A stretch of 64,000 bases of DNA from the NCBI RefSeq assembly GCF_016026235.1, contig NZ_CP065613.1; one strand, given 5' to 3'. Of this stretch, positions 1 to 64,000 are shown one piece after another (position 1 is the first letter of the stretch; each line of letters begins with the position of its first letter). Source of the stretch: Escherichia coli. GTDB taxonomy: Bacteria > Pseudomonadota > Gammaproteobacteria > Enterobacterales > Enterobacteriaceae. The notes under the pieces were generated by a model, which saw only the letters and a list, made by a program, of their open reading frames with translations, did no database searches and had not been told where the DNA came from. The position numbers were made by a program, and so were the translations under genes.

Positions 1-9993: not shown

Positions 9994-11376
9994 ATGTCTC
10001 CTTGTAAACTTCTGCCATTTTGTGTGGCCCTTGCGCTAACCGGTTGTTCACTGGCACCGGATTATCAGCGTCCGGCAATGCCCGTTCCTCAGCAGTTCTC
10101 ACTCAGCCAGAACGGCCTCGTTAACGCAGCAGATAACTATCAGAACGCGGGCTGGCGCACCTTTTTTGTTGATAATCAGGTGAAGACGCTGATTAGCGAG
10201 GCGCTGGAGAATAACCGGGATTTGCGCATGGAGACGCTGAAAGTGCAGGAGGCACGGGCGCAATATCGTCTGACTGATGCCGACCGCTACCCACAGCTCA
10301 ATGGTGAGGGCAGCGGCAGCTGGAGCGGCAATCTTAAAGGCGATTCAGCCACGACGCGGGAGTTTTCTACTGGCCTTAACGCCAGCTTTGACCTCGATTT
10401 TTTCGGGCGCTTAAAGAACATGAGCGAAGCCGAGCGACAAAATTATTTAGCCACTGAGGAAGCTCAGCGCGCGGTGCATATTCTGCTGGTTTCTAATGTC
10501 GCGCAAAGCTATTTCAATCAGCAGCTGGCGTATGCGCAATTGCAAATAGCCGAAGAAACGCTGCGTAATTATCAGCAGTCATATGCGTTTGTCGAAAAAC
10601 AACTGTTGACAGGTAGCAGTAATGTTCTGGCGCTGGAACAGGCTCGCGGGGTGATTGAAAGTACCCGCAGCGACATCGCTAAACGTCAGGGGGAACTGGC
10701 GCAGGCGAATAATGCATTGCAACTGTTATTGGGAAGCTACGGCAAGCTGCCGCAAGCGCAGACAGTAAACGGCGGCAGTCTGCAAAGCGTTAAATTACCG
10801 GCGGGCTTGTCGTCGCAAATCTTATTGCAGCGCCCGGATATTATGGAAGCTGAACACGCGTTAATGGCGGCTAATGCCAATATTGGCGCTGCACGCGCGG
10901 CATTTTTCCCATCTATAAGCCTGACCAGCGGAATATCAACCGCCAGCAGCGATCTGTCGTCATTATTTAACGCCAGCAGCGGGATGTGGAATTTTATTCC
11001 TAAAATTGAGATCCCCATTTTTAATGCCGGACGCAACCAGGCCAATCTGGATATCGCCGAAATTCGCCAGCAGCAGTCGGTGGTGAATTATGAACAGAAA
11101 ATCCAGAACGCCTTTAAAGAAGTGGCAGATGCGCTGGCATTACGTCAAAGCCTGAACGATCAAATTAGCGCCCAGCAGCGTTATCTGGCATCGCTGCAAA
11201 TTACTTTGCAACGGGCGCGGGCATTATATCAGCACGGAGCAGTAAGTTATCTGGAAGTGCTGGATGCCGAGCGTTCGTTATTTGCAACCCGACAAACTTT
11301 ACTTGACCTGAATTATGCCCGTCAGGTTAACGAAATTTCTTTATATACCGCACTTGGTGGCGGTTGGCAGCAATAA
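9994..11376 (+). CDS. cusC: Outer-membrane efflux channel CusC (TolC-like lipoprotein)
   Basis: 460-aa ORF with a lipoprotein signal (LALTGCSLAP); first gene of cusCFBA, divergent from cusRS. Confidence 0.9.
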   Translation: MSPCKLLPFCVALALTGCSLAPDYQRPAMPVPQQFSLSQNGLVNAADNYQNAGWRTFFVDNQVKTLISEALENNRDLRMETLKVQEARAQYRLTDADRYPQLNGEGSGSWSGNLKGDSATTREFSTGLNASFDLDFFGRLKNMSEAERQNYLATEEAQRAVHILLVSNVAQSYFNQQLAYAQLQIAEETLRNYQQSYAFVEKQLLTGSSNVLALEQARGVIESTRSDIAKRQGELAQANNALQLLLGSYGKLPQAQTVNGGSLQSVKLPAGLSSQILLQRPDIMEAEHALMAANANIGAARAAFFPSISLTSGISTASSDLSSLFNASSGMWNFIPKIEIPIFNAGRNQANLDIAEIRQQQSVVNYEQKIQNAFKEVADALALRQSLNDQISAQQRYLASLQITLQRARALYQHGAVSYLEVLDAERSLFATRQTLLDLNYARQVNEISLYTALGGGWQQ

Positions 11377-11399
11377 CTTTTAACTCCAGGAGAGAATAA

Positions 11400-11732
11400 A
11401 TGAAAAAAGCACTGCAAGTCGCAATGTTCAGTCTGTTTACCGTTATTGGCTTTAATGCCCAGGCTAACGAACATCATCATGAAACCATGAGCGAAGCACA
11501 ACCACAGGTCATTAGTGCCACCGGCGTGGTAAAAGGTGTTGATCTGGAAAGCAAAAAAATCACCATCCATCACGATCCGATTGCTGCCGCGAACTGGCCG
11601 GAGATGACCATGCGCTTTACCATCACTCCGCAGACGAAAATGAGTGAAATTAAAACTGGCGACAAAGTGGCGTTTAATTTTGTCCAGCAGGGCAACCTTT
11701 CTTTATTACAGGATATTAAAGTCAGCCAGTAA
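11400..11732 (+). CDS. cusF: Periplasmic Cu(I)/Ag(I) metallochaperone CusF
   Basis: 110-aa ORF with a signal peptide and His/Met-rich mature region. Confidence 0.9.
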   Translation: MKKALQVAMFSLFTVIGFNAQANEHHHETMSEAQPQVISATGVVKGVDLESKKITIHHDPIAAANWPEMTMRFTITPQTKMSEIKTGDKVAFNFVQQGNLSLLQDIKVSQ

Positions 11733-11747
11733 CCCAGGTTTAATGAG

Positions 11748-12971
11748 ATGAAAAAAATCGCGCTTATTATCGGCAGCATGATCGCGGGCGGTATTATTTC
11801 TGCGGCAGGTTTTACCTGGTTTGCAAAGGCTGAACCACCCGCAGAAAAAACGTCGACCGCAGAACGTAAAATCTTATTCTGGTACGACCCGATGTACCCC
11901 AATACGCGGTTCGATAAACCTGGTAAATCGCCGTTTATGGATATGGATCTGGTGCCGAAATATGCCGATGAAGAGAGTTCTGCGTCTGGTGTGCGCATTG
12001 ACCCGACTCAGACGCAGAATCTGGGGGTGAAAACGGCTACCGTCACGCGCGGGCCGCTGGCTTTTGCCCAGAGTTTCCCGGCGAATGTCAGTTACAACGA
12101 GTATCAGTATGCCATTGTGCAGGCTCGCGCCGCCGGGTTTATCGACAAGGTGTATCCGCTTACCGTGGGCGATAAAGTGCAAAAGGGCACACCGCTTCTC
12201 GACCTGACCATTCCCGACTGGGTGGAAGCGCAGAGTGAGTATTTACTGCTGCGCGAAACCGGCGGTACGGCGACCCAGACTGAAGGCATTCTTGAGCGGC
12301 TGCGACTGGCGGGAATGCCGGAGGCGGATATTCGCCGCCTGATCGCCACGCAAAAAATCCAGACTCGCTTTACGCTCAAAGCGCCCATTGATGGCGTGAT
12401 CACCGCGTTTGATCTGCGCGCGGGAATGAATATCGCCAAAGATAACGTGGTAGCGAAAATTCAGGGTATGGACCCGGTGTGGGTCACTGCTGCGATCCCG
12501 GAGTCCATCGCCTGGCTGGTGAAAGATGCCTCGCAGTTTACGCTCACCGTTCCGGCGCGACCTGATAAAACACTCACCATCCGCAAATGGACGCTACTAC
12601 CTGGCGTGGATGCCGCGACCCGCACGCTGCAGCTGCGTCTGGAAGTCGACAACGCCGACGAGGCGCTAAAACCGGGAATGAACGCCTGGTTGCAACTCAA
12701 TACCGCCAGCGAACCGATGCTGCTCATTCCGTCACAGGCGCTGATTGATACCGGCAACGAACAGCGGGTGATTACCGTTGATGCCGACGGGCGCTTTGTA
12801 CCGAAACGCGTTGCCGTTTTCCAGGCATCGCAAGGTGTCACCGCGTTACGCTCTGGTCTGGCGGAAGGTGAAAAGGTGGTTTCCAGCGGCCTGTTCCTGA
12901 TTGATTCCGAAGCCAATATTTCTGGCGCACTGGAGCGGATGCGCTCTGAAAGTGCTACCCATGCGCATTGA
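11748..12971 (+). CDS. cusB: Membrane-fusion (periplasmic adaptor) protein CusB
   Basis: 407-aa ORF between cusF and cusA. Confidence 0.9.
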   Translation: MKKIALIIGSMIAGGIISAAGFTWFAKAEPPAEKTSTAERKILFWYDPMYPNTRFDKPGKSPFMDMDLVPKYADEESSASGVRIDPTQTQNLGVKTATVTRGPLAFAQSFPANVSYNEYQYAIVQARAAGFIDKVYPLTVGDKVQKGTPLLDLTIPDWVEAQSEYLLLRETGGTATQTEGILERLRLAGMPEADIRRLIATQKIQTRFTLKAPIDGVITAFDLRAGMNIAKDNVVAKIQGMDPVWVTAAIPESIAWLVKDASQFTLTVPARPDKTLTIRKWTLLPGVDAATRTLQLRLEVDNADEALKPGMNAWLQLNTASEPMLLIPSQALIDTGNEQRVITVDADGRFVPKRVAVFQASQGVTALRSGLAEGEKVVSSGLFLIDSEANISGALERMRSESATHAH

Positions 12972-12982
12972 GGGAATAACCA

Positions 12983-15900
12983 ATGATTGAATGGATTATT
13001 CGTCGCTCGGTGGCGAACCGTTTTTTGGTGCTGATGGGCGCGTTGTTTCTAAGTATCTGGGGCACCTGGACCATCATTAACACGCCAGTGGATGCGTTGC
13101 CGGATCTCTCCGATGTGCAGGTGATTATTAAAACCAGCTATCCCGGTCAGGCACCGCAAATCGTTGAAAATCAGGTGACTTATCCGCTAACTACCACCAT
13201 GTTGTCGGTGCCTGGCGCGAAGACTGTGCGTGGTTTCTCGCAGTTTGGCGACTCTTATGTGTATGTCATTTTCGAAGATGGCACCGATCCGTACTGGGCG
13301 CGCTCGCGGGTGCTGGAGTACCTCAACCAGGTACAGGGTAAGCTGCCTGCGGGAGTCAGCGCCGAGCTGGGACCAGATGCCACGGGTGTTGGCTGGATCT
13401 ATGAATATGCACTGGTGGATCGCAGCGGTAAGCACGATCTGGCCGATTTACGCTCATTGCAGGACTGGTTTCTCAAATATGAGCTAAAAACCATCCCTGA
13501 CGTTGCGGAAGTGGCGTCGGTGGGCGGTGTGGTGAAAGAGTATCAGGTGGTTATCGATCCTCAGCGCCTGGCGCAATATGGCATCAGTCTCGCCGAAGTA
13601 AAAAGCGCGCTGGATGCTTCAAACCAGGAAGCGGGCGGTTCGTCGATCGAACTGGCGGAAGCGGAATATATGGTGCGCGCCAGCGGCTATCTGCAAACGC
13701 TCGACGACTTTAATCACATCGTTTTAAAAGCCAGTGAAAATGGCGTGCCCGTTTATCTGCGCGATGTTGCGAAGGTCCAGATTGGCCCGGAGATGCGCCG
13801 GGGCATTGCCGAACTAAACGGCGAAGGCGAAGTGGCGGGCGGGGTGGTGATCCTGCGCTCCGGCAAAAACGCCCGAGAAGTAATCGCCGCCGTGAAGGAC
13901 AAACTGGAAACGCTGAAAAGTAGTCTGCCGGAAGGCGTGGAGATAGTTACAACATACGATCGCAGCCAGCTCATTGACCGCGCCATCGACAACCTCAGCG
14001 GCAAGTTGCTGGAAGAGTTTATTGTGGTGGCGGTAGTCTGTGCGCTGTTTCTCTGGCATGTGCGCTCGGCGCTGGTGGCGATTATTTCGTTGCCGCTGGG
14101 GTTGTGTATTGCTTTTATTGTCATGCACTTCCAGGGACTGAATGCCAATATTATGTCGTTGGGTGGCATTGCGATTGCCGTCGGGGCGATGGTCGATGCC
14201 GCTATCGTCATGATCGAGAATGCACATAAACGGCTGGAAGAGTGGCAGCACCAGCATCCTGACGCCACGCTGGATAATAAAACGCGCTGGCAGGTGATTA
14301 CCGATGCATCTGTTGAAGTGGGGCCGGCGCTGTTTATCAGTCTGCTGATTATCACGCTGTCGTTTATCCCGATCTTCACCCTGGAAGGGCAGGAAGGGCG
14401 TCTGTTTGGCCCGCTGGCGTTCACTAAAACCTATGCGATGGCGGGTGCGGCGCTGCTGGCGATCGTAGTGATCCCTATCCTGATGGGTTACTGGATCCGT
14501 GGCAAAATTCCGCCGGAAAGCAGTAACCCGCTCAATCGCTTTTTGATTCGTGTTTATCATCCTCTATTGCTGAAAGTACTGCACTGGCCGAAAACCACGC
14601 TGTTGGTGGCAGCGCTTTCGGTGCTGACGGTTCTCTGGCCGCTCAATAAAGTTGGCGGGGAATTTTTACCGCAGATCAATGAAGGCGACTTGTTGTATAT
14701 GCCATCGACGCTGCCGGGGATTTCCGCAGCAGAGGCGGCGAGTATGCTGCAAAAAACCGACAAGCTAATTATGAGCGTACCTGAAGTGGCGCGGGTATTT
14801 GGCAAAACCGGGAAAGCGGAAACCGCCACCGACTCTGCTCCGCTGGAGATGGTGGAAACGACCATCCAGCTTAAGCCACAGGATCAGTGGCGGCCAGGCA
14901 TGACGATGGACAAAATCATTGAGGAACTGGATAACACCGTGCGTCTGCCGGGGCTGGCGAATCTGTGGGTGCCGCCAATTCGTAACCGTATCGATATGCT
15001 CTCAACCGGCATTAAAAGCCCCATCGGCATTAAAGTTTCCGGCACTGTGCTGGCGGATATCGACGCGATGGCGGAGCAAATTGAAGAGGTGGCACGAACG
15101 GTGCCAGGCGTGGCTTCTGCGCTTGCCGAGCGTCTGGAAGGTGGGCGCTATATCAACGTTGAGATTAACCGTGAAAAAGCCGCACGTTACGGTATGACGG
15201 TGGCGGATGTGCAGTTGTTTGTGACTTCTGCGGTGGGCGGGGCGATGGTTGGCGAAACGGTGGAAGGGATTGCCCGTTATCCCATTAATCTGCGTTATCC
15301 GCAAAGCTGGCGCGATAGTCCGCAGGCACTGCGCCAGTTGCCGATCCTGACGCCGATGAAGCAGCAAATCACTCTGGCAGACGTGGCCGATGTTAAAGTC
15401 TCTACCGGACCGTCGATGCTGAAAACCGAGAATGCGCGCCCGACGAGCTGGATTTATATCGATGCCCGCGATCGTGACATGGTGTCGGTGGTTCACGATT
15501 TGCAAAAAGCGATAGCTGAAAAAGTGCAGTTAAAACCGGGCACCAGTGTGGCATTCTCCGGGCAGTTCGAGCTACTGGAGCGCGCCAACCATAAGCTTAA
15601 ACTCATGGTGCCGATGACGTTGATGATTATCTTCGTGCTGTTGTATCTGGCGTTCCGTCGGGTGGGCGAAGCGTTGCTGATTATTAGCAGCGTACCGTTT
15701 GCGCTGGTGGGCGGCATCTGGTTGCTGTGGTGGATGGGCTTTCATCTTTCCGTGGCGACGGGCACCGGTTTTATTGCCCTTGCCGGGGTCGCCGCCGAAT
15801 TTGGCGTGGTGATGCTGATGTATTTACGTCACGCCATAGAGGCCGAGCCGTCGTTGAATAATCCGCAAACATTCAGCGAGCAGAAGCTGGATGAGGCGTT

Positions 15901-16126
15901 GTATCACGGCGCGGTACTGCGCGTGCGCCCGAAAGCGATGACGGTGGCGGTGATTATCGCTGGTCTGCTGCCGATTCTGTGGGGAACAGGAGCAGGGTCA
16001 GAGGTGATGAGCCGGATTGCCGCGCCGATGATTGGCGGCATGATCACCGCACCTTTGCTGTCGCTGTTTATTATCCCGGCGGCGTATAAGCTGATGTGGC
16101 TGCACCGACATCGGGTACGGAAATAA
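12983..16126 (+). CDS. cusA: RND heavy-metal efflux pump CusA
   Basis: 1047-aa ORF with multiple transmembrane segments and two large periplasmic loops typical of RND transporters. Confidence 0.95.
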
Positions 16127-16227
16127 AAGCAGGATACCCCGTTTAACCGTGTGGATTGTGTCTTGCGACGATGGGCACTAAATGTTAAAAGGTGCCCCTC
16201 AACAAAAAAGACACACAGGGGAAAGGC

Positions 16228-17604
16228 GTGAAAAACGCGTCAATCGTATCGGAAGATACTGCGTCGAATCAAGAGCCGACGCTTCATCGCGGATTACATA
16301 ACCGTCATATTCAACTGATTGCGCTGGGTGGCGCCATTGGTACTGGTCTGTTTCTTGGCATTGGCCCGGCGATTCAGATGGCGGGTCCGGCTGTATTGCT
16401 GGGCTACGGCGTCGCCGGGATCATCGCTTTCCTGATTATGCGCCAGCTCGGCGAGATGGTGGTCGAAGAGCCTGTATCCGGTTCATTTGCCCACTTTGCC
16501 TATAAATACTGGGGACCGTTCGCCGGGTTCCTCTCCGGCTGGAACTACTGGGTGATGTTCGTGCTGGTGGGAATGGCAGAGCTGACCGCTGCGGGCATCT
16601 ATATGCAGTACTGGTTCCAGGATGTTCCAACGTGGATTTGGGCTGCCGCCTTCTTTATTATCATCAACGCCGTTAACCTGGTAAACGTGCGCTTATATGG
16701 CGAAACTGAGTTCTGGTTTGCGCTGATTAAAGTGCTGGCAATCATCGGTATGATCGGCTTTGGTCTGTGGCTGCTGTTTTCTGGGCACGGCGGCGAGAAA
16801 GCCAGTATCGACAACCTCTGGCGCTACGGTGGTTTCTTCGCCACCGGCTGGAATGGGCTGATTTTGTCGCTGGCGGTAATTATGTTCTCCTTCGGCGGTC
16901 TGGAGCTGATCGGGATTACTGCCGCTGAAGCGCGCGATCCGGAAAAAAGCATTCCAAAAGCGGTAAATCAGGTGGTGTATCGCATCCTGCTGTTTTACAT
17001 CGGTTCACTGGTGGTTTTACTGGCGCTCTATCCGTGGGTGGAAGTGAAATCCAACAGTAGCCCGTTTGTGATGATTTTCCATAATCTCGACAGCAACGTG
17101 GTAGCTTCTGCGCTGAACTTCGTCATTCTGGTAGCATCGCTGTCAGTGTATAACAGCGGGGTTTACTCTAACAGCCGCATGCTGTTTGGCCTTTCTGTGC
17201 AGGGTAATGCGCCGAAGTTTTTGACTCGCGTCAGCCGTCGCGGTGTGCCGATTAACTCGCTGATGCTTTCCGGAGCGATCACTTCGCTGGTGGTATTAAT
17301 CAACTATCTGCTGCCGCAAAAAGCGTTTGGTCTGCTGATGGCGCTGGTGGTAGCAACGCTGCTGTTGAACTGGATTATGATCTGCCTGGCGCATCTGCGT
17401 TTTCGTGCTGCGATGCGACGTCAGGGACGTGAAACACAGTTTAAGGCGTTGCTTTATCCGTTCGGCAACTATCTTTGCATTGCCTTCCTCGGCATGATTT
17501 TGCTGCTGATGTGCACGATGGATGATATGCGCTTGTCAGCGATTCTGCTGCCGGTGTGGATTGTATTCCTGTTTGTAGCATTTAAAACGCTGCGTCGGAA
17601 ATAA
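16228..17604 (+). CDS. pheP: Phenylalanine-specific permease PheP (APC family)
   Basis: The ORF track starts at a GTG at 16192 (470 aa); the GTG at 16228 preceded by AGGGGAAAGG gives the 458-aa form (VKNAS...). Confidence 0.88.
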   Translation: MKNASIVSEDTASNQEPTLHRGLHNRHIQLIALGGAIGTGLFLGIGPAIQMAGPAVLLGYGVAGIIAFLIMRQLGEMVVEEPVSGSFAHFAYKYWGPFAGFLSGWNYWVMFVLVGMAELTAAGIYMQYWFQDVPTWIWAAAFFIIINAVNLVNVRLYGETEFWFALIKVLAIIGMIGFGLWLLFSGHGGEKASIDNLWRYGGFFATGWNGLILSLAVIMFSFGGLELIGITAAEARDPEKSIPKAVNQVVYRILLFYIGSLVVLLALYPWVEVKSNSSPFVMIFHNLDSNVVASALNFVILVASLSVYNSGVYSNSRMLFGLSVQGNAPKFLTRVSRRGVPINSLMLSGAITSLVVLINYLLPQKAFGLLMALVVATLLLNWIMICLAHLRFRAAMRRQGRETQFKALLYPFGNYLCIAFLGMILLLMCTMDDMRLSAILLPVWIVFLFVAFKTLRRK

Positions 17605-17635
17605 GGCATTCACGCTACATCCGACAAAACGATGT

Positions 17636-17669
17636 CCGCTCTCATCCATTCGATGAGAGCGTTTTTTTT
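17636..17669. terminator. Rho-independent terminator between convergent pheP and ybdG
   Basis: Stem GCTCTCATC / GATGAGAGC with a 5-nt loop followed by a run of eight T; lies between the pheP stop (17604) and the ybdG stop (17672). Confidence 0.6.
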
Positions 17670-17671
17670 AA

Positions 17672-18967
<1,296 letters not shown>

Positions 18968-19030
18968 TTATGCAAATCAGGAGAATCTGAGGGGGGATTT
19001 CCTGCGAGGGCTGATGGCAAATACAAAATT

Positions 19031-19116
19031 GCCTGATGCGCTACGCTTATCATGCCTACCTGAATGAATTGGCACGAACTTGTAGGCAGGATAAGGCGGT
19101 CACGCCGCATCCGGCA
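19031..19116. repeat. BIME: two inverted REP elements flanking an approximately 20-bp spacer
   Basis: GCCTGATGCGCTACGCTTATCATGCCTAC and TGTAGGCAGGATAAGGCGGTCACGCCGCATCCGGCA, both REP-like, between ybdG and nfsB. Confidence 0.6.
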
Positions 19117-19176
19117 TAAACAAAGCGCACTTTGTCAGCAATCTGAGCCGGGATGGGGTCCCGGCTGTCAGGAGAA

Positions 19177-19830
19177 TTACACTTCGGTTAAGGTGATGTT
19201 TTGCGGCAGACGAGATTTCGGCAGCGTAGCGTTAAAATCTTCAACGCTGTGATGACCTACCGGAACAACCACCAGACTGGTGTAGCCTTTCTCTTTCAGA
19301 CCAAATTCTGCATCGAGGATGGCGGCGTCAAAACCTTCGATGGGTACCGCGTCCAGACCCAGAGCCGCCACGCCGAGCAGGAAGTTACCGACGTTGAGAT
19401 AAACCTGTTTTGCCATCCACTCTGCATCATCATGCAGATCTTTACGGTGCATATCAGCGAAGAACTTGCGACCTTTATCGTTCGCGGCTTTCGCTTCCGG
19501 CGTGGCAAAGCGGCCATCAGCATCTTCCTGGTCAACAACCAGCTTCAGCCAGGCATCGTCCATCGCGGTTTTTGCACAGAACACCACGACGTGCGAGGCA
19601 TCAAGTATTTTACGTTCGTTGAACACATAATTACCGGCAGCGGATTTGGCAACACGCGCTTTACCTTCTTCCGTGCTGGCAACAATAAAATGCCACGGCT
19701 GGGAGTTGGTGCTGGATGGGCTGTATTGCAGGAGAGTTTTGATCTGCTCGGCCTGTTCCGGGGTAAGTTTTTTGCTGGCATCAAATGCCTTAGTGGAATG
19801 ACGCTTTAAGGCGACAGAAATGATATCCAT
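19177..19830 (-). CDS. nfsB: Oxygen-insensitive NAD(P)H nitroreductase NfsB
   Basis: 217-aa reading from [16 protein letters not shown]... (the ORF track extends 17 codons further upstream). Confidence 0.9.
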
Positions 19831-19923
19831 AAAGACTCCATGTGAAAGTAATTTTGCGTGCCAGCAGATTACAAGGTTCAACGAGAAATGGTAAGCGAGA
19901 AAAATGCGCTATAGATTTCCGCT

Positions 19924-20292
19924 TTAGCCTGGACGCACTCTTTTTTGATCGCGTTTAGCCAGACCATCAACCACCAGATTCCACGAATCGTTGATCAGAT
20001 CGCGAAGTAACGCTTCGGAGATTTCCTCGCCGGGATACACCGAAATCCAGTGCTTTTTATTCATGTGATACCCTGGCTTAATGCTCGGGTATATCTGCTG
20101 ATTTAACAGGGATTTTTGTGGATCGGACTTCAGATTGATAAAGGGGACGCCGCGTAGCTCCGACGACAGCATAAAAATCTTGCCGCCAATTTTAAAAACA
20201 TCGAACTCCGGGCCAAAAGGCCAGCAAAGCTCGACAAAGGGTAACTCAAGGGCCAGGCGTTTCGCCGTTTCGTGCAGTGATTGTTTATCCAT
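19924..20292 (-). CDS. ybdF: Uncharacterised protein YbdF
   Basis: 122-aa reading from [16 protein letters not shown]... within the 162-aa ORF; conserved position between nfsB and ybdJ. Confidence 0.75.
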
Positions 20293-20356
20293 AAACGTTC
20301 CTTTAGGCGAAGGAGAATAAGCAAAGTATGCCGCGAAGTACGGCGATAATCGACGT

Positions 20357-20605
20357 TTAATCCGCCAGCGAGAACCAGCGTCGCCAGATAAAGCGCAGAA
20401 CAAAATACTCAATAGCGCCCAGCACTAAAAACCACAGACAAAACAATAAAGTGTAAAGCTGACTAAGATCCATCAGATGGAACGTGGTCACCAGTTTTTG
20501 TGCCAGCGTCAGCCCCAGTGCGGGGGCGGGCAGCAGCAGGCAAGAGAGGAAAGCCATCAGCAAAATGCCTGCTGCGGTGGTCAAGGTTTCTAAAGGGTGT
20601 TTCAT
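20357..20605 (-). CDS. ybdJ: Small inner-membrane protein YbdJ
   Basis: 82-aa ORF with two hydrophobic segments. Confidence 0.7.
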
Positions 20606-20670
20606 AACATTGTTAAATGTAAGTTAAAACACCATTGTCAGGGATATTCTTCTGTAAGGCAATTCCCGAC

Positions 20671-21798
<1,128 letters not shown>

Positions 21799-22016
21799 TT
21801 ATGTTGGCGTTTTCTATTCAGTATAGAAGTCGGAGCGGCTGGGCGAGATGCGGAAGTTCTGGAATGTTTCTTTTTTTGATGATGGTGACTGAAGCAAATT
21901 GGCTACATTTTGCAATGTGACCAGTTGCGTCATAGTTGGCTGGCGGCGAAGAATTTTGACGATTGCGGCATGCAGAAAAAAACGGGTTCAGCTTCAGTTG
22001 ATTAAATGAGGAGTGA

Positions 22017-22404
22017 GAAGTCCGAAACAGGATTCACTGTATAAATAAACAGCCATTTTGTTGAGGAAGGGTAAGATAACGGCGGGTGCCTGAAGCTTTC
22101 CGGTTTCAGGTTTACTCTGAGGTCTGGAAAGATGAAGCCCCAGGAGATATTTCTATCAACCCTGGGGCTGCCACTCCAAACCAGACAATTTGGATGGTAG
22201 TTCCTTCTTCGCATGGAGGCAATATAAACATGCTGACGAAATATGCCCTTGTGGCAGTCATAGTGCTGTGTTTGACGGTACTGGGATTTACGCTTCTGGT
22301 CGGAGACTCGCTGTGTGAGTTTACGGTGAAGGAACGTAATATTGAGTTCAGGGCTGTTCTCGCTTACGAACCGAAGAAGTAGCCGTTGTGCGGGGAGTAA
22401 TCCC
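22017..22404 (+). repeat. hok-type locus, tandem copy 1 (5' part and CDS); its 3' end continues at 23699-23796 after the IS
   Basis: Near-identical to 23824-24290 over both coding and non-coding sequence. Confidence 0.75.
22230..22382 (+). CDS. hokE: Hok-family type I toxin (50 aa), copy 1
   Basis: [50 protein letters not shown], with the Hok single-transmembrane signature. Confidence 0.8.
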
Positions 22405-23698
22405 CTGAGGGATCCCCAGAAAATTTAGTAAACCATTATCATATTGGTATACCGTTGCTGTAGAACTTTCAGCCCTGCGTCAAGTGACAGTGTGTTTAGT
22501 ATGAGTGGAGAATGTCGAATCACATTCTCCGCCAGTTTTAATAACGAGATGACTCGCCTGTGCTTCACTGTATTTGCCTGATATTTATGATGTATCCCTT
22601 TGTTTTCCAGGCTGAAACCGCTTAACCACATAATGATACTGGCTAATGTTGCGATCAGACTCAATACCGTGACCCGCCCGGATGAATGACTGGCACCAAA
22701 CCGTAGTCCAAATCCCCAGCGAGGATTTTTTTCATCCCTGAAATTTTGCTCAATTTGCATTCTACGGCTGTATAATTTCATTACCTGTTTTGGCGAGAAC
22801 TCAGTACTGTTTGTGAAAATAAACCATGGTGATTTCCCGGCAGTACGAGCTTTAGCCGTCACCGATGGTCTGGTTGCTCTTTCCTTCGAGCGTTTAAATC
22901 TACGACCTTTAGGCTTACTTTTATAAAGATAAAAATGCCCTTCATGTTGTGCATTTTTATCTCGACCCAGCAGGCCTTCACCTAAATAAATTGCTGTCGT
23001 TGATGCTTTTGTGCCTGAGTCCGACACCTTTTCCCAGCCATTACCAACATTGTAATAATGATTGCCCAGTACCCGGCAAATATAGGTCCAGCCACGGGAG
23101 CGGAGCTGTTGGAACCATCGCCCCTGAAAACCGGCATCTGTAATAACAATGACATCAGTCCCGGGGGAAAAGCACTCAGCAAGCGATTCCAGAAAACGCT
23201 CATGTACATCTGCATTCGCTGTCTGTGATGATGGAACGACACAACTCATCAACGGTAAAGAACGCCCGTCACATGCCAGGCTTGCCCGCAAAAGCTGAAA
23301 ACGAGAGGCATGATAAGCACTCCAGTCAATGAGTATCACAACACGAGACATTCCCCGCGTAATCTTTTGGGTAATTCGCTGAAAAATGGTGGAAACCTCA
23401 TTTTGCAAATGTCGATTCCCCAACAGTCGATCCACCCGCTTTATTTTGTTTTTAACTGATGCCGTACCGGTTAAATGACGCCCGATACTGGTAAGTGTGA
23501 GGGAAGCGCCATTTATTACAGCATTAGTTGCGTCAATCAGTGATTTTTGACGGTAAAGATGCAAAGGGGCCAGTATATTGTTAAGGAAATTTTGGCATAA
23601 TGAACGTGCAGGCATAGTGGTGATCTCCTTGAAATTGTTAGCACAATCAATTAGATCACATCTCACTATGCCTGTCTTGTTTTCTGGGGATTCCTCAG
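22405..23698 (-). mobile_element. IS4-family insertion sequence, probably IS186 (about 1.29 kb)
   Basis: Imperfect terminal inverted repeats CTGAGGGATCCCCAGAAAA and CTGAGGAATCCCCAGAAAA; flanked by a 10-11 bp direct repeat GAGTAATCCC(C); inserted in a GGGG-N6-CCCC target 22 bp after the hok copy 1 stop; one DDE transposase ORF. Confidence 0.8.
22425..23615 (-). CDS. IS4-family DDE transposase
   Basis: 397 aa from the ATG at 23613-23615 (MPARSLCQNF...). Catalytic-region motifs IDWSA, TDAGF and YSRRMQIEQNFRD resemble IS10-type transposases. The 568-aa ORF in the track is read-through into flanking DNA. Confidence 0.85.
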   Translation of the reverse strand: MPARSLCQNFLNNILAPLHLYRQKSLIDATNAVINGASLTLTSIGRHLTGTASVKNKIKRVDRLLGNRHLQNEVSTIFQRITQKITRGMSRVVILIDWSAYHASRFQLLRASLACDGRSLPLMSCVVPSSQTANADVHERFLESLAECFSPGTDVIVITDAGFQGRWFQQLRSRGWTYICRVLGNHYYNVGNGWEKVSDSGTKASTTAIYLGEGLLGRDKNAQHEGHFYLYKSKPKGRRFKRSKERATRPSVTAKARTAGKSPWFIFTNSTEFSPKQVMKLYSRRMQIEQNFRDEKNPRWGFGLRFGASHSSGRVTVLSLIATLASIIMWLSGFSLENKGIHHKYQANTVKHRRVISLLKLAENVIRHSPLILNTLSLDAGLKVLQQRYTNMIMVY

Positions 23699-23758
23699 GA
23701 GTAATCCCCGCATATCCGGTTGTCAGGTCAGGATGGTAAGGCACCTGCTTTACACTTT

Positions 23759-23796
23759 CGCCCGCGGTCAGTGATGGCTGCGGGCGATTTCGTTTT
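23759..23796 (+). terminator. Stem-loop plus T-rich tract: 3' terminator of the hok copy 1 transcript, displaced by the IS
   Basis: GCCCGCGG / CTGCGGGC stem followed by ATTTCGTTTT. Confidence 0.45.
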
Positions 23797-23823
23797 AAGA
23801 GCAATGATGAGTTTTGCCGACAG

Positions 23824-24290
23824 AAGTCCGAAACAGGACTCACTGTATAAATAAACAGCCATTTTGCTAAGGAAGGGTAAGATAACGGCGGGTGCCTGAA
23901 GCTTTCCGGTTTCAGGTTAACTCTGAGGTCTGGAAAGATGAAGCCCCAGGAGATATTTCTATCAATCCTGGGGCTGCCACTCCGAGCCTCAACAACTCGG
24001 ATGGTAGTCCCTTCTTCGCATGGAGGCAATATAAACATGCTGACGAAATATGCCCTTGTGGCAGTCATAGTGCTGTGTTTGACGGTGCTGGGATTTACGC
24101 TTCTGGTCGGAGAGTCGCTGTGTGAGTTCACCGTAAAGGAACGTAATATTGAGTTTAAGGCTGTTCTCGCTTACGAACCGAAGAAGTAGTCGTTGTGCGG
24201 GGAGCAATCCCCGCATATCCGGTTGTCAGGTCAGAGTGGTAAGGCACCTGCTTTACACTTTCGCCCGCAGTCAGTGATGGCTGCGGGCGA
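23824..24290 (+). repeat. hok-type locus, tandem copy 2 (uninterrupted)
   Basis: Aligns to copy 1 and to the displaced copy 1 3' end at 23699-23796, including the terminal hairpin at 24263-24289. Confidence 0.75.
24037..24189 (+). CDS. Hok-family type I toxin (50 aa), copy 2
   Basis: [50 protein letters not shown]; differs from copy 1 at two residues (D/E and R/K). Confidence 0.8.
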
Positions 24291-24310
24291 ATCGTACCAG
24301 ATGTTGTCAA

Positions 24311-24940
24311 TTAATCGTGTTGGCACAGAGTTATGACTATTTTTTCTTTTATCTGCCAGTGCACAGCAAACATCTCATTCTCACGATGAATGATGACCTG
24401 CTGTTTATTCCAGCTAATTATCTGATAGTCCAGAAAACCTGCATCAGTTTGGATCTCACTTGCCTTAAATGCGCTCTCTTTGGCGGAAAATGCCAGTGTC
24501 AGCGCCAGAGAAAAGGCTAAACCGCAGTCTGCGAGTCGCTCGTGTTCTGCTGGTGTAATAATGTTGTCTGCCAATTCGGTCGCTGTTTGCGCAGAAAAAA
24601 TTTCTTCGATATCAACGCCAATCGGTTGACGGGAAACCACGGCCAATGCCGTAGCCCCGCAGTGGCTAATACTGCCGTATACCTCCGCAGGCCACACCGG
24701 TTGGCGTAGCTCGCCGATTGCGGGCACACATTTATAGCCATATTCCCGCAAGGCATAAACAGCAGCGATCCGTCCGGCTAAATGCTCTGTTTTACGTTTA
24801 CGTCCAGCGTGTTGCAGTTGTGCGTAGTGCGGCAGCCAGAGTAAATCCTGCTCACAAAAATTCGCCGGATCGAACTCAACAAAATGCAGCGTATGTCCGG
24901 CAAAGGGGAGGGAGGTATGCGTAGTTTTCATATCGACCAT
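24311..24940 (-). CDS. entD: 4'-phosphopantetheinyl transferase EntD
   Basis: 209-aa reading from MVDMKTTHTSLPF...; the 256-aa ORF in the track extends upstream into the REP element. Confidence 0.85.
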   Translation of the reverse strand: MVDMKTTHTSLPFAGHTLHFVEFDPANFCEQDLLWLPHYAQLQHAGRKRKTEHLAGRIAAVYALREYGYKCVPAIGELRQPVWPAEVYGSISHCGATALAVVSRQPIGVDIEEIFSAQTATELADNIITPAEHERLADCGLAFSLALTLAFSAKESAFKASEIQTDAGFLDYQIISWNKQQVIIHRENEMFAVHWQIKEKIVITLCQHD

Positions 24941-24967
24941 ATCCGAGACTGATGACAAACGCAAAAC

Positions 24968-25067
24968 TGCCTGATGCGCTACGCTTATCAGGCCTACATG
25001 GTCCTGCAATATATTGAATTGGCAAGATTTTTGTAGGCCGGATAAGGCGTTCACGCCGCATCCGGCA
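24968..25067. repeat. BIME: two inverted REP elements, between fepA and entD
   Basis: TGCCTGATGCGCTACGCTTATCAGGCCTAC and TGTAGGCCGGATAAGGCGTTCACGCCGCATCCGGCA; same architecture as the BIME at 19031-19116. Confidence 0.6.
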
Positions 25068-25105
25068 TGAACGACGCGCACTTTGTCAACAATCTGACGT
25101 TAGCA

Positions 25106-27346
25106 TCAGAAGTGAGTGTTTACGCTCATATACCACGTACGTCCCGGTTCGTTATAGGTATACGCCCCGGCACCGGCGATATAGTTGGCCCCTGCCAAAT
25201 CGCCCGTGGTCTGGGCATTACCCGCACGCCACAAACGTTTGTCGAACAGATTGTCCACGCCGCCGGTCAGACTGACATTCTTCGTCACATCCCACGTCGC
25301 GCTCAGCCCAACAATGCTGTAAGGACTAATTTCTTTGGTTTCCGGTCCAACCGCTGGCTGACCTTTATAGTTGTACTTCTTCGGCTGCTGCTTACCGTAC
25401 CAGGTGAAGGTCGTTTGCATCGACAAATCTTCTCGTGCCTGCCAGCTCAGCGTTGAGTTCAACGTATACTCCGGGATGATCGACAAACGGTCGCCCGTGG
25501 TTTTGTTTTCACTCTTCAGCATATAAGTGATGTTATTAGTCCACATCACCGTTTCGCTAACCGGTACGTTTAACGATCCTTCCAGACCTTCAACCACCGC
25601 TTTCGGCACGTTATCCCACTGATAGAGATCGGTGCCGACTGCGTTTTGCCCTACAGCCACATAGCCCGCTTCAATCTTATTGCGATAATCGTTACGGAAC
25701 CAGGTGACGCCCGCCAGCCAGCCGTCGCGTTTGAACTCCAGACCAATCTCCTTGTTGATGCTGGTTTCTGCTTTCAGGTCATCGTTACCTTGCAGATAGC
25801 AGCCGCCCGTGCTGGCATAGCAGCCCTGGCCTTTACTGTAGAGAATGTAGTTCGGGTTAGTCTGGTACAGGCTCGGCGCTTTATAAGCACGGGCAATGCC
25901 CATTTTCAGCGTGAAGTCATCGCCTAAACCTTGCGATATGTTCAGCGCCGGGCTCCAGTTATTGCCGACAATGCTGTGATGATCGAAACGCAGCCCCGGC
26001 GTTACGATGGTGCTGTCAGTCAGCTCCATGTTGTTTTCGGCAAATAGCGAGAAAATTTCTGCTTTTGAATACGGGCTACGGTCGGTGGCACTCACACCAT
26101 CAATAGCGCCGCCGGTGTTCGTCCCGGTCAGAGCCTGGGTATTGGAACTCAAGTCCTTCATCCGCTGCTGATTCCACTCCGTACCCAGCGTCAGCGTCTG
26201 GTTAACGAGGAAATCAATCGGCAGGTTAACTTCACTGTGCAGCATCACGTCATCAAGATCGATATCGACGAAATCCTGTGTCGCTTTTTCGTTAAATTTC
26301 CCTTCGGTACCGCCCGCCAGACCTTCCGGAATACGCGAGTTACGGGTGTGTTCGTACTGCACCCAGTTGCTGGTGGTCACGCCGTTATCCCAGCCACCGT
26401 TCCAGGTCAGCGAGTAGTTCTGGCGATACAGGCGGTTGGTTTCATCGCCATATTTCGAGCGAGTGTAAGCGTCAGAGTTGGTGTTCTGGGTATCGCCTGC
26501 ATACAGGTTACCCTGGCGGCTGTAACCCGCTTCCAGTTCGAGTGATTGCAGAGGCGCAAAGTCCCAGCGCACCACGCCGTTAATATCTTTATTGATCACC
26601 CCTTCGCGCCCGGCTGGTAACGTCGTGGCATACGTTCCGGCACGCGCGGACTGATGGCCCTGGTTGATATCCCACGCGTCAGCCTGAGTTTTGTCGAGGT
26701 TGCCATACAAGCGGAAGCTGAATTCGTCGCCCAGCGGACCGGTCAGGCTAAAGTTAGTGCGTTTGGTGGCACCTTCCTCTTTATGTTCTGGCGCATTGAA
26801 ATATGCGTCCCAGGAGCCGTGCCACTCGCCGCTGCCTTTTTTGGTAATGATGTTAACCACGCCGCCCGCCGCGCCGTTGCCATAACGCGCAGCTGCCGGA
26901 CCACGCAGAACTTCAATACGTTCAATCATTTCAGGTGGCACCCAGGAGGTATCACCACGGGTATCGCGCTCGCCACGCCAGCCCTGACGCACCGAGTTAC
27001 GGCTGCTTACCGGCTTGCCGTCAATCAAAATCAGCGTGTTTTCCGGACCCATACCGCGAATATCAATCTGTCGGTTATTCCCTCGCTGACCACTGGTGGA
27101 GTTACCGGTCAGGTTAACGCCTGGCATGGTACGGATGATCTCCGACACATCGCGGGCAACGGGGTTTTTGCGGATTTCATCTGCGGTGATGGTCGAAACG
27201 CCAGGCGCCTGTAAGTTCTGCTCGGCGGCGGTAACGACAATAGTATCGTCATGTGAAACAGGAGTATCGGTCGGCTCTTGTGCCTGCGCTACCCCATAAA
27301 TCCCCAGATTGACCAACAAGGCCAGGGAATGAATCTTCTTGTTCAT
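25106..27346 (-). CDS. fepA: TonB-dependent ferric enterobactin outer-membrane receptor FepA
   Basis: 746-aa reading from MNKKIHSLALLVNLGIYGVAQA (signal peptide), with TonB-box region and C-terminal aromatic residue; the track ORF extends 20 codons upstream. Confidence 0.95.
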   Translation of the reverse strand: MNKKIHSLALLVNLGIYGVAQAQEPTDTPVSHDDTIVVTAAEQNLQAPGVSTITADEIRKNPVARDVSEIIRTMPGVNLTGNSTSGQRGNNRQIDIRGMGPENTLILIDGKPVSSRNSVRQGWRGERDTRGDTSWVPPEMIERIEVLRGPAAARYGNGAAGGVVNIITKKGSGEWHGSWDAYFNAPEHKEEGATKRTNFSLTGPLGDEFSFRLYGNLDKTQADAWDINQGHQSARAGTYATTLPAGREGVINKDINGVVRWDFAPLQSLELEAGYSRQGNLYAGDTQNTNSDAYTRSKYGDETNRLYRQNYSLTWNGGWDNGVTTSNWVQYEHTRNSRIPEGLAGGTEGKFNEKATQDFVDIDLDDVMLHSEVNLPIDFLVNQTLTLGTEWNQQRMKDLSSNTQALTGTNTGGAIDGVSATDRSPYSKAEIFSLFAENNMELTDSTIVTPGLRFDHHSIVGNNWSPALNISQGLGDDFTLKMGIARAYKAPSLYQTNPNYILYSKGQGCYASTGGCYLQGNDDLKAETSINKEIGLEFKRDGWLAGVTWFRNDYRNKIEAGYVAVGQNAVGTDLYQWDNVPKAVVEGLEGSLNVPVSETVMWTNNITYMLKSENKTTGDRLSIIPEYTLNSTLSWQAREDLSMQTTFTWYGKQQPKKYNYKGQPAVGPETKEISPYSIVGLSATWDVTKNVSLTGGVDNLFDKRLWRAGNAQTTGDLAGANYIAGAGAYTYNEPGRTWYMSVNTHF

Positions 27347-27504
27347 TGTTTTATTCCTGCATTTTTGCCACGAATTGCAACTGTCGGGCATGGTCGTCAT
27401 CAACACGACGCATCCCGCTACCGCGAAAACCTTTGATCCTGAAAGACACGCAGTGCAGTTGGTTAATTAATGTCCGCGCTTCCCACGGCGCACCATTACG
27501 CTAT

Positions 27505-27545
27505 TGCAAATGCAAATAGTTATCAATAATATTATCAATATATTT
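27505..27545. promoter_or_regulatory. Fur box(es) in the divergent fepA / fes promoter region
   Basis: ATTGCAAATGCAAATAGTTATCAATAATATTATCAATAT contains overlapping GATAAT-like hexamer repeats. Confidence 0.55.
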
Positions 27546-27588
27546 CTGCAATCAATGAAAAATTGCACAGTAAACATGGGGTTATGGT

Positions 27589-28791
27589 GTGACGGCGTTA
27601 AAAGTAGGAAGTGAGAGCTGGTGGCAGTCGAAACATGGCCCGGAATGGCAGCGTCTGAATGACGAAATGTTTGAGGTCACTTTCTGGTGGCGTGATCCCC
27701 AAGGTTCTGAAGAATACTCGACGATAAAGCGCGTATGGATCTACATCACTGGTGTGACCGATCATCATCAGAACAGCCAGCCCCAGTCGATGCAGCGAAT
27801 TGCAGGTACTGATGTCTGGCAGTGGACGACACAACTCAATGCCAACTGGCGCGGCAGCTACTGCTTTATTCCCACCGAACGCGATGACATTTTTTCTGCA
27901 CCATCCCCCGATCGCCTCGAATTACGTGAAGGCTGGCGAAAACTATTACCCCAGGCAATAGCCGATCCGCTGAATCCACAAAGCTGGAAAGGCGGGCGAG
28001 GGCACGCTGTTTCTGCACTCGAAATGCCGCAAGCGCCTCTGCAACCGGGATGGGATTGTCCGCAAGCGCCAGAAATACCAGCCAAAGAAATTATCTGGAA
28101 AAGTGAACGGTTGAAAAATTCACGTCGTGTATGGATTTTTACCACCGGCGATGTAACAGCAGAAGAACGCCCGCTGGCAGTTTTGCTCGATGGCGAATTT
28201 TGGGCGCAAAGTATGCCCGTCTGGCCTGTGCTGACTTCGCTGACCCATCGTCAGCAACTTCCTCCCGCCGTGTATGTGTTGATCGACGCTATCGACACCA
28301 CGCACCGCGCCCACGAACTGCCGTGTAATGCGGATTTCTGGCTGGCAGTACAGCAAGAGTTATTACCCCTGGTGAAAGCTATTGCCCCTTTTAGCGATCG
28401 CGCCGATCGCACCGTGGTCGCCGGGCAGAGTTTTGGTGGGCTGTCCGCGCTGTATGCCGGACTGCACTGGCCTGAACGCTTTGGCTGTGTATTAAGCCAG
28501 TCAGGATCGTACTGGTGGCCGCATCGGGGCGGGCAGCAAGAGGGCGTGTTACTTGAAAAGCTAAAAGCTGGTGAAGTTAGCGCCGAAGGTCTACGCATTG
28601 TGCTGGAAGCGGGTATTCGCGAGCCGATGATCATGCGGGCCAATCAGGCGCTGTATGCGCAATTACACCCTATAAAAGAATCCATTTTCTGGCGTCAGGT
28701 TGACGGCGGACATGATGCGCTTTGTTGGCGCGGTGGCTTGATGCAGGGGTTAATCGACCTCTGGCAACCACTTTTCCATGACAGGAGTTGA
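27589..28791 (+). CDS. fes: Ferric enterobactin esterase Fes
   Basis: 400-aa ORF from a GTG start, with an esterase region containing GQSFGG. Confidence 0.9.
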   Translation: MTALKVGSESWWQSKHGPEWQRLNDEMFEVTFWWRDPQGSEEYSTIKRVWIYITGVTDHHQNSQPQSMQRIAGTDVWQWTTQLNANWRGSYCFIPTERDDIFSAPSPDRLELREGWRKLLPQAIADPLNPQSWKGGRGHAVSALEMPQAPLQPGWDCPQAPEIPAKEIIWKSERLKNSRRVWIFTTGDVTAEERPLAVLLDGEFWAQSMPVWPVLTSLTHRQQLPPAVYVLIDAIDTTHRAHELPCNADFWLAVQQELLPLVKAIAPFSDRADRTVVAGQSFGGLSALYAGLHWPERFGCVLSQSGSYWWPHRGGQQEGVLLEKLKAGEVSAEGLRIVLEAGIREPMIMRANQALYAQLHPIKESIFWRQVDGGHDALCWRGGLMQGLIDLWQPLFHDRS

Positions 28792-28793
28792 AT

Positions 28794-29012
28794 ATGGCAT
28801 TCAGTAATCCCTTCGATGATCCACAGGGAGCGTTTTACATTTTGCGCAATGCGCAGGGGCAATTCAGTCTGTGGCCGCAACAATGCGCCTTACCGGCAGG
28901 CTGGGACATTGTGTGTCAGCCGCAGTCACAAGAGTCCTGCCAGCAGTGGCTTGAAGCCCACTGGCGTACTCTGACACCGGCGAATTTCACCCAGTTGCAG
29001 GAGGCACAATGA
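28794..29012 (+). CDS. ybdZ: MbtH-like protein YbdZ (NRPS partner of EntF)
   Basis: 72-aa reading MAFSNPFDDPQGAFYILRNAQGQFSLWP... with the conserved MbtH Trp residues; its stop overlaps the entF start (ATGA). Confidence 0.85.
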   Translation: MAFSNPFDDPQGAFYILRNAQGQFSLWPQQCALPAGWDIVCQPQSQESCQQWLEAHWRTLTPANFTQLQEAQ

Positions 29013-32000
29013 GCCAGCATTTACCTTTGGTCGCCGCACAGCCCGGCATCTGGATGGCAGAAAAACTGTCGGATTTACCCTCCGCCTGGAGCGTGGCGCA
29101 TTACGTTGAGTTAACCGGAGAGGTTGATGCGCCATTACTGGCCCGCGCGGTGGTTGCCGGATTAGCGCAAGCAGATACGCTGCGGATGCGTTTTACGGAA
29201 GATAACGGCGAAGTCTGGCAGTGGGTCGATGATGCGCTGACGTTCGAACTGCCAGAAATTATCGACCTGCGAACCAATATTGATCCGCACGGTACTGCGC
29301 AGGCATTAATGCAGGCGGATTTGCAACAAGATTTGCGCGTCGATAGCGGTAAACCACTGGTCTTTCACCAGCTGATACAGGTGGCAGATAACCGCTGGTA
29401 CTGGTATCAGCGTTATCACCATTTACTGGTCGATGGCTTCAGTTTTCCGGCCATTACCCGCCAGATCGCCAACATTTACTGCGCATTGCTGCGTGGCGAA
29501 CCAACGCCTGCTTCGCCGTTTACGCCTTTCGCTGATGTAGTGGAAGAGTACCAGCAATACCGCGAAAGCGAAGCCTGGCAGCGTGATGCGGCATTCTGGG
29601 TGGAACAGCGTCGCCAACTGCCACCGCCCGCGTCACTTTCTCCGGCACCTTTACCGGGGCGTAGCGCCTCGGCAGATATTCTGCGCCTGAAACTGGAATT
29701 TACCGACGGGGAATTCCGCCAGTTGGCTGCGCAACTTTCAGGTGTGCAGCGTACCGATTTAGCCCTTGCGCTGGCAGCCTTGTGGCTGGGGCGATTGTGC
29801 AATCGCATGGACTACGCCGCCGGATTTATCTTTATGCGTCGACTGGGCTCGGCGGCGCTGACGGCTACCGGACCCGTGCTCAACGTTTTACCGTTGGGTA
29901 TTCACATTGCGGCGCAAGAAACGCTGCCGGAACTGGCAACCCGACTGGCAGCACAACTGAAAAAAATGCGTCGCCATCAACGTTACGATGCCGAACAAAT
30001 TGTCCGTGACAGTGGGCGAGCGGCAGGTGATGAACCGCTGTTTGGTCCGGTACTCAATATCAAGGTATTTGATTACCAACTGGATATTCCTGATGTTCAG
30101 GCGCAAACCCATACCCTGGCAACTGGGCCGGTTAATGACCTTGAACTGGCCCTGTTCCCGGATGAACACGGTGATTTGAGTATTGAGATCCTCGCCAATA
30201 AACAGCGTTACGCTGAGCCAACGTTAATCCAGCATGCTGAACGCCTGAAAATGCTGATCGCCCAATTCGCCGCGGATCCGGCGCTGTTGTGCGGCGATGT
30301 CGATATTATGCTGCCAGGTGAGTATGCGCAGCTGGCGCAGATCAACGCCACTCAGGTTGAGATTCCAGAAACCACGCTTAGCGCGCTGGTGGCAGAACAA
30401 GCGGAAAAAACACCGGATGCTCCGGCGCTGGCAGATGCGCGTTACCAGTTCAGCTATCGGGAAATGCGTGAGCAGGTGGTGGCGCTGGCGAATCTGCTGC
30501 GTGAGCGCGGCGTTAAACCAGGGGACAGCGTGGCGGTGGCACTACCGCGCTCGGTCTTTTTGACCCTGGCACTCCATGCGATAGTTGAAGCTGGCGCGGC
30601 CTGGCTACCGCTGGATACCGGCTATCCGGACGATCGCCTGAAAATGATGCTGGAAGATGCGCGTCCGTCGCTGTTAATCACCACCGACGATCAACTGCCG
30701 CGCTTTGTTGATGTTCCAGATTTAACCAGCCTTTGCTATAACGCCCCGCTTACACCGCAGGGCAGTGCGCCGCTGCAACTTTCACAACCGCATCACACGG
30801 CTTATATCATCTTTACCTCTGGCTCCACCGGCAGGCCGAAAGGGGTAATGGTCGGGCAGACGGCTATCGTCAACCGCCTGTTGTGGATGCAAAATCATTA
30901 TCCGCTCACAGGCGAAGATGTCGTTGCCCAAAAAACGCCGTGCAGTTTTGATGTCTCGGTGTGGGAGTTTTTCTGGCCGTTTATTGCCGGGGCTAAACTA
31001 GTGATGGCTGAACCGGAAGCGCACCGCGACCCGCTTGCTATGCAGCAATTCTTTGCCGAATATGGCGTAACGACCACGCACTTTGTGCCGTCGATGCTGG
31101 CGGCATTTGTTGCATTGCTGACTCCGCAAACCGCTCGCCAGAATTGCGCGACGTTGAAACAGGTTTTCTGTAGTGGTGAGGCCTTACCGGCTGATTTATG
31201 CCGCGAATGGCAACAGTTAACGGGCGCGCCGTTGCATAATCTATATGGCCCGACGGAAGCGGCGGTAGATGTGAGCTGGTATCCGGCTTTTGGCGAGGAA
31301 CTGGCACAGGTGCGCGGCAGCAGTGTGCCGATTGGTTATCCGGTGTGGAATACGGGCTTGCGCATTCTCGATGCGATGATGCATCCGGTGCCGCCGGGTG
31401 TGGCGGGAGATCTCTATCTCACCGGTATTCAACTGGCGCAGGGGTATCTTGGACGACCCGATCTGACCGCCAGCCGCTTTATTGCCGATCCTTTTGTCCC
31501 TGGTGAACGGATGTACCGTACCGGAGACGTTGCCCGCTGGCTGGATAACGGCGCGGTGGAGTACCTCGGGCGCAGTGACGATCAGCTAAAAATTCGCGGG
31601 CAGCGTATTGAACTGGGCGAAATCGATCGCGTGATGCAGGCGCTGCCGGATGTCGAACAAGCCGTTACCCACGCCTGTGTGATTAACCAGGCGGCAGCCA
31701 CCGGTGGTGATGCGCGTCAGTTGGTGGGCTATCTGGTGTCGCAATCAGGTCTGCCGTTGGATACCAGCGTATTACAGGCACAGCTTCGCGAAACATTGCC
31801 GCCGCATATGGTGCCGGTCGTTCTGCTGCAACTTCCACAGTTACCTCTTAGCGCCAACGGCAAGCTGGATCGCAAAGCCTTACCGTTGCCTGAACTTAAG
31901 GCACAAACGCCGGGGCGTGCGCCGAAAGCGGGCAGTGAAACGATTATCGCTGCGGCATTCGCGTCGTTGCTGGGTTGTGACGTGCAGGATGCCGATGCTG

Positions 32001-32890
32001 ATTTCTTCGCGCTTGGCGGTCATTCGCTACTGGCAATGAAACTGGCAGCGCAGTTAAGTCGACAGTTTGCTCGTCAGGTGACGCCGGGGCAGGTGATGGT
32101 CGCGTCAACCGTCGCCAAACTGGCAACGATTATTGATGGTGAAGAAGACAGCTCCCGGCGCATGGGATTCGAAACCATTCTGCCGTTGCGTGAAGGTAAT
32201 GGCCCGACGCTGTTTTGTTTCCATCCGGCATCCGGTTTTGCCTGGCAGTTTAGCGTGCTCTCGCGTTATCTCGATCCACTATGGTCGATTATCGGCATTC
32301 AGTCGCCGCGCCCTCATGGCCCCATGCAGACAGCGACGAACCTGGATGAAGTCTGCGAAGCGCATCTGGCAACGTTACTTGAACAACAACCGCACGGCCC
32401 TTATTACCTGCTGGGGTATTCCCTTGGCGGTACGCTGGCGCAGGGCATTGCGGCGCGACTACGTGCCCGTGGCGAACAGGTGGCATTTCTTGGCTTGCTG
32501 GATACCTGGCCGCCAGAAACGCAAAACTGGCAGGAAAAAGAAGCTAATGGTCTGGACCCGGAAGTGCTGGCGGAGATTAACCGCGAGCGCGAGGCCTTCC
32601 TGGCGGCACAGCAGGGAAGTACTTCAACGGAGTTGTTTACCACCATTGAAGGCAACTACGCTGATGCTGTGCGCCTGCTGACGACTGCTCATAGCGTACC
32701 GTTTGATGGTAAAGCGACGCTGTTTGTTGCTGAACGTACGCTTCAGGAAGGTATGAGCCCCGAACGCGCCTGGTCGCCGTGGATTGCGGAGCTGGATATC
32801 TATCGTCAGGATTGTGCGCATGTGGATATTATCTCTCCAGGGGCATTTGAAAAAATTGGGCCGATTATTCGCGCAACGCTAAACAGATAA
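29009..32890 (+). CDS. entF: Enterobactin non-ribosomal peptide synthetase EntF (C-A-T-TE)
   Basis: 1293-aa ORF with HHLLVDG (condensation), FTSGSTGRPKG (adenylation), FFALGGHSL (carrier) and GYSLGG (thioesterase) motifs. Confidence 0.95.
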   Translation: MSQHLPLVAAQPGIWMAEKLSDLPSAWSVAHYVELTGEVDAPLLARAVVAGLAQADTLRMRFTEDNGEVWQWVDDALTFELPEIIDLRTNIDPHGTAQALMQADLQQDLRVDSGKPLVFHQLIQVADNRWYWYQRYHHLLVDGFSFPAITRQIANIYCALLRGEPTPASPFTPFADVVEEYQQYRESEAWQRDAAFWVEQRRQLPPPASLSPAPLPGRSASADILRLKLEFTDGEFRQLAAQLSGVQRTDLALALAALWLGRLCNRMDYAAGFIFMRRLGSAALTATGPVLNVLPLGIHIAAQETLPELATRLAAQLKKMRRHQRYDAEQIVRDSGRAAGDEPLFGPVLNIKVFDYQLDIPDVQAQTHTLATGPVNDLELALFPDEHGDLSIEILANKQRYAEPTLIQHAERLKMLIAQFAADPALLCGDVDIMLPGEYAQLAQINATQVEIPETTLSALVAEQAEKTPDAPALADARYQFSYREMREQVVALANLLRERGVKPGDSVAVALPRSVFLTLALHAIVEAGAAWLPLDTGYPDDRLKMMLEDARPSLLITTDDQLPRFVDVPDLTSLCYNAPLTPQGSAPLQLSQPHHTAYIIFTSGSTGRPKGVMVGQTAIVNRLLWMQNHYPLTGEDVVAQKTPCSFDVSVWEFFWPFIAGAKLVMAEPEAHRDPLAMQQFFAEYGVTTTHFVPSMLAAFVALLTPQTARQNCATLKQVFCSGEALPADLCREWQQLTGAPLHNLYGPTEAAVDVSWYPAFGEELAQVRGSSVPIGYPVWNTGLRILDAMMHPVPPGVAGDLYLTGIQLAQGYLGRPDLTASRFIADPFVPGERMYRTGDVARWLDNGAVEYLGRSDDQLKIRGQRIELGEIDRVMQALPDVEQAVTHACVINQAAATGGDARQLVGYLVSQSGLPLDTSVLQAQLRETLPPHMVPVVLLQLPQLPLSANGKLDRKALPLPELKAQTPGRAPKAGSETIIAAAFASLLGCDVQDADADFFALGGHSLLAMKLAAQLSRQFARQVTPGQVMVASTVAKLATIIDGEEDSSRRMGFETILPLREGNGPTLFCFHPASGFAWQFSVLSRYLDPLWSIIGIQSPRPHGPMQTATNLDEVCEAHLATLLEQQPHGPYYLLGYSLGGTLAQGIAARLRARGEQVAFLGLLDTWPPETQNWQEKEANGLDPEVLAEINREREAFLAAQQGSTSTELFTTIEGNYADAVRLLTTAHSVPFDGKATLFVAERTLQEGMSPERAWSPWIAELDIYRQDCAHVDIISPGAFEKIGPIIRATLNR

Positions 32891-32905
32891 ATTAACATTA
32901 TCTAT

Positions 32906-32950
32906 AAACCCATAATTGCAGGAAATAATTATGGGTTTATCATTTATTTA
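32906..32950 (+). terminator. Rho-independent terminator downstream of entF
   Basis: AAACCCATAATT / AATTATGGGTTT stem followed by a T-rich tract. Confidence 0.6.
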
Positions 32951-33105
32951 ATTTATAAGTTTGCTGGTTATTTTTCTTAAATAGAGTGAATGTTGCATTC
33001 AGTGGAATGAATTTACAAACTTCAGCTTCGGATAATTCTCACCAACTGGTAAAGTGAGCGCCGTGGAGATTTCCCCCTATTGGACTCATTTTCAGGTTAT
33101 ACCCC

Positions 33106-34239
33106 ATGTCATCACTGAATATTAAACAGGGAAGTGACGCTCATTTTCCCGATTATCCTCTGGCGTCGCCCAGTAATAATGAAATTGATTTACTTAATCT
33201 AATCTCAGTTTTATGGCGGGCCAAAAAAACGGTCATGGCGGTCGTTTTTGCGTTTGCCTGCGCAGGCTTGCTGATCTCTTTCATCCTGCCGCAAAAATGG
33301 ACCAGCGCGGCGGTTGTCACGCCTCCAGAACCTGTTCAGTGGCAAGAGTTGGAGAAAACATTCACTAAGCTTCGTGTGCTGGATCTGGATATCAAAATTG
33401 ATCGTACAGAAGCATTTAACCTGTTTATCAAGAAGTTTCAGTCGGTTAGCTTGCTGGAAGAGTACCTGCGTTCATCACCTTATGTGATGGACCAATTAAA
33501 AGAGGCGAAAATCGACGAACTGGATTTGCATCGCGCAATTGTCGCATTGAGCGAAAAAATGAAAGCGGTTGATGACAATGCCAGTAAGAAAAAAGATGAA
33601 CCGTCACTGTATACCTCCTGGACGCTAAGTTTTACCGCGCCAACCAGTGAAGAGGCGCAGACCGTTTTGAGCGGGTATATCGATTATATCTCTGCGTTGG
33701 TGGTGAAAGAGTCGATAGAAAACGTCCGTAATAAACTGGAGATCAAAACCCAGTTTGAAAAAGAAAAACTGGCTCAGGACCGCATTAAAATGAAAAATCA
33801 ACTTGATGCAAACATTCAGCGCCTCAATTATTCACTCGACATTGCCAACGCGGCAGGAATTAAAAAGCCCGTTTACAGTAATGGTCAGGCCGTTAAAGAT
33901 GACCCCGATTTCTCTATTTCTCTCGGCGCAGACGGTATTGAACGCAAACTGGAAATTGAAAAAGCGGTCACTGACGTTGCGGAACTGAACGGTGAATTAC
34001 GTAATCGTCAGTATCTTGTTGAGCAGTTAACAAAAGCAAATATCAACGATGTGAATTTTACGCCGTTTAAATATCAGTTAAGCCCGTCATTGCCAGTGAA
34101 AAAAGACGGTCCGGGTAAGGCGATTATTGTGATCCTTTCCGCGCTGATCGGCGGGATGGTGGCTTGTGGTAGCGTGTTATTGCGCTATGCGATGGCATCC
34201 AGAAAACAGGATGCCATGATGGCAGACCACTTAGTTTAA
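33106..34239 (+). CDS. fepE: Polysaccharide co-polymerase (Wzz-family) FepE
   Basis: 377-aa ORF with N- and C-terminal transmembrane segments. Confidence 0.9.
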   Translation: MSSLNIKQGSDAHFPDYPLASPSNNEIDLLNLISVLWRAKKTVMAVVFAFACAGLLISFILPQKWTSAAVVTPPEPVQWQELEKTFTKLRVLDLDIKIDRTEAFNLFIKKFQSVSLLEEYLRSSPYVMDQLKEAKIDELDLHRAIVALSEKMKAVDDNASKKKDEPSLYTSWTLSFTAPTSEEAQTVLSGYIDYISALVVKESIENVRNKLEIKTQFEKEKLAQDRIKMKNQLDANIQRLNYSLDIANAAGIKKPVYSNGQAVKDDPDFSISLGADGIERKLEIEKAVTDVAELNGELRNRQYLVEQLTKANINDVNFTPFKYQLSPSLPVKKDGPGKAIIVILSALIGGMVACGSVLLRYAMASRKQDAMMADHLV

Positions 34240-35051
34240 CTATTTGCGGTTGAAGGTGCCGTTCGTCCGAGCGGCACCACGAGCGGCGTTCCGGCTACCG
34301 GATCGTCAATGATCATGCAGCGGAGACCATAAATGCGCTCAATCAGTTCAGCAGTGACAATCTCCTTCGGCGCTCCCTGAGCAACAATTTTCCCTTCTCG
34401 CAATGCAATCAAATGGCTGGCGTAACGACAGGCCTGATTAAGATCGTGCAGCACCGCCGCCAGGGTATAGCCTTTCTCGCGGTTCAGTTCGCTTAACAGT
34501 TCCAGCAAATCAATCTGATGACTGATATCCAGCCAGGTCGTGGGTTCGTCGAGCAGCATAATTGCCGTTTCCTGGGCCAGCACCATCGCGATCCACGCTC
34601 GCTGGCGTTGCCCACCGGAAAGGGTATCCACGCTTTGATCTGCCAGATGAGTTATTCCCGTGGCCTGCATCGCTTTCGTTACCGCTTCTTCATCCTCTTT
34701 GCGCCAGCGGGTAAACAGCGGTTGATGCGGGTAACGTCCACGCGCCACCAGCTCCTGCACGGTGATATCTCCCGGCGTGGTAGCATTCTGCACCAACAGA
34801 CCAATCCGGCGTGCAACCTCTTTACTGGCGTAATGTTGAATGTGCTCGCCATCCAGCCAGACATGCCCATGAGCAGGCGTCATCAGGCGGCTTAAGGTAC
34901 GCAGTAACGTGGATTTACCGCAGCCATTTGGCCCGATAATTGCCGTGAAGTGACCATCAGGTATTTCTACAGTCAGATTTTCCGCAACGGTATATTTGCC
35001 ATATCCGAGGGTTAACTGTTCGCCGCGCAAACGGGCTACTGATTCGGTCAT
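34236..35051 (-). CDS. fepC: Ferric enterobactin ABC transporter ATPase FepC
   Basis: 271-aa reading from MTESVARLRG... with Walker A GPNGCGKST and signature LSGGQRQR. Confidence 0.9.
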   Translation of the reverse strand: MTESVARLRGEQLTLGYGKYTVAENLTVEIPDGHFTAIIGPNGCGKSTLLRTLSRLMTPAHGHVWLDGEHIQHYASKEVARRIGLLVQNATTPGDITVQELVARGRYPHQPLFTRWRKEDEEAVTKAMQATGITHLADQSVDTLSGGQRQRAWIAMVLAQETAIMLLDEPTTWLDISHQIDLLELLSELNREKGYTLAAVLHDLNQACRYASHLIALREGKIVAQGAPKEIVTAELIERIYGLRCMIIDDPVAGTPLVVPLGRTAPSTANS

Positions 35052-36040
35052 TTTTTGCGAGACTCCTGAATTAACAAGACGATAAGGTAAATACCGCCGA
35101 GGCTGACGGTAACGACGCCAACCGGAAGTTGATATGGCATAAACAGTTGCTGAGCGCAAAGATCGGCCGCCAGCAGTAACAACGCCCCGCACAGCGCCGC
35201 CTGGGTTAGCCCCCAGCGAGCGGTGCCGCTAATGCGTCGGGCAATGTGCGGCGCGACTAAAGCAATAAAGGAAATCGGCCCGGCAAGCGCTGTTGCCGCA
35301 GCGGTAAGCACCACTGCAACCAGCATCATTAACAGACGCGAACGTTCGACGCTGACGCCCAGCGCACACGCGGTATCATCGCCCATTTCCAGCAAGCGCA
35401 TCCGGCGTACCAGTAAGGCGGCGGCAATTAGCATCAATATAATGATGGGTGCGGAAGGCGAGGTTTTTGCCCACGTCAGGCCGTTGAGCGATCCGGCATT
35501 CCACAAACCTGCTGTTAGCGCCGTTTCTAAAGACGCTTTCAGCAACAGCCAGGTATTAAAGGCCACCAGCATGGCGCGAACGCCGATACCGATAATAATC
35601 AACCGAAAGGTGTCGATACCGTTACGCCAGGCGAGCAGCCAGACCAACAGCGAAGTGATAATGCCGCCCACCATTGCTGCCAGCGCGATAGCCGTCAGGT
35701 CCTGACCAAACAGCACCATCGCCACCAGCACGCCGCTCCACGCCCCGGTGTTAAAACCCATTACGTCAGGGCTGCCGAGCGGGTTACGCATCAGCGACTG
35801 AAAAATCGCGCCACTGACGCCCAGTGCTGCGCCAATCAACAGCGCCATCAGCACGCGTGGTAAACGCCATTCGGTGACCACCATCGTCATACTGCGCGGC
35901 GCATCGCCCATCAGCGCGGCGAATACCTGCGAGATTTCCAGCGTGACGGCACCGCTGCGTAATCCCCAGATACCTGCAACCACACAGGCGGAAACCAGCA
36001 GCAAACAGGTGATGAGTAATCGGCGAGAGACGTAAATCAT
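35048..36040 (-). CDS. fepG: Ferric enterobactin ABC transporter permease FepG
   Basis: 330-aa polytopic ORF; its stop overlaps the fepC start (ATGA). Confidence 0.9.
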   Translation of the reverse strand: MIYVSRRLLITCLLLVSACVVAGIWGLRSGAVTLEISQVFAALMGDAPRSMTMVVTEWRLPRVLMALLIGAALGVSGAIFQSLMRNPLGSPDVMGFNTGAWSGVLVAMVLFGQDLTAIALAAMVGGIITSLLVWLLAWRNGIDTFRLIIIGIGVRAMLVAFNTWLLLKASLETALTAGLWNAGSLNGLTWAKTSPSAPIIILMLIAAALLVRRMRLLEMGDDTACALGVSVERSRLLMMLVAVVLTAAATALAGPISFIALVAPHIARRISGTARWGLTQAALCGALLLLAADLCAQQLFMPYQLPVGVVTVSLGGIYLIVLLIQESRKK

Positions 36041-37041
36041 GCACCACCTCGCGTTTTACGTCGCACGAGGAAGATCAGCACCGGTGCACCAATAAACGCA
36101 CTGACCACAGAAACGCGCAGTTCACCGGGCACAATCACCCGCCCGATGATATCGGCAAACAGCAGCAGGGCAGGGGTAGCAAGTAGCGTGACGGGCAGCG
36201 ACCAGCGATGATCGGCACCCACCAGCCAACGCGCCATATGCGGCATCATCAGGCCAATAAAGGCAATCGGGCCAACTACTGCCGTCGCACTACCACAAAG
36301 CACGGTAATCGCCAGCAGACCAATCAACTGTGTGCGCGCCACGCGACTGCCCAGCGCCGTCGCGGTGTCACTGCCGAGGCTCAAACTGTTCAGCGCGCGA
36401 CTCAGTAATAGCGCAGTTGCTCCGGCGATCAGCACCGGGATCAGCACCACCTTTAAGGTATGTAGATTGCGAATATCCAGCGAACCGGCTTGCCAGAAAC
36501 GCAGTTGATCGTAGACGTCAGGATTAAGCAGGGCTATGCCGCTGGTCAGCCCTTCCAGCACCGCCGCCAGCGCCACGCCCGCCAGGGTTAAACGCACCGG
36601 ACTTAACTGCCCGCCGCCCTGGCTGCCGGTAAAGGCAACAATCAACGAGGCCACCAGCGCCCCGGCGAAGGCCATCGCCAGTTGTTCCTGTGCGGAAGAG
36701 TAACCAAACAGCGCCGCACCCAGCACAATGGCAAAGCTGGCTCCGGCGTTCACGCCAAGCAAGCCGGGGTCGGCAAGTGGGTTTCGGGTGAGGGTTTGCA
36801 TTAACGCCCCGGCAAGGCCAAGCGCGCCGCCTGCCAGTAAACCGGCAAGGGTGCGCGGCAGTCGCGCGTCAAGCACGATGGTGCAGTCGGCGCTCTGGCA
36901 GGTGCCGGAGAGCGCCTCCAGCACTACGGAAGCGGGGAGTGATTTTGCCCCAATGAGCAGGCTTAATGCCGTCGCGATAATCAGTAATAACAGCAATCCG
37001 GGCACGGCAATGGCGCGTGTCACGGCAACAGAACCAGACAT
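36037..37041 (-). CDS. fepD: Ferric enterobactin ABC transporter permease FepD
   Basis: 334-aa reading from MSGSVAVTRA...; its stop overlaps the fepG start (ATGA). Confidence 0.9.
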   Translation of the reverse strand: MSGSVAVTRAIAVPGLLLLLIIATALSLLIGAKSLPASVVLEALSGTCQSADCTIVLDARLPRTLAGLLAGGALGLAGALMQTLTRNPLADPGLLGVNAGASFAIVLGAALFGYSSAQEQLAMAFAGALVASLIVAFTGSQGGGQLSPVRLTLAGVALAAVLEGLTSGIALLNPDVYDQLRFWQAGSLDIRNLHTLKVVLIPVLIAGATALLLSRALNSLSLGSDTATALGSRVARTQLIGLLAITVLCGSATAVVGPIAFIGLMMPHMARWLVGADHRWSLPVTLLATPALLLFADIIGRVIVPGELRVSVVSAFIGAPVLIFLVRRKTRGGA

Positions 37042-37053
37042 ACGAACTTCCAT

Positions 37054-37081
37054 GATAATGAAATTAATTATCGTTATCGAT
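37054..37081. promoter_or_regulatory. Fur box in the divergent fepD / entS promoter region
   Basis: GATAATGAAATTAATTATCGTTATCGAT, a close match to the GATAATGATAATCATTATC consensus. Confidence 0.65.
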
Positions 37082-37151
37082 CTTATTTGGATATGTTAGC
37101 ATGTGCAGCCTAAGAATAGGTATTTAAAATATTTGATGGCAAGGCATTGTA

Positions 37152-38402
37152 ATGAATAAACAATCCTGGCTGCTTAACCTCAGCCTGTTGAAAACGCACC
37201 CGGCGTTTCGCGCAGTATTCCTCGCTCGTTTCATCTCTATTGTTTCTCTGGGTTTGCTCGGCGTCGCGGTGCCGGTGCAGATCCAGATGATGACACATTC
37301 CACCTGGCAGGTGGGGCTTTCGGTGACGCTGACCGGCGGCGCGATGTTTGTTGGCCTGATGGTCGGCGGTGTGCTGGCGGATCGCTATGAGCGCAAAAAA
37401 GTGATTTTGCTGGCGCGCGGCACCTGTGGCATTGGCTTCATTGGACTGTGCCTGAACGCGCTGCTGCCGGAGCCGTCATTGCTGGCAATCTATTTACTTG
37501 GTTTATGGGATGGTTTTTTCGCATCGCTTGGCGTTACGGCGCTATTGGCGGCGACACCAGCACTGGTAGGGCGTGAAAACTTAATGCAGGCCGGGGCGAT
37601 CACCATGTTGACCGTGCGTCTGGGGTCGGTGATTTCGCCCATGATTGGCGGTTTATTGCTGGCGACCGGTGGCGTAGCCTGGAACTACGGGCTGGCGGCG
37701 GCGGGCACGTTTATTACCTTGCTACCGTTGTTAAGCCTTCCGGCGTTGCCACCGCCACCACAGCCGCGCGAGCATCCGTTGAAATCATTACTGGCAGGAT
37801 TTCGTTTTCTGCTCGCCAGCCCGCTGGTAGGAGGGATTGCGTTGCTGGGTGGTTTATTGACGATGGCGAGCGCGGTGCGGGTACTGTATCCGGCGCTGGC
37901 TGACAACTGGCAGATGTCGGCGGCACAGATTGGTTTTCTCTATGCGGCGATCCCGCTCGGTGCGGCTATTGGCGCGTTAACCAGCGGGAAGCTGGCACAT
38001 AGCGCGCGACCAGGGTTATTGATGCTGCTCTCCACGCTGGGATCGTTCCTCACCATTGGTCTGTTTGGCCTGATGCCGATGTGGATTTTAGGCGTGGTTT
38101 GTCTGGCGCTGTTCGGCTGGCTGAGCGCGGTTAGTTCGTTGCTGCAATATACAATGCTGCAAACGCAAACTCCGGAAGCGATGTTAGGGCGGATTAACGG
38201 TTTGTGGACGGCGCAAAACGTGACGGGCGATGCCATAGGCGCGGCGCTGCTGGGCGGTTTGGGCGCGATGATGACACCGGTTGCTTCCGCAAGCGCAAGC
38301 GGTTTTGGTTTGTTGATTATCGGCGTGTTGTTATTGCTGGTGCTGGTGGAGTTGCGACGTTTTCGCCAGACGCCGCCGCAGGTGACAGCGTCCGACAGTT
38401 AA
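37152..38402 (+). CDS. entS: Enterobactin exporter EntS (MFS)
   Basis: 416-aa ORF with 12 predicted transmembrane segments. Confidence 0.9.
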
Positions 38403-38405
38403 TGC

Positions 38406-39362
38406 TTAAAACAGCGCCTTAAGCCGTTCCAGCACTTGCATGGCGCTGTAGTAATCCAGACGGAACGTCTCGGTTCCCAGCGCATAAACCTGCTTGTTTT
38501 GTACTGCGGGCAGGTGCGCGAGCAGTGGATTGGCATAAATCGCATCGGCATCTTTCTGATCACCAGCGAACAGGAATAGCGATTCACCGTTTAACCCAGC
38601 AGCCAGATTTTCCCCACCAAGCTGAATGATGTCATGGCGTTTACCCTGGCTTTGGCTGGCATTTAACCCTGCGGGTAACTTCGCCAGCGTAAAGCCGAGT
38701 TGTTCCAGCATCTGCCCTTGTGCTGATTCCGGCGTCCAGAGATTGGCACTGTGTGCAGCGGCGGTATAGACAATGGCAGTGACCGGCTGCGGCGGTAATT
38801 TGATTTGCTCTTTCGCCGCGGCCAGTTGCTTATCAAACTGCGCAATCCGCTCTGCCGCTTGTTTCTCATGCCCGGTAATTTCGCCAAGTTGCGTTAACAG
38901 CGCCTGCCAGCTTTTGTCGTCGTAATTGATGATTAATGTCGGGGCGATGGTGGAAAGCTGATCATACAGTGCCAGCGCCGAATCGCCGCCGGTTGCGCTA
39001 ATTAAAATCAGATCCGGCATTTGCGCGGCAACGGCTTCGGCGCTCGGTTCGCCGATATAGAGCCGTTGCAGTTTGCGTTCTTTCGCCACCTTGCTCCACT
39101 GGCGTAAAAAGCCCTGGTCATCCGCGACGCGGTTATTCGGCGTGGTCGCGCCGCTGGCGATCACCGGAACATCAATCGCCAGCAGTGAGCCGGTCAGGGT
39201 GACGCTGGTGGAAACAATACGCTGCGGCTGGCTTTCCAGGGTATGAATGCCACGGCTGTCAGTAATCTGACGCGGCCAGTCGGCGGCCTGAACTGCGGCT
39301 ATTCCTGAAAGCAAAAGTCCTGTTAATAGAAGGGCGTTGCGGTAGAGCGGGGCGAGTCTCAC
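38406..39362 (-). CDS. fepB: Periplasmic ferric enterobactin-binding protein FepB
   Basis: 318-aa ORF with a signal peptide; convergent with entS. Confidence 0.9.
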
Positions 39363-39502
39363 AAATCAGCTTCCTGTTATTAATGAAGTTAATGCTTCTC
39401 ATTTTCATTGTAACCACAACCAGATGCAACCCCGAGTTGCAGATTGCGTTACCTCAAGAGTTGACATAGTGCGCGTTTGCTTTTAGGTTAGCGACCGAAA
39501 AT

Positions 39503-39523
39503 ATAAATGATAATCATTATTAA
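39503..39523. promoter_or_regulatory. Fur box in the divergent fepB / entC promoter region
   Basis: ATAAATGATAATCATTATTAA, a near-consensus Fur box. Confidence 0.7.
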
Positions 39524-39550
39524 AGCCTTTATCATTTTGTGGAGGATGAT

Positions 39551-40726
39551 ATGGATACGTCACTGGCTGAGGAAGTACAGCAGACCATGGCAACACTTGC
39601 GCCCAATCGCTTTTTCTTTATGTCGCCGTACCGCAGTTTTACGACGTCAGGATGTTTCGCCCGCTTCGATGAACCGGCTGTGAACGGGGATTCGCCCGAC
39701 AGTCCCTTCCAGCAAAAACTCGCCGCGCTGTTTGCCGATGCCAAAGCGCAGGGCATCAAAAATCCGGTGATGGTTGGGGCGATTCCCTTCGATCCACGTC
39801 AGCCTTCGTCGCTGTATATTCCCGAATCCTGGCAGTCGTTCTCCCGTCAGGAAAAACAAGCTTCCGCACGCCGTTTCACCCGCAGCCAGTTGCTGAATGT
39901 GGTGGAACGTCAGGCAATTCCGGAACAAACCACGTTTGAACAGATGGTTGCCCGCGCCGCCGCACTTACCGCCACGCCGCAGGTCGACAAAGTGGTGTTG
40001 TCACGGTTGATTGATATCACCACTGACGCCGCCATTGATAGTGGCGTATTGCTGGAACGGTTGATTGCGCAAAACCCAGTTAGTTACAACTTCCATGTGC
40101 CGTTGGCAGATGGTGGCGTTCTGCTGGGGGCCAGCCCGGAACTGCTGCTACGTAAAGACGGCGAGCGTTTTAGCTCCATTCCGTTAGCCGGTTCCGCGCG
40201 TCGTCAGCCGGATGAAGTGCTCGATCGCGAAGCGGGTAATCGTCTGCTGGCGTCAGAAAAAGATCGCCATGAACATGAACTGGTGACTCAGGCGATGAAA
40301 GAGGTACTGCGCGAACGCAGTAGTGAGTTACACGTTCCCTCCTCTCCACAATTGATTACCACGCCGACGCTGTGGCATCTCGCAACTCCCTTTGAAGGTA
40401 AAGCGAATTCGCAAGAAAACGCACTGACTCTGGCCTGTCTGCTGCATCCGACCCCCGCGCTGAGCGGTTTCCCGCATCAGGCCGCGACCCAGGTTATTGC
40501 TGAACTGGAACCGTTCGACCGCGAACTGTTTGGCGGCATTGTGGGTTGGTGTGACAGCGAAGGTAACGGCGAATGGGTGGTGACCATCCGTTGCGCGAAG
40601 CTGCGGGAAAATCAGGTGCGCCTGTTTGCCGGAGCGGGGATTGTGCCTGCGTCGTCACCGTTGGGTGAGTGGCGCGAAACAGGCGTCAAACTTTCTACCA
40701 TGTTGAACGTTTTTGGATTGCATTAA
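39551..40726 (+). CDS. entC: Isochorismate synthase EntC
   Basis: 391-aa reading from [11 protein letters not shown]... (the track ORF starts four codons upstream). Confidence 0.9.
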
Positions 40727-40735
40727 GGAGCGAGG

Positions 40736-42346
40736 ATGAGCATTCCATTCACCCGCTGGCCGGAAGAGTTTGCCCGTCGCTATCGGGAAAAAGGCTACTG
40801 GCAGGATTTGCCGCTGACCGACATTCTGACTCGCCACGCTGCGAGTGACAGCATCGCGGTTATCGACGGCGAGCGACAGTTGAGTTATCGGGAGCTGAAT
40901 CAGGCGGCGGATAACCTCGCGTGTAGTTTACGCCGTCAGGGCATTAAACCTGGTGAAACCGCGCTGGTACAACTGGGTAACGTTGCTGAATTGTATATTA
41001 CCTTTTTCGCGCTGCTGAAACTGGGCGTTGCGCCGGTGCTGGCGTTGTTCAGCCATCAGCGTAGTGAACTGAACGCCTATGCCAGCCAGATTGAACCCGC
41101 ATTGCTGATTGCCGATCGCCAACATGCGCTGTTTAGCGGGGATGATTTCCTCAACACATTTGTTGCAGAGCATTCTTCCATTCGCGTGGTGCAGCTACTC
41201 AACGACAGCGGTGAGCATAACTTGCAGGATGCGATTAACCATCCGGCAGACGGTTTTACTGCTACGCCGTCACCTGCTGATGAAGTGGCCTATTTCCAGC
41301 TTTCCGGCGGCACCACCGGTACACCAAAGCTGATCCCGCGCACTCATAACGACTACTACTACAGCGTGCGTCGTAGCGTCGAGATTTGTCAGTTCACACA
41401 ACAGACACGCTACCTGTGCGCGATCCCGGCGGCTCATAACTACGCTATGAGTTCGCCAGGATCGCTGGGCGTCTTTCTTGCCGGAGGAACGGTTGTTCTG
41501 GCGGCCGATCCCAGCGCCACGCTTTGCTTCCCATTGATTGAAAAACATCAGATTAACGTTACCGCGCTGGTGCCGCCGGCAGTCAGCCTGTGGTTGCAGG
41601 CGCTGACCGAAGGCGAAAGCCGGGCGCAGCTTGCCTCGCTGAAACTGTTACAGGTCGGTGGCGCACGTCTTTCTGCCACGCTTGCGGCGCGTATTCCCGC
41701 TGAGATTGGTTGCCAGTTGCAGCAGGTGTTTGGTATGGCGGAAGGGCTGGTGAACTATACCCGTCTTGATGATAGCGCGGAGAAAATTATCCATACCCAG
41801 GGTTACCCAATGTGTCCGGATGACGAAGTATGGGTTGCCGATGCCGAAGGAAATCCACTGCCGCAAGGGGAAGTCGGACGACTGATGACGCGCGGGCCGT
41901 ATACCTTCCGTGGCTATTACAAAAGCCCGCAGCACAATGCCAGCGCCTTTGATGCCAACGGTTTTTACTGTTCCGGCGATCTGATCTCTATTGATCCAGA
42001 GGGTTACATCACCGTGCAGGGGCGCGAGAAAGATCAGATCAACCGTGGCGGCGAGAAGATCGCTGTCGAAGAGATCGAAAACCTGTTGCTGCGCCATCCG
42101 GCGGTGATCTACGCCGCACTGGTCAGTATGGAAGATGAGCTGATGGGCGAAAAAAGCTGTGCTTATCTGGTGGTAAAAGAGCCGCTGCGCGCGGTGCAGG
42201 TGCGTCGTTTCCTGCGTGAACAGGGTATTGCCGAATTTAAATTACCGGATCGCGTGGAGTGTGTGGATTCACTTCCGCTGACGGCGGTCGGGAAAGTCGA
42301 TAAAAAACAATTACGTCAGTGGCTGGCGTCACGCGCGTCAGCCTGA
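40736..42346 (+). CDS. entE: 2,3-dihydroxybenzoate-AMP ligase EntE
   Basis: 536-aa ORF with adenylation motifs (SGGTTGTPK). Confidence 0.95.
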
Positions 42347-42359
42347 AGGAGAGAACACG

Positions 42360-43217
42360 ATGGCTATTCCAAAATTACAGGCTTACGCACTGCCGGAGTC
42401 TCACGATATCCCTAAGAATAAAGTCGACTGGGCCTTTGAACCGCAACGTGCCGCGTTGTTAATCCATGATATGCAGGACTATTTTGTCAGCTTCTGGGGT
42501 GAGAACTGCCCGATGATGGCGCAGGTGATCGCGAATATTGCTGCGCTGCGCGACTACTGCAAACAGCACAATATCCCGGTTTATTACACCGCCCAGCCGA
42601 AAGAGCAAAGCGATGAAGATAGGGCGCTGTTGAATGATATGTGGGGGCCGGGCCTGACCCGTTCGCCGGAACAGCAAAAGGTGGTGGATCGCCTGACGCC
42701 AGATGCCGACGACACGGTGCTGGTGAAGTGGCGCTACAGCGCGTTTCATCGTTCTCCGCTGGAGCAAATGCTCAAAGAGAGTGGACGTAACCAGCTGATT
42801 ATTACCGGGGTATATGCCCACATTGGCTGTATGACCACCGCAACCGACGCATTTATGCGCGATATTAAACCGTTTATGGTGGCGGATGCGCTGGCCGATT
42901 TCAGCCGTGACGAGCATTTGATGTCGCTGAAATATGTGGCCGGACGTTCTGGCCGGGTGGTGATGACCGAAGAATTACTGCCAGCACCTATCCCCGCCAG
43001 CAAAGCGGCGCTGCGTGAGGTGATCCTGCCGTTGCTGGACGAGTCCGATGAACCGTTCGATGACGACAACCTGATCGACTACGGTCTGGATTCGGTGCGC
43101 ATGATGGCGCTGGCGGCGCGCTGGCGCAAAGTGCATGGCGATATCGACTTTGTCATGCTGGCGAAAAACCCGACCATCGACGCCTGGTGGAAGCTACTCT
43201 CCCGCGAGGTGAAATAA
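42360..43217 (+). CDS. entB: Isochorismatase / aryl carrier protein EntB
   Basis: 285-aa ORF with an isochorismatase domain and a C-terminal carrier domain (GLDSVRMM). Confidence 0.95.
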   Translation: MAIPKLQAYALPESHDIPKNKVDWAFEPQRAALLIHDMQDYFVSFWGENCPMMAQVIANIAALRDYCKQHNIPVYYTAQPKEQSDEDRALLNDMWGPGLTRSPEQQKVVDRLTPDADDTVLVKWRYSAFHRSPLEQMLKESGRNQLIITGVYAHIGCMTTATDAFMRDIKPFMVADALADFSRDEHLMSLKYVAGRSGRVVMTEELLPAPIPASKAALREVILPLLDESDEPFDDDNLIDYGLDSVRMMALAARWRKVHGDIDFVMLAKNPTIDAWWKLLSREVK

Positions 43218-43963
43218 TGGATTTCAGCGGTAAAAATGTCTGGGTAACCGGCGCAGGTAAAGGTATCGGCTACGCCACGGCGCTGGCGTTTGTTGAGGCG
43301 GGAGCGAAAGTTACAGGTTTTGATCAAGCGTTCACTCAGGAGCAATATCCCTTTGCGACCGAAGTGATGGATGTTGCCGACGCTGCGCAGGTGGTGCAAG
43401 TGTGTCAGCGACTGTTAGCTGAAACGGAGCGACTGGACGCGCTGGTCAATGCGGCGGGAATTTTACGCATGGGCGCGACAGACCAACTGAGCAAAGAGGA
43501 CTGGCAGCAGACTTTTGCGGTTAACGTCGGCGGTGCGTTTAACCTGTTTCAGCAAACCATGAACCAGTTTCGCCGTCAGCGGGGCGGGGCGATTGTCACT
43601 GTGGCGTCCGACGCCGCACACACGCCGCGTATTGGTATGAGTGCTTATGGCGCATCGAAAGCGGCGCTGAAAAGCCTGGCGTTGAGCGTCGGGCTGGAAC
43701 TGGCGGGTAGCGGCGTGCGCTGTAATGTGGTTTCGCCTGGCTCCACCGACACCGATATGCAACGCACGCTGTGGGTGAGCGATGACGCCGAAGAACAGCG
43801 TATTCGCGGCTTTGGCGAGCAGTTTAAACTCGGCATTCCGCTGGGGAAAATCGCCCGTCCACAAGAGATCGCCAACACGATTTTGTTCCTCGCCTCTGAC
43901 CTCGCCAGCCATATCACCCTACAGGATATTGTGGTCGATGGCGGCTCAACGCTGGGGGCATAA
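43217..43963 (+). CDS. entA: 2,3-dihydro-2,3-dihydroxybenzoate dehydrogenase EntA (SDR)
   Basis: 248-aa reading from [18 protein letters not shown]; the start overlaps the entB stop by 1 nt. Confidence 0.9.
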
Positions 43964-43965
43964 GC

Positions 43966-44379
43966 ATGATCTGGAAACGCCATTTTACGCTCGACGAACT
44001 GAACTCTACCAGCGATAACACAATGGTAGCGCATCTGGGAATTGTGTATACCCGTCTGGGCGATGATGTGCTGGAAGCCGAAATGCCGGTTGATACCCGT
44101 ACTCATCAGCCGTTTGGCCTGCTGCATGGCGGTGCGTCGGCGGCGCTGGCTGAAACGCTGGGATCGATGGCCGGATTTATGATGACCCGCGACGGGCAGT
44201 GTGTGGTGGGCACGGAACTTAACGCCACACATCATCGCCCGGTGTCTGAAGGCAAGGTACGCGGCGTCTGCCAGCCGCTGCATCTTGGGCGGCAAAATCA
44301 GAGCTGGGAAATCGTCGTTTTCGATGAACAGGGGCGGCGTTGCTGCACTTGTCGGCTGGGTACGGCAGTTTTGGGATGA
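43966..44379 (+). CDS. entH: Hotdog-fold proofreading thioesterase EntH (YbdB)
   Basis: 137-aa ORF immediately after entA. Confidence 0.85.
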
Positions 44380-44424
44380 GCCCGACAGAATTAAATGAGA
44401 TTGCAGGAAAACTCGGTTAACGGA

Positions 44425-44439
44425 GTGATCGAGTTAACA
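44425..44439. promoter_or_regulatory. Candidate CRP half-site pair upstream of cstA
   Basis: GTGATCGAGTTAACA resembles TGTGA-N6-TCACA; cstA is a carbon-starvation gene, so a CRP site is plausible. Confidence 0.3.
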
Positions 44440-44559
44440 TTGTTAAGTTAAATATTGGTTTCAACTCCGATTTACATGGTTGCCGTGTTGTTAAATCGTA
44501 CAAAGATGTTATAGAAACAAAATGTAACATCTCTATGGACACGCACACGGATAACAACT

Positions 44560-46665
44560 ATGAACAAATCAGGGAAATACCTCGTCTGGACAGTGCTCTC
44601 TGTAATGGGAGCATTTGCTCTGGGATACATTGCTTTAAATCGTGGGGAACAGATCAACGCGCTGTGGATTGTGGTGGCGTCGGTCTGTATCTATCTGATC
44701 GCTTACCGTTTTTATGGCCTGTATATCGCCAAAAATGTGCTGGCGGTTGACCCGACGCGTATGACGCCAGCGGTGCGCCATAACGACGGGCTGGACTATG
44801 TGCCGACGGACAAGAAAGTGCTGTTCGGTCACCATTTTGCGGCCATTGCCGGAGCAGGTCCGTTGGTTGGGCCGGTACTGGCGGCGCAAATGGGTTACCT
44901 GCCAGGGATGATCTGGCTACTCGCCGGGGTGGTTCTCGCCGGTGCGGTGCAGGATTTCATGGTGCTGTTTGTTTCTACGCGCCGTGACGGTCGTTCGCTG
45001 GGTGAGCTGGTCAAAGAAGAGATGGGGCCAACCGCCGGGGTGATCGCGCTGGTGGCCTGCTTTATGATCATGGTCATTATCCTTGCAGTACTGGCGATGA
45101 TCGTGGTGAAAGCCCTGACTCATAGCCCGTGGGGAACGTATACCGTTGCGTTCACCATTCCGCTGGCGCTGTTTATGGGGATCTACCTGCGCTATCTGCG
45201 TCCGGGGCGTATTGGTGAAGTGTCGGTCATCGGTCTGGTATTCCTGATTTTCGCCATTATCTCTGGCGGCTGGGTGGCAGAAAGTCCGACCTGGGCACCG
45301 TACTTTGACTTTACCGGCGTGCAGCTGACCTGGATGCTGGTGGGTTACGGTTTTGTGGCGGCGGTGCTGCCGGTGTGGTTGCTGCTGGCTCCGCGTGACT
45401 ACCTCTCTACCTTCCTGAAAATCGGGACGATCGTCGGTCTGGCGGTAGGCATTTTGATTATGCGCCCGACGCTGACCATGCCTGCACTAACTAAATTTGT
45501 TGATGGTACTGGCCCGGTATGGACCGGTAACCTGTTCCCGTTCCTGTTTATCACCATCGCCTGTGGCGCGGTGTCAGGCTTCCATGCGCTGATCTCTTCC
45601 GGCACCACGCCGAAGATGCTGGCGAACGAAGGGCAGGCGTGCTTTATCGGCTACGGTGGAATGTTAATGGAATCCTTCGTGGCGATTATGGCGCTGGTTT
45701 CCGCCTGTATCATCGATCCGGGCGTTTACTTTGCCATGAACAGCCCAATGGCGGTGCTGGCTCCGGCAGGGACGGCGGATGTGGTCGCTTCTGCCGCGCA
45801 GGTGGTGAGTAGCTGGGGCTTTAGCATTACACCAGATACGCTCAACCAGATTGCCAGCGAAGTGGGTGAACAGTCGATCATTTCCCGTGCGGGCGGTGCG
45901 CCGACGTTGGCGGTGGGGATGGCTTACATCCTGCACGGTGCGCTGGGTGGTATGATGGATGTAGCGTTCTGGTATCACTTCGCCATTCTGTTTGAAGCAT
46001 TGTTTATTCTGACGGCGGTGGATGCAGGTACGCGTGCTGCGCGCTTTATGTTGCAGGATCTGCTGGGCGTGGTTTCTCCGGGCCTGAAACGGACCGATTC
46101 ACTGCCTGCTAACCTGCTGGCAACGGCGCTGTGCGTGCTAGCGTGGGGCTACTTCCTGCATCAGGGTGTGGTCGATCCGCTGGGCGGTATTAACACTCTG
46201 TGGCCGCTGTTTGGTATTGCCAACCAGATGCTGGCAGGGATGGCGCTGATGCTCTGTGCCGTGGTGCTGTTCAAAATGAAACGTCAACGTTACGCCTGGG
46301 TGGCGCTGGTACCAACGGCCTGGCTGCTGATTTGTACCCTGACCGCAGGCTGGCAGAAAGCGTTTAGCCCGGATGCGAAAGTCGGCTTCCTGGCCATTGC
46401 TAATAAGTTCCAGGCAATGATCGACAGCGGTAATATTCCGTCGCAGTATACTGAGTCACAGCTGGCGCAACTGGTGTTCAACAACCGTCTGGATGCCGGG
46501 TTAACCATCTTCTTTATGGTGGTCGTGGTGGTTCTGGCACTGTTCTCGATTAAGACGGCACTGGCGGCATTGAAAGAGCCGAAGCCAACGGCGAAAGAAA
46601 CGCCGTATGAGCCGATGCCGGAAAATGTTGAGGAGATCGTAGCGCAGGCGAAAGGTGCGCACTAA
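44560..46665 (+). CDS. cstA: CstA-family transporter (carbon starvation protein A; peptide/pyruvate uptake)
   Basis: 701-aa polytopic membrane ORF. Confidence 0.9.
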   Translation: MNKSGKYLVWTVLSVMGAFALGYIALNRGEQINALWIVVASVCIYLIAYRFYGLYIAKNVLAVDPTRMTPAVRHNDGLDYVPTDKKVLFGHHFAAIAGAGPLVGPVLAAQMGYLPGMIWLLAGVVLAGAVQDFMVLFVSTRRDGRSLGELVKEEMGPTAGVIALVACFMIMVIILAVLAMIVVKALTHSPWGTYTVAFTIPLALFMGIYLRYLRPGRIGEVSVIGLVFLIFAIISGGWVAESPTWAPYFDFTGVQLTWMLVGYGFVAAVLPVWLLLAPRDYLSTFLKIGTIVGLAVGILIMRPTLTMPALTKFVDGTGPVWTGNLFPFLFITIACGAVSGFHALISSGTTPKMLANEGQACFIGYGGMLMESFVAIMALVSACIIDPGVYFAMNSPMAVLAPAGTADVVASAAQVVSSWGFSITPDTLNQIASEVGEQSIISRAGGAPTLAVGMAYILHGALGGMMDVAFWYHFAILFEALFILTAVDAGTRAARFMLQDLLGVVSPGLKRTDSLPANLLATALCVLAWGYFLHQGVVDPLGGINTLWPLFGIANQMLAGMALMLCAVVLFKMKRQRYAWVALVPTAWLLICTLTAGWQKAFSPDAKVGFLAIANKFQAMIDSGNIPSQYTESQLAQLVFNNRLDAGLTIFFMVVVVVLALFSIKTALAALKEPKPTAKETPYEPMPENVEEIVAQAKGAH

Positions 46666-46778
46666 AGTCAGAGTGAGGGGGGATGTTGGCGAATGTTGGC
46701 ATAGTGCCGAGGGTTCCCCCTCACCCTAACCCTCTCCCCGATGGGGCGAGGGGACTGACCGAGCGCGTTGATAGCATT

Positions 46779-46814
46779 TGTAGGCCGGATAAAGCGTTCA
46801 CGCCGCATCCGGCA
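46779..46814. repeat. REP element between cstA and ybdD
   Basis: TGTAGGCCGGATAAAGCGTTCACGCCGCATCCGGCA; a GC-rich imperfect palindrome lies just upstream at 46716-46754. Confidence 0.55.
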
Positions 46815-46846
46815 CTCATTCAGCAACATGGTTAGCGGAGGCCAAG

Positions 46847-47044
46847 ATGTTTGATTCACTGGCAAAAGCCGGAAAATATTTAGGTCAGGCGGCGAAGCTG
46901 ATGATTGGTATGCCTGATTACGACAACTATGTCGAACATATGCGGGTTAACCATCCCGATCAAACGCCGATGACCTACGAAGAGTTTTTCCGTGAGCGGC
47001 AGGACGCGCGCTACGGTGGAAAAGGCGGCGCGCGCTGCTGCTAA
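46847..47044 (+). CDS. ybdD: Small protein YbdD (YjiX family; partner of CstA-type transporters)
   Basis: 65-aa [35 protein letters not shown]... immediately downstream of cstA. Confidence 0.75.
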
Positions 47045-47053
47045 ATTTGCACG

Positions 47054-48142
47054 TCAGGCTTTAAACGATTCCACTTTTTCGAACGCTGCACGCAACGTAT
47101 CTGGTGTCAGCGTGACTGGCAGGTAATGAATGGACTCCACCGGGCGCAAGGTGTGGGCAATCACTTTGTCGATCTCCGCCTGATTATTGATATCCACTTC
47201 CAGCTCCGCCAGCGTAGTCGGCAGATGAAAACGCTGATACGCTCCAGTTAATTGCGCCAGAACATCATTCTGACCCAGCAAGGCGCTTTGCACCAGAATT
47301 CCGTAGGCGACTTTGGTGCCGTGGAGAAACTTCTCGGTTTGTGGCAGGACAGTCAGACCGTTATGTACGGCATGGGCCGCCGCTACACGCGTAAAACGAT
47401 CGCCCAGACCACCGACCATTCCACCTCCGGCGATAATCGCATCCACCACATCGCAAAATGATTGCGTTAACTGTTGATTTTGCTGATCGCTCAGCGCCTG
47501 TTCGCTACTGTTTAACAAGACGTCGCGAATGGCCTGCGCATTATTGATTCCCAGCCGCACGGTTAGCGGCAACGTTTCTGGTTGCGGAGCCAGCACCACC
47601 GCTTCATACCATTTCGCCAGCGTGTCACCGATCCCCGCCAGCAGATATTGTTGCGGCGCATTGAGGATAATCTCTGGTTCCACCAGCACCATAAAATTGG
47701 CGTCGTCGAAAATCTCATAATGCAGCGCCTGTCCGGCATCGTTATACCAGACGGAGAGCGGTGTCCAGGCGGCGCAGGTGGCGGCGATCGTTGGAGCGGC
47801 AACAAATGGCAGACCGAGACGGCGGGCGAGGGCTTTCGCGGTGTCGAGTAGTGCGCCGCCGCCGACGCCAATCACCACGCTGCGATCGTCACCGGACTCA
47901 GCCGCCAGTTGCTGTACATCGCTTTCGCTGCAATGACCACGAAACAAAATATGCTTTGCCCCTGGAAGTCCAAACGCTGGCGGAAGTTTGGTTTGCGCCG
48001 CAGCAATGGCGCGTTCGCCGTAGATCCACACCGCGCGAGAAAGTTGTTCATCAGTGAAAAAATCGTGCAGGTGATTGAAACTTCCTGGATGTGAAAAGTA
48101 GTTAGCCGGGCCGACGACCACGCGGATAGGATTGTGAGGCAT
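47054..48142 (-). CDS. ybdH: Iron-containing alcohol dehydrogenase-family protein YbdH (hydroxycarboxylate dehydrogenase)
   Basis: 362-aa ORF with a glycerol-dehydrogenase-like fold. Confidence 0.85.
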   Translation of the reverse strand: MPHNPIRVVVGPANYFSHPGSFNHLHDFFTDEQLSRAVWIYGERAIAAAQTKLPPAFGLPGAKHILFRGHCSESDVQQLAAESGDDRSVVIGVGGGALLDTAKALARRLGLPFVAAPTIAATCAAWTPLSVWYNDAGQALHYEIFDDANFMVLVEPEIILNAPQQYLLAGIGDTLAKWYEAVVLAPQPETLPLTVRLGINNAQAIRDVLLNSSEQALSDQQNQQLTQSFCDVVDAIIAGGGMVGGLGDRFTRVAAAHAVHNGLTVLPQTEKFLHGTKVAYGILVQSALLGQNDVLAQLTGAYQRFHLPTTLAELEVDINNQAEIDKVIAHTLRPVESIHYLPVTLTPDTLRAAFEKVESFKA

Positions 48143-48250
48143 GTTGTGTTGTCCTTATTGTTTTATTTAGACATCTAAACGTCTTGATTGCCAAATACTA
48201 GCATCGTGTTATAGTGCCTTCAACACGCAACTTCGTCAGGTACAATAAAA

Positions 48251-49411
48251 ATGACAAATAACCCTCTGATTCCACAAAGCAAACTTCCACAACTTGGCAC
48301 CACTATTTTCACCCAGATGAGCGCGCTGGCGCAGCAACACCAGGCGATTAACCTGTCGCAAGGCTTTCCTGATTTTGATGGTCCGCGCTATTTACAGGAG
48401 CGGCTGGCGTACCACGTTGCCCAGGGGGCAAACCAATACGCGCCCATGACCGGCGTGCAGGTCTTGCGCGAGGCGATTGCTCAGAAAACGGAACGTTTGT
48501 ATGGCTATCAACCAGATGCCGATAGCGATATCACCGTAACGGCAGGGGCGACGGAAGCGTTATACGCGGCGATTACCGCACTGGTGCGCAATGGCGATGA
48601 AGTGATTTGTTTTGATCCCAGCTATGACAGTTACGCCCCCGCCATCGCGCTTTCTGGGGGAATAGTGAAGCGTATGGCACTGCAACCACCGCATTTTCGC
48701 GTTGACTGGCAGGAATTTGCCGCATTGTTAAGCGAGCGCACCAGACTGGTGATCCTCAACACTCCGCATAATCCCAGTGCAACTGTCTGGCAGCAGGCTG
48801 ATTTCGCCGCTTTGTGGCAGGCGATTGCCGGGCACGAGATTTTTGTCATTAGCGATGAAGTCTACGAGCACATCAACTTTTCACAACAGGGCCATGCCAG
48901 TGTGCTGGCGCATCCGCAGCTGCGTGAGCGGGCAGTGGCGGTGTCATCGTTTGGCAAGACCTATCATATGACCGGCTGGAAAGTGGGTTATTGCATAGCG
49001 CCAGCGCCCATCAGTGCCGAAATTCGCAAGGTACATCAGTATCTGACATTTTCGGTAAATACCCCGGCACAGCTGGCAATTGCGGATATGCTACGTGCAG
49101 AACCTGAGCATTATCTTGCGTTACCGGACTTTTATCGCCAGAAGCGCGATATTCTGGTGAATGCTTTAAATGAAAGCCGGCTGGAGATTTTACCGTGTGA
49201 AGGTACATACTTTTTGCTGGTGGATTACAGCGCCGTATCTACCCTGGATGATGTTGAGTTTTGCCAGTGGCTGACGCAGGAGCACGGCGTAGCGGCGATT
49301 CCGCTATCGGTGTTTTGCGCCGATCCCTTCCCTCATAAACTGATTCGTCTCTGTTTTGCCAAGAAGGAATCGACGTTGCTGGCAGCCGCTGAACGCCTGC
49401 GCCAGCTTTAG
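48251..49411 (+). CDS. ybdL: PLP-dependent aminotransferase YbdL (methionine aminotransferase)
   Basis: 386-aa ORF with the class I aminotransferase lysine region (SFGKTYHMTGWKVGY). Confidence 0.85.
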   Translation: MTNNPLIPQSKLPQLGTTIFTQMSALAQQHQAINLSQGFPDFDGPRYLQERLAYHVAQGANQYAPMTGVQVLREAIAQKTERLYGYQPDADSDITVTAGATEALYAAITALVRNGDEVICFDPSYDSYAPAIALSGGIVKRMALQPPHFRVDWQEFAALLSERTRLVILNTPHNPSATVWQQADFAALWQAIAGHEIFVISDEVYEHINFSQQGHASVLAHPQLRERAVAVSSFGKTYHMTGWKVGYCIAPAPISAEIRKVHQYLTFSVNTPAQLAIADMLRAEPEHYLALPDFYRQKRDILVNALNESRLEILPCEGTYFLLVDYSAVSTLDDVEFCQWLTQEHGVAAIPLSVFCADPFPHKLIRLCFAKKESTLLAAAERLRQL

Positions 49412-50041
49412 CTATTTAACCGTCCAGGCGCGGGAATATTGACGGTCGGCAAACAACTCTTGCAGGCCGTTAATTTGCTTCAGGCGCAGCACTTCGTCGC
49501 TGTCCATTCCCAGCTCTTTGCCAATTTTATTATCGTCCCATCCCAACTGGCTAAGTTCACGGACGATTTCCGACATGGCGGTGATTTGATGGCGTCCACG
49601 AGCGCGATTATGACGAATAGTCGCGGCGATGCGTTGATTACGCGTACCTTCCAGACAGGTCACCGGCAAATAACCTTTTAAGCGTAATTTTAATGATGAT
49701 GAGCCTTTACCAATTTCATGGCGGTGAAAACCATCCACGATTTCCAGGGCATTTTTATCCGTATGCGTGACCACAATGGGTTGGGTAAAACCATCTATTT
49801 CAATGGATTTTTTCAGCAGTTTTTTTTCGGGTGGTGCCACGTTGTTTGGGTTGTAATCATTAGGCATAAGTTGGCTGTTTTTAACCCACAGAACGCAATC
49901 CACTGGCTCTTCACGAAAGGGGCTAACCTGATGGATCGCCATGCGGATTTCATTAATCGCTTTGATGCGATCATCTTCCGGCAAGCTGGCGAGAAATTGG
50001 GTTAAATCCTGCGTTAATCGTTGTTGCATAGTATCCCCCAT
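49412..50041 (-). CDS. ybdM: ParB/Srx-fold protein YbdM with a DGFHR motif (DndB/DGQHR-like)
   Basis: 209-aa ORF containing EIVDGFHRHEIGK; its start lies 28 nt inside the 3' end of ybdN. Confidence 0.8.
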   Translation of the reverse strand: MGDTMQQRLTQDLTQFLASLPEDDRIKAINEIRMAIHQVSPFREEPVDCVLWVKNSQLMPNDYNPNNVAPPEKKLLKKSIEIDGFTQPIVVTHTDKNALEIVDGFHRHEIGKGSSSLKLRLKGYLPVTCLEGTRNQRIAATIRHNRARGRHQITAMSEIVRELSQLGWDDNKIGKELGMDSDEVLRLKQINGLQELFADRQYSRAWTVK

Positions 50042-51234
50042 TCCTGACGTTTTCCTTTTATCCGTTCGTTATAACGCTGATAGTTCTTCGCTTTCGTAGG
50101 ACTAAATGATAATGCCCGACACCAGTAATCGTTATTGAGTAAAACTTTGCATATCCGCCGCCAGGAGGGGATATCTTTCGCGCCAATGTCCCCTTGCTGG
50201 GTTTGTGGAACCTCGATGCCTTTTTTCTGATACCAGTGCAAATAAATGGCGATTTTATTGCGGTAATGCTCAGCTGTTTTCTCCGGCATGCTATTGAGCA
50301 GCAATAATGCATATTCTTGCCAGTCTAAATGTTCTGGCTTGAGGATTTTCCGATGCCCATAGAAATGATTGTCATGTCCGGCGTAAATGCCGCCACTTTT
50401 TACCCCGCTGACTCGTGCGCACATAGCAGCCCAGCGATCCGGTTCGATAACGTGATAGAGCCATAATCCTTGTCGTTGCTCCGGGCCAAAAGGTTCGCAA
50501 ATTCGCATATGACGCAGAGGAACGCCTGCCTGATACATTAGGTTATACAGTGGGTTGCAGAGACTTTGATGATTTGCATACCAGGTCCAGATATCAGCCA
50601 CTTTCCAGTCGTAAATGGGGTAAATGTACCAGCTATGACCGCCTGGTGCGGCCGTAGTCCAGGGTTTATCGTCGGCAAAACGTTGTTTATTTAAACTGGC
50701 GATGGCGACAAAACGGTTGTAGGACTCATCCGCACGGATGCCGATCATCATCGCCGCCGGACGTTTTTGTGAAAACCATTCGGCAAACTCACGTACAAAT
50801 TGTTCGAAGGTCATGCCTGGCTGGTAAAAGCAGAAAAAGTCAGGATCGGTTATCGCATCTTGCGGGGGCTGACGCACCCATTCGACATCAGGTTCCCAGC
50901 ACTGCCATTCGGGTTGGTATTGTGAAAGGGAATTTTGCGTCGTAAGCGGGAGCGCAACCCAGTAAAACTCTTCGATGACATCGGTGTACAACTCGCGCAG
51001 GGACTGAACATAGTTAATGGTGCAAGAGAATTGCGCCTCCCAGTCGATAAACAAAACGCAGATTTTTTTGCCCATTTGTCGGGCAAGTTCGGCTGTCAGA
51101 TGCAGCATTAAACCAGAGTCTTTGCCGCCAGAAAATGAGACACAAACGCGGGGTAGGGTGTTGAGTGTCCAGGTAATACGCTCTCGTGCAGCTTCCAGAA
51201 TATTGAGCGGAAGAGGAATTTTATAAATAGACAT
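50014..51234 (-). CDS. ybdN: PAPS-reductase-like PP-loop ATP pyrophosphatase-family protein YbdN
   Basis: 406-aa ORF with the PP-loop SFSGGKDS near the N-terminus. Confidence 0.8.
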   Translation of the reverse strand: MSIYKIPLPLNILEAARERITWTLNTLPRVCVSFSGGKDSGLMLHLTAELARQMGKKICVLFIDWEAQFSCTINYVQSLRELYTDVIEEFYWVALPLTTQNSLSQYQPEWQCWEPDVEWVRQPPQDAITDPDFFCFYQPGMTFEQFVREFAEWFSQKRPAAMMIGIRADESYNRFVAIASLNKQRFADDKPWTTAAPGGHSWYIYPIYDWKVADIWTWYANHQSLCNPLYNLMYQAGVPLRHMRICEPFGPEQRQGLWLYHVIEPDRWAAMCARVSGVKSGGIYAGHDNHFYGHRKILKPEHLDWQEYALLLLNSMPEKTAEHYRNKIAIYLHWYQKKGIEVPQTQQGDIGAKDIPSWRRICKVLLNNDYWCRALSFSPTKAKNYQRYNERIKGKRQEWGILCNND

Positions 51235-51380
51235 CTGAAGACGCTCTCTGAACGTTACAGGGTGAACAGTGAGATAAGACTGTTAATTATAAAGTAAACA
51301 CTGTAAAGCAGAGTGTTTTATTTTTCATTCGCGCTGTGAATAAATAGATGAAAGTTATAGTAGCTGTCTGTAGTTATATA

Positions 51381-52283
51381 TCAAAAACTCTCATTTAGAC
51401 GGTCAATAAATCGGGAGAACACCAAATTATTTAAAGAAGATTTATTATAGGAAATGTAAAGCTTTATTGAAGGTAACGGATGTTCTAGTTTTATCTCTTT
51501 TAAATTAAGAAAGTCACGGTGGGAGTTATAAAGTTCATAGGGGACTATTCCCAGTAAATCTGTAACTGCAATGCTATTAATTATTGTCAGCAAAGAGGAA
51601 CCACGAAATGAAATTTTGCGATTCATAAACTTCTCGTCTATTTCCATTTGAATATCATCAACTCCTGCTGATTTGGATATTAATTGGGTGAACTCTTCTG
51701 CCATAATTTGTTCATAAGTGCTATTGTCAGTAATTCGCGGATGCTTATTACTACAAATTAGAGTATTGCGAATTGTATGCAATGGCATGCAAATGACGGA
51801 ACGGCTGATCACTGGCATTTGGGTGATCACCAGATCGGCTTTGCGGTGAACCAACAGTTCTTCAGCATTCTCTGCTGACATGAGGATATCATGGCACTCA
51901 ATCTCGACAGAGGCATCTTGCCGTAGGCAGCGGATCAGCATACTATTATTAGAGCAAGAAATGAGCTGAGGGCCGTAGATAATAAAGTTTTTCTTTAGTT
52001 CGGACTTATTGACTATATTAATTGTTTGTTCAAGGCCTTTGAGGTTTTTCTCAAGATGGTGATGCAGATTCAACCCTGTTGTCGTCGGCGCGATACCTTT
52101 TCCTGAGCGAATGAATAAAGGGTCATTAAATTGCGCACGTAAGCGTTGTAACGACTGGCTCACGGCTGATGGGGTGATATATAGTGATTCAGCAGCTTTG
52201 CTAATGCTTAAATGCTGGTAAATACACTCAAATATGACAAGAAGATTTAAGTCGAACTTTTTCAAGTCGTAGAGATTGGCCAT
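51381..52283 (-). CDS. ybdO: LysR-type transcriptional regulator YbdO
   Basis: 300-aa ORF with an N-terminal LysR helix-turn-helix region; the coding sequence is conspicuously AT-rich. Confidence 0.8.
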   Translation of the reverse strand: MANLYDLKKFDLNLLVIFECIYQHLSISKAAESLYITPSAVSQSLQRLRAQFNDPLFIRSGKGIAPTTTGLNLHHHLEKNLKGLEQTINIVNKSELKKNFIIYGPQLISCSNNSMLIRCLRQDASVEIECHDILMSAENAEELLVHRKADLVITQMPVISRSVICMPLHTIRNTLICSNKHPRITDNSTYEQIMAEEFTQLISKSAGVDDIQMEIDEKFMNRKISFRGSSLLTIINSIAVTDLLGIVPYELYNSHRDFLNLKEIKLEHPLPSIKLYISYNKSSLNNLVFSRFIDRLNESF

Positions 52284-52492
52284 ACACTACTCCGGTTATA
52301 TTTTTCTTCCATGATATATTCACTTAATCAATGTTTTTTTGCGTATATATTTTTATTGATTATGTTTTTTTGCTTAACTCAGGATTAAGTTTTTCTAAAA
52401 TAGCACAGCCACTTAGGGCAGAGCGAGCAATTCATGCTTTTTTAGGATGGTTGAAAAGCAGAGATATAGTTCAACCATCCATGAATTACCTT

Positions 52493-53239
52493 TTATTTAT
52501 TCCCCATAATGATATTAAGCGTTTTCTGATCGGGCAACCCCACGGCCTGTTGTAACGTATTTTCCTTACTCATGTAATAGATAGCCGGCGTGACATTTGC
52601 CCCCAGATCGTCCATCAGTTTCTCATTGTCACTTAACACTTTCATTTGCTCTGTACTTACGTTTGCAGGCACGTTTAGCTTAAGCTTGCCACCAGAGGCT
52701 TCATATTGTTGCCAGGTTTTTGCGGGATCTTTGGAGGCAAGAATTGCCGCTGCTGTCGCCGGGCTTTCTGGCTTGATAACCCCAACCAACAATGTTCTTA
52801 ATTGCACTTTGCCAGAATCTACCCACGGGCGCGCCTGCTGCCAGAACTGTTTACAATATGGGCAGAACGGATCGGCGAAGACGTAGACAATGACCGGCGC
52901 ATCTTTTTTACCGTCGAGGAGCCAGTGGGATTGTTCCATCCGTTGCCACATTTCGCGTCCGGCTGGTGCGTAAATTTCTTTTTCGATAAGTGTGTTACTC
53001 AGGTTTTCACCTTTCTCGTTGTACATGTAACCAGAGATAGCGTGCTTACCATCTGGAGTCAGGTAGATGGTGACGCCCATATCCTGATACTTTCCGAGAT
53101 AACCTTTCATTCCTCCGGGGGCATCGAACGTTTTGATGATTGTAATGCCCTGTTTTTCAATCGCTTTTACTGGAGCAGGAAGTTCCTCTGCGAAGGCGAT
53201 TGCAGGAAGCAGAGCCAGTAAAAGTATCTTTTTTAACAT
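52493..53239 (-). CDS. dsbG: Periplasmic thiol:disulfide oxidoreductase DsbG
   Basis: 248-aa reading from [17 protein letters not shown] with the CPYC active site; the track ORF is 20 codons longer. Confidence 0.85.
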
Positions 53240-53520
53240 TAATTTGTCCTTTTCAGTCAGTGCAAAAGTCGAGTAAAAGGCATAACCTATCACTGTCATA
53301 GGTAAGAGCTTAGATCAGGTGATTGCCCTTTGTTTATGAGGGTGTTGTAATCCATGTCGTTGTTGCATTTGTAAGGGCAACACCTCAGCCTGCAGGCAGA
53401 CGCTGAAGATACCAAAGGGTAGTTCAGATTACACGGTCACCTGGAAAGGGGGCCATTTTACTTTTTATCGCCGCTGGCGGTGCAAAGTTCACAAAGTTGT
53501 CTTACGAAGGTTGTAAGGTA

Positions 53521-53566
53521 AAACTTATCGATTTGATAATGGAAACGCATTAGCCGAATCGGCAAA
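53521..53566. promoter_or_regulatory. Putative OxyR-responsive operator region of the divergent dsbG / ahpC promoters
   Basis: ATCGATTTGATAATGGAAACGCATTAGCCGAATCGG carries four spaced ATCG/ATAG-like elements about 50-90 bp upstream of ahpC; not verified against a footprint. Confidence 0.3.
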
Positions 53567-53610
53567 AATTGGTTACCTTACATCTCATCGAAAACACGGA
53601 GGAAGTATAG

Positions 53611-54174
53611 ATGTCCTTGATTAACACCAAAATTAAACCTTTTAAAAACCAGGCATTCAAAAACGGCGAATTCATCGAAATCACCGAAAAAGATACCGAA
53701 GGCCGCTGGAGCGTCTTCTTCTTCTACCCGGCTGACTTTACTTTCGTATGCCCGACCGAACTGGGTGACGTTGCTGACCACTACGAAGAACTGCAGAAAC
53801 TGGGCGTAGACGTATACGCAGTATCTACCGATACTCACTTCACCCACAAAGCATGGCACAGCAGCTCTGAAACCATCGCTAAAATCAAATATGCGATGAT
53901 CGGCGACCCGACTGGCGCCCTGACCCGTAACTTCGACAACATGCGTGAAGATGAAGGTCTGGCTGACCGTGCGACCTTCGTTGTTGACCCGCAGGGTATC
54001 ATCCAGGCAATCGAAGTTACCGCTGAAGGCATTGGCCGTGACGCGTCTGACCTGCTGCGTAAAATCAAAGCAGCACAGTACGTAGCTTCTCACCCAGGTG
54101 AAGTTTGCCCGGCTAAATGGAAAGAAGGTGAAGCAACTCTGGCTCCGTCTCTGGACCTGGTTGGTAAAATCTAA
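53611..54174 (+). CDS. ahpC: Alkyl hydroperoxide reductase, peroxiredoxin subunit AhpC
   Basis: 187-aa ORF with the peroxidatic region (FTFVCPTE). Confidence 0.95.
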
Positions 54175-54312
54175 ATTTCCTTCGTTTTTCACGCCATAGC
54201 GGCGTTGGCGTCGCCCGCTCACCCCGGTCACTTACTTGTGTAAGCTCCCGGGGATTCACAGGCTAGCCGCCTTGCTCTGACGCGAAATACTTCGGAAATT
54301 CACCTAATTCTT

Positions 54313-54340
54313 CGGGTGCTGCGGCACCCGATTTTCTTCC
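54313..54340 (+). terminator. Stem-loop plus U-tract in the ahpC-ahpF intergenic region (candidate partial terminator/attenuator)
   Basis: CGGGTGC-TGC-GGCACCCG followed by ATTTTCTT; a second long hairpin lies at 54221-54253. Confidence 0.35.
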
Positions 54341-54418
54341 CCGCACCATGATGCAAGCTGCATCCAGGTAGCCGTAGAGGCCGCTTGCATGATGATGTTT
54401 AAAGCCCAGGAGATAAAC

Positions 54419-64000: not shown

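Follow-up and report, generated by a model that had tools for sequence, protein, structure and literature searches.

The hokE/sokE locus between ybdK and entD raises the question of whether a strain of Escherichia coli with two toxin copies at this site is unusual, and of what an insertion sequence (IS) in one of them has done to it. We analysed a window of 64,000 nucleotides (contig NZ_CP065613.1), in which two hokE/sokE units of ~470 bp each stand head-to-tail between these genes. The initial annotation had set this arrangement against the single hokE of K-12 and concluded that the window keeps an extra, potentially functional toxin copy. We consider it very probable that the two units represent the widespread two-copy form of the chromosomal hokE/sokE type I toxin-antitoxin locus, that ISEc60 entered copy 1 through its target preference, that copy 1 is most likely crippled and copy 2 intact, and that the tandem is old. 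The two-copy locus with ISEc60 is real but ordinary and belongs to a known kind of locus. The locus itself, its tandem form and the disruption of hok 3' regions by insertion sequences are all known or routinely annotated.

The description of the region as two units about 95% identical to each other was borne out by alignment. With the IS taken out, units 1 and 2 are collinear end to end and head to tail, with 27 differences over 472 columns (94% identical), and each contains a 50-aa Hok ORF, a leader that matches the Rfam "sok" family and a 3' hairpin. Direct repeats reflect the same arrangement in three pairs, 22016-22182/23822-23988 (96% identical), 22185-22405/23992-24212 (95%) and 23698-23787/24201-24290 (96%). 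The complete locus has been duplicated in tandem, all parts being present in each unit, and the units are joined by a 34-nt linker (23788..23821, plus strand, placed by alignment) that is diagnostic of the tandem allele.

Copy 1 lies in two parts on the plus strand. Its 5' part (22016..22404), delimited by the direct repeats, by alignment to copy 2, K-12 and RM9872 and by Rfam, comprises the promoter region, the mRNA start GGGUGCC at 22084 (Rfam RF01794 match 22084-22238), the leader, the hok-1 ORF and the 5' half of the 3'-UTR hairpin. Its displaced 3' end (23699..23787), recognized from the direct repeat family, a terminator scan and the end pairing in the reconstructed copy-1 mRNA, holds the fold-back element AGGCACCU (23739-23746) and a terminator hairpin (23758-23787, from the terminator scan), after which comes TTTCGTTTTA. 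Copy 2 (23822..24291, plus strand) is uninterrupted, as its Rfam match (23890-24045), its fold and the comparison with RM9872 indicate. Its mRNA start is placed at 23890 by homology and fold, and it continues on the same strand through a 3'-UTR hairpin (24194-24217), a fold-back element (24242-24249) and a terminal hairpin (24260-24291). The consensus terminator scan found no T-run after this terminal hairpin, so the true 3' end of copy 2 is uncertain.

The ORF list gives a 50-aa hok-1 ORF at 22230..22382 and a 50-aa hok-2 ORF at 24037..24189, both on the plus strand. The second differs from the first by D26E and R41K plus five synonymous changes. Pfam PF01848 HOK_GEF matches the copy-2 Hok (E = 6e-8). 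Both Hoks also score against the NCBIfam models for the Hok family and for HokA, below cut-offs that were curated for other paralogues. The hok-1 DNA is identical to the PGAP-annotated hokE (WP_000956467.1) of strain FDAARGOS_943, and PGAP assigns the same protein to copy 1 of RM9872. No coding differences between hok-2 and RM9872 copy 2 (hokE, WP_001612582.1) are visible in the alignments.

Both leaders match Rfam RF01794, with 80.2 and 86.5 bits (gathering score 59). On the minus strand, a predicted Sok-1 antisense RNA gene of 59 nt (22128..22186) and a predicted Sok-2 gene of 60 nt (23934..23993) are placed by homology to the annotated K-12 sokE (2734-2793 of the K-12 locus extract), positional in the case of Sok-1, and by their folds, which consist of a 5' single-stranded tail and a terminator hairpin. 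Because a sigma-70 consensus scan of the locus reported neither the hok nor the sok promoters, these are given only by homology, aided in the case of Sok-1 by inspection. The putative Sok-1 promoter has its -10 hexamer TACCAT at 22194-22199 and its -35 hexamer TTGCCT at 22217-22222, and the putative Sok-2 promoter its -10 at 24001-24006 and its -35 at 24024-24029, all on the minus strand. The hexamers TTGCCT-17-TACCAT are kept in 15 of 15 aligned units.

A leader ORF, the would-be mok, begins with an ATG at 22132 in copy 1 and at 23938 in copy 2. In copy 2 and in K-12 it runs for 83 codons and shares the hok frame; in copy 1 it is 22 codons long, with its stop 30 nt upstream of hok. The copy-1 leader is shorter by 1 nt. 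A private frameshift was considered here and rejected, since copy 1 of E. whittamii and copy 2 of both MOD1-EC7003 and SCPM-O-B-8794 belong to the same allele class, and for this reason the shorter leader is not counted as a lesion. The frame of the leader ORF is not conserved, +1/-1 indels shifting it among alleles. In this respect the window is unlike plasmid R1, where the reading frame of the mok leader ORF is conserved.

Copy 1 had been reported as split 22 bp past its stop codon by an unnamed IS of 1.29 kb, with copy 2 left whole. This holds, and the element is ISEc60 (IS4 family, 1,294 bp, 22405..23698, minus strand), which starts exactly 22 nt past the copy-1 TAG and was identified by its identity to annotated ISEc60, by NCBIfam NF033591 and by its inverted repeats. 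It is 99.2-99.6% identical to elements that PGAP names ISEc60. Its 19-nt terminal inverted repeats (22405-22423 and 23680-23698) agree at 18 of 19 positions, with 0 matches expected by chance. Its intact transposase ORF (396 aa, 22425-23615, minus strand) is identical to WP_001111632.1 of FDAARGOS_943 and scores 360.5 bits against NF033591 (cut-off 152). The 10-bp direct repeat GAGTAATCCC stands on either side of the element, its left copy (22395-22404) in the loop and 3' stem of the 3'-UTR hairpin and its right copy at 23699-23708. When the IS and one repeat copy are removed, the uninterrupted sequence of the O145 strain RM9872 results at the copy-1 insertion site.

An identification of the element as IS186 was rejected, as its ends are CTGAGGGATCCCC against CATAAGCGCTAACTTAAGGG... 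in IS186 and its transposase is not InsL; the two elements have only the target hairpin in common. A 568-aa minus-strand ORF (22425-24131) was likewise rejected as a gene, since it results from reading the 396-aa transposase frame mechanically further upstream, across the linker, part of copy 2 and the 3' end of copy 1. On the hok strand, the terminator scan also reported a terminator-like hairpin inside the IS (22505-22532).

It had further been proposed that the insertion cuts copy 1 off from its 3' end, the part of a hok mRNA with which the 5' end pairs, and the folding results agree with this. The hok mRNA 5' end GGGUGCCU is predicted to pair with the 3' element AGGCACCU. In copy 2 the resulting 8-bp helix (23890-23897/24242-24249) has predicted pair probabilities of 0.89-1.0, and the 404-nt RNA has a predicted fold of -177.8 kcal/mol (z = -7.9). 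The helix also forms in the reconstructed, IS-free copy-1 mRNA and is kept in 15 of 15 aligned units with one G-C to G-U change. The 3'-UTR hairpin UGUGCGGGGA-GUAA-UCCCCGCAUA is present in the consensus structure (columns 306-329). In the predicted transcript that reads through from copy 1 into the IS, the end-pairing helix is absent from the centroid fold, and the pairing partners now lie 1.3 kb farther apart than in an intact unit. Read with the tac/fbi end-pairing model of hok mRNA (PMC9841398), these folds predict that copy 2 keeps the closing end pairing and that copy 1 has lost it, with its Sok gene retained.

From this an account of the locus can be proposed, for which homology and folding supply the ends of the transcripts, the promoters of hok and sok and what becomes of hok-1 mRNA. 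Each unit would specify a hok mRNA of ~400 nt closed by the pairing of its ends, a 50-aa membrane toxin and an antisense Sok RNA of ~60 nt, the promoter of which would overlap the hok ribosome-binding region. Copy 2, with all parts contiguous, is expected to act like any intact hokE. ISEc60 transposed into the loop of a GC-clamped GNRA hairpin 22 nt past the copy-1 stop with duplication of 10 bp, and the comparison of insertion sites indicates that the site was chosen because ISEc60, like IS186, prefers motifs made of a G-run, an AT-rich loop and a C-run. The insertion would shift the fold-back element and the terminator 1.3 kb away, and hok-1 transcripts would probably end inside the IS, near 22532-22545, much as K-12 gef mRNA ends within IS186 (PMC3562002), unable to form the closed, stable full-length mRNA or a latent pool. 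They would still be exposed to Sok, as the copy-1 Sok gene and its putative promoter are untouched. Copy 1 would most likely be crippled as a delayed-killing module and would still supply antitoxin RNA, and single-copy alleles such as that of K-12 would represent alternative states of the same polymorphic locus.

An intact copy 2 is no proof of a phenotype, because the chromosomal hok loci that have been tested gave no post-segregational killing (preprint 10.1101/2025.08.07.668861); the same preprint includes K-12 HokE among control sequences described as toxic in the literature. The hok/sok system of plasmid R1 resembles that of the window in its tac/fbi-closed full-length mRNA, its antisense control and its toxin of ~50 aa (PMC9841398). 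However, it is plasmid-borne and mediates post-segregational killing, which the chromosomal loci tested so far do not.

It is possible, although we are inclined to doubt it, that copy 1 is not crippled and that the truncated hok-1 mRNA is translatable and Sok-sensitive, which would make copy 1 an active toxin gene checked only by Sok. For plasmid R1 it is the mRNA shortened at its 3' end that is open, can be translated and is the target of Sok (PMC9841398). A similar arrangement exists in K-12 gef(hokC)/sof, where IS186 lies downstream of the ORF as ISEc60 does in copy 1; this gene is still transcribed, its mRNA ends inside the IS186 and antisense regulation is retained (PMC3562002). The hok-1 ORF, its ribosome-binding region and the Sok gene are all intact, and the terminator-like hairpin within the IS lies on the hok strand. 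However, a transcript with no closed form would leave no stable reservoir, so that toxin release after Sok decay would be unlikely, and the leader ORF of copy 1 ends upstream of hok. We prefer the reading that copy 1 is crippled.

The location of the IS in copy 1 is ascribed to target preference because both ISEc60 and IS186 have inserted recurrently in such hairpins. All nine ISEc60 sites examined (10 copies) lie in motifs of a G-run, an A,T-rich loop and a C-run, these sites having been found via similarity to the window junction or the IS, with shared descent among the ibs sites. The direct repeats are 10-11 bp at all sites but one degenerate copy. In one plasmid terminator hairpin ISEc60 is inserted in both orientations, and it also sits in hairpins just past ibs toxin genes. 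We found no description of this target preference of ISEc60 in the searchable literature. IS186, whose target consensus is reportedly GGGG-N6-CCCC, occupies the hairpin of hokE in K-12 and, in the opposite orientation, in STEC307; it is also there in strain C1, with an 11-bp repeat, and in SCPM-O-B-9427, where both copies carry it. This amounts to at least three separate insertions. Whether GC-clamped hairpins past type I toxin ORFs (hok, ibs) are preferentially hit by IS4-family elements, IS186 and ISEc60 at the least, is a proposition that we regard as evenly balanced; if it holds, the long-noted association of IS elements with chromosomal hok would be mainly target-driven and not a product of selection.

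Selection for the IS position, by which the loss of the 3' fold-back element disarms the toxin, seems to us unlikely as the explanation in place of target preference. It might account for the repeated, independent insertions into the same hokE hairpin and for the presence of IS186 next to hokC and other Hok/Gef genes. In strain GN03551, moreover, IS150 interrupts the hokE leader at a site different from the hairpin. Targeting of the hairpin cannot account for this insertion, which suggests that the locus at least tolerates disruption. [quoted passage not shown] 2001, cited in PMC3045373). Two uninterrupted hokE copies are retained in ~40% of the sampled genomes, and published tests of chromosomal hok loci detected no killing, so that there is perhaps little to disarm. 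Target preference, our favoured reading, offers a simple mechanical reason for the repeated landing of IS elements 22 nt past hok stops, and the clear hairpin-loop preference of ISEc60, common to IS186, is a small addition made by this analysis.

The frequency of the tandem bears on whether the second copy is exceptional. A 49-nt query containing the inter-copy linker (23780-23828) was found in 1,702 of 5,426 complete E. coli genomes, or in 1,448 of 5,426 by exact-word search, Shigella genomes lying outside the searched collection, and E. whittamii has it as well. Two annotated hokE genes were present in 24 of 60 evenly spaced sampled records and a single intact hokE in about 13 of them. Strains with the tandem include O157:H7, O55:H7, O145, O111 and O103, as well as E. 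coli SCPM-O-B-8794, and outside E. coli it is present in E. whittamii and in Escherichia sp. MOD1-EC7003. A figure of 3,395 genomes, obtained with a 201-nt junction query (>=80% coverage), was rejected as a tandem count because that search joins the 5' and 3' pieces of one copy into one place. About one-third of complete E. coli genomes have IS186 in a hokE hairpin, but these junction counts are upper bounds only, being inflated by hokC/mokC and other Hok/Gef paralogues with IS186 at the homologous place.

Since the linker is widespread and the tandem occurs in other Escherichia species, the tandem is regarded as old and ordinary pangenome content. Hok 'islets' arising by local duplication have been described (preprint 10.1101/2025.08.07.668861). 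The single, IS186-interrupted hokE of K-12 is one of several common alleles and not the species norm, a correction to the view from K-12, as about one-third of complete E. coli carry two units. A neighbour-joining tree of 17 units did not separate copy-1 and copy-2 lineages across species, and the units are mosaic (the two E. whittamii copies, for example, share coding-sequence variants); for these reasons we make no claim on copy orthology or on whether the single or the tandem state is ancestral in E. coli.

It is very improbable, then, that a strain-specific duplication has given the window an unusual extra functional toxin copy relative to a normally single-copy E. coli. K-12 MG1655 does have only one hokE, some sampled records have a single intact copy, and among complete genomes this one alone has both the tandem and this IS. 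However, the linker-bearing genomes, the O157:H7, O55:H7, O145, O111 and O103 strains among them, do carry a second hok unit, as the RM9872 annotation and the sampled records demonstrate, and the tandem extends to other species. The copies differ by 5.7%, far beyond the level of a recent duplication, and copy 2 of the window is 99.8% identical to copy 2 of the O145 strain. The suggestion of an extra, potentially functional copy therefore stands in so far as copy 2 is intact, and fails in so far as it implied something unusual; the survey of single-copy and duplicated arrangements found the tandem to be common. An assembly artefact is scarcely credible. FDAARGOS_943, nearly identical at the locus, does lack 503 bp containing copy 2, but 27 positions distinguish the two copies, more than 1,400 independent complete assemblies have the tandem together with its linker, and the FDAARGOS_943 difference begins exactly where the IS ends, unlike what a collapsed repeat would leave.

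The closest known loci place the window among several states of one site. K-12 hokE/sokE (b4415/b4835) lies at the same ybdK-entD site, and its unit is 95% identical to that of the window, with the same Hok family toxin, antisense gene position and 3' hairpin. As the initial annotation had stated, K-12 has one unit, with IS186 and with no duplicate, against two in the window. Its element, IS186B, occupies the same hairpin and likewise lies 22 nt past the stop, parting the ORF from the fold-back element and the terminator. IS186B measures 1,339 bp and has the 10-bp repeat GGAGTAATCC, against 1,294 bp and GAGTAATCCC for ISEc60 in the window, and the two sites are offset by one base. The RM9872 tandem has the same two units, 34-nt linker and flanks as the window and is annotated as WP_000956467.1 and WP_001612582.1. 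Unlike the window, the tandem allele of O145, O157, O55 and many other E. coli has no IS in copy 1.

Among complete genomes, the hok-1/ISEc60 junction was found only in the window and in FDAARGOS_943, and the RefSeq record of the latter already annotates the insertion. Junction and IS are the same in both, with 1 mismatch in 1,909 nt, and the 3-kb flanks have 0 and 1 mismatches. Window positions 23699-24201 (503 bp), covering most of copy 2, the linker and the 3' end of copy 1, are missing from FDAARGOS_943. The deleted stretch reaches exactly to the edge of the IS, and as its right-hand repeat the strain has the copy-2 version, GAGCAATCCC. This strain shows the next step, in which copy 2 has been lost by deletion flush with the IS end. 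As a separate observation, a plasmid of FDAARGOS_943 carries the type III effector gene ospC2.

The region of Sok recognition has diverged between the units: 9 of the 27 differences fall within 15 columns, with compensatory pairs. The predicted duplex energies of hok-1 and hok-2 with Sok-1 and Sok-2 are -49, -39, -30 and -51 kcal/mol. On a weaker reading, the tandem units may be partly insulated toxin-antitoxin pairs with asymmetric cross-talk, through a specifically diverged Sok recognition region. There is a parallel in the Sib RNAs, which tell cognate from non-cognate ibs mRNAs. The ibs/sib loci belong to a toxin family unrelated to Hok, but like the hokE tandem they consist of small type I toxin units arranged head to tail with a GC-clamped hairpin just past the ORF, and that hairpin, like the one in hokE, is also an ISEc60 insertion site.

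The genes ybdK (20671-21789) and entD (24311-25081), both on the minus strand, flank two hokE/sokE units of about 470 bp, arranged head-to-tail. Copy 1 occupies 22016-22404 and continues past an insertion sequence (IS) at 23699/23709-23787, a 34-nt linker follows at 23788-23821, and copy 2 is a single span at 23822-24291. Once the IS is taken out, the units are collinear and align end to end with 27 differences in 472 columns. Each encodes a 50-aa protein that matches the Pfam HOK_GEF and NCBIfam Hok models (hok-1, 22230-22382; hok-2, 24037-24189), and the two ORFs differ by 5 synonymous changes and 2 conservative ones (D26E, R41K). A leader and a GC-rich terminal hairpin are also present in each unit. 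The IS (22405-23698, 1,294 bp) begins exactly 22 nt past the hok-1 stop codon, and deletion of the element and one copy of its flanking repeat in silico regained the uninterrupted sequence of the O145 strain RM9872. Therefore, the initial annotation, which described two adjacent hok units, the first split at this point by an IS of about 1.29 kb and the second uninterrupted, was confirmed in all details of its observation. Its statement on K-12 was also right: MG1655 carries a single hokE with an annotated antisense sokE, and IS186B lies between hokE and entD. The duplication present in the window is absent from K-12.

Several smaller features of the units were noted. The copy 1 leader contains an ATG-initiated ORF of 22 codons that ends before hok (22132-22200, plus strand); that of copy 2 runs in frame into hok (23938-24189, plus strand, 83 aa), as it does in K-12. 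No conserved mok-like frame was found in the leader, where +1/-1 indels occur among the compared alleles. The TACG context of the Tyr46 codon TAC is kept in both copies (22365-22368, 24172-24175) and is invariant in all 15 aligned units; A-to-I editing of hokE mRNA is reported to recode this position to Cys (preprint 10.1101/2025.08.07.668861). A T-rich run, TTTCGTTTTA, comes after the terminal hairpin of copy 1 (23758-23797 region), which scores as an intrinsic terminator; in copy 2 (24260-24300 region) and the K-12 single copy, the hairpin is followed by AATCGTACC, without a T-run.

The inserted element has 19-nt inverted ends, CTGAGGGATCCCCAGAAAA and CTGAGGAATCCCCAGAAAA (0 expected by chance). 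Its minus strand encodes an intact transposase of 396 aa that matches the NCBIfam IS4 family at 360 bits, and the element is flanked on both sides by the 10-bp direct repeat GAGTAATCCC (22395-22404, 23699-23708). It is ISEc60, being 99.2-99.6% identical to elements so named by PGAP, and not IS186. The insertion point is the loop of a hairpin with a 10-bp stem and a GNRA-type tetraloop, UGUGCGGGGA-GUAA-UCCCCGCAUA, which belongs to the consensus fold of 15 hokE units. IS186B of K-12 lies in the same hairpin, offset from ISEc60 by 1 base, and its 10-bp repeat is GGAGTAATCC. A 568-aa open frame (22425-24131, minus strand) prolongs the transposase frame upstream and stays free of stop codons across the 3' end of copy 1, the linker and part of hok-2. 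This is almost certainly a mechanical ORF; transcription coming into the IS from the right would be read in the transposase frame.

The duplication, which the initial annotation had implied to be rare, is widespread. With a 49-nt query, essentially the inter-copy linker, megablast matched 1,448 of 5,426 complete E. coli genomes, and a more sensitive search that takes in linker variants of 86-90% identity matched 1,702. The 1,230-bp ybdK-entD interval of RM9872 was also used as a query, and 60 records were sampled at even steps down the ranking. Two annotated hokE genes in a span of about 1.2 kb were present in 24 of these, a single intact copy (about 725 bp) in 13, a match broken at the hairpin, like K-12, in 17 and other rearrangements in 6. 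When one genome of each species was scanned for exact words, the tandem also turned up in E. whittamii, Escherichia sp. MOD1-EC7003 and the divergent E. coli SCPM-O-B-8794, whereas E. albertii and Escherichia sp. E1V33 had a single copy. PGAP names both tandem genes hokE in RM9872. Together, the counts, the other Escherichia species and this annotation indicate that the tandem is old, common and already annotated, and is no peculiarity of the window; the allele form is common to about a third of E. coli. According to a preprint (10.1101/2025.08.07.668861), 10% of Hok genes are in "islets" of two to six copies produced by local duplication. A tree of 17 units was mosaic and did not separate copy-1 and copy-2 lineages, which suggests gene conversion; no claim on the ancestral state, single or tandem, was drawn from it. 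Interruption of a chromosomal hok in its 3' untranslated region is well known, and the locus is a new instance of it in which the IS is a different one.

The position of the IS was considered in the light of ten ISEc60 copies at nine insertion sites, two tandem ibs repeats being counted as one site. All nine sites carry a G-run/A,T-rich/C-run motif, and the direct repeats are 10-11 bp except at one degenerate copy. Besides hokE copy 1, the sites are the mocA-yqeC spacer (GGGAAAACCA), the iprA-ampH spacer (GGGATAACCA), a plasmid terminator hairpin loop entered in both orientations on different plasmids (GGGAAAATCCC and GGGATTTTCCC), the hairpin GCGGGGGAAACCCCGC directly 3' of ibs genes for type I toxins, hit in three strains and, in one strain, in two tandem repeats (GGGGAAACCC), and a place already holding an IS186-type element and another ISEc60 (GGTAAATCCC). 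Across these sites, ISEc60 shows a consistent preference for G-run/A,T-rich loop/C-run targets, including terminator-type and post-ibs hairpins. This preference is a modest new point, and ISEc60 is scarcely mentioned in the literature searched.

The target consensus of IS186 is reportedly of the form GGGG-N6-CCCC. In the hokE hairpin, IS186 has its transposase on the plus strand in K-12, lies in the opposite orientation with a C-type loop in STEC307, and has an 11-bp repeat in strain C1. In SCPM-O-B-9427 (L005, 2826-5816), it occupies the hairpins of both tandem copies, and the segment between the two elements (copy 1 3' end, linker and copy 2 5' part) is inverted. Junction queries, whose counts are upper bounds, placed IS186 in hokE in the K-12 orientation in at most roughly 1,500-1,870 genomes, and showed it adjoining hokC/mokC and other Hok/Gef genes too. 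The target preference common to these two IS4-family elements is sufficient to explain the position 22 nt after the stop. A target consensus for IS186 has been published (SaiSree et al. 2001, as cited in PMC3045373). A different route to disruption of the locus is seen in GN03551 (L007, 1176-2617), where IS150 lies in the hokE leader and splits the stem of the terminator hairpin predicted for Sok.

The hok-1/ISEc60 junction was found in only one of 5,426 complete E. coli genomes, FDAARGOS_943, which shares 99.9% identity with the window across 24.7 kb (next best, about 98.6%). There is 1 mismatch in 1,909 nt at the locus; of the 3,000-nt flanks, the upstream one has none and the downstream one has 1. 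This strain (L001, 3616-4999) is without exactly window 23699-24201, 503 bp with the 3' end of copy 1, the linker and most of copy 2. The deleted segment runs from the IS terminus to the homologous hairpin position in copy 2. The repeats are equal in the window, which is the primary insertion state, and unequal in FDAARGOS_943 (left GAGTAATCCC, right GAGCAATCCC), which is derived from it. The loss is likely to have arisen either in two steps, with a second ISEc60 entering the copy-2 hairpin and then recombining with the first, or by IS-end-mediated adjacent deletion. ISEc60 occurs at about 33-35 places in the chromosome of this strain. One of its plasmids has many IS elements along with ospC2 (L026, 1-327), a gene for a type III effector, so the lineage is probably Shigella-like or enteroinvasive, with ISEc60 expansion, and the window probably comes from such a lineage.

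The predicted fold of the copy 2 mRNA (23890-24293) has an energy of -177.8 kcal/mol (z = -7.9), and its first eight bases pair with 24242-24249 with probabilities of 0.89-1.0. This helix is the counterpart of the tac/fbi pairing between the mRNA 5' end and the 3' fold-back element, which in the R1 system holds the full-length hok mRNA closed and inert (PMC9841398). The helix is retained in all 15 units compared, and reconstructed copy 1, with the IS removed, folds into it as well. In the window, an extra 1.3 kb separates the copy 1 3' partner (23739-23746) from the 5' end relative to an intact unit, and end pairing is gone in the centroid fold of the predicted read-through transcript, in agreement with the earlier proposal that the IS separates copy 1 from its pairing partner. 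The hok-1 transcripts could end at a terminator-like hairpin predicted within the IS (22505-22532, plus strand). K-12 gef/hokC would offer a parallel: its mRNA stops within IS186 yet remains under antisense RNA regulation (PMC3562002). The predicted Sok-1 gene and promoter, both upstream of the IS, are unaltered. From these models, we infer that copy 1 would no longer be able to build a stable, latent mRNA pool, yet would still supply Sok, and that copy 2 would be a normal hokE unit. Other chromosomal hok loci showed no post-segregational killing in published tests (preprint 10.1101/2025.08.07.668861).

The divergence between the copies clusters in the Sok recognition region, which is a further modest new point. 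Of the 27 differences, nine are concentrated in 15 columns, in the hairpin recognised by the Sok 5' tail, where G-C pairs take the place of two A-U pairs. For 22-nt Sok tails, the predicted duplex energies were -48.8 kcal/mol for Sok-1 with hok-1 mRNA and -50.6 kcal/mol for Sok-2 with hok-2 mRNA, against -39.2 kcal/mol for Sok-1 with hok-2, via G-U wobbles, and -30.2 kcal/mol for Sok-2 with hok-1. These predictions hint that the two toxin-antitoxin pairs might be partly and asymmetrically insulated.

Rfam RF01794 "sok" matches reached the gathering score on both leaders (22084-22238 and 23890-24045, plus strand). The matches to this "sok antitoxin" model lie on the hok-sense strand, opposite to the annotated K-12 sokE, and stop at the hok ATG; what the model appears to depict is the hok leader, not Sok. 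The other Rfam matches in the window were the ES036 (CssrF) sRNA close to the entD-fepA junction, where the entD open frame has its 5' end (24990-25031, minus strand), an rnk leader (58172-58280, minus strand) and a tRNA (419-492, plus strand).

Follow-up and report, generated by a model that had tools for sequence, protein, structure and literature searches.

The two short hairpins that an earlier note had picked out in the duplicated hok leaders of this window (the whole 64,000-nt stretch of Escherichia coli DNA that was analysed) cap a conserved stem-loop, the antisense target, in the leader of each of two tandem hokE/sokE units. The stem-loop is already known as the target of Sok in hok mRNA and is no new leader element, and the difference between the copies is real but ordinary, as both versions of the apex, and the frame difference that goes with their loops, are common E. 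coli alleles. Taken as a whole, we consider it quite probable that the two apices are old alleles of a Sok target in which the need to pair drives covariation, that the frame of the upstream ORF is free to vary, and that copy 1 is crippled.

The two type I toxin-antitoxin units lie between ybdK and entD, the chromosomal position of K-12 hokE (Table 1). Both Hok/Gef toxin ORFs score above the PF01848 cut-off of 22 bits and share 96-98% identity with proteins named HokE; the copy 1 protein is identical to HokE as annotated in FDAARGOS_943, and copy 2 differs from it by two conservative changes, D26E and R41K, and five synonymous ones. HokE is reported to be toxic when overexpressed (bioRxiv 10.1101/2025.08.07.668861). 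The two leaders are about 95% identical, and both are full-length matches to RF01794 on the hok strand, for which the gathering score is 59.

Table 1. Features of the tandem hokE/sokE interval (positions are those of the window)
Feature	Position	Strand	Basis
Copy 1 hok mRNA leader	22084-22229	+	Rfam RF01794 match 22084-22238, 80.2 bits
Putative sok-1	22126-22222	-	-35 TTGCCT 22217-22222, -10 TACCAT 22194-22199, 17-bp spacer
Copy 1 upstream ORF, 22 codons + TAG	22132-22200	+	ORF listing; out of frame with hok
Copy 1 long stem-loop (Sok-target hairpin)	22164-22204	+	Fold -21.5 kcal/mol, z -4.2; paired in Rfam consensus
Copy 1 apex	22175-22194	+	TCCAAA 22175-22180, 8-nt loop CCAGACAA 22181-22188, TTTGGA 22189-22194
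Copy 1 hok CDS (HokE, 50 aa)	22230-22382	+	Pfam HOK_GEF 33.3 bits
12-bp target duplication GGAGTAATCCCC	22394-22405 and 23698-23709		Read from sequence with inverted ends
IS4-family IS (ISEc60-like)	22406-23697		NCBIfam transpos_IS4_2 360 bits; ISEc60 annotation in L001
IS transposase	22428-23615	-	NCBIfam transpos_IS4_2, 360 bits
Copy 1 3' UTR, severed by the IS	23698-23790	+	Terminator scan; homology to copy 2 3' UTR
Copy 1 fold-back element AGGCACCT	23739-23746	+	Homology to copy 2 3' UTR
Copy 1 terminator	23758-23787	+	Terminator scan
Copy 2 hok mRNA leader	23890-24036	+	Rfam RF01794 match 23890-24045, 86.5 bits
Putative sok-2	23932-24029	-	-35 TTGCCT 24024-24029, -10 TACCAT 24001-24006
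Copy 2 upstream ORF, 83 codons	23938-24189	+	In frame with hok (ATG 24037), common stop codon
Copy 2 long stem-loop (Sok-target hairpin)	23970-24011	+	Fold -27.4 kcal/mol, z -5.9; covariation
Copy 2 apex	23981-24001	+	TCCGAG 23981-23986, 9-nt loop CCTCAACAA 23987-23995, CTCGGA 23996-24001
Copy 2 hok CDS (50 aa)	24037-24189	+	Pfam HOK_GEF 32.7 bits
Copy 2 stem-loop GCGGGGAGCAATCCCCGC	24197-24214	+	Equivalent site is the IS target in copy 1
Copy 2 intact 3' UTR	24197-24290	+	Terminal hairpin 24261-24290
Copy 2 fold-back element AGGCACCT	24242-24249	+	In 3' UTR

When the leaders are folded, each 6-bp stem forms the top of a 16-bp stem-loop that lies within the Rfam hok-leader consensus and aligns with the R1 hairpin bearing the mok start, where the 5' tail of Sok binds. 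The copy 2 positions given in the earlier note, for the hairpin and for the upstream ATG, agree with the sequence, while those for copy 1 (hairpin 22185-22204, ATG 22142, TAG 22208-22210) are 10 too high, the true positions being 22175-22194, 22132 and 22198-22200. Its observation that the stem arms differ yet remain complementary is borne out, with all six pairs intact in both copies and two of the six differing on both sides (A-U to G-C). The loops, said to differ by one nucleotide, do differ by one indel in length but also carry two substitutions. Perfect 6-bp stems with loops of 8-9 nt are by themselves not unusual: the plus strand of the window has 40, and shuffled sequence about 32. What lifts the apex stem above chance is the z-scores of the 16-bp stem-loop, the low probability (about 0.003-0.008) that all six pairs would still be Watson-Crick after four random changes among the 12 stem positions, and covariation in relatives.

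That covariation was assessed in 41 distinct HokE-like leaders from many genera, against 500 shuffles and slid controls. Folded one by one, 49 of 49 HokE-like leaders form this stem-loop, and RNAalifold independently predicts the stem on a structure-blind MAFFT alignment. Paired cells make up 89% of this alignment, compared with 83.8% after shuffling, and cells changed on both sides number 37, compared with 11; none of the 500 shuffles reached either observed value, and slid controls gave 32-54% paired. Within the apical helix, three of the six pairs change on both sides, with a covariation score reached in 0 of 500 shuffles. As pairing in the stem survives changes in both arms across these leaders, the proposal that selection acts on RNA structure is supported. 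Structural selection in hok mRNAs was itself published between 1997 and 2000. The need for the stem to pair would mean that a substitution in one arm is matched in the other. The loop and upper stem evolve quickly and vary more than any other segment of the locus; among 39 distinct units, no other 21-nt window varies as much as the apex.

On the minus strand of each leader, a conserved TTGCCT-17-TACCAT arrangement and a terminator hairpin can be read from the sequence and mark a candidate sok gene. A simple consensus promoter scan found neither hok nor sok promoters, the latter because 8 of 12 consensus positions match; those listed in Table 1 were assigned from conserved hexamers. Judged from the sequence and from alignment with an R1-like plasmid locus (L075), the predicted sok-1 RNA would start at about 22186 and end in the terminator hairpin at about 22126; the sequence of copy 2 places the sok-2 RNA from about 23993 to about 23932. 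Under the model developed for R1 hok/sok by the Gerdes laboratory, and revisited in PMC9841398 and PMC1635323, the stem-loop would form in the 3'-processed, refolded hok mRNA and would first be contacted by the single-stranded 5' tail of Sok, made from the opposite strand of the same DNA, and the resulting duplex would block translation of the leader ORF and therefore also that of hok. The window units resemble R1 in having a Hok/Gef toxin, a structured leader of the same Rfam model with the same long stem-loop, a putative sok promoter that overlaps the 3' side of the stem-loop and the hok SD, a predicted pairing of the 5' and 3' ends (tac/fbi), and an upstream ORF, whose translation hok requires in R1.

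It is conceivable, though doubtful, that the apical stem is selected mainly in Sok itself, with transcription starting upstream of the palindrome, a 5' stem-loop on Sok, and loop-loop kissing in place of tail-loop contact. The T1TAdb paper describes a subgroup of Sok RNAs with such an extra 5' stem-loop, with compensatory substitutions and a -10 box upstream of it (PMC8594479); a TATATT motif lies upstream on the minus strand here (reverse complement of 24023-24028), and the apical 6 bp are nearly all Watson-Crick (174 cells, with 4 G-U and 15 A-C besides), so they could fold on either strand. However, the TATATT motif has no good -35, and the conserved TACCAT/TAACAT with its TTGCCT -35 at 17 bp points, as in R1, to a start within the 3' arm. 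In the lower 10 bp of this helix, moreover, there are 80 G-U pairs as opposed to 15 A-C, the former being C-A mismatches in the antisense, which indicates that it is in the hok sense strand that selection maintains the structure.

Selection on a Sok target in the hok mRNA leaves the loop difference to be considered, and this bears on the ORF upstream of hok. As previously claimed, the change of one base in loop length alters the frame of this ORF, which in copy 1 is 22 codons long and in copy 2 runs for 83 codons in the frame of hok. The upstream ATG lies 98 nt before the hok ATG in copy 1 and 99 nt before it in copy 2, the latter as in K-12 hokE; the copy 1 ORF ends 14 nt short of the hok SD (GGAGG 22215-22219), and that of copy 2 reads through it. 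In natural alleles the ATG stands 98, 99 or 100 nt from hok, that is, in all three frames, so the frame itself is not conserved; a metagenome pattern scan for apex variants also showed all three frames, in 22 contigs only, too few for frequencies. This is the only SD-preceded upstream ATG of Escherichia hokE. R1-type loci, by contrast, have the mok SD (GAGG) and ATG in the 5' arm of the hairpin, 57-58 nt before hok (PMC9841398), as does L075. Neither window copy has a mok-type ORF starting in the hairpin behind a GAGG SD, and a start codon at the R1 mok position is absent from both copies and from E. coli hokE. By its place in the alignment, the -99 ATG is not the positional homologue of the R1 mok start. 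The K-12-type and copy-2-type ORFs share the frame of hok, which R1 mok does not; no literature on mokE was found. In R1, ribosomes translating mok must reach at least the hok SD but need not pass the hok start (PMC9841398). If only translation through the leader matters and not the peptide, the frame would be free to vary as it does. The one-base loop difference shifts the frame of an Escherichia-specific ORF, and copy 2 is arranged as in K-12, with a leader ORF that runs through the hok ribosome-binding site.

A larger difference between the copies, missed by the earlier note, lies downstream, where the IS stands between copy 1 and the regulatory elements of its 3' UTR; the uninterrupted target site is preserved in copy 2. 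In the minimum free energy structure of full-length copy 2 RNA, a type of fold that is unreliable for RNAs of 330-400 nt and lends weak support only, GCGGGUGCCU at the 5' end pairs with AGGCACCUGC at the 3' end, the predicted tac/fbi end pairing; in the truncated RNA, the centroid structure contains the local hairpin. The complementary 3' element of copy 1 is present but 1.3 kb away, beyond the IS. No three-way covariation of a 3' UTR element (GGUUGUCAGGUCAG...) with the apex allele was seen within Escherichia, as this element is nearly invariant across alleles.

It is plausible that the two copies couple hok translation differently, and copy 1 hokE is most likely crippled or deregulated, given that its upstream ORF stops short of the hok SD and that the IS severs its fold-back element and terminator. 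The hok ORF is intact in each copy, however, which argues against long-standing decay of copy 1. Furthermore, the 22-codon allele occurs in about one fifth of E. coli genomes, in some of them in both copies (L004, L021), so it is tolerated and might work otherwise, for instance if ribosomes terminate and then reinitiate 29 nt upstream of hok. In such a scheme, which we consider unlikely, the frame difference would be functional: the short ORF of copy 1 ends in the 3' strand of the hairpin, ribosomes would reinitiate near the hok SD, and the two copies would respond differently. A ribosome terminating at the copy 1 TAG would melt the entire hairpin, an in-frame ATG at 22194 overlaps the stop (ATGGTAG), other genera often have short upstream ORFs ending 43-44 nt before hok, and the allele is present in 1,119 genomes. 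Set against this, all five of the stop codons recovered upstream of the hok start in R1 abolish toxicity (PMC9841398), and copy 1 has lost its 3' elements as well. Many relatives, in addition, lack any recognisable upstream ORF, which would fit a relaxed constraint better than a different design.

Our preferred reading, of a crippled copy 1 beside a K-12-like copy 2, sits within a wider pattern of allelic variation. Apex-centred BLAST queries of 48-49 nt against 5,426 complete E. coli genomes found the copy-1-type apex in 1,119 and the copy-2-type in 1,252, with further apex alleles at 433 and 2,225, and an intermediate GAA/CTC apex is present in E. albertii and others. Two old, common alleles stand next to each other in the window, one with AAA/UUU and a loop of 8 nt, the other with GAG/CUC and a loop of 9 nt; the claim of compensatory change holds for the paired differences but not for their origin within these two copies. 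A YUNR U-turn in the loop (CUCA in copy 2; no U in copy 1) was rejected as a determinant, since the majority K-12 allele and the second copy of O157 are also without YUNR.

Selection for orthogonality, with each Sok recognising its own hok mRNA only, might instead have kept the apices different. Sib/Ibs offers a precedent, in which paralogous cis-antisense RNAs with different short recognition domains reportedly each repress their own toxin mRNA (Han et al. 2010). Here, the 21-nt apex takes in 7 of the 22 sites at which the copies differ (p = 5e-5), the inferred 11-nt Sok tails would bind cognate targets at -19 and -21 kcal/mol as opposed to -8 and -10 for non-cognate ones, and the apex is heterogeneous in most sampled arrays. 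Nevertheless, homogeneous arrays exist (L004, L008, L011, L021), and an excess of heterogeneity was not found: about 4 of 17 tallied arrays are homogeneous, near the approximately 27% expected if alleles paired at random at their observed frequencies. The apex is just as hypervariable in single-copy loci, and the other 40 or so nt of Sok complementarity are nearly identical between the copies. We therefore regard orthogonality as quite unlikely, and selection for insulation between hokE copies is not favoured. A broader form of this idea, in which the sokT apex would be a fast-evolving specificity module insulating tandem copies and one-base changes in its loop length would switch hokE between "coupled" and "uncoupled" alleles, according to whether the leader ORF extends to the hok ribosome-binding site, seems similarly improbable; were it true, both kinds of allele would be frequent in E. 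coli populations. That the complementarity is incidental, the copy 2 apex having been imported from a diverged allele by recombination or gene conversion and its paired changes being selectively meaningless, is highly improbable and largely refuted by the RNAalifold prediction and the shuffled and slid controls: although both apex types exist already as alleles, and a natural chimera (copy 2 of L077) joins a CCAAA 5' arm to a CUCGG 3' arm with two pairs broken, import accounts for co-location and leaves the internal complementarity of each allele unexplained, the covariation across many genera beats all controls, and full pairing after four random substitutions is itself improbable.

With old alleles under selection for pairing as the favoured explanation, the window takes its place among known hok loci. 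It shares with K-12 hokE the ybdK/entD locus, the toxin and the leader, and in both an IS4-family element lies in the same GGGG-N6-CCCC stem-loop directly after the stop codon. K-12, however, has a single copy, with apex AAA-CCCGAACAA-TTT, and its downstream element is IS186/IS421 in place of the ISEc60-like one. A further likeness is to O157:H7 (PV15-279, L081), whose two-copy haplotype also has an 8-nt-loop allele first and GAG/CTC second; without its IS the window interval aligns end to end with this locus at 98.0%, the O157:H7 locus having no IS and a second-copy loop of CCCCAACAA rather than CCTCAACAA. The pair is one of the Hok "islets" formed by local duplication, in which 10% of Hok genes occur in 2-6 copies less than 2 kb apart (bioRxiv 10.1101/2025.08.07.668861). 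That survey covered Hok CDS only, finding Mok hard to define, and does not describe leader or ORF-frame variation.

As a discovery the hairpin matters little, since the structure, its covariation and tandem hok copies are in the literature and the alleles are present in thousands of genomes. The activity of chromosomal hok loci has long been doubted. What this locus does offer is a natural experiment, in which common E. coli hokE alleles carry the upstream ORF in all three frames, with the ORF of one frequent allele ending before the hok ribosome-binding site, and which could be used to test how strictly chromosomal hok loci need translation of a leader ORF.

The feature described here is the known Sok-target stem-loop of a known hokE locus, and its novelty is low. 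The window segment is Escherichia chromosome, in the order ybdK, two hok units, entD and fepA (see table); both hok products match Pfam HOK_GEF and share 96-98% identity with proteins named HokE, and each leader gives a full-length Rfam RF01794 match (80.2 bits for copy 1, 86.5 bits for copy 2). RF01794 is titled 'sok antitoxin', yet it matches the hok sense strand, measures 157 nt and ends at the hok AUG; it is in effect a model of the hok mRNA leader, not of the ~64-nt antisense RNA. Other Rfam matches were a tRNA (419-492, plus), the rnk leader (58172-58280, minus) and the ES036/CssrF sRNA (24990-25031, minus), the last within the 5' portion of the listed entD ORF. A minus-strand 70-aa ORF antisense to the hok leader (22002-22214) matches a RefSeq 'hypothetical protein' that is annotated in many E. 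coli genomes, often marked frameshifted (loci L002, 1206-1474, and L003, 1479-1748), and is probably spurious. In two metagenome contigs (L012 and L020) the hok ORF departs into unrelated sequence after codon 15, and the hokE copy there is therefore disrupted.

Coordinates of features at the tandem hokE/sokE units
Feature	Position	Strand	Remark
ybdK	20671-21789	minus	
RF01794 matches	22084-22238 and 23890-24045	hok sense	
Copy 1 upstream ORF	ATG 22132, stop TAG 22198-22200		22 codons
Copy 1 apex	stem TCCAAA 22175-22180, loop CCAGACAA 22181-22188, stem TTTGGA 22189-22194		
TTGCCT / TACCAT, copy 1	reverse complements of 22217-22222 / 22194-22199	minus	
hok copy 1	22230-22382		50-aa product
IS4-family element	22406-23697		between hok units; NCBIfam, 360 bits
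Transposase of IS4-family element	22428-23615	minus	
AGGCACCT, copy 1 3' UTR	23739-23746		complementary to mRNA 5' end; beyond IS
Copy 1 terminator	23758-23787		terminator scan; beyond IS
Copy 2 upstream ORF	ATG 23938 to hok stop		83 codons, in frame with hok
TTGCCT / TACCAT, copy 2	reverse complements of 24024-24029 / 24001-24006	minus	
hok copy 2	24037-24189		50-aa product
entD	24311-25081	minus	

The earlier note had proposed that compensatory changes preserve a leader hairpin in both copies. The sequences it quoted are present and its copy 2 coordinates hold, although every copy 1 coordinate was 10 too high. Comparison of the copies shows both bases replaced in two of the six stem pairs (A-U to G-C), and one indel and two substitutions in the loop. 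Such 6-bp stems are not rare (40 in the window, ~32 in shuffles); the apex, meaning this stem and its loop, caps a 16-bp stem-loop in each leader (copy 1, 22164-22204, z -4.2; copy 2, 23970-24011, z -5.9), and the probability of all six pairs being Watson-Crick after four random substitutions is 0.003-0.008.

The proposal of structural selection on the leader stem is right. Gultyaev, Franch and Gerdes reportedly described covariation in hok mRNAs in papers of 1997 and 2000, both of them cited by PMC1635323 and PMC9841398. Among 49 HokE-like loci, sampled as one genome per species from ~10 enterobacterial genera, every leader folds individually into the Sok-target stem-loop, which RNAalifold also recovered from a structure-blind MAFFT alignment. 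When a MAFFT alignment of the 41 distinct hairpin regions was compared with 500 shuffles, 89.0% of cells were paired (83.8% in shuffles), 37 cells were changed on both sides (11.1) and the covariation score was 0.257 (0.160); none of the shuffles attained even one of these figures, and a control in which the 3' partner was moved by 1-3 columns left 32-54% paired. Three of the six apical pairs vary on both sides (CG 29 / UA 8; GC 24 / AU 9 / CG 1; AU 32 / GC 1). In the lower helix, G-U cells outnumber A-C cells by 80 to 15, which places its selection on the sense strand of hok; almost all apical pairs are Watson-Crick, so that the strands are indistinguishable there and a variant with a Sok 5' stem-loop (PMC8594479) would also be compatible.

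Sok RNA is 64 nt long, and its 11-nt 5' tail recognizes a stem-loop that forms only once hok mRNA has been truncated at its 3' end and refolded (PMC1635323). The whole stem-loop is paired in the Rfam consensus. On the minus strand, reading by eye found TTGCCT, 17 bp and TACCAT in both leaders, and the GGATGKTAG and GGAGGCAA blocks under these hexamers rank with the best conserved columns of the 49 relatives. A Sok transcript starting ~7 nt past the -10 would have its first base inside the hairpin 3' arm, then cross the loop and 5' arm and finish at a terminator hairpin; because it would begin in that arm and run through the loop, we infer that the apex is the site of first Sok contact. In the predicted minimum free energy structure of full-length copy 2 mRNA, the 5' end pairs with AGGCACCUGC and the apex is engaged in long-range pairs with the 3' UTR, while removal of the 3' part gives a predicted centroid structure containing the local hairpin. 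These modeled folds fit the scheme of plasmid R1.

Apex-centered queries against 5,426 complete E. coli genomes found the copy-1-type apex in 1,119 and the copy-2-type in 1,252, alongside the K-12-type AAA-CCCGAACAA-TTT (2,225) and AAA-CCCAAACAA-TTT (433). Both types found in the window are thus common alleles, whose compensatory changes are old and did not arise in this genome. The haplotype is shared with O157:H7: PV15-279 and strain 120 carry the two-copy array in the same allele order without the IS, and the window interval minus the IS aligns end to end with O157:H7 at 98.0%. E. albertii, Escherichia sp. E1V33 and E. coli 2013C-4282 carry a GAA/CTC intermediate whose loop-closing pair is A-C. 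Copy 2 of locus L077 (~950-990) has a chimeric apex, with a CCAAA 5' arm, a CUCGG 3' arm and two broken stem pairs, a pattern suggestive of two alleles having recombined within the loop. Of all 21-nt windows across 39 distinct Escherichia units, the apex varies most (entropy 0.42; overall value 0.195), and 7 of the 22 differences between the copies fall within it (p = 5e-5).

In functional terms, the IS insertion is the larger difference between the two copies. A 12-bp duplication, GGAGTAATCCCC (22394-22405 and 23698-23709), borders the element, which lies in the GGGG-N6-CCCC stem-loop directly after the copy 1 stop codon, so that copy 1 is parted from the remainder of its own 3' UTR; the same 3' elements are uninterrupted in copy 2 (24197-24290). 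Two different IS4-family elements occupy this stem-loop (window 22394-23709; L002 ~1596-1672), with an ISEc60-like element in the window and FDAARGOS_943 and IS186/IS421 in K-12, and the site appears to be a hot spot for repeated insertion, severing hokE from its 3' fold-back element. Elsewhere, an IS150-type end (…GTCCAACTTTTTGGGGTCAGTAC) adjoins the base of the Sok-target hairpin and the whole upstream leader is replaced (L080 ~300-345; L072 and L064 leaders), at the identical position in an E. coli genome and 'Enterobacteriaceae bacterium 89'. A 568-aa minus-strand ORF spans 22425-24131; the real transposase has 396 aa and starts at 23615, and the remainder, antisense through the copy 2 leader and coding sequence, is almost certainly non-coding. 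The copy 1 3' UTR ends in a terminator-like hairpin with TTTCGTTTTA after it, whereas the copy 2 hairpin is followed by AATCGTACCA, without a T run (23758-23797 vs 24261-24300); this contrast between internal and entD-proximal copies recurs in other genomes.

The upstream frames are as first described, the copy 2 ORF running in frame into hok and that of copy 1 stopping at a TAG. Natural alleles place the upstream ATG at three distances from the hok ATG: 98 nt (22 codons), 99 nt (83 codons, in frame with hok) and 100 nt (62 codons, third frame), and a one-base insertion near the upstream ATG combines freely with an 8- or 9-nt loop. Outside Escherichia, the ATG position is mostly ACG or ACA and many relatives lack an SD-preceded upstream ORF; some relatives have an R1-type GAGG-N7-ATG in the hairpin 5' arm. 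The upstream peptide and frame are therefore not conserved, consistent with the R1 finding that translation matters and not the Mok product. The R1-like IncFII plasmid locus L075 (294-353) has its mok GAGG and ATG at positions aligned with the 5' arm of this hairpin in the Rfam model, mok starting 57 nt before hok and in frame with it; in R1 itself the mok (116-118) and hok (174-176) start codons lie 58 nt apart (PMC9841398), which puts mok out of frame. Among plasmid hok loci, too, the mok frame thus varies through a one-base difference between the two start codons.

R1 mutagenesis indicates that translation must extend at least to the hok SD (PMC9841398). The copy 1 upstream ORF ends 14 nt before GGAGG (22215-22219), whereas that of copy 2 passes through it, and copy 1 would for this reason be uncoupled; its 3' regulatory end has also been severed by the IS. 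Two observations speak against uncoupling: the 22-codon allele is frequent, and neither hok ORF is disrupted, most differences between them being synonymous. Copy 1 hok may be reached by reinitiation. That the two copies may differ in translational coupling is a reasonable suggestion. The remaining interest of the locus lies in its leader ORF, whose frame is naturally polymorphic, and in its hypervariable recognition apex.

Follow-up and report, generated by a model that had tools for sequence, protein, structure and literature searches.

The stretch of Escherichia coli DNA analyzed here (64 kb, called the window below) carries an insertion sequence directly behind a hokE gene, in the gene order ybdK, sok/hokE, insertion sequence, second sok/hokE unit, entD, fepA. 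This position raises the question of which element it is, and why it lies in the stem-loop in which IS186 is found in K-12. A preliminary description had likened the position to that of IS186 at hokE in K-12, and a K-12-type genome indeed carries IS186 in this same stem-loop, where GGGGAGCAATCCC is followed by the IS186 end ATAAGCGC on one side and GCGCTTAT by GGGAGCAATCCCC on the other. The question was addressed through the ends, the transposase and the insertion sites of the element.

Extent and identity of the element

The element spans 1294 bp, from CTGAGGGATCCCCAGAAAA at 22405 to TTTTCTGGGGATTCCTCAG at 23698, and these coordinates were re-checked. Its terminal inverted repeats are imperfect, CTGAGGGATCCCCAGAAAA and CTGAGGAATCCCCAGAAAA matching at 18 of 19 positions, and no other part of the 64-kb window has these 19-nt ends, for which chance would give 0.02 matches. 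The features of the element are as follows.

22405..23698, minus strand: complete copy of ISEc60, transposase read on the minus strand (99.9% full-length identity to NCBI-annotated copies)
22405..22423, plus strand: left inverted repeat (IRL) CTGAGGGATCCCCAGAAAA, at the end farther from the transposase start; nt 7-10 read GATC, which the equivalent IS10A end has too
23680..23698, minus strand: right inverted repeat (IRR) CTGAGGAATCCCCAGAAAA, the end proximal to the transposase start, without GATC
22395..22404, no strand: left copy of the target duplication, GAGTAATCCC, 10 bp (direct repeat)
23699..23708, no strand: right copy of the target duplication, GAGTAATCCC, 10 bp (direct repeat)
22425..23615, minus strand: transposase gene, 396 aa plus stop (NF033591, DDE_Tnp_1, translation)
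23609..23674, minus strand: leader hairpin whose 3' arm bears the Shine-Dalgarno sequence (GGAG) and the AUG (inverted repeats, RNA fold)

The boundaries had been proposed from the direct repeat, and both they and the length of 1294 bp were upheld by the sequence. The longest literal flanking repeat in the window is 12 bp (GGAGTAATCCCC) rather than 10 bp, since the outermost bases of the element, C and G, look like target sequence; at most ISEc60 sites, a G precedes the duplication and a C follows it. At two other loci, L169 and L170, the 10-bp repeat is bordered by A and T and is not extendable, and the ends are therefore CTGAGG...CCTCAG and the duplication exactly 10 bp. Of the 10-11 bp that had been given for the flanking repeat, 10 bp applies in the window, and other copies have 10 bp and sometimes 11 bp. 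When the element and one repeat copy were removed, a colinear 94% match to an IS-free strain with tandem hokE (L166) was obtained, and strain A30 has an empty single-copy hokE site, GCGGGGAGTAATCCCCGC; the locus is therefore explained by simple insertion.

The transposase is encoded by a single uninterrupted ORF (23615..22425, minus strand) without a frameshift. It has 397 codons including the stop, so the 397-aa protein of the preliminary description has to be corrected to 396 aa, the stop codon having been counted. The protein scored 360 bits with the NCBIfam model NF033591 (transpos_IS4_2; cut-off 152) and also matched Pfam DDE_Tnp_1; IS10A, at 407 bits, and ISSfl1 match the same NCBIfam model. 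Its identity was 36% to IS10A/ISVsa5, over 93% of the length, and 52% to ISSfl1. The catalytic residues are D97, D160 and E289, and residues Y282, R285, E289 and K296 form the Y-(2)-R-(3)-E-(6)-K signature by which DDE transposases are assigned to the IS4 family. In a three-way alignment with IS10A and ISSfl1, D97/D160/E289 and Y282/R285/K296 are invariant. NCBIfam models and BLASTP thus agree with the earlier placement in the IS4 family apart from IS186, and the catalytic region, which had been called IS10-like, is so by both its identity to IS10A and its invariant catalytic residues.

De Palmenaer et al. 2008 (PMC2266710, Table 1) give the IS10 subgroup of the IS4 family a size of 1200-1350 bp, 5'-CT ends and direct repeats of 9 bp. 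The window element has 1294 bp, both of its ends read CTGAGG, and its transposase clusters with the subgroup by the 36% identity to IS10A and the shared model NF033591. The duplication of 10-11 bp agrees with the one of about one helical turn that characterizes the family, but departs from the 9 bp of the subgroup, and in L169/L170 it is unambiguously 10 bp. Since duplications of 10 bp were also seen for other elements that share these termini, the tabulated 9 bp is probably not strict. The main text of this review does not mention IS186 or ISSfl1.

To name the element, 5426 complete E. coli genomes were searched for full-length copies. The element is rare, with 14 carrier genomes, and identity to the window copy was 98.7-99.9%; several of these carriers are multi-copy, such as the enteroinvasive strain CFSAN029787 with its pINV plasmid. 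NCBI annotates these copies as 'IS4-like element ISEc60 family transposase'. The window transposase is identical to that of a copy in strain FDAARGOS_943 (WP_001111632.1), and at the DNA level a single synonymous substitution, at position 1173, sets the window element apart from most other copies. On this sequence evidence, the window element is ISEc60, a member of the IS10 lineage of the IS4 family, its name resting on the NCBI annotation of the identical protein; the identity that had been left not fully resolved now has this name. In the open literature searched, ISEc60 was found only in a mobile-element-finder table.

Judged by position, the element could be IS186 (IS421), which K-12 carries at hokE, or one of its variants, since IS186 uses the same hok stem-loop, at the same distance from hok and with the same kind of target. 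The proteins are unrelated beyond a 22-residue motif: the best BLASTP segment between IS186 InsL and the ISEc60 transposase covers 10/22 residues (E = 0.008), and InsL matches model NF033592 and not NF033591. The ends also differ (CTGAGG... in ISEc60, (C)ATAAGCGC... in IS186), as do the lengths (1294 bp and 1337 bp). The window element thus has neither the (C)ATAAGCGCTAACTTAAGGGTTG ends and the length of about 1.34 kb of IS186 nor an InsL-type transposase. It does share the targets made of a G run, a spacer and a C run, which is a shared behaviour and not a shared transposase ancestry. We rejected the identity with IS186 on these grounds and regard its probability as negligible.

The regulation of the transposase was compared with that of IS10. 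The leader hairpin (66 nt) folds with -37.9 kcal/mol (z = -5.9 against shuffled sequences). In IS10, fold-back of the leader protects against outside transcription, and by this analogy the hairpin of ISEc60 would likely shield transposase translation from transcripts entering from outside. A consensus promoter scan gave no convincing sigma-70 promoter, inward or outward, near the transposase start; AAGACA-17-TCTAAT, which overlaps a GATC and was read by eye rather than called by the scan, is a possible candidate promoter of the transposase. Its expression might be tied to Dam methylation as in IS10, and the five GATC sites in the element equal the chance expectation. An Rfam search of the window detected no RNA-OUT, the IS10-type antisense RNA, and only two sok/hok leader matches.

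Target choice of ISEc60

Insertion sites were collected from 10 places in two E. coli assemblies and 8 places in complete genomes and plasmids, together with a plasmid copy (L014, about 85% identical) and 28 metagenome contigs, which were found with a 30-nt pattern specific to the left end of ISEc60. The two assemblies, L014, the 28 metagenome contigs, the window and the sister genome L001 gave 35 distinct left flanks. A degenerate relative (L015, 82.5% identical), a decayed pseudogene with only an 8-bp repeat, was excluded from the target statistics. The composition of the 35 left flanks was as follows.

Positions -11, -10, -9 and -8: G in 31, 35, 27 and 30 of 35
Positions -7 to -4: A/T in 69-83%
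Positions -3, -2 and -1: C in 33, 27 and 32 of 35

The information in these flanks totals 11.6 bits, with almost none beyond the G4/C4 core, and the target consensus is G|GGG-WWWW-CCC|C, which the hok hairpin matches as GGAG-TAAT-CCCC. Of the 20 copies for which both flanks were available, 13 have duplicated 10 bp of target and 2 have duplicated 11 bp; the remaining 5 are rearranged. The core GGGGAAAATCCCC is duplicated over 10 bp at hokB and over 11 bp on two plasmids, so the duplication length varies slightly on one and the same sequence. The target described for the window, GGGG-AGTAAT-CCCC with a 10-bp duplication, was confirmed, and the IS186-like target choice that had been proposed from this one site holds across about 40 independent ISEc60 insertion sites.

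ISEc60 occupies hokE (window and L001), hokC next to dnaJ (L013), hokB (L005) and both ibs/sib repeats of the CFSAN029787 chromosome (ibs/ibsA, L167). In the last of these, each ibs/sib repeat has ISEc60 at the same GCGGGGGAAACCCCGC hairpin, which adds a second family of type I toxin loci to those used. These loci could suggest that ISEc60 was brought to the position behind hok not by an intrinsic preference but by chance, or by selection in favour of disabling hok: three hok loci and the ibs loci are occupied, as selection on toxin loci could bring about, and insertions in hairpins after genes are likely tolerated. However, the same G|GGG-N4-CCC|C register recurs at about 30 non-hok sites on chromosomes, plasmids and metagenome contigs, and the cut position is fixed to the nucleotide, which is beyond what selection can achieve. 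Moreover, GGGG-N4-6-CCCC occurs just twice in the 64-kb window, in both cases in a hok 3' stem-loop. We therefore consider chance or selection very improbable as the cause of the position.

It was also considered that the transposase reads DNA structure and not base sequence, in the form of an extruded hairpin or cruciform or of a bendable A/T centre between rigid G/C tracts, in which case the likeness to IS186 would come from a shared structural target. Many sites, with flanks read by eye, appear to be the tops of longer perfect palindromes, such as the hokE, hokB and hokC hairpins and, apparently, the plasmid GGCGGGGAAAATCCCCGCC site, the terminator-like L008 site and the fimbrial palindrome of L169. 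The A/T-rich target centre and the duplication of 10 or 11 bp on the same core sequence would fit such a reading as well. Against it, flank positions outside the G4/C4 core carry almost no information, and the good sites L010, L012 and L171 have no extended palindrome when their flanks are read by eye. Recognition of structure is unlikely on this balance, though a good deal less so than chance or selection.

We thus return to recognition of the base sequence. On this reading, target choice in ISEc60 is strongly directed by a G run, a short A/T-rich spacer and a C run, and such motifs are mostly the tops of GC-rich hairpins at transcript ends. ISEc60 landed 22 nt after hok because the hairpin GCGGGGAGTAATCCCCGC fits this consensus. 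IS10/Tn10 moves by cut-and-paste, and by homology with IS10 the same most likely applies to ISEc60: the transposase would bind two CTGAGGRATCCCC ends, excise the element and join it to the target with a 10-bp stagger, occasionally of 11 bp. After insertion, the left junction regenerates GGGG-N6-CCC+C, which can explain the tandem copies 10 bp apart at hokB and on the pINV plasmid.

These tandem pairs have the same 10-bp spacer, GGTAAATCCC, in the EIEC pINV plasmid pCFSAN029787_01 (about 65.0-66.9 kb, L172) and at the chromosomal hokB of GCA_031665585.1 (L005/L006), where the outer repeat is GGAAAATCCC. The ISEc60 dimer may have moved as a unit or been spread by recombination. In two copies of GCA_031665325.1 (L009 and L011), the left flank is unrelated to the right one and the target is not duplicated, which suggests inversions or deletions by recombination between copies in an IS-rich genome. 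In a CS1-type fimbrial cluster, the sister strains RMDEC332 (L169) and RMDEC364 (L170) carry ISEc60 in opposite orientations at one palindromic intergenic site, with an identical 10-bp duplication. Opposite orientations at one site in sister strains and near-identical copies are signs of recent activity, and the window copy, as far as its sequence indicates, is probably still active.

A scan of reference genomes with the 19-nt terminus did not find ISEc60 but many related elements with other internal sequences, and because of these internal differences the loci were left out of the ISEc60 target consensus. The terminus, CTGAGGRATCCCCASAAAA, is common to many different IS10-lineage elements (L018-L137) in reference genomes of Photorhabdus, Serratia, Enterobacter, Erwinia, Pseudomonas and others. 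Several of them make 10-bp duplications. By eye, groups of these elements seem to have flank signatures of their own: CCCCGCnnnnGCG|, CCCnnnnGGG|, GGGGWCAGnnn| and TGTATACA-like.

Consequences for the hokE units and entD

The insertion lies within the first of two sok/hokE units, and the features that bear on its effect are as follows.

22230..22382, plus strand: hokE copy 1 (hok1), 50 aa, with 22 nt between the end of its stop codon at 22382 and the element
23730..23747, plus strand: fold-back (fbi) sequence that pairs with the hok1 mRNA 5' end (22084-22102), moved 1304 bp away by the insertion
24037..24189, plus strand: hokE copy 2 (hok2), 50 aa, intact; it has a stem-loop of its own (GGGGAGCAATCCCC, 24199-24212), which is free of any insertion

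The distance of 22 bp between hok and the element had been reported correctly. The hok1 5' end (22084-22102) and its partner (23730-23747) form an RNA duplex of -21 kcal/mol, and the equivalent tac/fbi pairing of hok2, at -23.3 kcal/mol, is intact. The tac/fbi fold keeps the full-length hok mRNA inert (PMC9841398). The hok1 terminator (23758-23787) was likewise moved by 1304 bp. With the 5' end cut off from both its fbi partner and its terminator, disruption of hok1 regulation is likely, and we infer from the sequence that the insertion has probably disabled the normal regulation of hok1 and left the hok2 unit intact. For IS186 at hokC/gef, an insertion of this kind has been proposed to break up the fold-back sequence and the transcript to stop within the IS (PMC3562002). 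About 100 nt inside ISEc60, a terminator-like hairpin with a T-rich tail (22505-22532, plus strand) faces read-through from hok1 and is a candidate end of truncated hok1 transcripts.

The preliminary description had also allowed for an influence of the element on the hok copies and on entD. Of these, an effect on hok1 is plausible by the displacement just described. An effect on entD is unlikely: this gene is separated from the element by 612 bp that include hok2, and it is read in the direction of the element, which puts its promoter out of reach. Between the right end of the element and the start of hok2 lie 191 nt. Effects of outward promoters on hok or entD are speculation.

The sok/hokE unit is present in tandem, with unit 1 at 22016-22404 and 23709-23787 and unit 2 at 23822-24290; the period is about 502 bp and the units are 94.7% identical. 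Many strains carry tandem hokE without any IS, and the duplication is therefore independent of the element. The Rfam model 'sok' (RF01794) matches 22084-22238 and 23890-24045 on the plus strand, the same strand as hok, over the hok/mok leader, and this model seems to represent the leader and not the antisense strand.

The sister genome FDAARGOS_943 (L001; NZ_CP065615.1, locus 3616-4909 and flanks), which has 38-39 copies of ISEc60, differs from the window at this locus. It shows no mismatch in 3.6 kb to the left of the element and one in 3 kb to the right, and it lacks window positions 23699-24201 (503 bp), which hold the 3' remnant of hok1 and sok2/hok2. Its right junction falls at the exact ISEc60 cut position in the second hok stem-loop, giving a hybrid repeat with GAGTAATCCC on the left and GAGCAATCCC on the right, and this points to a deletion defined by the IS end. 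Simple homologous recombination was rejected for the 503-bp difference, as it would require a crossover no more than 3 nt from the element end; an IS-promoted adjacent deletion and a second insertion followed by recombination between copies are both likelier. Either route would mean that the second hot spot, in the second hok stem-loop, was used too.

In summary, the annotation of the window is settled as ISEc60 and not IS186, with the first hokE structurally disrupted and the second copy and entD untouched. Jointly, the data are read as an intact and probably active ISEc60 that would move by cut-and-paste into a sequence-directed target of a G run and a C run, and whose insertion cut hok1 from its 3' fold-back; we assign this reading a probability of about 0.9.

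Comparison with known elements

The window copy is 99.9% identical to ISEc60 over 1294 bp, with an identical 396-aa protein and a single synonymous base difference. Catalogued ISEc60 and insertion sequences behind hok genes are both known already. The new point is modest: ISEc60 shares the motif and the hot spots of IS186 though it belongs to the IS10 lineage, and it makes duplications of 10-11 bp and not 9 bp.

ISEc60 resembles IS10/IS10A in its single-ORF DDE/YREK transposase with the same NCBIfam model, its size of about 1.3 kb, its ends (CTGA..ATCCCC, with GATC at nt 7-10 in the transposase-start-distal end only) and its symmetric target. IS10 makes 9-bp duplications at NGCTNAGCN, whereas ISEc60 duplicates 10-11 bp at GGGG-N4-CCCC and has no RNA-OUT match. 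The closest named relative is ISSfl1 from the Shigella flexneri virulence plasmid (52% transposase identity), whose transposase-proximal end is identical to that of ISEc60 in the first 20 nt. However, the one ISSfl1 copy examined has a 9-bp duplication, CCTGAAGGG, with the C run ahead of the G run.

For IS186/IS421, the target was derived from sequence by an exact-protein look-up of InsL. Among the 10 places listed, 8 adjoin a HOK_GEF gene, and every intact site listed reads G|GGG-N4/6-CCC|C; in the hok hairpin, the left edges of the IS186 and ISEc60 duplications are 1-2 nt apart, the exact value following from the choice of the IS186 ends. A 1986 report by Sengstag et al. refers in its title to a variable duplication length of IS186. 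The likeness thus covers the target GGGG-N4-6-CCCC, the hokE stem-loop and hokC, and the occurrence of both orientations, although IS186 is a separate IS4-family lineage with an unrelated transposase, another NCBIfam model, and other ends and length. IS186 occupies the same hairpin in K-12 because its target preference is nearly that of ISEc60. As the transposases are unrelated, this sharing would be better described as convergence than as inheritance, which we infer from the sequences of the two elements. A description of a target shared by two distant IS4-family lineages was not found in the open literature searched.

A wider proposal, to which we give even odds, is that ISEc60 and IS186 reached GGGG-spacer-CCCC independently, that the 3' hairpins of hokB, hokC, hokE and ibs are shared recurrent landing pads where insertion uncouples the toxin mRNA from its 3' regulatory fold, and that the relatives, which have the same termini but quite different flanks, would together serve as a natural set for working out what governs target choice in IS10-type transposases. 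Insertion sequences in hok 3' hairpins are not confined to IS186 and K-12; their presence there follows from a motif that at least two unrelated transposases prefer, which is useful for reading hok/sok and ibs/sib loci in E. coli genomes.

Follow-up and report, generated by a model that had tools for sequence, protein, structure and literature searches.

An intact enterobactin cluster with conserved Fur operators in an Escherichia coli chromosome, and two points at which its wiring may differ between lineages

The enterobactin pathway is established enzymology: EntC, EntB and EntA convert chorismate to 2,3-dihydroxybenzoate (DHB), EntE charges the aryl carrier domain of EntB with DHB, and EntF, primed by EntD and helped by the MbtH-like protein YbdZ, carries out three DHB-serine condensations followed by cyclisation. 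EntH serves in proofreading and EntS exports the siderophore; the ferric complex is re-imported by FepA, FepB and FepDGC and hydrolysed by Fes. The operators through which Fur acts in E. coli consist of a 19-bp box that occurs in clusters of overlapping sites (Chen et al. 2007, PMC2189734), and coordinates of the DNase I Fur footprints in K-12 are available (PMC2189734 Table 3). Iron- and fur-dependent repression of the genes flanking these operators has been reported in nine E. coli strains (PMC10164565). The ent/fep/fes cluster and its control by Fur, as we describe them here, are already textbook biology and nothing new, since few systems in bacterial genetics have been studied so well. The gain is a practical one: annotation of the region is secure, one claim about a gene junction is corrected, and the Fur sites are placed at exact coordinates.

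We analyzed a 64-kb stretch of DNA, referred to as the window. Positions 24311 and 44379, which are the ends of the entD and entH stop codons, enclose what is almost certainly the chromosomal enterobactin system of E. coli, organized as in K-12 and controlled by Fur. Its features are as follows.

24311..24931, minus strand: entD, phosphopantetheinyl transferase, 206 aa (NCBIfam equivalog NF007604, 431 bits; 97.6% to K-12 EntD)
24932..25105, no strand: fepA-entD spacer with REP-type palindromes (GCCGGATGCGGCGTGAACGCCTTATCCGGCCTACA and related; Rfam ES036 at 24990-25031)
25106..27346, minus strand: fepA, TonB-dependent ferric enterobactin receptor, 746 aa (NCBIfam FepA family NF010048, 1281 bits; 99.3% to K-12)
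27497..27544, no strand: fepA/fes Fur operator (equals K-12 DNase I footprint 611868-611915, PMC2189734 Table 3)
27589..28791, plus strand: fes, enterobactin esterase, 400 aa, GTG start (NCBIfam equivalog NF007758, 709 bits; 98.5% to K-12)
28794..29012, plus strand: ybdZ, MbtH-like EntF partner, 72 aa (Pfam MbtH, 76.5 bits; PDB 5ja1_B, E 3e-46)
29009..32890, plus strand: entF, serine-activating NRPS, 1293 aa (NCBIfam equivalog NF007605, 2803 bits)
32904..32950, plus strand: terminator-like hairpin 3' of entF, 15-bp stem and T-rich tail (-19.6 kcal/mol, z -4.05)
33106..34239, plus strand: fepE (NCBIfam equivalog NF007699, 624 bits; PDB 9ski, 3b8m)
34236..35051, minus strand: fepC, ABC transporter ATPase (NCBIfam NF007606, 611 bits)
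35048..36040, minus strand: fepG, ABC transporter permease (NCBIfam NF007759, 647 bits)
36037..37041, minus strand: fepD, ABC transporter permease (NCBIfam NF007760, 628 bits)
37023..37091, no strand: fepD/entS Fur operator (equals K-12 footprint 621394-621462, PMC2189734)
37152..38402, plus strand: entS, MFS-family enterobactin exporter (NCBIfam NF007792, 715 bits)
38406..39362, minus strand: fepB, periplasmic binding protein, GTG start (NCBIfam NF008200, 515 bits)
39390..39412, no strand: fepB-proximal Fur operator (matrix match; 23 retained bases of the 31-nt K-12 fepB footprint)
39497..39545, no strand: entC-proximal Fur operator (equals K-12 footprint 624054-624102)
39551..44379, plus strand: entC-entE-entB-entA-entH operon, for DHB synthesis, activation, aryl carrier and proofreading thioesterase (NCBIfam equivalogs for EntC, EntE, EntA and EntH; Pfam for EntB)

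Sixteen reading frames (entD, fepA, fes, ybdZ, entF, fepE, fepC, fepG, fepD, entS, fepB, entC, entE, entB, entA and entH) are open with proper starts and stops, and no frame disruption was found in any of them. Every one of the 16 proteins is exactly as long as its K-12 counterpart and aligns with it without a gap, at 95.8-99.7% amino acid identity. Fourteen exceed the cut-offs of NCBIfam equivalog or subfamily models, including EntC (NF011591, 862 bits), EntA (NF006074, 440 bits), EntE (NF008192), EntH (NF007607) and the whole export, uptake and hydrolysis set of EntS, FepA, FepB, FepDGC and Fes (7/7). The other two contain the expected Pfam domains: at 1e-10, YbdZ had no NCBIfam match and EntB no NCBIfam equivalog, and the latter has Isochorismatase and PP-binding domains and is 99.3% identical to K-12 EntB. 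The DHB branch is present as isochorismate synthase, isochorismatase/aryl carrier and 2,3-dihydro-DHB dehydrogenase (EntC, EntB and EntA), and the assembly genes comprise the DHB-AMP ligase, the EntF NRPS, the phosphopantetheinyl transferase, the MbtH-like protein and the proofreading thioesterase. Thus, the initial annotation was right to describe all biosynthesis, export, uptake and hydrolysis genes as present and full length, and also to rate the region as well-characterised biology of low interest; the cluster is standard, intact and typical. Judging from the intact reading frames, we predict that the strain produces and uses enterobactin.

The closest described locus, K-12 MG1655 b0583-b0597, carries these 16 genes with order, orientation and protein lengths all unchanged, and shares four gene overlaps and three of four Fur footprints with the strain. 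The fepA-entD spacer matches it at 173 of 174 bases; identity falls to 93% in the entF/fepE gap. The neighborhood of entD also differs: an IS4-like element lies between two copies of hokE in the strain, whereas in K-12 IS186 follows a single hokE. In 5,411 of 5,426 complete E. coli genomes the annotated ent cluster is collinear with this one, and FDAARGOS_943 is 99.9% identical over the region.

Fur boxes had been proposed in the three bidirectional regions fepA/fes, fepD/entS and fepB/entC, together with ways of checking them that included a matrix scan and a comparison with published footprints. We built a 19-bp matrix from 15 K-12 sites, leaving out every site of the ent cluster to avoid circularity; the site centers were taken from PMC2189734 Table 4, and each mapped center was verified to be the local best match. 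The six top matches of the entire window (12.7-25.6 bits) all fall in the three divergent regions, and the next-best score anywhere in the 64 kb is 9.9 bits. Between the divergent start codons, overlapping sites are clustered with a spacing of 6 bp. The fepA/fes region has matches at 27509-27527 (center 27518, 17.8 bits) and 27521-27539 (center 27530, 9.4 bits), and fepD/entS at 37057-37075 (center 37066, 18.4 bits) and 37063-37081 (center 37072, 16.6 bits). Next to entC the centers are 39509, 39515 and 39527, at 6- and 12-bp spacing (15.1 and 25.6 bits for the first two and 9.7 bits for the third), and the fepB-proximal match lies at 39391-39409 (center 39400, 12.7 bits). After mapping, the published centers 611889, 621437 and 624072 coincide with site centers in the window. 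Of the four DNase I footprints published for K-12, three (fepA-fes, fepD-entS and entC) recur base for base, and the fourth is retained in part (23/31 nt). Overall, there is no substantial difference from the described E. coli operators (PMC2189734); only the fepB footprint deviates, at its left edge, through a repeat polymorphism considered below.

On the one hand, G+C content in the three regions is low, at 30-43%, and Fur-box-like sequences in such promoter DNA could be chance matches rather than operators; a simple consensus count does yield many 12/19 matches throughout the window, because the Fur consensus is itself AT-rich. At 112 window positions with at least 12/19, the plain 19-bp consensus count was too noisy, and the matrix was used instead. 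On the other hand, matches of at least 12 bits number six in the window versus 0.69 in dinucleotide shuffles, and when each of the three regions was shuffled with its dinucleotide content kept, no more than 3, 8 and 0 of 2,000 trials reached the real top score, so the sites score well above background. Chance would also have to place the six best matches of 64 kb in exactly the three divergent regions, reproduce footprinted K-12 operators and retain the sites in every genus examined. In a set of 80 Enterobacteriaceae species, all mapped divergent regions (60/60, 76/76 and 74/74) contain a Fur site scoring 15 bits or more, and matches of at least 10 bits number 452 in 37 kb inside these regions versus 34 in 1.45 Mb outside. 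Footprint identity, matrix ranking, shuffles and cross-genus conservation together refute a chance origin, to which we assign a practically negligible probability. The ent clusters of Salmonella, Citrobacter, Klebsiella and Enterobacter have the same core order, the same three divergent regions with Fur sites and the same fepD/fepG/fepC and entB/entA overlaps as the strain, and at the fepD/entS site most genera reach 24.0 bits, versus 18.4 bits in Escherichia.

The predicted operators are thus supported by identity to K-12 footprints, by matrix scores well clear of background and by their retention in other genera, and by analogy with the literature Fur would bind and repress there in this strain as well. 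Genes would be read outward from each of three divergent control regions. With iron present, Fe2+-Fur on the site clusters would block the promoters or sequence transcribed early on; under iron shortage Fur would leave these sites, and six transcription units would be expressed together. The fur gene lies outside the window. At fepD-entS, the sites are downstream of the predicted promoters and repression on microarrays was weak (PMC2189734); therefore, Fur may act there as a roadblock rather than by promoter occlusion. A sigma-70 consensus scan showed no enrichment in the cluster (12 promoter-like sites versus 14.2 expected), and thus the promoter positions rest on the literature; a terminator consensus scan of the cluster gave 27 sites versus 25.1 expected.

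The fepB/entC gap measures 188 bp in the strain versus 374 bp in K-12, because the window does not contain a 186-bp palindromic repeat present in the K-12 fepB leader. Consequently, the fepB-proximal Fur site is 38 bp rather than approximately 224 bp from the fepB start, and 8 of the 31 nt of the K-12 fepB footprint differ. We considered a strain-specific deletion, but this is ruled out by the distribution of the repeat, a multi-copy element found in 2,721 of 5,426 E. coli genomes, and by the median gap across genera of 187 bp; therefore, the short form is ancestral. Thus, the K-12 fepB leader, which serves as the reference for the published footprints, carries an insertion missing from the strain and from about half of E. 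coli. The element, which may resemble the "box C"/RSA class of E. coli palindromic repeats, folds strongly, separates the fepB start codon from the fepB Fur operator, and is absent from the strain and most other genera. Because it occupies this position in about half of E. coli, fepB expression may differ systematically between lineages, through leader stability, translation or the distance of a Fur roadblock. The broader proposal that lineages are wired differently, with fepB expression altered by the leader repeat and fepE insulated from iron control by a terminator, is in our view rather unlikely as a whole.

Start/stop overlaps had been claimed at fes/ybdZ/entF, fepD/fepG/fepC and entB/entA. 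The ATGA overlaps at ybdZ/entF, fepD/fepG and fepG/fepC and the TAATG overlap at entB/entA are there, but fes and ybdZ do not overlap: the fes TGA ends at 28791 and the ybdZ ATG starts at 28794, leaving a 2-nt spacer (TGA-AT-ATG; TGAATATG). Elsewhere, entA/entH are 2 nt apart, entC/entE 9 nt and entE/entB 13 nt. At the four overlaps of 4 or 1 nt, with the Shine-Dalgarno motif inside the upstream gene, translation is probably coupled, judging from the overlaps, which would fix subunit ratios. Overlaps of 4 nt and 1 nt are very common in bacterial operons and could reflect compact packing, each downstream gene being translated independently from its own ribosome-binding site. A recognizable Shine-Dalgarno motif does stand 5-10 nt before the start of every downstream gene, and independent initiation would look identical in sequence; moreover, the ybdZ/entF overlap is kept in just 46 of 65 species and the fes/ybdZ spacing varies freely. 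Against this, the overlaps at fepD/fepG (78/78 species), fepG/fepC (79/80) and entB/entA (65/68) are unchanged despite 10-25% protein divergence, which points to selection acting on the junction itself, and fixed ratios matter for FepD, FepG and FepC as subunits of a single transporter. We therefore regard independent translation as rather unlikely, and the conservation of the junctions as suggestive of dependence on upstream translation.

The initial annotation saw the Fur sites as the regulatory frame for ybdZ and fepE, which it called less understood. That description does not hold today, as both have solved structures (MbtH-like YbdZ, by Pfam, in complex with EntF in PDB 5ja1), and fepE probably lies outside the Fur frame, with a terminator hairpin in front and no Fur site in the gap. 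The hairpin 3' of entF has a G+C-containing 15-bp stem at 32904-32940 and a T-tract tail that is interrupted in the strain (CATTTATTTA) and clean in K-12 (TTTATTTGTT). An exact-match search for this hairpin in K-12 and relatives found none; at this position, however, most of 20 other entF-fepE gaps, including all those of Escherichia and Salmonella, also have a hairpin, built from other stem sequences. The stems vary yet still pair in Escherichia, Citrobacter and Salmonella, through compensatory changes (best stem per sequence, judged by inspection and not by a formal covariation test). In the proposed model, fepE would be an accessory O-antigen gene placed between entF and fepC behind a terminator, and its expression would probably be largely its own.

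The main alternative is that read-through makes fepE an ordinary member of the fes-ybdZ-entF operon under Fur control. Indeed, the operon is given as fes-ybdZ-entF-fepE with Fur and CRP as regulators (PMC4145685 Tables 2 and 3), fepE lies on the same strand 215 bp downstream, a consensus scan of the entF/fepE gap yielded no clear promoter match, and the interrupted T-tract means that termination after entF may be leaky. However, the hairpin and T-tract are kept by compensatory changes, the matrix scan found no Fur site above 4.2 bits in the gap, neither the Fur-1 nor the Fur-2 iModulon gene list includes fepE (PMC10164565), and the gene was not induced together with fes, ybdZ and entF by inactive serum (PMC4145685). 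PMC3447750 contains nothing on fepE regulation. Unlike the strain, most other genera of Enterobacteriaceae have no fepE in their ent clusters: among 65 loci with both entF and fepC mapped, it is present in 20 and absent in 45, where entF ends facing fepC. Membership by read-through is thus a serious possibility that we nevertheless lean against. If fepE is insulated by a conserved terminator, the database operon fes-ybdZ-entF-fepE would be wrong for most conditions; fepE should not be presumed to share the iron regulation of its neighbors. At the far end of fepE, its stop codon overlaps that of the convergent fepC, and the convergent entS and fepB end 3 nt apart.

The enterobactin cluster (window 24311-44379) is an already known feature and matches the annotated E. 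coli enterobactin cluster over its full length. It is 99.9% identical to that of strain FDAARGOS_943, 98.7% identical to the next best genomes and approximately 97.5% identical to K-12; of 5,426 complete E. coli genomes, 5,411 cover 80% or more of it. Gene coordinates were obtained by annotation transfer:

Genes of the enterobactin cluster (window coordinates, strand)
24311-24931, -, entD
25106-27346, -, fepA
27589-28791, +, fes
28794-29012, +, ybdZ
29009-32890, +, entF
33106-34239, +, fepE
34236-35051, -, fepC
35048-36040, -, fepG
36037-37041, -, fepD
37152-38402, +, entS
38406-39362, -, fepB
39551-40726, +, entC
40736-42346, +, entE
42360-43217, +, entB
43217-43963, +, entA
43966-44379, +, entH

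The initial annotation described these genes as present and full length, and this was borne out. All reading frames have proper start and stop codons and are uninterrupted in between; the products equal their K-12 counterparts in length and align with them without gaps (95.8% identity for YbdZ to 99.7% for EntC). Fourteen of the proteins score above the curated NCBIfam cut-off for the expected family, and EntB has both its isochorismatase and carrier domains.

Fur boxes had also been proposed in each divergent promoter region. To avoid circularity, no ent-cluster site went into our symmetric 19-bp matrix (21.8 bits of information); it was built from 15 other K-12 sites (fhuA, gpmA, fiu, efeU, ydiE, cirA, mntH, exbB, nfeF, bfd, ryhB, sodA, fecI, fecA, and fhuF); the mapped centre of each was verified as a local optimum, and leave-one-out scores ranged from 15.5 to 29.0 bits. 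The top six positions in the whole 64-kb window all fall within the three divergent regions:

Fur-matrix matches (window coordinates, region, score)
39506-39524, fepB/entC, 25.6 bits
37057-37075, fepD/entS, 18.4 bits
27509-27527, fepA/fes, 17.8 bits
37063-37081, fepD/entS, 16.6 bits
39500-39518, fepB/entC, 15.1 bits
39391-39409, fepB/entC, 12.7 bits

The seventh-ranked match, which is the best outside the cluster, reaches only 9.9 bits (58289-58307). Far from scoring below background, the sites exceed it: dinucleotide-preserving shuffles of the window gave means of 0.69 matches of at least 12 bits and 0.055 of at least 17 bits, versus 6 and 3 observed. When each of the three AT-rich divergent regions was shuffled separately, the observed maximum was reached in 3, 8, and 0 of 2,000 trials.

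For K-12, Chen et al. 2007 (PMC2189734) tabulated where Fur footprints lie and where strong Fur sites are centred. A shift of +777 brings their coordinates into register with the current K-12 record, as verified using how far the paper places the sites from the start codons of fepA and fes. Of the footprints, three recur base for base in the window: fepA-fes (27497-27544), fepD-entS (37023-37091), and entC (39497-39545). The published centres 611889, 621437, and 624072 coincide with our matrix centres at 27518, 37066, and 39515. Agreement with K-12 is only partial at the fourth, fepB, where 23 promoter-distal bases are kept (39390-39412), because the window lacks a 186-bp element present in K-12. 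A search with FepC yielded 80 loci from different Enterobacteriaceae species (L019-L098; genera include Escherichia, Citrobacter, Salmonella, Klebsiella, Enterobacter, Kosakonia, and Raoultella), in which genes were mapped by tblastn. Every delimitable region had a Fur site scoring 15 bits or more (60/60 for fepA/fes, 76/76 for fepD/entS, and 74/74 for fepB/entC). Matches of at least 10 bits numbered 452 in 37 kb of divergent regions versus 34 in the other 1.45 Mb, and several of these 34 sit in loci where mapping of the divergent regions failed. The ent and fep genes also belong to the core Fur regulon that ChIP-exo and expression data delineate for nine E. coli strains (PMC10164565).

The fepB/entC gap (39363-39550) is 188 bp long, whereas in K-12 it spans 374 bp. 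The extra 186 bp form a G+C-rich palindromic element (fold energy, -86.9 kcal/mol) that separates the fepB start from the Fur operator of that gene, with an apparent flanking TAA duplication on reading of its junctions; the breakpoint in the window lies near 39386-39390. Here, 38 bp separate the fepB GTG start from the centre of its proximal Fur site. The element is multicopy (median of 6 places per genome) and occupies the fepB/entC gap in 2,721 of the 5,426 complete E. coli genomes, the rest having the short form, as in the window. The usual gap in other genera is also short (median, 187 bp) and without the element; hence the short form is ancestral and the K-12 leader is derived.

Extensive translational coupling had been claimed through overlaps of adjacent genes. 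By sequence, four of these stand: ATGA at ybdZ/entF (4 nt in 46/65 loci), fepD/fepG (78/78), and fepG/fepC (79/80), and TAATG at entB/entA (1 nt in 65/68). The fifth does not: at the fes/ybdZ junction (GTTGAATATGG) two bases separate the fes TGA from the ybdZ ATG. This spacing varies across species; the distance is still small enough for re-initiation. Other spacers are 2 nt (entA/entH), 9 nt (entC/entE), and 13 nt (entE/entB). A Shine-Dalgarno motif lies within the upstream gene for all downstream genes and, together with the stability of the junctions across species, makes coupling plausible and probably selected for.

Two gene pairs converge: the stop codons of fepE and fepC overlap (TTAA, 34236-34239), and 3 nt separate the ends of entS and fepB (38400-38408). 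As there is no room for a terminator between them, convergent transcripts must overlap or stop inside the opposite gene. The spacing of convergent genes varies in other species.

YbdZ is an MbtH-like protein; its PDB match is a chain whose structure was determined in complex with EntF (5ja1_B, E 3e-46). MbtH-like proteins activate NRPS adenylation domains. FepE is assigned by an NCBIfam equivalog as the Wzz(fepE) co-polymerase, with PDB matches 9ski, 3b8m, and 3b8n. With these structures solved, the view of both genes as less understood no longer holds. Wzz(fepE) sets very long O-antigen chains (PMC3447750, PMC13161533). Among the 65 loci where both entF and fepC were mappable, only 20 have fepE (Escherichia, Salmonella, most Citrobacter, and a few others); the 45 that lack it mostly have entF and fepC converging, with 12-450 bp between them in 41 (most commonly 30-140 bp). 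Thus, fepE looks like an accessory passenger inserted in the cluster, outside its conserved core.

The Fur sites had been taken as the regulatory frame for both genes. For ybdZ this stands; fepE is probably not covered, or only weakly, as several observations suggest. Directly 3' of entF lies a hairpin (32904-32940; perfect 15-bp stem, -19.6 kcal/mol, z -4.05) with a T-rich tail (whole element, 32904-32950). Most fepE-bearing species have a hairpin at the same place, with compensatory changes such that the stem sequences differ and still pair (e.g., AAACCC/GGGTTT, AAAGCC/GGCTTT, AACTCC/GGAGTT, and AACCTC/GAGGTT); it is probably an intrinsic terminator parting fepE from the Fur-controlled operon. 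The matrix found no site above 4.2 bits in the entF/fepE gap, the intergenic stretch most diverged from K-12 (200/215 bases identical). Furthermore, fepE is not among the Fur iModulon gene lists (PMC10164565), and in a serum study of ExPEC, fes, ybdZ, and entF were induced and fepE was not (PMC4145685).

Just past entD (22015-24211), two hokE/sokE toxin-antitoxin copies, approximately 95% alike, flank an IS4-like element, whereas K-12 has a single hokE and then IS186 at this position. These and two RNA features are as follows:

Neighbouring features (window coordinates, strand where assigned)
419-492, +, tRNA gene (FDAARGOS_943 annotates tRNA-Arg in the corresponding stretch)
22084-22238 and 23890-24045, Rfam sok matches
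22230-22382 and 24037-24189, intact 50-aa hokE frames
~22405-23821, IS4-like element; transposase 22425-23615, -
58172-58280, -, rnk leader RNA (Rfam RF01771, 124.9 bits)

The fepA-entD spacer (24932-25105) is full of REP-type palindromes, one of which marginally matches Rfam ES036 (CssrF; 40.5 bits versus a threshold of 37.6); the match probably stems from the REP sequence and not from a genuine sRNA gene. The closest relative, FDAARGOS_943, lacks a 6.2-kb stretch, lost beside IS1, that the window retains (5149-11365); judging from flanking genes, it probably holds the start of nfrA plus nfrB, cusS, cusR, and cusC. In that strain citR is split by an IS1 that is absent from the window (51555-51562). 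The rnk leader adjoins the best Fur-matrix match outside the cluster.

Follow-up and report, generated by a model that had tools for sequence, protein, structure and literature searches.

In Escherichia coli, BIME-1 (RIP/RIB) elements consist of one z1-type and one y-type REP in inverse orientation, occur in single copy and enclose a long L linker that is well conserved and frequently contains an IHF site; z-type iREPs have the ‘type I’ cleavage site TGCC|TGAT, which y iREPs lack (PMC3333891). At the RNA level, stem-loops at 3′ ends give protection against PNPase and RNase II (PMC6061677), and REPs in tandem gene pairs act as stabilisers of the upstream gene and partly Rho-dependent attenuators of the downstream gene, with canonical REPs going together with upstream-biased expression (preprint 10.64898/2026.03.23.713779). 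The fepA–entD locus described here resembles REP325 (yjdMN) and the malE–malF REP in having hairpins between tandem co-transcribed genes, the upstream product being needed in greater amounts, although REP325 is a tandem array of BIME-2 or atypical type, unlike the single unit at fepA–entD. It also resembles the translation-regulating REPs (Liang, Rudd and Deutscher, 2015) in that a REP lies downstream of a stop codon. Translation stalling, however, requires the REP to be within 15 nt of that codon (PMC12306157), and we rejected this model for both of the elements studied here, whose y hairpins begin 38 nt (fepA) and 60 nt (nfsB) beyond the stop codon of the upstream gene. With REPIN/RAYT (TnpA_REP) systems these elements share the organisation of two inverted REPs and a spacer into a unit whose ends are defined, presence/absence polymorphism among strains (at the second site), the lack of a target duplication and TnpA_REP cleavage motifs; no RAYT gene was found in the 64 kb analysed.

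Here we compare two such elements in one 64-kb stretch of E. coli DNA (hereafter the window), which represents the enterobactin region. Site 1 lies between fepA and entD and site 2 between nfsB and ybdG (Table 1). From 24800 to 25250 the window is 100% identical to FDAARGOS_943, the closest complete genome, and 99.3% identical to MC1061, representing K-12-type laboratory strains. Across the 174-nt fepA–entD spacer, K-12 MG1655 and the window have all but one base in common; the exception, 24943, falls outside the BIME unit (24946–25097), so the unit itself is identical in K-12. Both fepA and entD are on the minus strand, with fepA upstream, in the RefSeq annotation of K-12 and of a near-identical strain, and they have been described as one Fur-regulated operon, divergent from fes (PMC10763504). 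Because the two genes are in tandem, the site-1 element is intercistronic; the initial annotation had placed it between convergent genes. A crude scan of 24300–25600 detected neither a sigma-70-like promoter nor an intrinsic terminator. No T runs follow the REP hairpins, and the combination of GC-rich hairpin and U tract that defines an intrinsic terminator is not found there. An internal entD promoter was considered as well and is unsupported, the same crude scan being empty over the fepA–entD spacer.

Our literature search found no paper linking fepA or entD with REP or BIME, and a search on RIP/RIB element names found nothing relevant. The 1989 papers on the sequencing of entD reportedly mentioned REPs upstream of the gene. 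Both site 1, as a BIME-1, and the operon around it are textbook cases, and the finding is real but already known. It has little biological weight; the useful residue is an annotation artefact at entD, described below, together with the corrected orientation of the genes.

Table 1. Features of the fepA–entD (site 1) and nfsB–ybdG (site 2) spacers and their neighbouring genes, in window coordinates.
Feature	Coordinates	Strand	Remarks
ybdG CDS	17672..18919	-	downstream of site 2
Site 2 BIME-1 derivative	19008..19146	.	flank 19008-19029, z1 19030-19059, linker 19060-19081, y 19082-19116, flank 19117-19146
Simple GC hairpin GCCGGGATGGGGTCCCGGC after nfsB	19147..19165	-	counterpart of K-12 hairpin GCCGGGCAGATGCCCGGC
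nfsB CDS	19177..19830	-	upstream of site 2
entD CDS, RefSeq form	24311..24931	-	206 aa, MKTTH...; alternative ATG 24940 (MVDM, 209 aa)
Spurious in-frame entD extension	24932..25081	-	GTG 25081 = 256 aa, GTG 25054 = 247 aa; in-frame TAA 25100-25102
Site 1 outer left flank	24946..24967	.	common to site 2; conserved in 60-80% of 85 family copies
Site 1 z1-type REP	24968..24997	.	starts TGCC|TGAT, ends CTAC on + strand
RF02751 (ES036 ‘sRNA’) Rfam match	24990..25031	-	40.5 bits vs gathering score 37.6; full model 1-43
Site 1 L linker, 35 nt	24998..25032	.	fits consensus linker of 85 BIME-1 copies
IHF core-like site ATTCAATATATTG	25007..25019	-	12/13 to WATCAANNNNTTR, A-tract 5′ of site
Site 1 y-type REP	25033..25067	.	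starts GTAG on + strand; partial naRNA4 (REP325) Rfam match
Site 1 outer right flank	25068..25097	.	boundary set against E. fergusonii and Citrobacter empty sites
fepA CDS	25106..27346	-	stop TGA 25106-25108; 8 nt to element edge, 38 nt to y REP

Site 1 resembles the BIME-1 of E. coli in its inverted, tail-to-tail z and y REPs, its single copy, its long conserved linker with a putative IHF core and its place just 3′ of a gene, and we noted no feature in which it differs. Since each point of the published description (PMC3333891) is found at site 1, we assign it to this class, and we are fairly confident that it is a full-length, near-consensus, non-coding BIME-1 of 152 bp, present as a single copy in the fepA–entD spacer. 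At both sites CTAC and GTAG face the linker, marking one z and one y REP in inverted arrangement; the left, z-type arm carries TGCC|TGAT, and the right, y-type arm carries TGCCGGAT in reverse complement. Both elements are single, extragenic units at a gene 3′ end and belong to a dispersed multicopy family. The call of z1 rather than z2, which follows in part the published consensus sequences, is probable. The left flank of site 1 pairs with 25082–25095 as an inverted repeat of 14 nt (86% complementary).

The predicted IHF core in the site-1 linker is to be read against a chance expectation of ~0.13 matches per 165 nt, given that the window as a whole contains 51 matches at one mismatch or fewer. 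It had been suggested that both elements are possibly IHF-binding units of the RIP type. A search of the two spacers for the IHF consensus is in keeping with this at site 1, where 12 of 13 core positions predict such a site, and not at site 2, where the core is lost and the spacer contains no match at two or fewer mismatches. The two Rfam matches at site 1 we read as catalogue entries for pieces of the repeat and not as evidence of a gene: RF02751 corresponds, on the transcribed strand, to the linker of BIME-1 together with GUAGGCCU and has no match at site 2, while naRNA4 matches part of the y REP.

To place site 1 in its family, one genome per species was scanned for the linker core plus y tail, the y tail being fixed in the pattern, which yielded 85 usable copies from E. 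albertii, E. whittamii, several other Escherichia, E. coli and Pseudocitrobacter. Their consensus is almost base for base that of site 1, flanks included, with a modal unit length of 152 nt, and conservation across the family falls to background exactly at 24946 and 25097. The flanks shared by the two sites, which the coordinates of the initial annotation leave out, thus belong to the family unit. Each E. coli genome has at least 40 matching places, and 5345 of 5426 complete E. coli genomes (98.5%) carry site 1 itself. Exact matches to the BIME-1 linker plus y also occurred in assemblies assigned to Desulfosporosinus and Methylobacterium, where the contigs are very short, and on a contig of a Collinsella MAG; these most likely represent Escherichia contamination of the assemblies.

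A BLAST search of the window with the 152-nt site-1 unit returned site 2 at E = 1.6e-36. The initial annotation had recognised REP pairs at 24968–25067 and, with a start one base later than ours, at 19030–19116, and had described their arms as near-identical; both descriptions are correct, with 29 of 30 positions identical in z1 and 33 of 35 in y. Similarity runs on for ~22 nt to the left and ~30 nt to the right beyond the arms. The possibility that the pairs belong to unrelated families is contradicted by the arm alignment and the BLAST score, which place both in one REP/BIME family. The spacers are not of similar length, as had been stated, but 35 nt at site 1 vs 22 nt at site 2, where 13 nt including the stretch of the IHF core are missing. 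Compared with the BIME-1 class, site 2 thus differs in its short, core-less linker and in paired base changes in its REP tails. The same search returned a lone y REP at 46777–46814. This REP is 97% identical to the site-1 y arm and lies directly after the GC-rich repeat CCCTCACCCTAACCCTCTCCCCGATGGGGCGAGGGG (region 46715–46814), which looks like a boxC-type element.

The site-2 unit begins 30 nt after the nfsB stop codon. K-12 has no element between nfsB and ybdG, where it carries 35 nt with a simple hairpin vs ~185 nt in the window. Only 78 of 5426 complete E. coli genomes contain the site-2 element (absent from 98.6%). Within the same set the short-linker variant occurs at nfsB–ybdG and nowhere else, and the flanking haplotype of site 2 never occurs without the element. 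A metagenome scan for the site-2 linker found no further copy and no donor of the short-linker variant. Site 2 is a rare insertion allele of the same family as site 1 that has lost 13 nt of linker together with the IHF core, and as such an ordinary case of the BIME-associated polymorphism of intergenic regions to which the title of Bachellier et al. (1997) refers. The element may have arrived by recombination and not by transposition, since K-12 differs over all of the 185-nt stretch.

Two further details of site 2 concern its base changes and its ends. Relative to site 1 and to the family consensus, its z1 tail at 19052 reads ATCATGCCTAC and its y tail at 19088 reads GTAGGCAGGAT. These G-to-T and C-to-A changes are mutually complementary, keeping the pairing between the tails of the two REPs and leaving a mismatch in each REP's own stem, and each of the 78 carriers has both. 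Such a pattern would be expected from template switching at a quasi-palindrome or from selection acting on the long hairpin between the REPs. An 8-mer, AATCTGAG, is found both at 18993–19000, in the native left flank that is also present in K-12, and at 19140–19147, at the right end of the unit; this pair is possibly microhomology at an insertion or replacement junction and may be coincidence.

The reading frame of entD remains open into the site-1 element, as the initial annotation had observed: the first start codon after the in-frame TAA is GTG 25081, which lies 47 codons upstream of MVDM and gives an ORF of 256 aa. Could a longer EntD, of 247 or 256 aa, truly be made from a GTG within the element? 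In addition to the open frame, the longer form is called in thousands of public records. We nevertheless consider such an isoform extremely improbable. Among the 85 BIME-1 copies, which lie at unrelated loci, 46 (54%) have no stop anywhere in the unit in the frame equivalent to that of entD, and each of the other five frames is stop-free in 2 to 28 copies; at site 2 there is no open frame. Because the BIME-1 consensus lacks stops in the entD frame, openness is intrinsic to the element and does not reflect coding. The DNA of the element, moreover, is conserved where the putative protein is not: in Escherichia sp. E4742 a deletion of 1 nt in the linker frameshifts the extension, and in a divergent Escherichia-like contig a compensated pair of indels rewrites the residues encoded by the linker. 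Conservation of the extension at the protein level was not found in the EntD orthologues of E. fergusonii and Citrobacter, which are without it. Both GTG codons, furthermore, would lie inside strongly paired REP RNA, and RefSeq carries the 206-aa form both for K-12 and for the near-identical strain.

When 21 EntD sequences from Escherichia and Citrobacter are aligned, the first invariant column is the M of MKTTH, and Citrobacter EntD starts at the same place with MRTTH or MQTTH. The sequences thus point to ATG 24931, three codons downstream of MVDM, as most likely the start of EntD. MVDM, which the initial annotation had taken as the start, is probably not: ATG 24940 reads ATA in E. fergusonii, and only ATG 24931 is conserved in E. 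fergusonii and Citrobacter. The concern that automated annotation might miscall this start was justified, the 247-aa form (from GTG 25054, inside the y REP) being the representative of clusters with 2481, 63 and 76 members; accessions carrying it include EOX25920.1 and STC87450.1. Thousands of public records, RefSeq excepted, thus contain a false N-terminal extension of EntD of 41 or 50 residues, and an equal artefact is to be expected wherever a BIME-1 sits in frame upstream of a gene.

The element is also found at the same position, beside the EntD orthologue, in Escherichia sp. E4742 and in the Escherichia-like contig, which comes from a metagenome and is more divergent. In E. fergusonii and Citrobacter the fepA–entD spacer measures only 49–50 nt and contains a 26-nt GC-rich hairpin. 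The simple hairpin at the same intercistronic position in these relatives makes a stem-loop the conserved feature of the spacer, and their otherwise empty spacers indicate that the element occupies the place of a simpler, ancestral stem-loop. Empty-site comparisons revealed no target-site duplication at site 1 or site 2, as is expected for transposition of the IS200/IS605-like HUH type. Relative to E4742, the element is 98.7% identical vs 95.8% for the fepA 3′ end and 89.9% for entD; relative to the divergent contig the values are 93.5% for the element, 90.7% for fepA and 82.1% for entD. The higher identity of the element than of its neighbours fits constraint; homogenisation or gene conversion among copies could also account for it.

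On the transcribed strand, the RNA of site 1 is predicted to fold at -74.7 kcal/mol (z = -5.2 vs shuffles) and that of site 2 at -71.3 kcal/mol (z = -4.2 vs shuffles). By analogy with REPs that have been studied, the site-1 element would be transcribed within the fepA–entD mRNA, and its very stable hairpins would block 3′-to-5′ exonucleases, stabilising the fepA segment, and partly attenuate read-through into entD; with both effects at work, FepA would be plentiful and EntD scarce. At the DNA level, the element may in addition offer a candidate IHF site. We find it plausible that the element acts as a stabiliser of the fepA mRNA 3′ end and an attenuator of read-through into entD. Such a role is in keeping with a gene order in which an outer-membrane receptor made in large amounts precedes an enzyme made in small amounts, and with the simple hairpin at the same place in relatives without the element. 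Against a local role, E. fergusonii and Citrobacter manage without the site-1 element, and the absence of site 2 from most E. coli genomes indicates that such elements are dispensable. A tentative, and at best possible, evolutionary reading is that a BIME-1 displaced the ancestral 26-nt hairpin and then came under tighter constraint than the flanking genes, as a domesticated element setting the FepA:EntD ratio. If this is true, the nfsB–ybdG allele, in which a core-less BIME-1 replaces K-12's U-rich tail after the nfsB hairpin, is a natural experiment. As a minor evolutionary point, empty-site comparisons exist for both copies, and the nfsB–ybdG allele is usable as a test of the effect of a BIME on its neighbours. 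The left flank of the element ends 14 nt before the entD ATG, and we speculate that this nearness may let it influence entD initiation.

The same observations can be weighed for other explanations. Both elements could be neutral or selfish, REPIN-like mobile DNA, moved by a REP-associated tyrosine transposase, simply tolerated at gene 3′ ends and having no local function at fepA–entD. The presence/absence polymorphism of site 2, the lack of the site-1 element from E. fergusonii and Citrobacter, the lack of a visible target-site duplication and the TnpA_REP cleavage motifs TGCC|TGAT and GGCC|TACA in the z1 arm (PMC3333891) would all be in keeping with this. We think it unlikely as a full account, however, given that site 1 is fixed in nearly all E. 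coli genomes, is kept in diverged Escherichia lineages at an identity above that of both flanking genes, and sits exactly where the ancestral hairpin was. A mobile origin can, moreover, be compatible with a later local function, so that this explanation and the proposed stabiliser and attenuator role need not exclude one another.

The main role of the element might instead be exerted on DNA, through IHF bound to the linker and the resulting bending, in shaping the local topology of the chromosome or in insulating supercoiling where the strongly induced fepA ends. The 12/13 IHF core with its upstream A-tract in the conserved linker would be consistent with this, and IHF binding to the BIME-1 class is the topic of Boccard and Prentki (1993), as cited in PMC3333891. 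Yet site 2 retains its REP arms and flanks with the IHF core gone, and a model REP had no role in chromosome compaction (preprint 10.64898/2026.03.23.713779), and we regard a main role of this kind as quite unlikely. Very unlikely, in our estimate, is that the linker is an independent small RNA of Rfam family ES036. The match on the transcribed strand does exceed the gathering score, but the 43-nt model is the BIME-1 linker with its GUAGGCCU tail, which every BIME-1 copy would match; no promoter-like site was found in 24300–25600, and the literature search retrieved no paper describing ES036.

Beyond the two elements, a few observations were made elsewhere in the window. Downstream of entD, 22016–24290 holds two hokE/sokE units as direct repeats that are 95–96% identical, with Rfam sok matches at 22084–22238 and 23890–24045 and an IS4-like ISEc60 copy (~22390–23711) between them. 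K-12 has one hokE and IS186B in this region, FDAARGOS_943 is ~503 nt shorter there, and in E. fergusonii, too, two hok genes stand in tandem beside entD, 502 nt from each other. Some public EntD entries, of 236 aa, have their last residues swapped for the unrelated sequence ...IKEKNSHNSVPTRLIDN..., which points to disruption of the entD 3′ end by the neighbouring hok/IS region in some strains. On the far side of ybdG from site 2, a decayed y-REP fragment, AAGGCATTCACGCTACATCCGAC, at 17603–17667 overlaps the pheP stop codon (17602–17604) and is followed by a clean hairpin and T-run terminator between the convergent pheP and ybdG.

Follow-up and report, generated by a model that had tools for sequence, protein, structure and literature searches.

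The convergent entS-fepB junction of Escherichia coli as a compact gene boundary with a candidate fepB 3'-end stem-loop inside the entS coding sequence

The convergent genes entS and fepB, the stop codons of which lie 3 nt apart in a 64,000-nt stretch of Escherichia coli DNA (from contig NZ_CP065613.1; the whole stretch is referred to below as the window), rather probably form an ordinary compact junction of co-regulated genes, in which the EntS tail reads through a stem-loop of the fepB 3' end and the overlap of the two transcripts is a tolerated by-product of gene packing. The tail, about 10 poorly constrained codons, would span a stem-loop that acts as RNA on the opposite strand, at the 3' end of the fepB mRNA. 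The junction seems to have neither spacer nor terminator because the entS frame closes only 3 nt short of the fepB stop. As for the overlap itself, it is most likely a consequence of how the genes are packed and not a regulatory switch.

EntS scored 714.7 bits against the NCBIfam equivalog NF007792 (cutoff, 324), and FepB scored 514.6 bits against NF008200, the equivalog of the Fe-enterobactin substrate-binding protein (cutoff, 205). The entS stop is a TAA at 38400-38402 and the fepB stop a TAA whose reverse complement occupies 38406-38408, the letters at 38390-38412 being gtccgacagt TAA tgc TTA aaac. The RefSeq annotation of a strain identical over the window has the same 3-nt spacing, as does that of K-12 MG1655 (entS, 622300..623550; fepB, complement of 623554..624510). 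The convergent arrangement and the 3-nt distance, both claimed in the first-pass annotation, are thus borne out by the sequence, the open reading frames and the K-12 annotation. With stops this close, any 3' UTR must run into the coding region of the partner. The further claim that the transcripts overlap at their 3' ends agrees with this geometry and with a published RNA-seq listing of the pair (PMC12288877, see below). Fur-box-like sites were found in the two divergent promoter regions (Table 1); the best in the fepD-entS region matches 16 of 19 positions at 37054-37072, and the one in the fepB-entC region overlaps promoter-like hexamers on both strands. When Fur repression is lifted, entS and fepB are switched on jointly, and the cell needs both products at once.

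Table 1. Features of the entS-fepB junction and of the flanking promoter regions (positions in the window).
Feature	Position	Strand	Basis
Fur-box-like sites, fepD-entS divergent promoter region	37054..37078		16/19 and 15/19 matches to GATAATGATAATCATTATC
entS CDS, 416 aa, MFS enterobactin exporter	37152..38402	+	open reading frame list; NCBIfam NF007792; RefSeq annotation of identical strain
C-rich, G-poor fepB-sense tract, candidate Rho loading region	38286..38363	-	base composition; function putative
Stem-loop, 14 bp with 6-nt loop, candidate fepB 3'-end structure (protective hairpin or pause site)	38364..38397	-	folding; comparison
Spacer TGC, 3 nt, separating the entS and fepB stops	38403..38405		sequence; K-12; relatives
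fepB CDS, 318 aa, periplasmic ferric-enterobactin binding protein	38406..39362	-	open reading frame list; NCBIfam NF008200; RefSeq annotation
Region past the entS stop, antisense to fepB 3' coding sequence, two local hairpins	38411..38519	+	folding; weak functional evidence
Fur-box-like sites, fepB-entC divergent promoter region	39497..39527		15/19 match at 39503-39521

Tight convergence is common in this part of the genome. Six of about 11 convergent junctions in the window have at most 9 nt between the open reading frames: fepE/fepC (-4), ybdL/ybdM (0), one junction of 2 nt, ybdR'/yldA (3), entS/fepB (3) and ybdD/hcxA (9); the remaining five gaps measure 42-120 nt. The entS/fepB spacing is within this local base rate and has nothing unusual about it. 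Overlap at 3' ends is likewise the norm for convergent operons of E. coli, having been detected by RNA-seq in 276 of 370 (75%) with a mean length of 286 nt (Conway et al., 2014, PMC4161252), so that overlap alone is no sign of regulation. For this pair it has already been catalogued: the MG1655 "excludome" obtained with ExcludonFinder (Sanmartin et al., NAR 2025, PMC12288877) counts entS-fepB among 165 convergent pairs that show transcript overlap in no fewer than 50% of 58 MG1655 RNA-seq sets, and it singles the two genes out by name for their functional link; the 3-nt spacing itself has stood in the K-12 annotation for decades. Judged from geometry and the literature, entS/fepB has the overlapping transcripts that characterize a convergent excludon.

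A scan for canonical intrinsic terminators over 36900-39700 returned 4 terminator-like sites against 4.1 expected, none of them near the junction. After the fepB-sense hairpin comes GAAAACGUCGCAAC on the - strand, and the + strand continues with AGUUAAUGCUUAAAAC; neither provides a U tract. The junction has no hairpin plus U tract of the kind that defines an intrinsic (Rho-independent) terminator, and to this extent the earlier statement that no terminator separates the genes was right; it overlooked the conserved fepB-sense stem-loop at 38364-38397 and the C-rich tract that follows. A search of 37000-39700 against Rfam at an E-value of at most 1 gave no match. In the Term-seq data tabulated by Adams et al. 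(2021), from cultures that were not iron-limited, no 3' end falls within K-12 positions 623200-623799; the names of the two genes are absent from the four supplementary files of that study except for fepB in file 3, and the table of Rho regions among them (file 2; iron-replete cultures) mentions neither entS nor fepB. Neither gene is mentioned in the SMRT-Cappable-seq and TERMITe supplements.

The fepB-sense stem-loop starts 8 nt past the fepB stop and lies within entS codons 405-416, the last 12 of the gene. A 61-nt segment of the - strand folded at -26.7 kcal/mol, of which the hairpin itself accounts for -23.4 (z = -4.35); the + strand at the same site folded at -15.3 kcal/mol (z = -0.71). 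The z-score depends on the folded frame, falling from -4.35 in the 61-nt frame to -1.21 in a 76-nt frame, and the argument therefore rests on ranking across the window and on comparative data. Among about 42,600 40-nt windows of the 64 kb, the stem-loop is among the most stable 0.06% and the most strand-asymmetric 0.03%. In 7 sequences from Escherichia and Superficieibacter, pairing is kept in 94.9% of cells on the - strand versus 67.3% on the + strand, with slid controls giving 39-62%. Two base pairs show compensatory changes and five show one-sided changes that preserve pairing through G-U; the sample comprises no more than 7 distinct sequences of two clades, and the covariation score was attained in 5 of 500 shuffles. 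The one-sided substitutions all preserve pairing on one strand only, and the compensatory changes occur between genera whose EntS tails differ at 5-6 of 10 residues. One Superficieibacter sequence keeps the stem only in part. In Escherichia albertii the corresponding element forms a perfect palindrome of 13 bp, and either strand can fold (-26.3 and -31.9 kcal/mol). Within E. coli, 5,396 of 5,426 complete genomes (~99.4%) contain the 61-mer spanning the junction at no less than 95% identity, with a median of 1 place per genome. The neighbouring pair fepE/fepC, which overlaps by 4 nt, also has strong hairpins inside the coding sequence of the partner (z = -4.3 and -3.4), so the layout recurs locally.

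The protein encoded across the stem-loop appears to be under little constraint. The conserved part of EntS ends at the motif ELRRFRQ (about 38369), after which some 10 codons remain. E. albertii EntS carries 4 changes in these last 10 residues versus 5 in the 406 residues before them (Fisher p = 2e-5), and the tails of Superficieibacter EntS show excess divergence as well (p = 0.004 and 0.0007). Beyond these two genera the tail after RRFRQ is unrelated. In four loci (L014, L040, L042 and L071) the entS frame continues directly into a REP or BoxC element, which indicates that the tail is unconstrained. We read these patterns as suggesting that the EntS tail evolves as an opposite-strand RNA, not as a protein.

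Past the hairpin, the fepB-sense strand at 38365..38286 contains 28 C and 13 G residues, a C/G ratio of 2.15 that is the highest of the 80-nt windows scanned downstream. On the opposite strand, this tract encodes the last transmembrane segment of EntS. The antisense strand of entS as a whole has a C/G ratio of 1.34; C-richness is in part general to the antisense strand of a membrane-protein gene.

In the mechanism that we infer for fepB, polymerase passes the stop codon and the hairpin and goes on to make C-rich, G-poor RNA that is antisense to entS and is not translated; Rho would load on this C-rich tract and terminate the transcript; 3'-5' exonucleases would then trim back to the hairpin, which would both set and protect the mature 3' end. 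We likewise infer that the overlap brings no regulatory coupling of the two genes. On the other side, two local hairpins lie past the entS stop on the + strand, at 38411-38449 (-15.8 kcal/mol, z = -2.1) and 38480-38519 (-21.8 kcal/mol, z = -2.7), both followed by no U tract. We considered whether the fepB coding sequence might contain a terminator for entS and rejected this: the helix at 38488-38515 is unconserved across 77 species (67.5% paired on the + strand, 57.8% on the -). The outer helix of these hairpins was rejected too, its pairing across the 77 species being strand-symmetric and explained by the coding sequence. Transcripts of entS would enter fepB antisense sequence that offers no conserved structure, and they probably end diffusely through Rho, polymerase collision or both. 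With both transcripts running into the antisense of the partner, the two RNAs overlap, as published.

The junction varies widely among relatives. Convergence of entS and fepB is present in all 78 Enterobacteriaceae loci having both genes; the distance between them varies over the 78 species from -28 to +648 nt. The 3-nt spacing recurs in E. albertii, E. whittamii, an Escherichia sp. and Superficieibacter, and outside Escherichia and Superficieibacter it is conserved in only a few lineages. Salmonella, Citrobacter, Enterobacter, Klebsiella, Raoultella and others have REP-like or BoxC-like palindromes at the junction, and some other genera have unique palindromes there; REP elements are present in ~30% of E. 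coli convergent intergenic regions. Even within E. coli, 27 genomes, strains Z1322HEC0005 and EC1515 among them, carry a BoxC type-A insertion of ~86 bp at the junction (77 nt stop-to-stop). A 181-nt query that bears this BoxC, together with its entS and fepB flanks, hit a median of 8 places per genome, and its core is identical to the TMECO type-A consensus. The variable gap and the tolerated BoxC insertions argue against any function that needs direct abutment of the two genes. We considered whether the Escherichia stem-loop is itself a copy of REP or BoxC (PIT/TMECO) and rejected this, since it is single-copy.

The segment from the LRRF motif to the fepB stop (median, 85 nt) is structured in most of 65 species folded, typically at -25 to -60 kcal/mol. 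The short junctions of several genera (loci L072, L074, L078 and L081) have little structure (-6 to -14 kcal/mol), so a hairpin is not universally required. A general structural bias towards the fepB-sense strand was not found across genera: the mean strand difference was 0.00 kcal/mol, with 29 species favouring the - strand and 36 the + strand (Wilcoxon p = 0.89). Strand asymmetry is thus a property of the Escherichia/Superficieibacter hairpin alone.

The strand asymmetry bears directly on the possibility that the stem-loop is a collision-type bidirectional terminator, which would pause polymerases arriving from both sides so that a head-on collision at a fixed point frees both transcripts with neither Rho nor a U tract. 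We consider this rather unlikely. A hairpin with no U tract does sit exactly at the convergent boundary of two genes whose promoters fire under the same condition, and the published model depends on a stem-loop of this sort to fix where polymerases collide (Wang et al., bioRxiv 10.1101/2022.10.23.513370); the E. albertii palindrome, folding on both strands, also fits. A two-way pause element should, however, persist on both strands, and conservation on one strand counts against it: in E. coli the entS-sense fold is weak (about -15 kcal/mol, z = -0.7), and pairing is kept at 67% on the + strand versus 95% on the -. By predicted folding, a stem-loop that forms from both directions is absent from E. 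coli and is seen only in E. albertii.

A second alternative holds that no functional element exists, the palindrome being a product of chance or a relic (for example, of an old repeat), the gap a result of genome compaction, and termination diffuse on both sides. The short unstructured junctions of some genera, the frame dependence of the z-score, the small comparative sample and the lack of a mapped 3' end at the junction in the iron-replete Term-seq data of Adams et al. (2021) are all in line with it. Against it stand the extreme ranks of the stem-loop in both stability (top 0.06%) and strand asymmetry (top 0.03%) among the ~42,600 windows, the one-sided substitutions that keep pairing on a single strand, and compensatory changes made despite divergent tails; we regard it as quite unlikely.

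The first-pass annotation had also raised transcriptional interference or antisense pairing, which would make the pair a regulatory excludon: the 3' overlaps would interfere, through collision or RNase III cleavage of the duplex, and thereby couple or trade off exporter and uptake levels. The overlap is published and its authors point to the functional link, convergence holds in all 78 loci, and the junction is nearly fixed in E. coli. Such a role is nevertheless very doubtful. Joint Fur de-repression and simultaneous need, which the Fur-box-like sites and established knowledge both indicate, are the opposite of mutually exclusive expression, and fepB already has a post-transcriptional regulator of its own in RyhB, which acts at the fepB Shine-Dalgarno sequence. 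The gap of -28 to +648 nt and the tolerance of REP and BoxC insertions, including those in 27 E. coli genomes, speak against it as well, as does the overlap of 75% of convergent operons with no known consequence (PMC4161252). The excludome authors could not validate convergent excludons by p19 dsRNA capture (PMC12288877); the p19 supplement (PMC7373196) gives only gene-level values for ybdA and fepB, which are uninformative on the pair. That the stem-loop, set in a dispensable entS tail, is a selected dual-use element, positioning collisions or antisense pairing under iron starvation so as to couple exporter and binding-protein output at the 3' ends, with lineage-specific REP/BoxC insertions retuning it, we hold to be highly improbable.

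For genome scans, the compact junction proposed here carries a caution, in that the look of "no spacer, no terminator" can come from an open reading frame that reads through the 3' structure of the other gene. As matters stand it has little weight for siderophore biology. Should the hairpin prove to determine the fepB 3' end, it would offer a clear natural case in which a protective stem-loop of the Rho type lies inside the coding sequence of a partner, and a handle with which to test the cost of 3' overlap between co-induced genes.

Several known systems resemble this junction. REP and BoxC/PIT repeats are likewise palindromes between convergent genes, and the Escherichia hairpin differs in being single-copy and outside those families. 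Bidirectional terminators, of which Ju et al. in 2019 reportedly mapped 306, are also hairpins at convergent boundaries. Like those of Ju et al. and of Wang et al., the entS-fepB hairpin does not look like an intrinsic terminator; unlike them, it is one-stranded in E. coli (-23.4 versus about -15 kcal/mol) and conserved on one strand. The dnaQ-rnhA and ilvA-ilvY pairs and the pattern described by Conway et al. (2014; PMC4161252) likewise have complementary 3' ends arising from convergent operons; we see no essential difference from either, and entS/fepB is a further instance. The excludome entry (PMC12288877) concerns the same pair, and its main text contains neither an anatomy of entS-fepB nor an interference test; beyond it, the present analysis adds the fepB-sense stem-loop inside entS, the conservation of that stem-loop with a bias to one strand, and the variability of the junction across genera. 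The closest parallel to the proposed fepB 3' end is the class of Rho-dependent 3' ends described by Dar & Sorek (NAR 2018, PMC6061677), in which a stable stem-loop lacks a U tract and is directly followed by a rut site. By its predicted fold, the fepB transcript would have such a stable stem-loop with no U-rich tail near the stop codon, and by its composition the C-rich, G-poor region directly downstream would be rut-like, so that stop, stem-loop and tract follow one another in the same order. Unlike the ends of that class, the predicted fepB structure lies not in an intergenic 3' UTR but inside the coding sequence of its convergent partner.

entS, encoding the enterobactin exporter, and fepB, encoding the ferric-enterobactin binding protein, are arranged tail to tail, and both ORFs match their NCBIfam equivalogs far above the cutoff. 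The junction reads ...gacagt TAA tgc TTA aaacag..., placing the entS stop at 38400-38402 and the fepB stop at 38406-38408, exactly the 3-nt separation described in the first-pass annotation. The same annotation is found in K-12 MG1655 (entS 622300..623550, fepB complement 623554..624510). Strain FDAARGOS_943 is 100% identical to the window across 37900-38900, and a search of complete E. coli genomes recovered the 61-nt junction at ≥95% identity in 5,396 out of 5,426. Fur-box-like sites are contained in both divergent promoter regions flanking the pair. The first-pass annotation also deduced that the two transcripts overlap. In the MG1655 catalogue of ExcludonFinder (NAR 2025, PMC12288877), entS-fepB is one of 165 convergent "excludons", a label given to pairs with transcript overlap in 50% or more of 58 RNA-seq samples, and the text names the two genes as functionally interdependent. 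The deduction is thus supported and already in the literature; entS-fepB is a known, catalogued convergent overlapping pair. Also on that list are ybdL-ybdM, ybdR-yldA and ybdD-hcxA, tight pairs of this window.

The 3-nt layout is not unusual. Convergent gaps were taken from the identical strain's RefSeq annotation; besides the tight junctions tabulated here, the window holds five more with gaps of 42-120 nt. Conway et al. reported complementary 3' ends from 276 of 370 convergent operons, with a mean overlap of 286 nt (PMC4161252), and E. coli is counted as having about 704 convergent pairs, 207 of them with REP, and 306 mapped bidirectional terminators (bioRxiv 10.64898/2026.03.23.713779). 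At fepE/fepC, folding revealed a strong hairpin just past each stop and inside the coding sequence of the partner; the + strand hairpin is GGUGCCGUUCGUCCGAGCGGCACC (z -4.30), the - strand one AUGGCAUCC...GGAUGCCAU (z -3.41). A tight junction with partner-embedded hairpins is therefore a local habit.

Features of the entS/fepB junction and the tight convergent junctions of the window
Feature	Position	Strand	Description
entS ORF	37152..38402	+	NCBIfam EntS equivalog
fepB ORF	38406..39362	-	NCBIfam FepB equivalog
Stem-loop	38364-38397	- (fepB-sense)	14-bp stem, 6-nt loop; from folding downstream of the fepB stop
fepE/fepC	34166-34309 (overlap 34236-34239)		gap -4 nt
ybdL/ybdM	49411/49412		gap 0 nt
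fimZ/sfmF fragment	5495-5496		gap 2 nt
ybdR pseudogene (ybdR')/yldA	58262-58264		gap 3 nt
entS/fepB	38403-38405		gap 3 nt
ybdD/hcxA	47045-47053		gap 9 nt

The junction had been described as lacking a terminator. A consensus scan indeed detected no hairpin-plus-U-tract terminator near it, but a fepB-sense stem-loop, starting 8 nt after the fepB stop within the last entS codons, had been overlooked. In a 61-nt frame it folds at -26.7 kcal/mol (z = -4.35), a value reached by none of 200 shuffles, whereas the complementary entS-sense RNA, weakened by C-A mismatches on the + strand where the - strand has four G-U pairs, reaches just -15.3 kcal/mol (z = -0.71). The z-score depends on the frame, falling to -1.21 in a 76-nt frame; the hairpin was therefore ranked against every 40-nt window of the 64 kb on both strands, where it lies in the top 0.06% for stability (-23.4 kcal/mol) and the top 0.03% for strand asymmetry (-12.6 kcal/mol). 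It is single-copy per genome, matches no Rfam family and is followed by no U tract; the 80 nt directly 3' of it (C=28, G=13) are the most C-rich, G-poor stretch found downstream. The most stable 40-nt folds of the window are at 23749, 24253 and 59206 (+ strand; -26 to -28 kcal/mol), the first two within or adjoining the ISEc60/entD region. The window strain has been remodelled by several IS elements: one IS1 (~11116-11813) borders cusF and an nfrA truncated at its 5' end, and by comparison with K-12 gene order nfrB-cusS-cusR-cusC appears to be deleted; a second IS1 (~51618-52315) interrupts citR, IS5 (~4547-5391) interrupts sfmF and ISEc60 (~22928-24118) adjoins hokE.

A scan based on EntS, with a single genome for each species, yielded 80 loci; in all 78 with both genes, entS and fepB are convergent. 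The ORF-to-ORF gap ranges from -28 to +648 nt, commonly 40-100 nt, and measures 3 nt in Escherichia (coli, albertii, whittamii, sp.), two Superficieibacter species and one further enterobacterium. REP-like, BoxC-like or unique palindromes occupy the spacer in Salmonella, Citrobacter, Enterobacter, Klebsiella, Raoultella, Kluyvera and others, and at loci L014, L040, L042 and L071 the entS ORF runs directly into such a repeat. EntS conservation extends to ...ELRRFRQ, beyond which the sequences are unrelated. One typical enterobacterial locus, with EntS 81% identical to that of E. coli, is labelled Chryseobacterium sp. 18061 (L041, CACSKA010000002.1), an assembly that is therefore probably mislabelled or contaminated; the 'Citrobacter freundii' M-21 locus (L081) is just 76% identical, compared with 91-93% for other Citrobacter.

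Across Escherichia and Superficieibacter the stem-loop folds at -17.9 to -31.9 kcal/mol in the fepB sense and at -11.3 to -26.3 kcal/mol on the other strand. In an alignment of seven distinct sequences, 94.9% of cells are paired on the - strand versus 67.3% on the + strand and 39-62% in slid controls, and the observed score was reached by 5 of 500 shuffles; one Superficieibacter sequence keeps the upper stem only. Two pairs show two-sided changes, and five show one-sided changes that G-U pairing absorbs; on the + strand none do so. The EntS tail diverges much faster than the remaining protein: E. albertii has four changes in the last 10 residues and five in the other 406 (p = 2e-5), with corresponding p values of 0.004 and 0.0007 in Superficieibacter. 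On the simplest reading, drawn from few independent lineages, it is the fepB-strand RNA and not the EntS protein that is constrained over this stretch.

We propose that fepB transcription would continue beyond the hairpin into untranslated entS-antisense RNA, where Rho would end it, and that exonucleases would then shorten the RNA back to the stem. On the entS side, the fepB-antisense region is just mildly C-rich and showed no conserved structure in the cross-species comparison, and the entS 3' end is probably diffuse. In cultures that were not iron-limited, Adams et al. (2021) tabulated no RNA 3' end at K-12 623200-623799, and the names entS and fepB are absent from their table of Rho regions.

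Alternatively, the stem-loop could position head-on meetings of converging polymerases, a model partly compatible with the Rho proposal; the perfect palindrome of the E. albertii version suits it, and the E. coli hairpin, biased to one strand, fits it less well. That the abutment has a dedicated role in regulation, through the putative interference between transcripts raised in the first-pass annotation, is disfavoured by the evolutionary lability of the gap, by a junction insertion of ~86 bp that leaves 77 nt between the stops in 27 of 5,426 E. coli genomes, by the co-induction of entS and fepB, which are not alternatives, by the RyhB control already existing at the fepB Shine-Dalgarno sequence, and by the similar layout of the neighbouring fepE/fepC.

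This insertion (L001 2004-2080 in E. coli Z1322HEC0005, equivalent to window 38403-38405) lies exactly at the junction. Reverse-complemented, its core CCCCTCACCCTAACCCTCTCCCCAAAGGGGCGAGGG gives the BoxC/PIT/TMECO type-A triplex-motif repeat consensus; FepB is extended to 322 aa and the entS-embedded hairpin stays intact. The fepB leader of K-12 MG1655 carries a ~186-bp insertion that consists of BoxC/TMECO repeats 7 and 8 of PMC4666352 Table 1 and brings the fepB-entC intergenic region to 374 bp (L002 5512-5885) versus 188 bp in the window strain (39363-39550). In published Term-seq data, K-12 has an abundant RNA 3' end, classed as 'orphan', at 624680 (-); it precedes TMECO number 8 by 4 nt and lies 170 nt upstream of the fepB ORF. 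Attenuation or processing of the fepB leader may therefore occur in K-12 in a manner impossible for the window strain.

The Rho and trimming sequence proposed for fepB derives from its anatomy, which is shared with the 3' ends described by Dar & Sorek (PMC6061677). In their data, Rho-dependent transcripts have their steady-state 3' ends at protective stem-loops that rut sites closely follow; fepB likewise has a post-stop stem-loop that lacks a U tract and has C-rich, G-poor sequence immediately 3' of it. The embedded stem-loop adds modestly to what is known, as a further candidate case of an already described type of 3'-end structure.

Follow-up and report, generated by a model that had tools for sequence, protein, structure and literature searches.

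Does the structured DNA between cstA and ybdD of Escherichia coli form a control element dedicated to these two genes? In a preliminary description of the window (that is, the whole 64,000-nt stretch of E. coli DNA that was analysed), a GC-rich imperfect palindrome followed by a canonical REP had been noticed between the transporter gene and its small partner gene, at a place where differential mRNA stability or translational coupling would be set. We found that both elements are already known, and that the structured DNA of this junction is ordinary, not a dedicated control element, because it is made of known scattered repeats that are absent from many natural strains. Catalogues of BoxC and REP, the two repeats in question, go back to the 1980s-1990s, and a 2016 paper (PMC5100583) already tabulated the BoxC that K-12 has at this junction.

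Layout of the cstA-ybdD spacer

The genes of the region, with their strands, are as follows:

44560-46665, + strand: cstA, pyruvate/proton symporter, a 701-aa ORF annotated as cstA in matching E. coli records
46847-47044, + strand: ybdD, 65-aa protein of the YbdD/YjiX family, from the ORF list; WP_000460431.1 in the five genomes fetched
47054-48142, - strand: hcxA, neighbouring gene, convergent to ybdD

Positions 46666 to 46846 correspond exactly to the 181-nt spacer running from the cstA stop to the ybdD start, in a region that is 99.7% identical to that of strain FDAARGOS_943. The spacer contains the GC-rich element and the canonical REP of the preliminary description, and its features can be listed as follows:

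46667-46730, + strand: hairpin-1, in which the 5' arm GTCAGAGTGAGGGGG (46667-46681) pairs with the 3' arm CCCCCTCACCCTAAC (46716-46730)
46682-46701, + strand: 10-nt tandem duplication GATGTTGGCG / AATGTTGGCA, located within the hairpin-1 loop
46716-46770, - strand: BoxC (also named PIT element, TM_ECO type A 'mm' or HPG1), from an exact HPG1 21-mer and an alignment with eight K-12 copies
46780-46813, + strand: a single REP, presumably a palindromic unit of Y type, with GTAG ahead of the imperfect palindrome GCCGGATAAAGCGTTCACGCCGCATCCGGC
46837-46841, + strand: Shine-Dalgarno sequence of ybdD, GGAGG, 5 nt before the ATG

Folding of the intergenic repeat had been proposed as a check. The complete spacer RNA has a folding energy of -76.5 kcal/mol (z = -2.63), none of 200 shuffled sequences folds equally well, and three separate folding modules are predicted. 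The spacer is best explained as a stack of three independent stem-loop modules, namely a hairpin common to Escherichia, an intact BoxC, and a REP of presumed Y type. A 50-aa ATG ORF at 46683-46835 (+ strand) was considered as a gene and rejected: made of repeat sequence and disrupted in other alleles (it is destroyed in 29% of genomes), it is almost certainly non-coding.

Identity of the GC-rich palindrome

The GC-rich string quoted in the preliminary description, CCCCCTCACCCTAACCCTCTCCCCGATGGGGCGAGGGGAC, is present at 46716-46755 and does consist of inverted repeats: CCCCTCACCC and GGGCGAGGGG show 90% complementarity, and the nearer pair CCCTCTCCCC-GAT-GGGGCGAGGG has a dG of -15.6. However, calling it an imperfect palindrome was incomplete, as this missed a three-block element, BoxC, which has two C blocks as competing partners for a single G block and is dispersed over the genome. 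The palindrome is not a local feature: it is a known dispersed repeat.

This identification rests on several lines of evidence. The repeat family is built of a C block, a 3-4-nt loop, a G block, a second loop (TTA in type A, CCG in type B) and a second G block. The minus strand of the window element follows this order, reading gcgctcggtcaGTCCCCTCGCCCC-ATC-GGGGAGAGGG-TTA-GGGTGAGGGGG, also written GTCCCCTCGCCCC-ATC-GGGGAGAGGG-TTA-GGGTGAGGGGG. The 36-nt triplex/G4 core lies at 46717-46752; its minus strand, from 46752 to 46717, is CCCTCGCCCC-ATC-GGGGAGAGGG-TTA-GGGTGAGGGG, which matches the 'A mm' entries in Table 1 of PMC4666352. The 21-mer GGGAGAGGGTTAGGGTGAGGG, also on the minus strand, is the exact HPG1 motif (PMC5100583). 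The 22-mer and the G4 pattern each had one match in the window, against 0.00 to 0.01 expected.

Dispersion was assessed with a 51-nt query, which found 91,413 places in 5,425 of the 5,426 complete E. coli genomes, with a median of 18 and a maximum of 34 places per genome. The window copy is intergenic, lying past the cstA stop and ahead of the ybdD start, and among the best 12 matches listed, none had an annotated feature beneath it. When the window copy was aligned with eight K-12 copies, the whole core and the flanking tail turned out to be shared. Next to the C block, the tail gcgctcggtcaG is similar to the tails found in the pstB, adk, zntA, fimH and yjdP copies (family pattern GAGCGC.CGG.C). 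Since core and tail are common to the K-12 copies, the BoxC unit should span about 46716-46770, in keeping with a shared unit of about 56 bp; how far it reaches outward is uncertain, its 3' end on the plus strand being placed at about 46767-46772. Similarity over the tail and about 14 nt hints at orthology between the E. coli BoxC and the left BoxC of Pseudocitrobacter, although the family consensus may itself reach that far.

The BoxC repeat of E. coli was reportedly described by Bachellier et al., and the PIT element is said to go back to Hoyne et al. 2000. Holder et al. 2015 (PMC4666352) state that their TM_ECO element is the one 'earlier described as BoxC', which Hoyne and Maher found anew as the PIT element. 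Petrillo et al. (PMC2267715) give BoxC a length of 56 bp and 32 reported copies in E. coli, while 23 TM_ECO copies are counted in PMC4666352, and the literature ranges from 22 to 32. The K-12 copy at the junction under study is HPG1 no. 19 in Table 1 of Kaplan et al. 2016 (PMC5100583), with the entries 'cstA >>> 51', '632058', '-' and '108 >>> ybdD'. It differs from the window copy, a perfect consensus, by a C-to-T change in the outer block, and this change probably accounts for its absence from Holder's Table 1, which lists 23 TM_ECO.

The NC_000913.3 record, inspected at 631700-632500 and at eight other BoxC sites, shows no repeat features. The K-12 annotation could therefore not confirm the identity of BoxC, which was established by the literature and by our own alignment. 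Both repeats of the spacer are thus invisible to users who rely on the K-12 annotation.

Overall, the element shares with BoxC/PIT/TM_ECO/HPG1 the core CCCTCGCCCC-nnn-GGGGAGAGGG-TTA-GGGTGAGGGG, the flanking tail, the intergenic location and the multi-copy nature. It differs from them in that the window copy is single and not part of an inverted A+B pair, and in the overlap and pairing of its outer G block with the arm of an older hairpin resident at this locus. We consider the identity of BoxC, like that of the REP described below, to be essentially certain.

The REP unit

REPs, or palindromic units, are reportedly known from Stern et al. 1984 and from Gilson, Bachellier and Hofnung. The claim of a canonical REP after the palindrome was upheld. 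The unit at 46780-46813 has one mismatch to the pattern used, with GTAG and then an imperfect palindrome of about 30 nt whose arms, separated by a 2-nt gap, are 79% complementary (dG -17.4). Its assignment to the Y type is our assumption, based on the Y-type consensus. The REP pattern had three matches in the 64-kb window where none was expected; the two others, of the same type and on the + strand, are at 19086-19115 (two mismatches) and 25037-25066 (no mismatch). No match to the opposite-orientation REP pattern was found in the window. A BIME comprises at least two palindromic units in alternating orientation, with linker motifs; the spacer REP has no second unit beside it and is therefore not one.

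A search of Rfam returned no family at the gathering threshold. The best score, 32.3 bits (gathering score 59.5), was that of naRNA4, a REP325 component to whose first hairpin the REP aligns. The other two, mir-423 (26.3; threshold 71) and Antizyme_FSE (20.0; threshold 40), were set aside as sub-threshold chance matches to GC-rich hairpins. The spacer REP thus resembles known Y-type REPs by its GTAG and palindrome, its extragenic location, its multi-copy nature and its stable stem-loop; unlike them, it is lone, and the K-12 record shows no repeat annotation at this place. As it lies 114 nt past the cstA stop, it is beyond the 15-nt range proposed for REPs that stall terminating ribosomes (PMC12306157).

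Hairpin-1 and its junction with BoxC

The first module, hairpin-1, has arms of 15 nt with 87% complementarity (dG -29.4). Its 3' arm overlaps the end of BoxC, and the first C block of BoxC pairs with the G-rich arm upstream. In an alignment of 10 Escherichia alleles, the 5' arm and its pairing were found to be common to other Escherichia species devoid of BoxC. The 3' arm has changed from CCCCTYACTCTCAG to CCCCCTCACCCTAAC, which is the BoxC end, in the E. coli alleles that bear BoxC. From this change, BoxC seems to have joined the resident structure through the likeness of its end to the hairpin-1 arm. The tandem duplication in the hairpin-1 loop is itself variable: strain GPEC606 has lost one of its copies, and the alleles that lack BoxC have neither.

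Natural variation among E. coli strains

An alignment of six E. coli alleles revealed three haplotypes, which were then counted by allele-specific searches among the 5,419 complete E. coli genomes having the locus:

Window/K-12 type, with BoxC and REP: about 3,860 genomes (4,230 minus 370)
Z30 type, with BoxC and no REP: 370 genomes
L002 type, with neither the BoxC hairpin nor REP, and with another hairpin, GCCCTCTTAATTCAGGAGGGC, followed by ATTTG: 1,189 genomes

The five genomes fetched, representing all three types, encode an identical YbdD protein (WP_000460431.1). We conclude that these two repeats are dispensable and polymorphic, and the specific regulatory role that had been suggested for them is unsupported. 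This conclusion concerns the repeats and not structure as such, because the repeat-free alleles keep other hairpins; the natural alleles do not show structure itself to be dispensable.

The L002-type allele amounts to 22% of genomes and was seen in E. coli WCHEC040047 (L002, 476-506), the same arrangement being present in a second locus (L003). Its hairpin GCCCTCTTAATTCAGGAGGGC, weak and terminator-like, is followed by ATTTGTATTA, and it is homologous to the spacer hairpin of Citrobacter and Salmonella. It stands where other Escherichia have a REP, a situation that could reflect either ancestral polymorphism or introgression.

A second presence/absence polymorphism of BoxC was encountered inside the same window. 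In the fepB-entC spacer (window 39360-39400), the strain studied here lacks an insertion of about 190 nt found in K-12 and displays a clean empty site. By comparison with NC_000913.3 (624400-624950), the K-12 insertion holds an inverted BoxC pair, TM_ECO nos. 7 and 8. TM/BoxC loci are reported to be hyper-variable among strains (PMC4666352), and the fepB-entC case fits this report.

The spacer in other Enterobacteriaceae

To place the spacer in a wider context, YbdD loci were fetched from 80 species representatives, of which 77 gave a delimited spacer. A hairpin of dG -9 or lower was present in 74 of the 77 species, its end lying at a median distance of 19 nt upstream of the ybdD ATG, and in 70 of the 77 the spacer folded with z < -2 relative to shuffled sequences. 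The observation that structured elements lie between the transporter gene and its small partner gene thus extends well beyond E. coli. The signal for conservation of structure is only moderate, since 5 of 12 other same-strand spacers of the window, taken as controls, also had z < -2, and since the 77 species are not independent samples. A T-rich tail followed only 9 of the 74 hairpins. In most relatives the spacer is 48-63 nt long, with about 19 nt from hairpin to ATG.

The occupant of the spacer varies among species, and may be a plain hairpin, a REP-like unit or BoxC. Escherichia albertii, Escherichia whittamii and two further lineages have hairpin-1 and REP without BoxC. In Citrobacter and Salmonella arizonae the spacer measures 56-63 nt and contains a single hairpin, GCCCTCTCC..GGAGAGGGC followed by TTTG, which is clearly homologous to the L002-type hairpin of E. 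coli. BoxC motifs were found in the same spacer in 16 of the 77 species, mostly as inverted pairs of type A and type B, the genera concerned being Enterobacter, Lelliottia, Leclercia, Pseudocitrobacter, Phytobacter, Pluralibacter and Cedecea. These motifs are located at about 1360-1500 of loci L017, L020, L034, L040, L046, L059, L063, L066, L067, L073 and others. Some other relatives carry REP/PU-like units.

In most Enterobacteriaceae, an older hairpin precedes ybdD by about 20 nt. The best explanation of these patterns is that BoxC and REP came to occupy the place of this older, single GC-rich hairpin, and partly replaced it. In Citrobacter, Salmonella and Kosakonia, the plain hairpins formed by CCCTCTCC and GGAGAGGG resemble BoxC cores. 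More speculatively, given this resemblance, BoxC may spread by converting resident terminator-like hairpins, or decay into them, and not by transposition.

A few ybdD loci came from assemblies whose label does not fit: a 465-nt contig assigned to Streptomyces sp. DH24 (L011, coverage 0.73), and MAGs labelled Bacillota or Proteobacteria (L037, L051). Enterobacterial ybdD in assemblies of unrelated taxa most likely results from contamination or mis-binning.

Possible roles of the repeats

Two ways of acting on ybdD translation were considered. Classical translational coupling, which had been envisaged at the outset, is unlikely given the 181-nt gap and the GGAGG that ybdD possesses 5 nt before its own ATG. 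Repeat-dependent masking of the ybdD ribosome site was rejected, as predicted accessibility varies little between alleles: the Shine-Dalgarno sequence has a predicted unpaired probability of 0.30-0.50 in all six, with or without repeats, and the ybdD start region is predicted to pair with early ybdD codons regardless of repeats.

We slightly favour another role, by analogy with REPs elsewhere, in which the repeats would act as generic stem-loops on a read-through transcript, as an exonuclease barrier or a mild attenuator, and not as a dedicated switch. In most relatives, the 48-63-nt spacer is too short for a promoter to fit behind the hairpin, which suggests that cstA and ybdD would be read as one transcript. 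The repeats would fold on this transcript as stable RNA hairpins lacking a U-tract, which would block 3'-to-5' exonucleases and so stabilise the cstA segment; they would also mildly lower or uncouple ybdD expression. They would in this way take over the job of the older hairpin, neither repeat being required.

The REP between malE and malF is the textbook case of an intercistronic stem-loop that sets differential mRNA stability. Like it, the cstA-ybdD REP is predicted to be a stable hairpin without U-tract, between co-oriented genes of one functional system, at a place where a barrier to 3' exonucleases would be expected. One difference is that REP-less alleles of cstA-ybdD are common in nature. 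REP hairpins in RNA are barriers to exonucleolytic decay and can attenuate transcription (PMC12306157), and an effect of the spacer REP on cstA-ybdD mRNA stability would be plausible on these grounds. Moreover, constitutive pyruvate uptake requires both CstA and YbdD (PMC5847655), so that their co-expression makes sense.

Three observations weigh against the read-through stem-loops. First, RegulonDB, as tabulated in PMC5100583, gives cstA (1/1) and ybdD (1/1) as separate one-gene units; a literature search for transcript maps or cstA 3'-end data at the cstA-ybdD junction found none. Second, in the one functional study of these elements (Hoyne and Maher 2002, as cited in PMC4666352), PIT/BoxC reportedly had neither promoter nor terminator activity and no effect on RNA polymerase. 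Third, structured spacers are not rare, as seen in the 5 of 12 window controls.

The main rival is that BoxC and REP are neutral passengers, selfish or slippage-prone, that are tolerated at this place with no measurable effect on cstA or ybdD expression. We regard this as a serious alternative, though a clearly less probable one. It agrees with the coexistence of three common E. coli alleles, with the identical YbdD of the five genomes fetched, with the absence from this strain of the fepB-entC BoxC pair of K-12 and the reported hyper-variability of TM/BoxC loci (PMC4666352), with predicted Shine-Dalgarno accessibility that is unchanged between alleles, and with the lack of promoter and terminator activity reported for PIT elements in the functional study. 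However, the stable hairpin kept in 74 of 77 species hints at selection for structure, and in other operons REP hairpins are known to act as barriers to decay (PMC12306157).

A bolder view of the same conservation is that the spacer is a slot where 'any stable hairpin will do', which would set the ratio of transporter to partner and which would have been filled repeatedly by BoxC and REP/PU; this seems to us rather unlikely.

Alternatively, structure might be adopted by the DNA: the G-rich strand of BoxC, which is the minus strand and hence the template for cstA and ybdD, would form a triplex or G-quadruplex that stalls RNA or DNA polymerase, and would thereby serve as a switch or be a source of instability. 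In vitro, an oligonucleotide of the consensus forms a very stable triplex (PMC4666352) or an ion-dependent G4/hairpin (PMC5100583), and the locus is polymorphic by small indels centred on BoxC, as this model predicts. We nevertheless hold such non-B DNA to be quite improbable. In vivo DMS footprinting and CD/NMR of double-stranded DNA showed no sign of a triplex, and PIT elements reportedly had no effect in vivo in the Hoyne and Maher study. Furthermore, hairpin-1 offers the third G block a Watson-Crick partner that would compete with a triplex or G4. At the RNA level, the mRNA carries the C-rich strand of BoxC, and hence no RNA G4 or purine triplex should arise from it, only Watson-Crick hairpins.

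Finally, the hairpins might mark a boundary between transcription units by terminating cstA, with ybdD expressed from its own promoter, as the separate units of the RegulonDB-derived table, the weak terminator-like GCCCTCTTAATTCAGGAGGGC and ATTTGTATTA of the L002-type allele and the clear T-runs after hairpins in a few genera such as Atlantibacter would have it, but this is the least probable reading of all, since neither a sigma-70-like promoter nor a terminator-like site was found in 46300-47200, none of the three hairpins is followed by a T-rich tail and the window allele has no GC-rich hairpin followed by a T run, T-rich tails are confined to 9 of 74 hairpins across species, the short spacers of most relatives have no promoter room, and CstA and YbdD act together.

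Significance

Recognising BoxC and REP at this junction keeps a dispersed repeat from passing as a locus-specific regulator. The three common alleles of E. coli are natural 'deletion mutants' for the effect of BoxC and REP on the CstA:YbdD ratio. The part of the initial idea that finds comparative support, and the only one, is that in Enterobacteriaceae a hairpin is almost always kept before ybdD.
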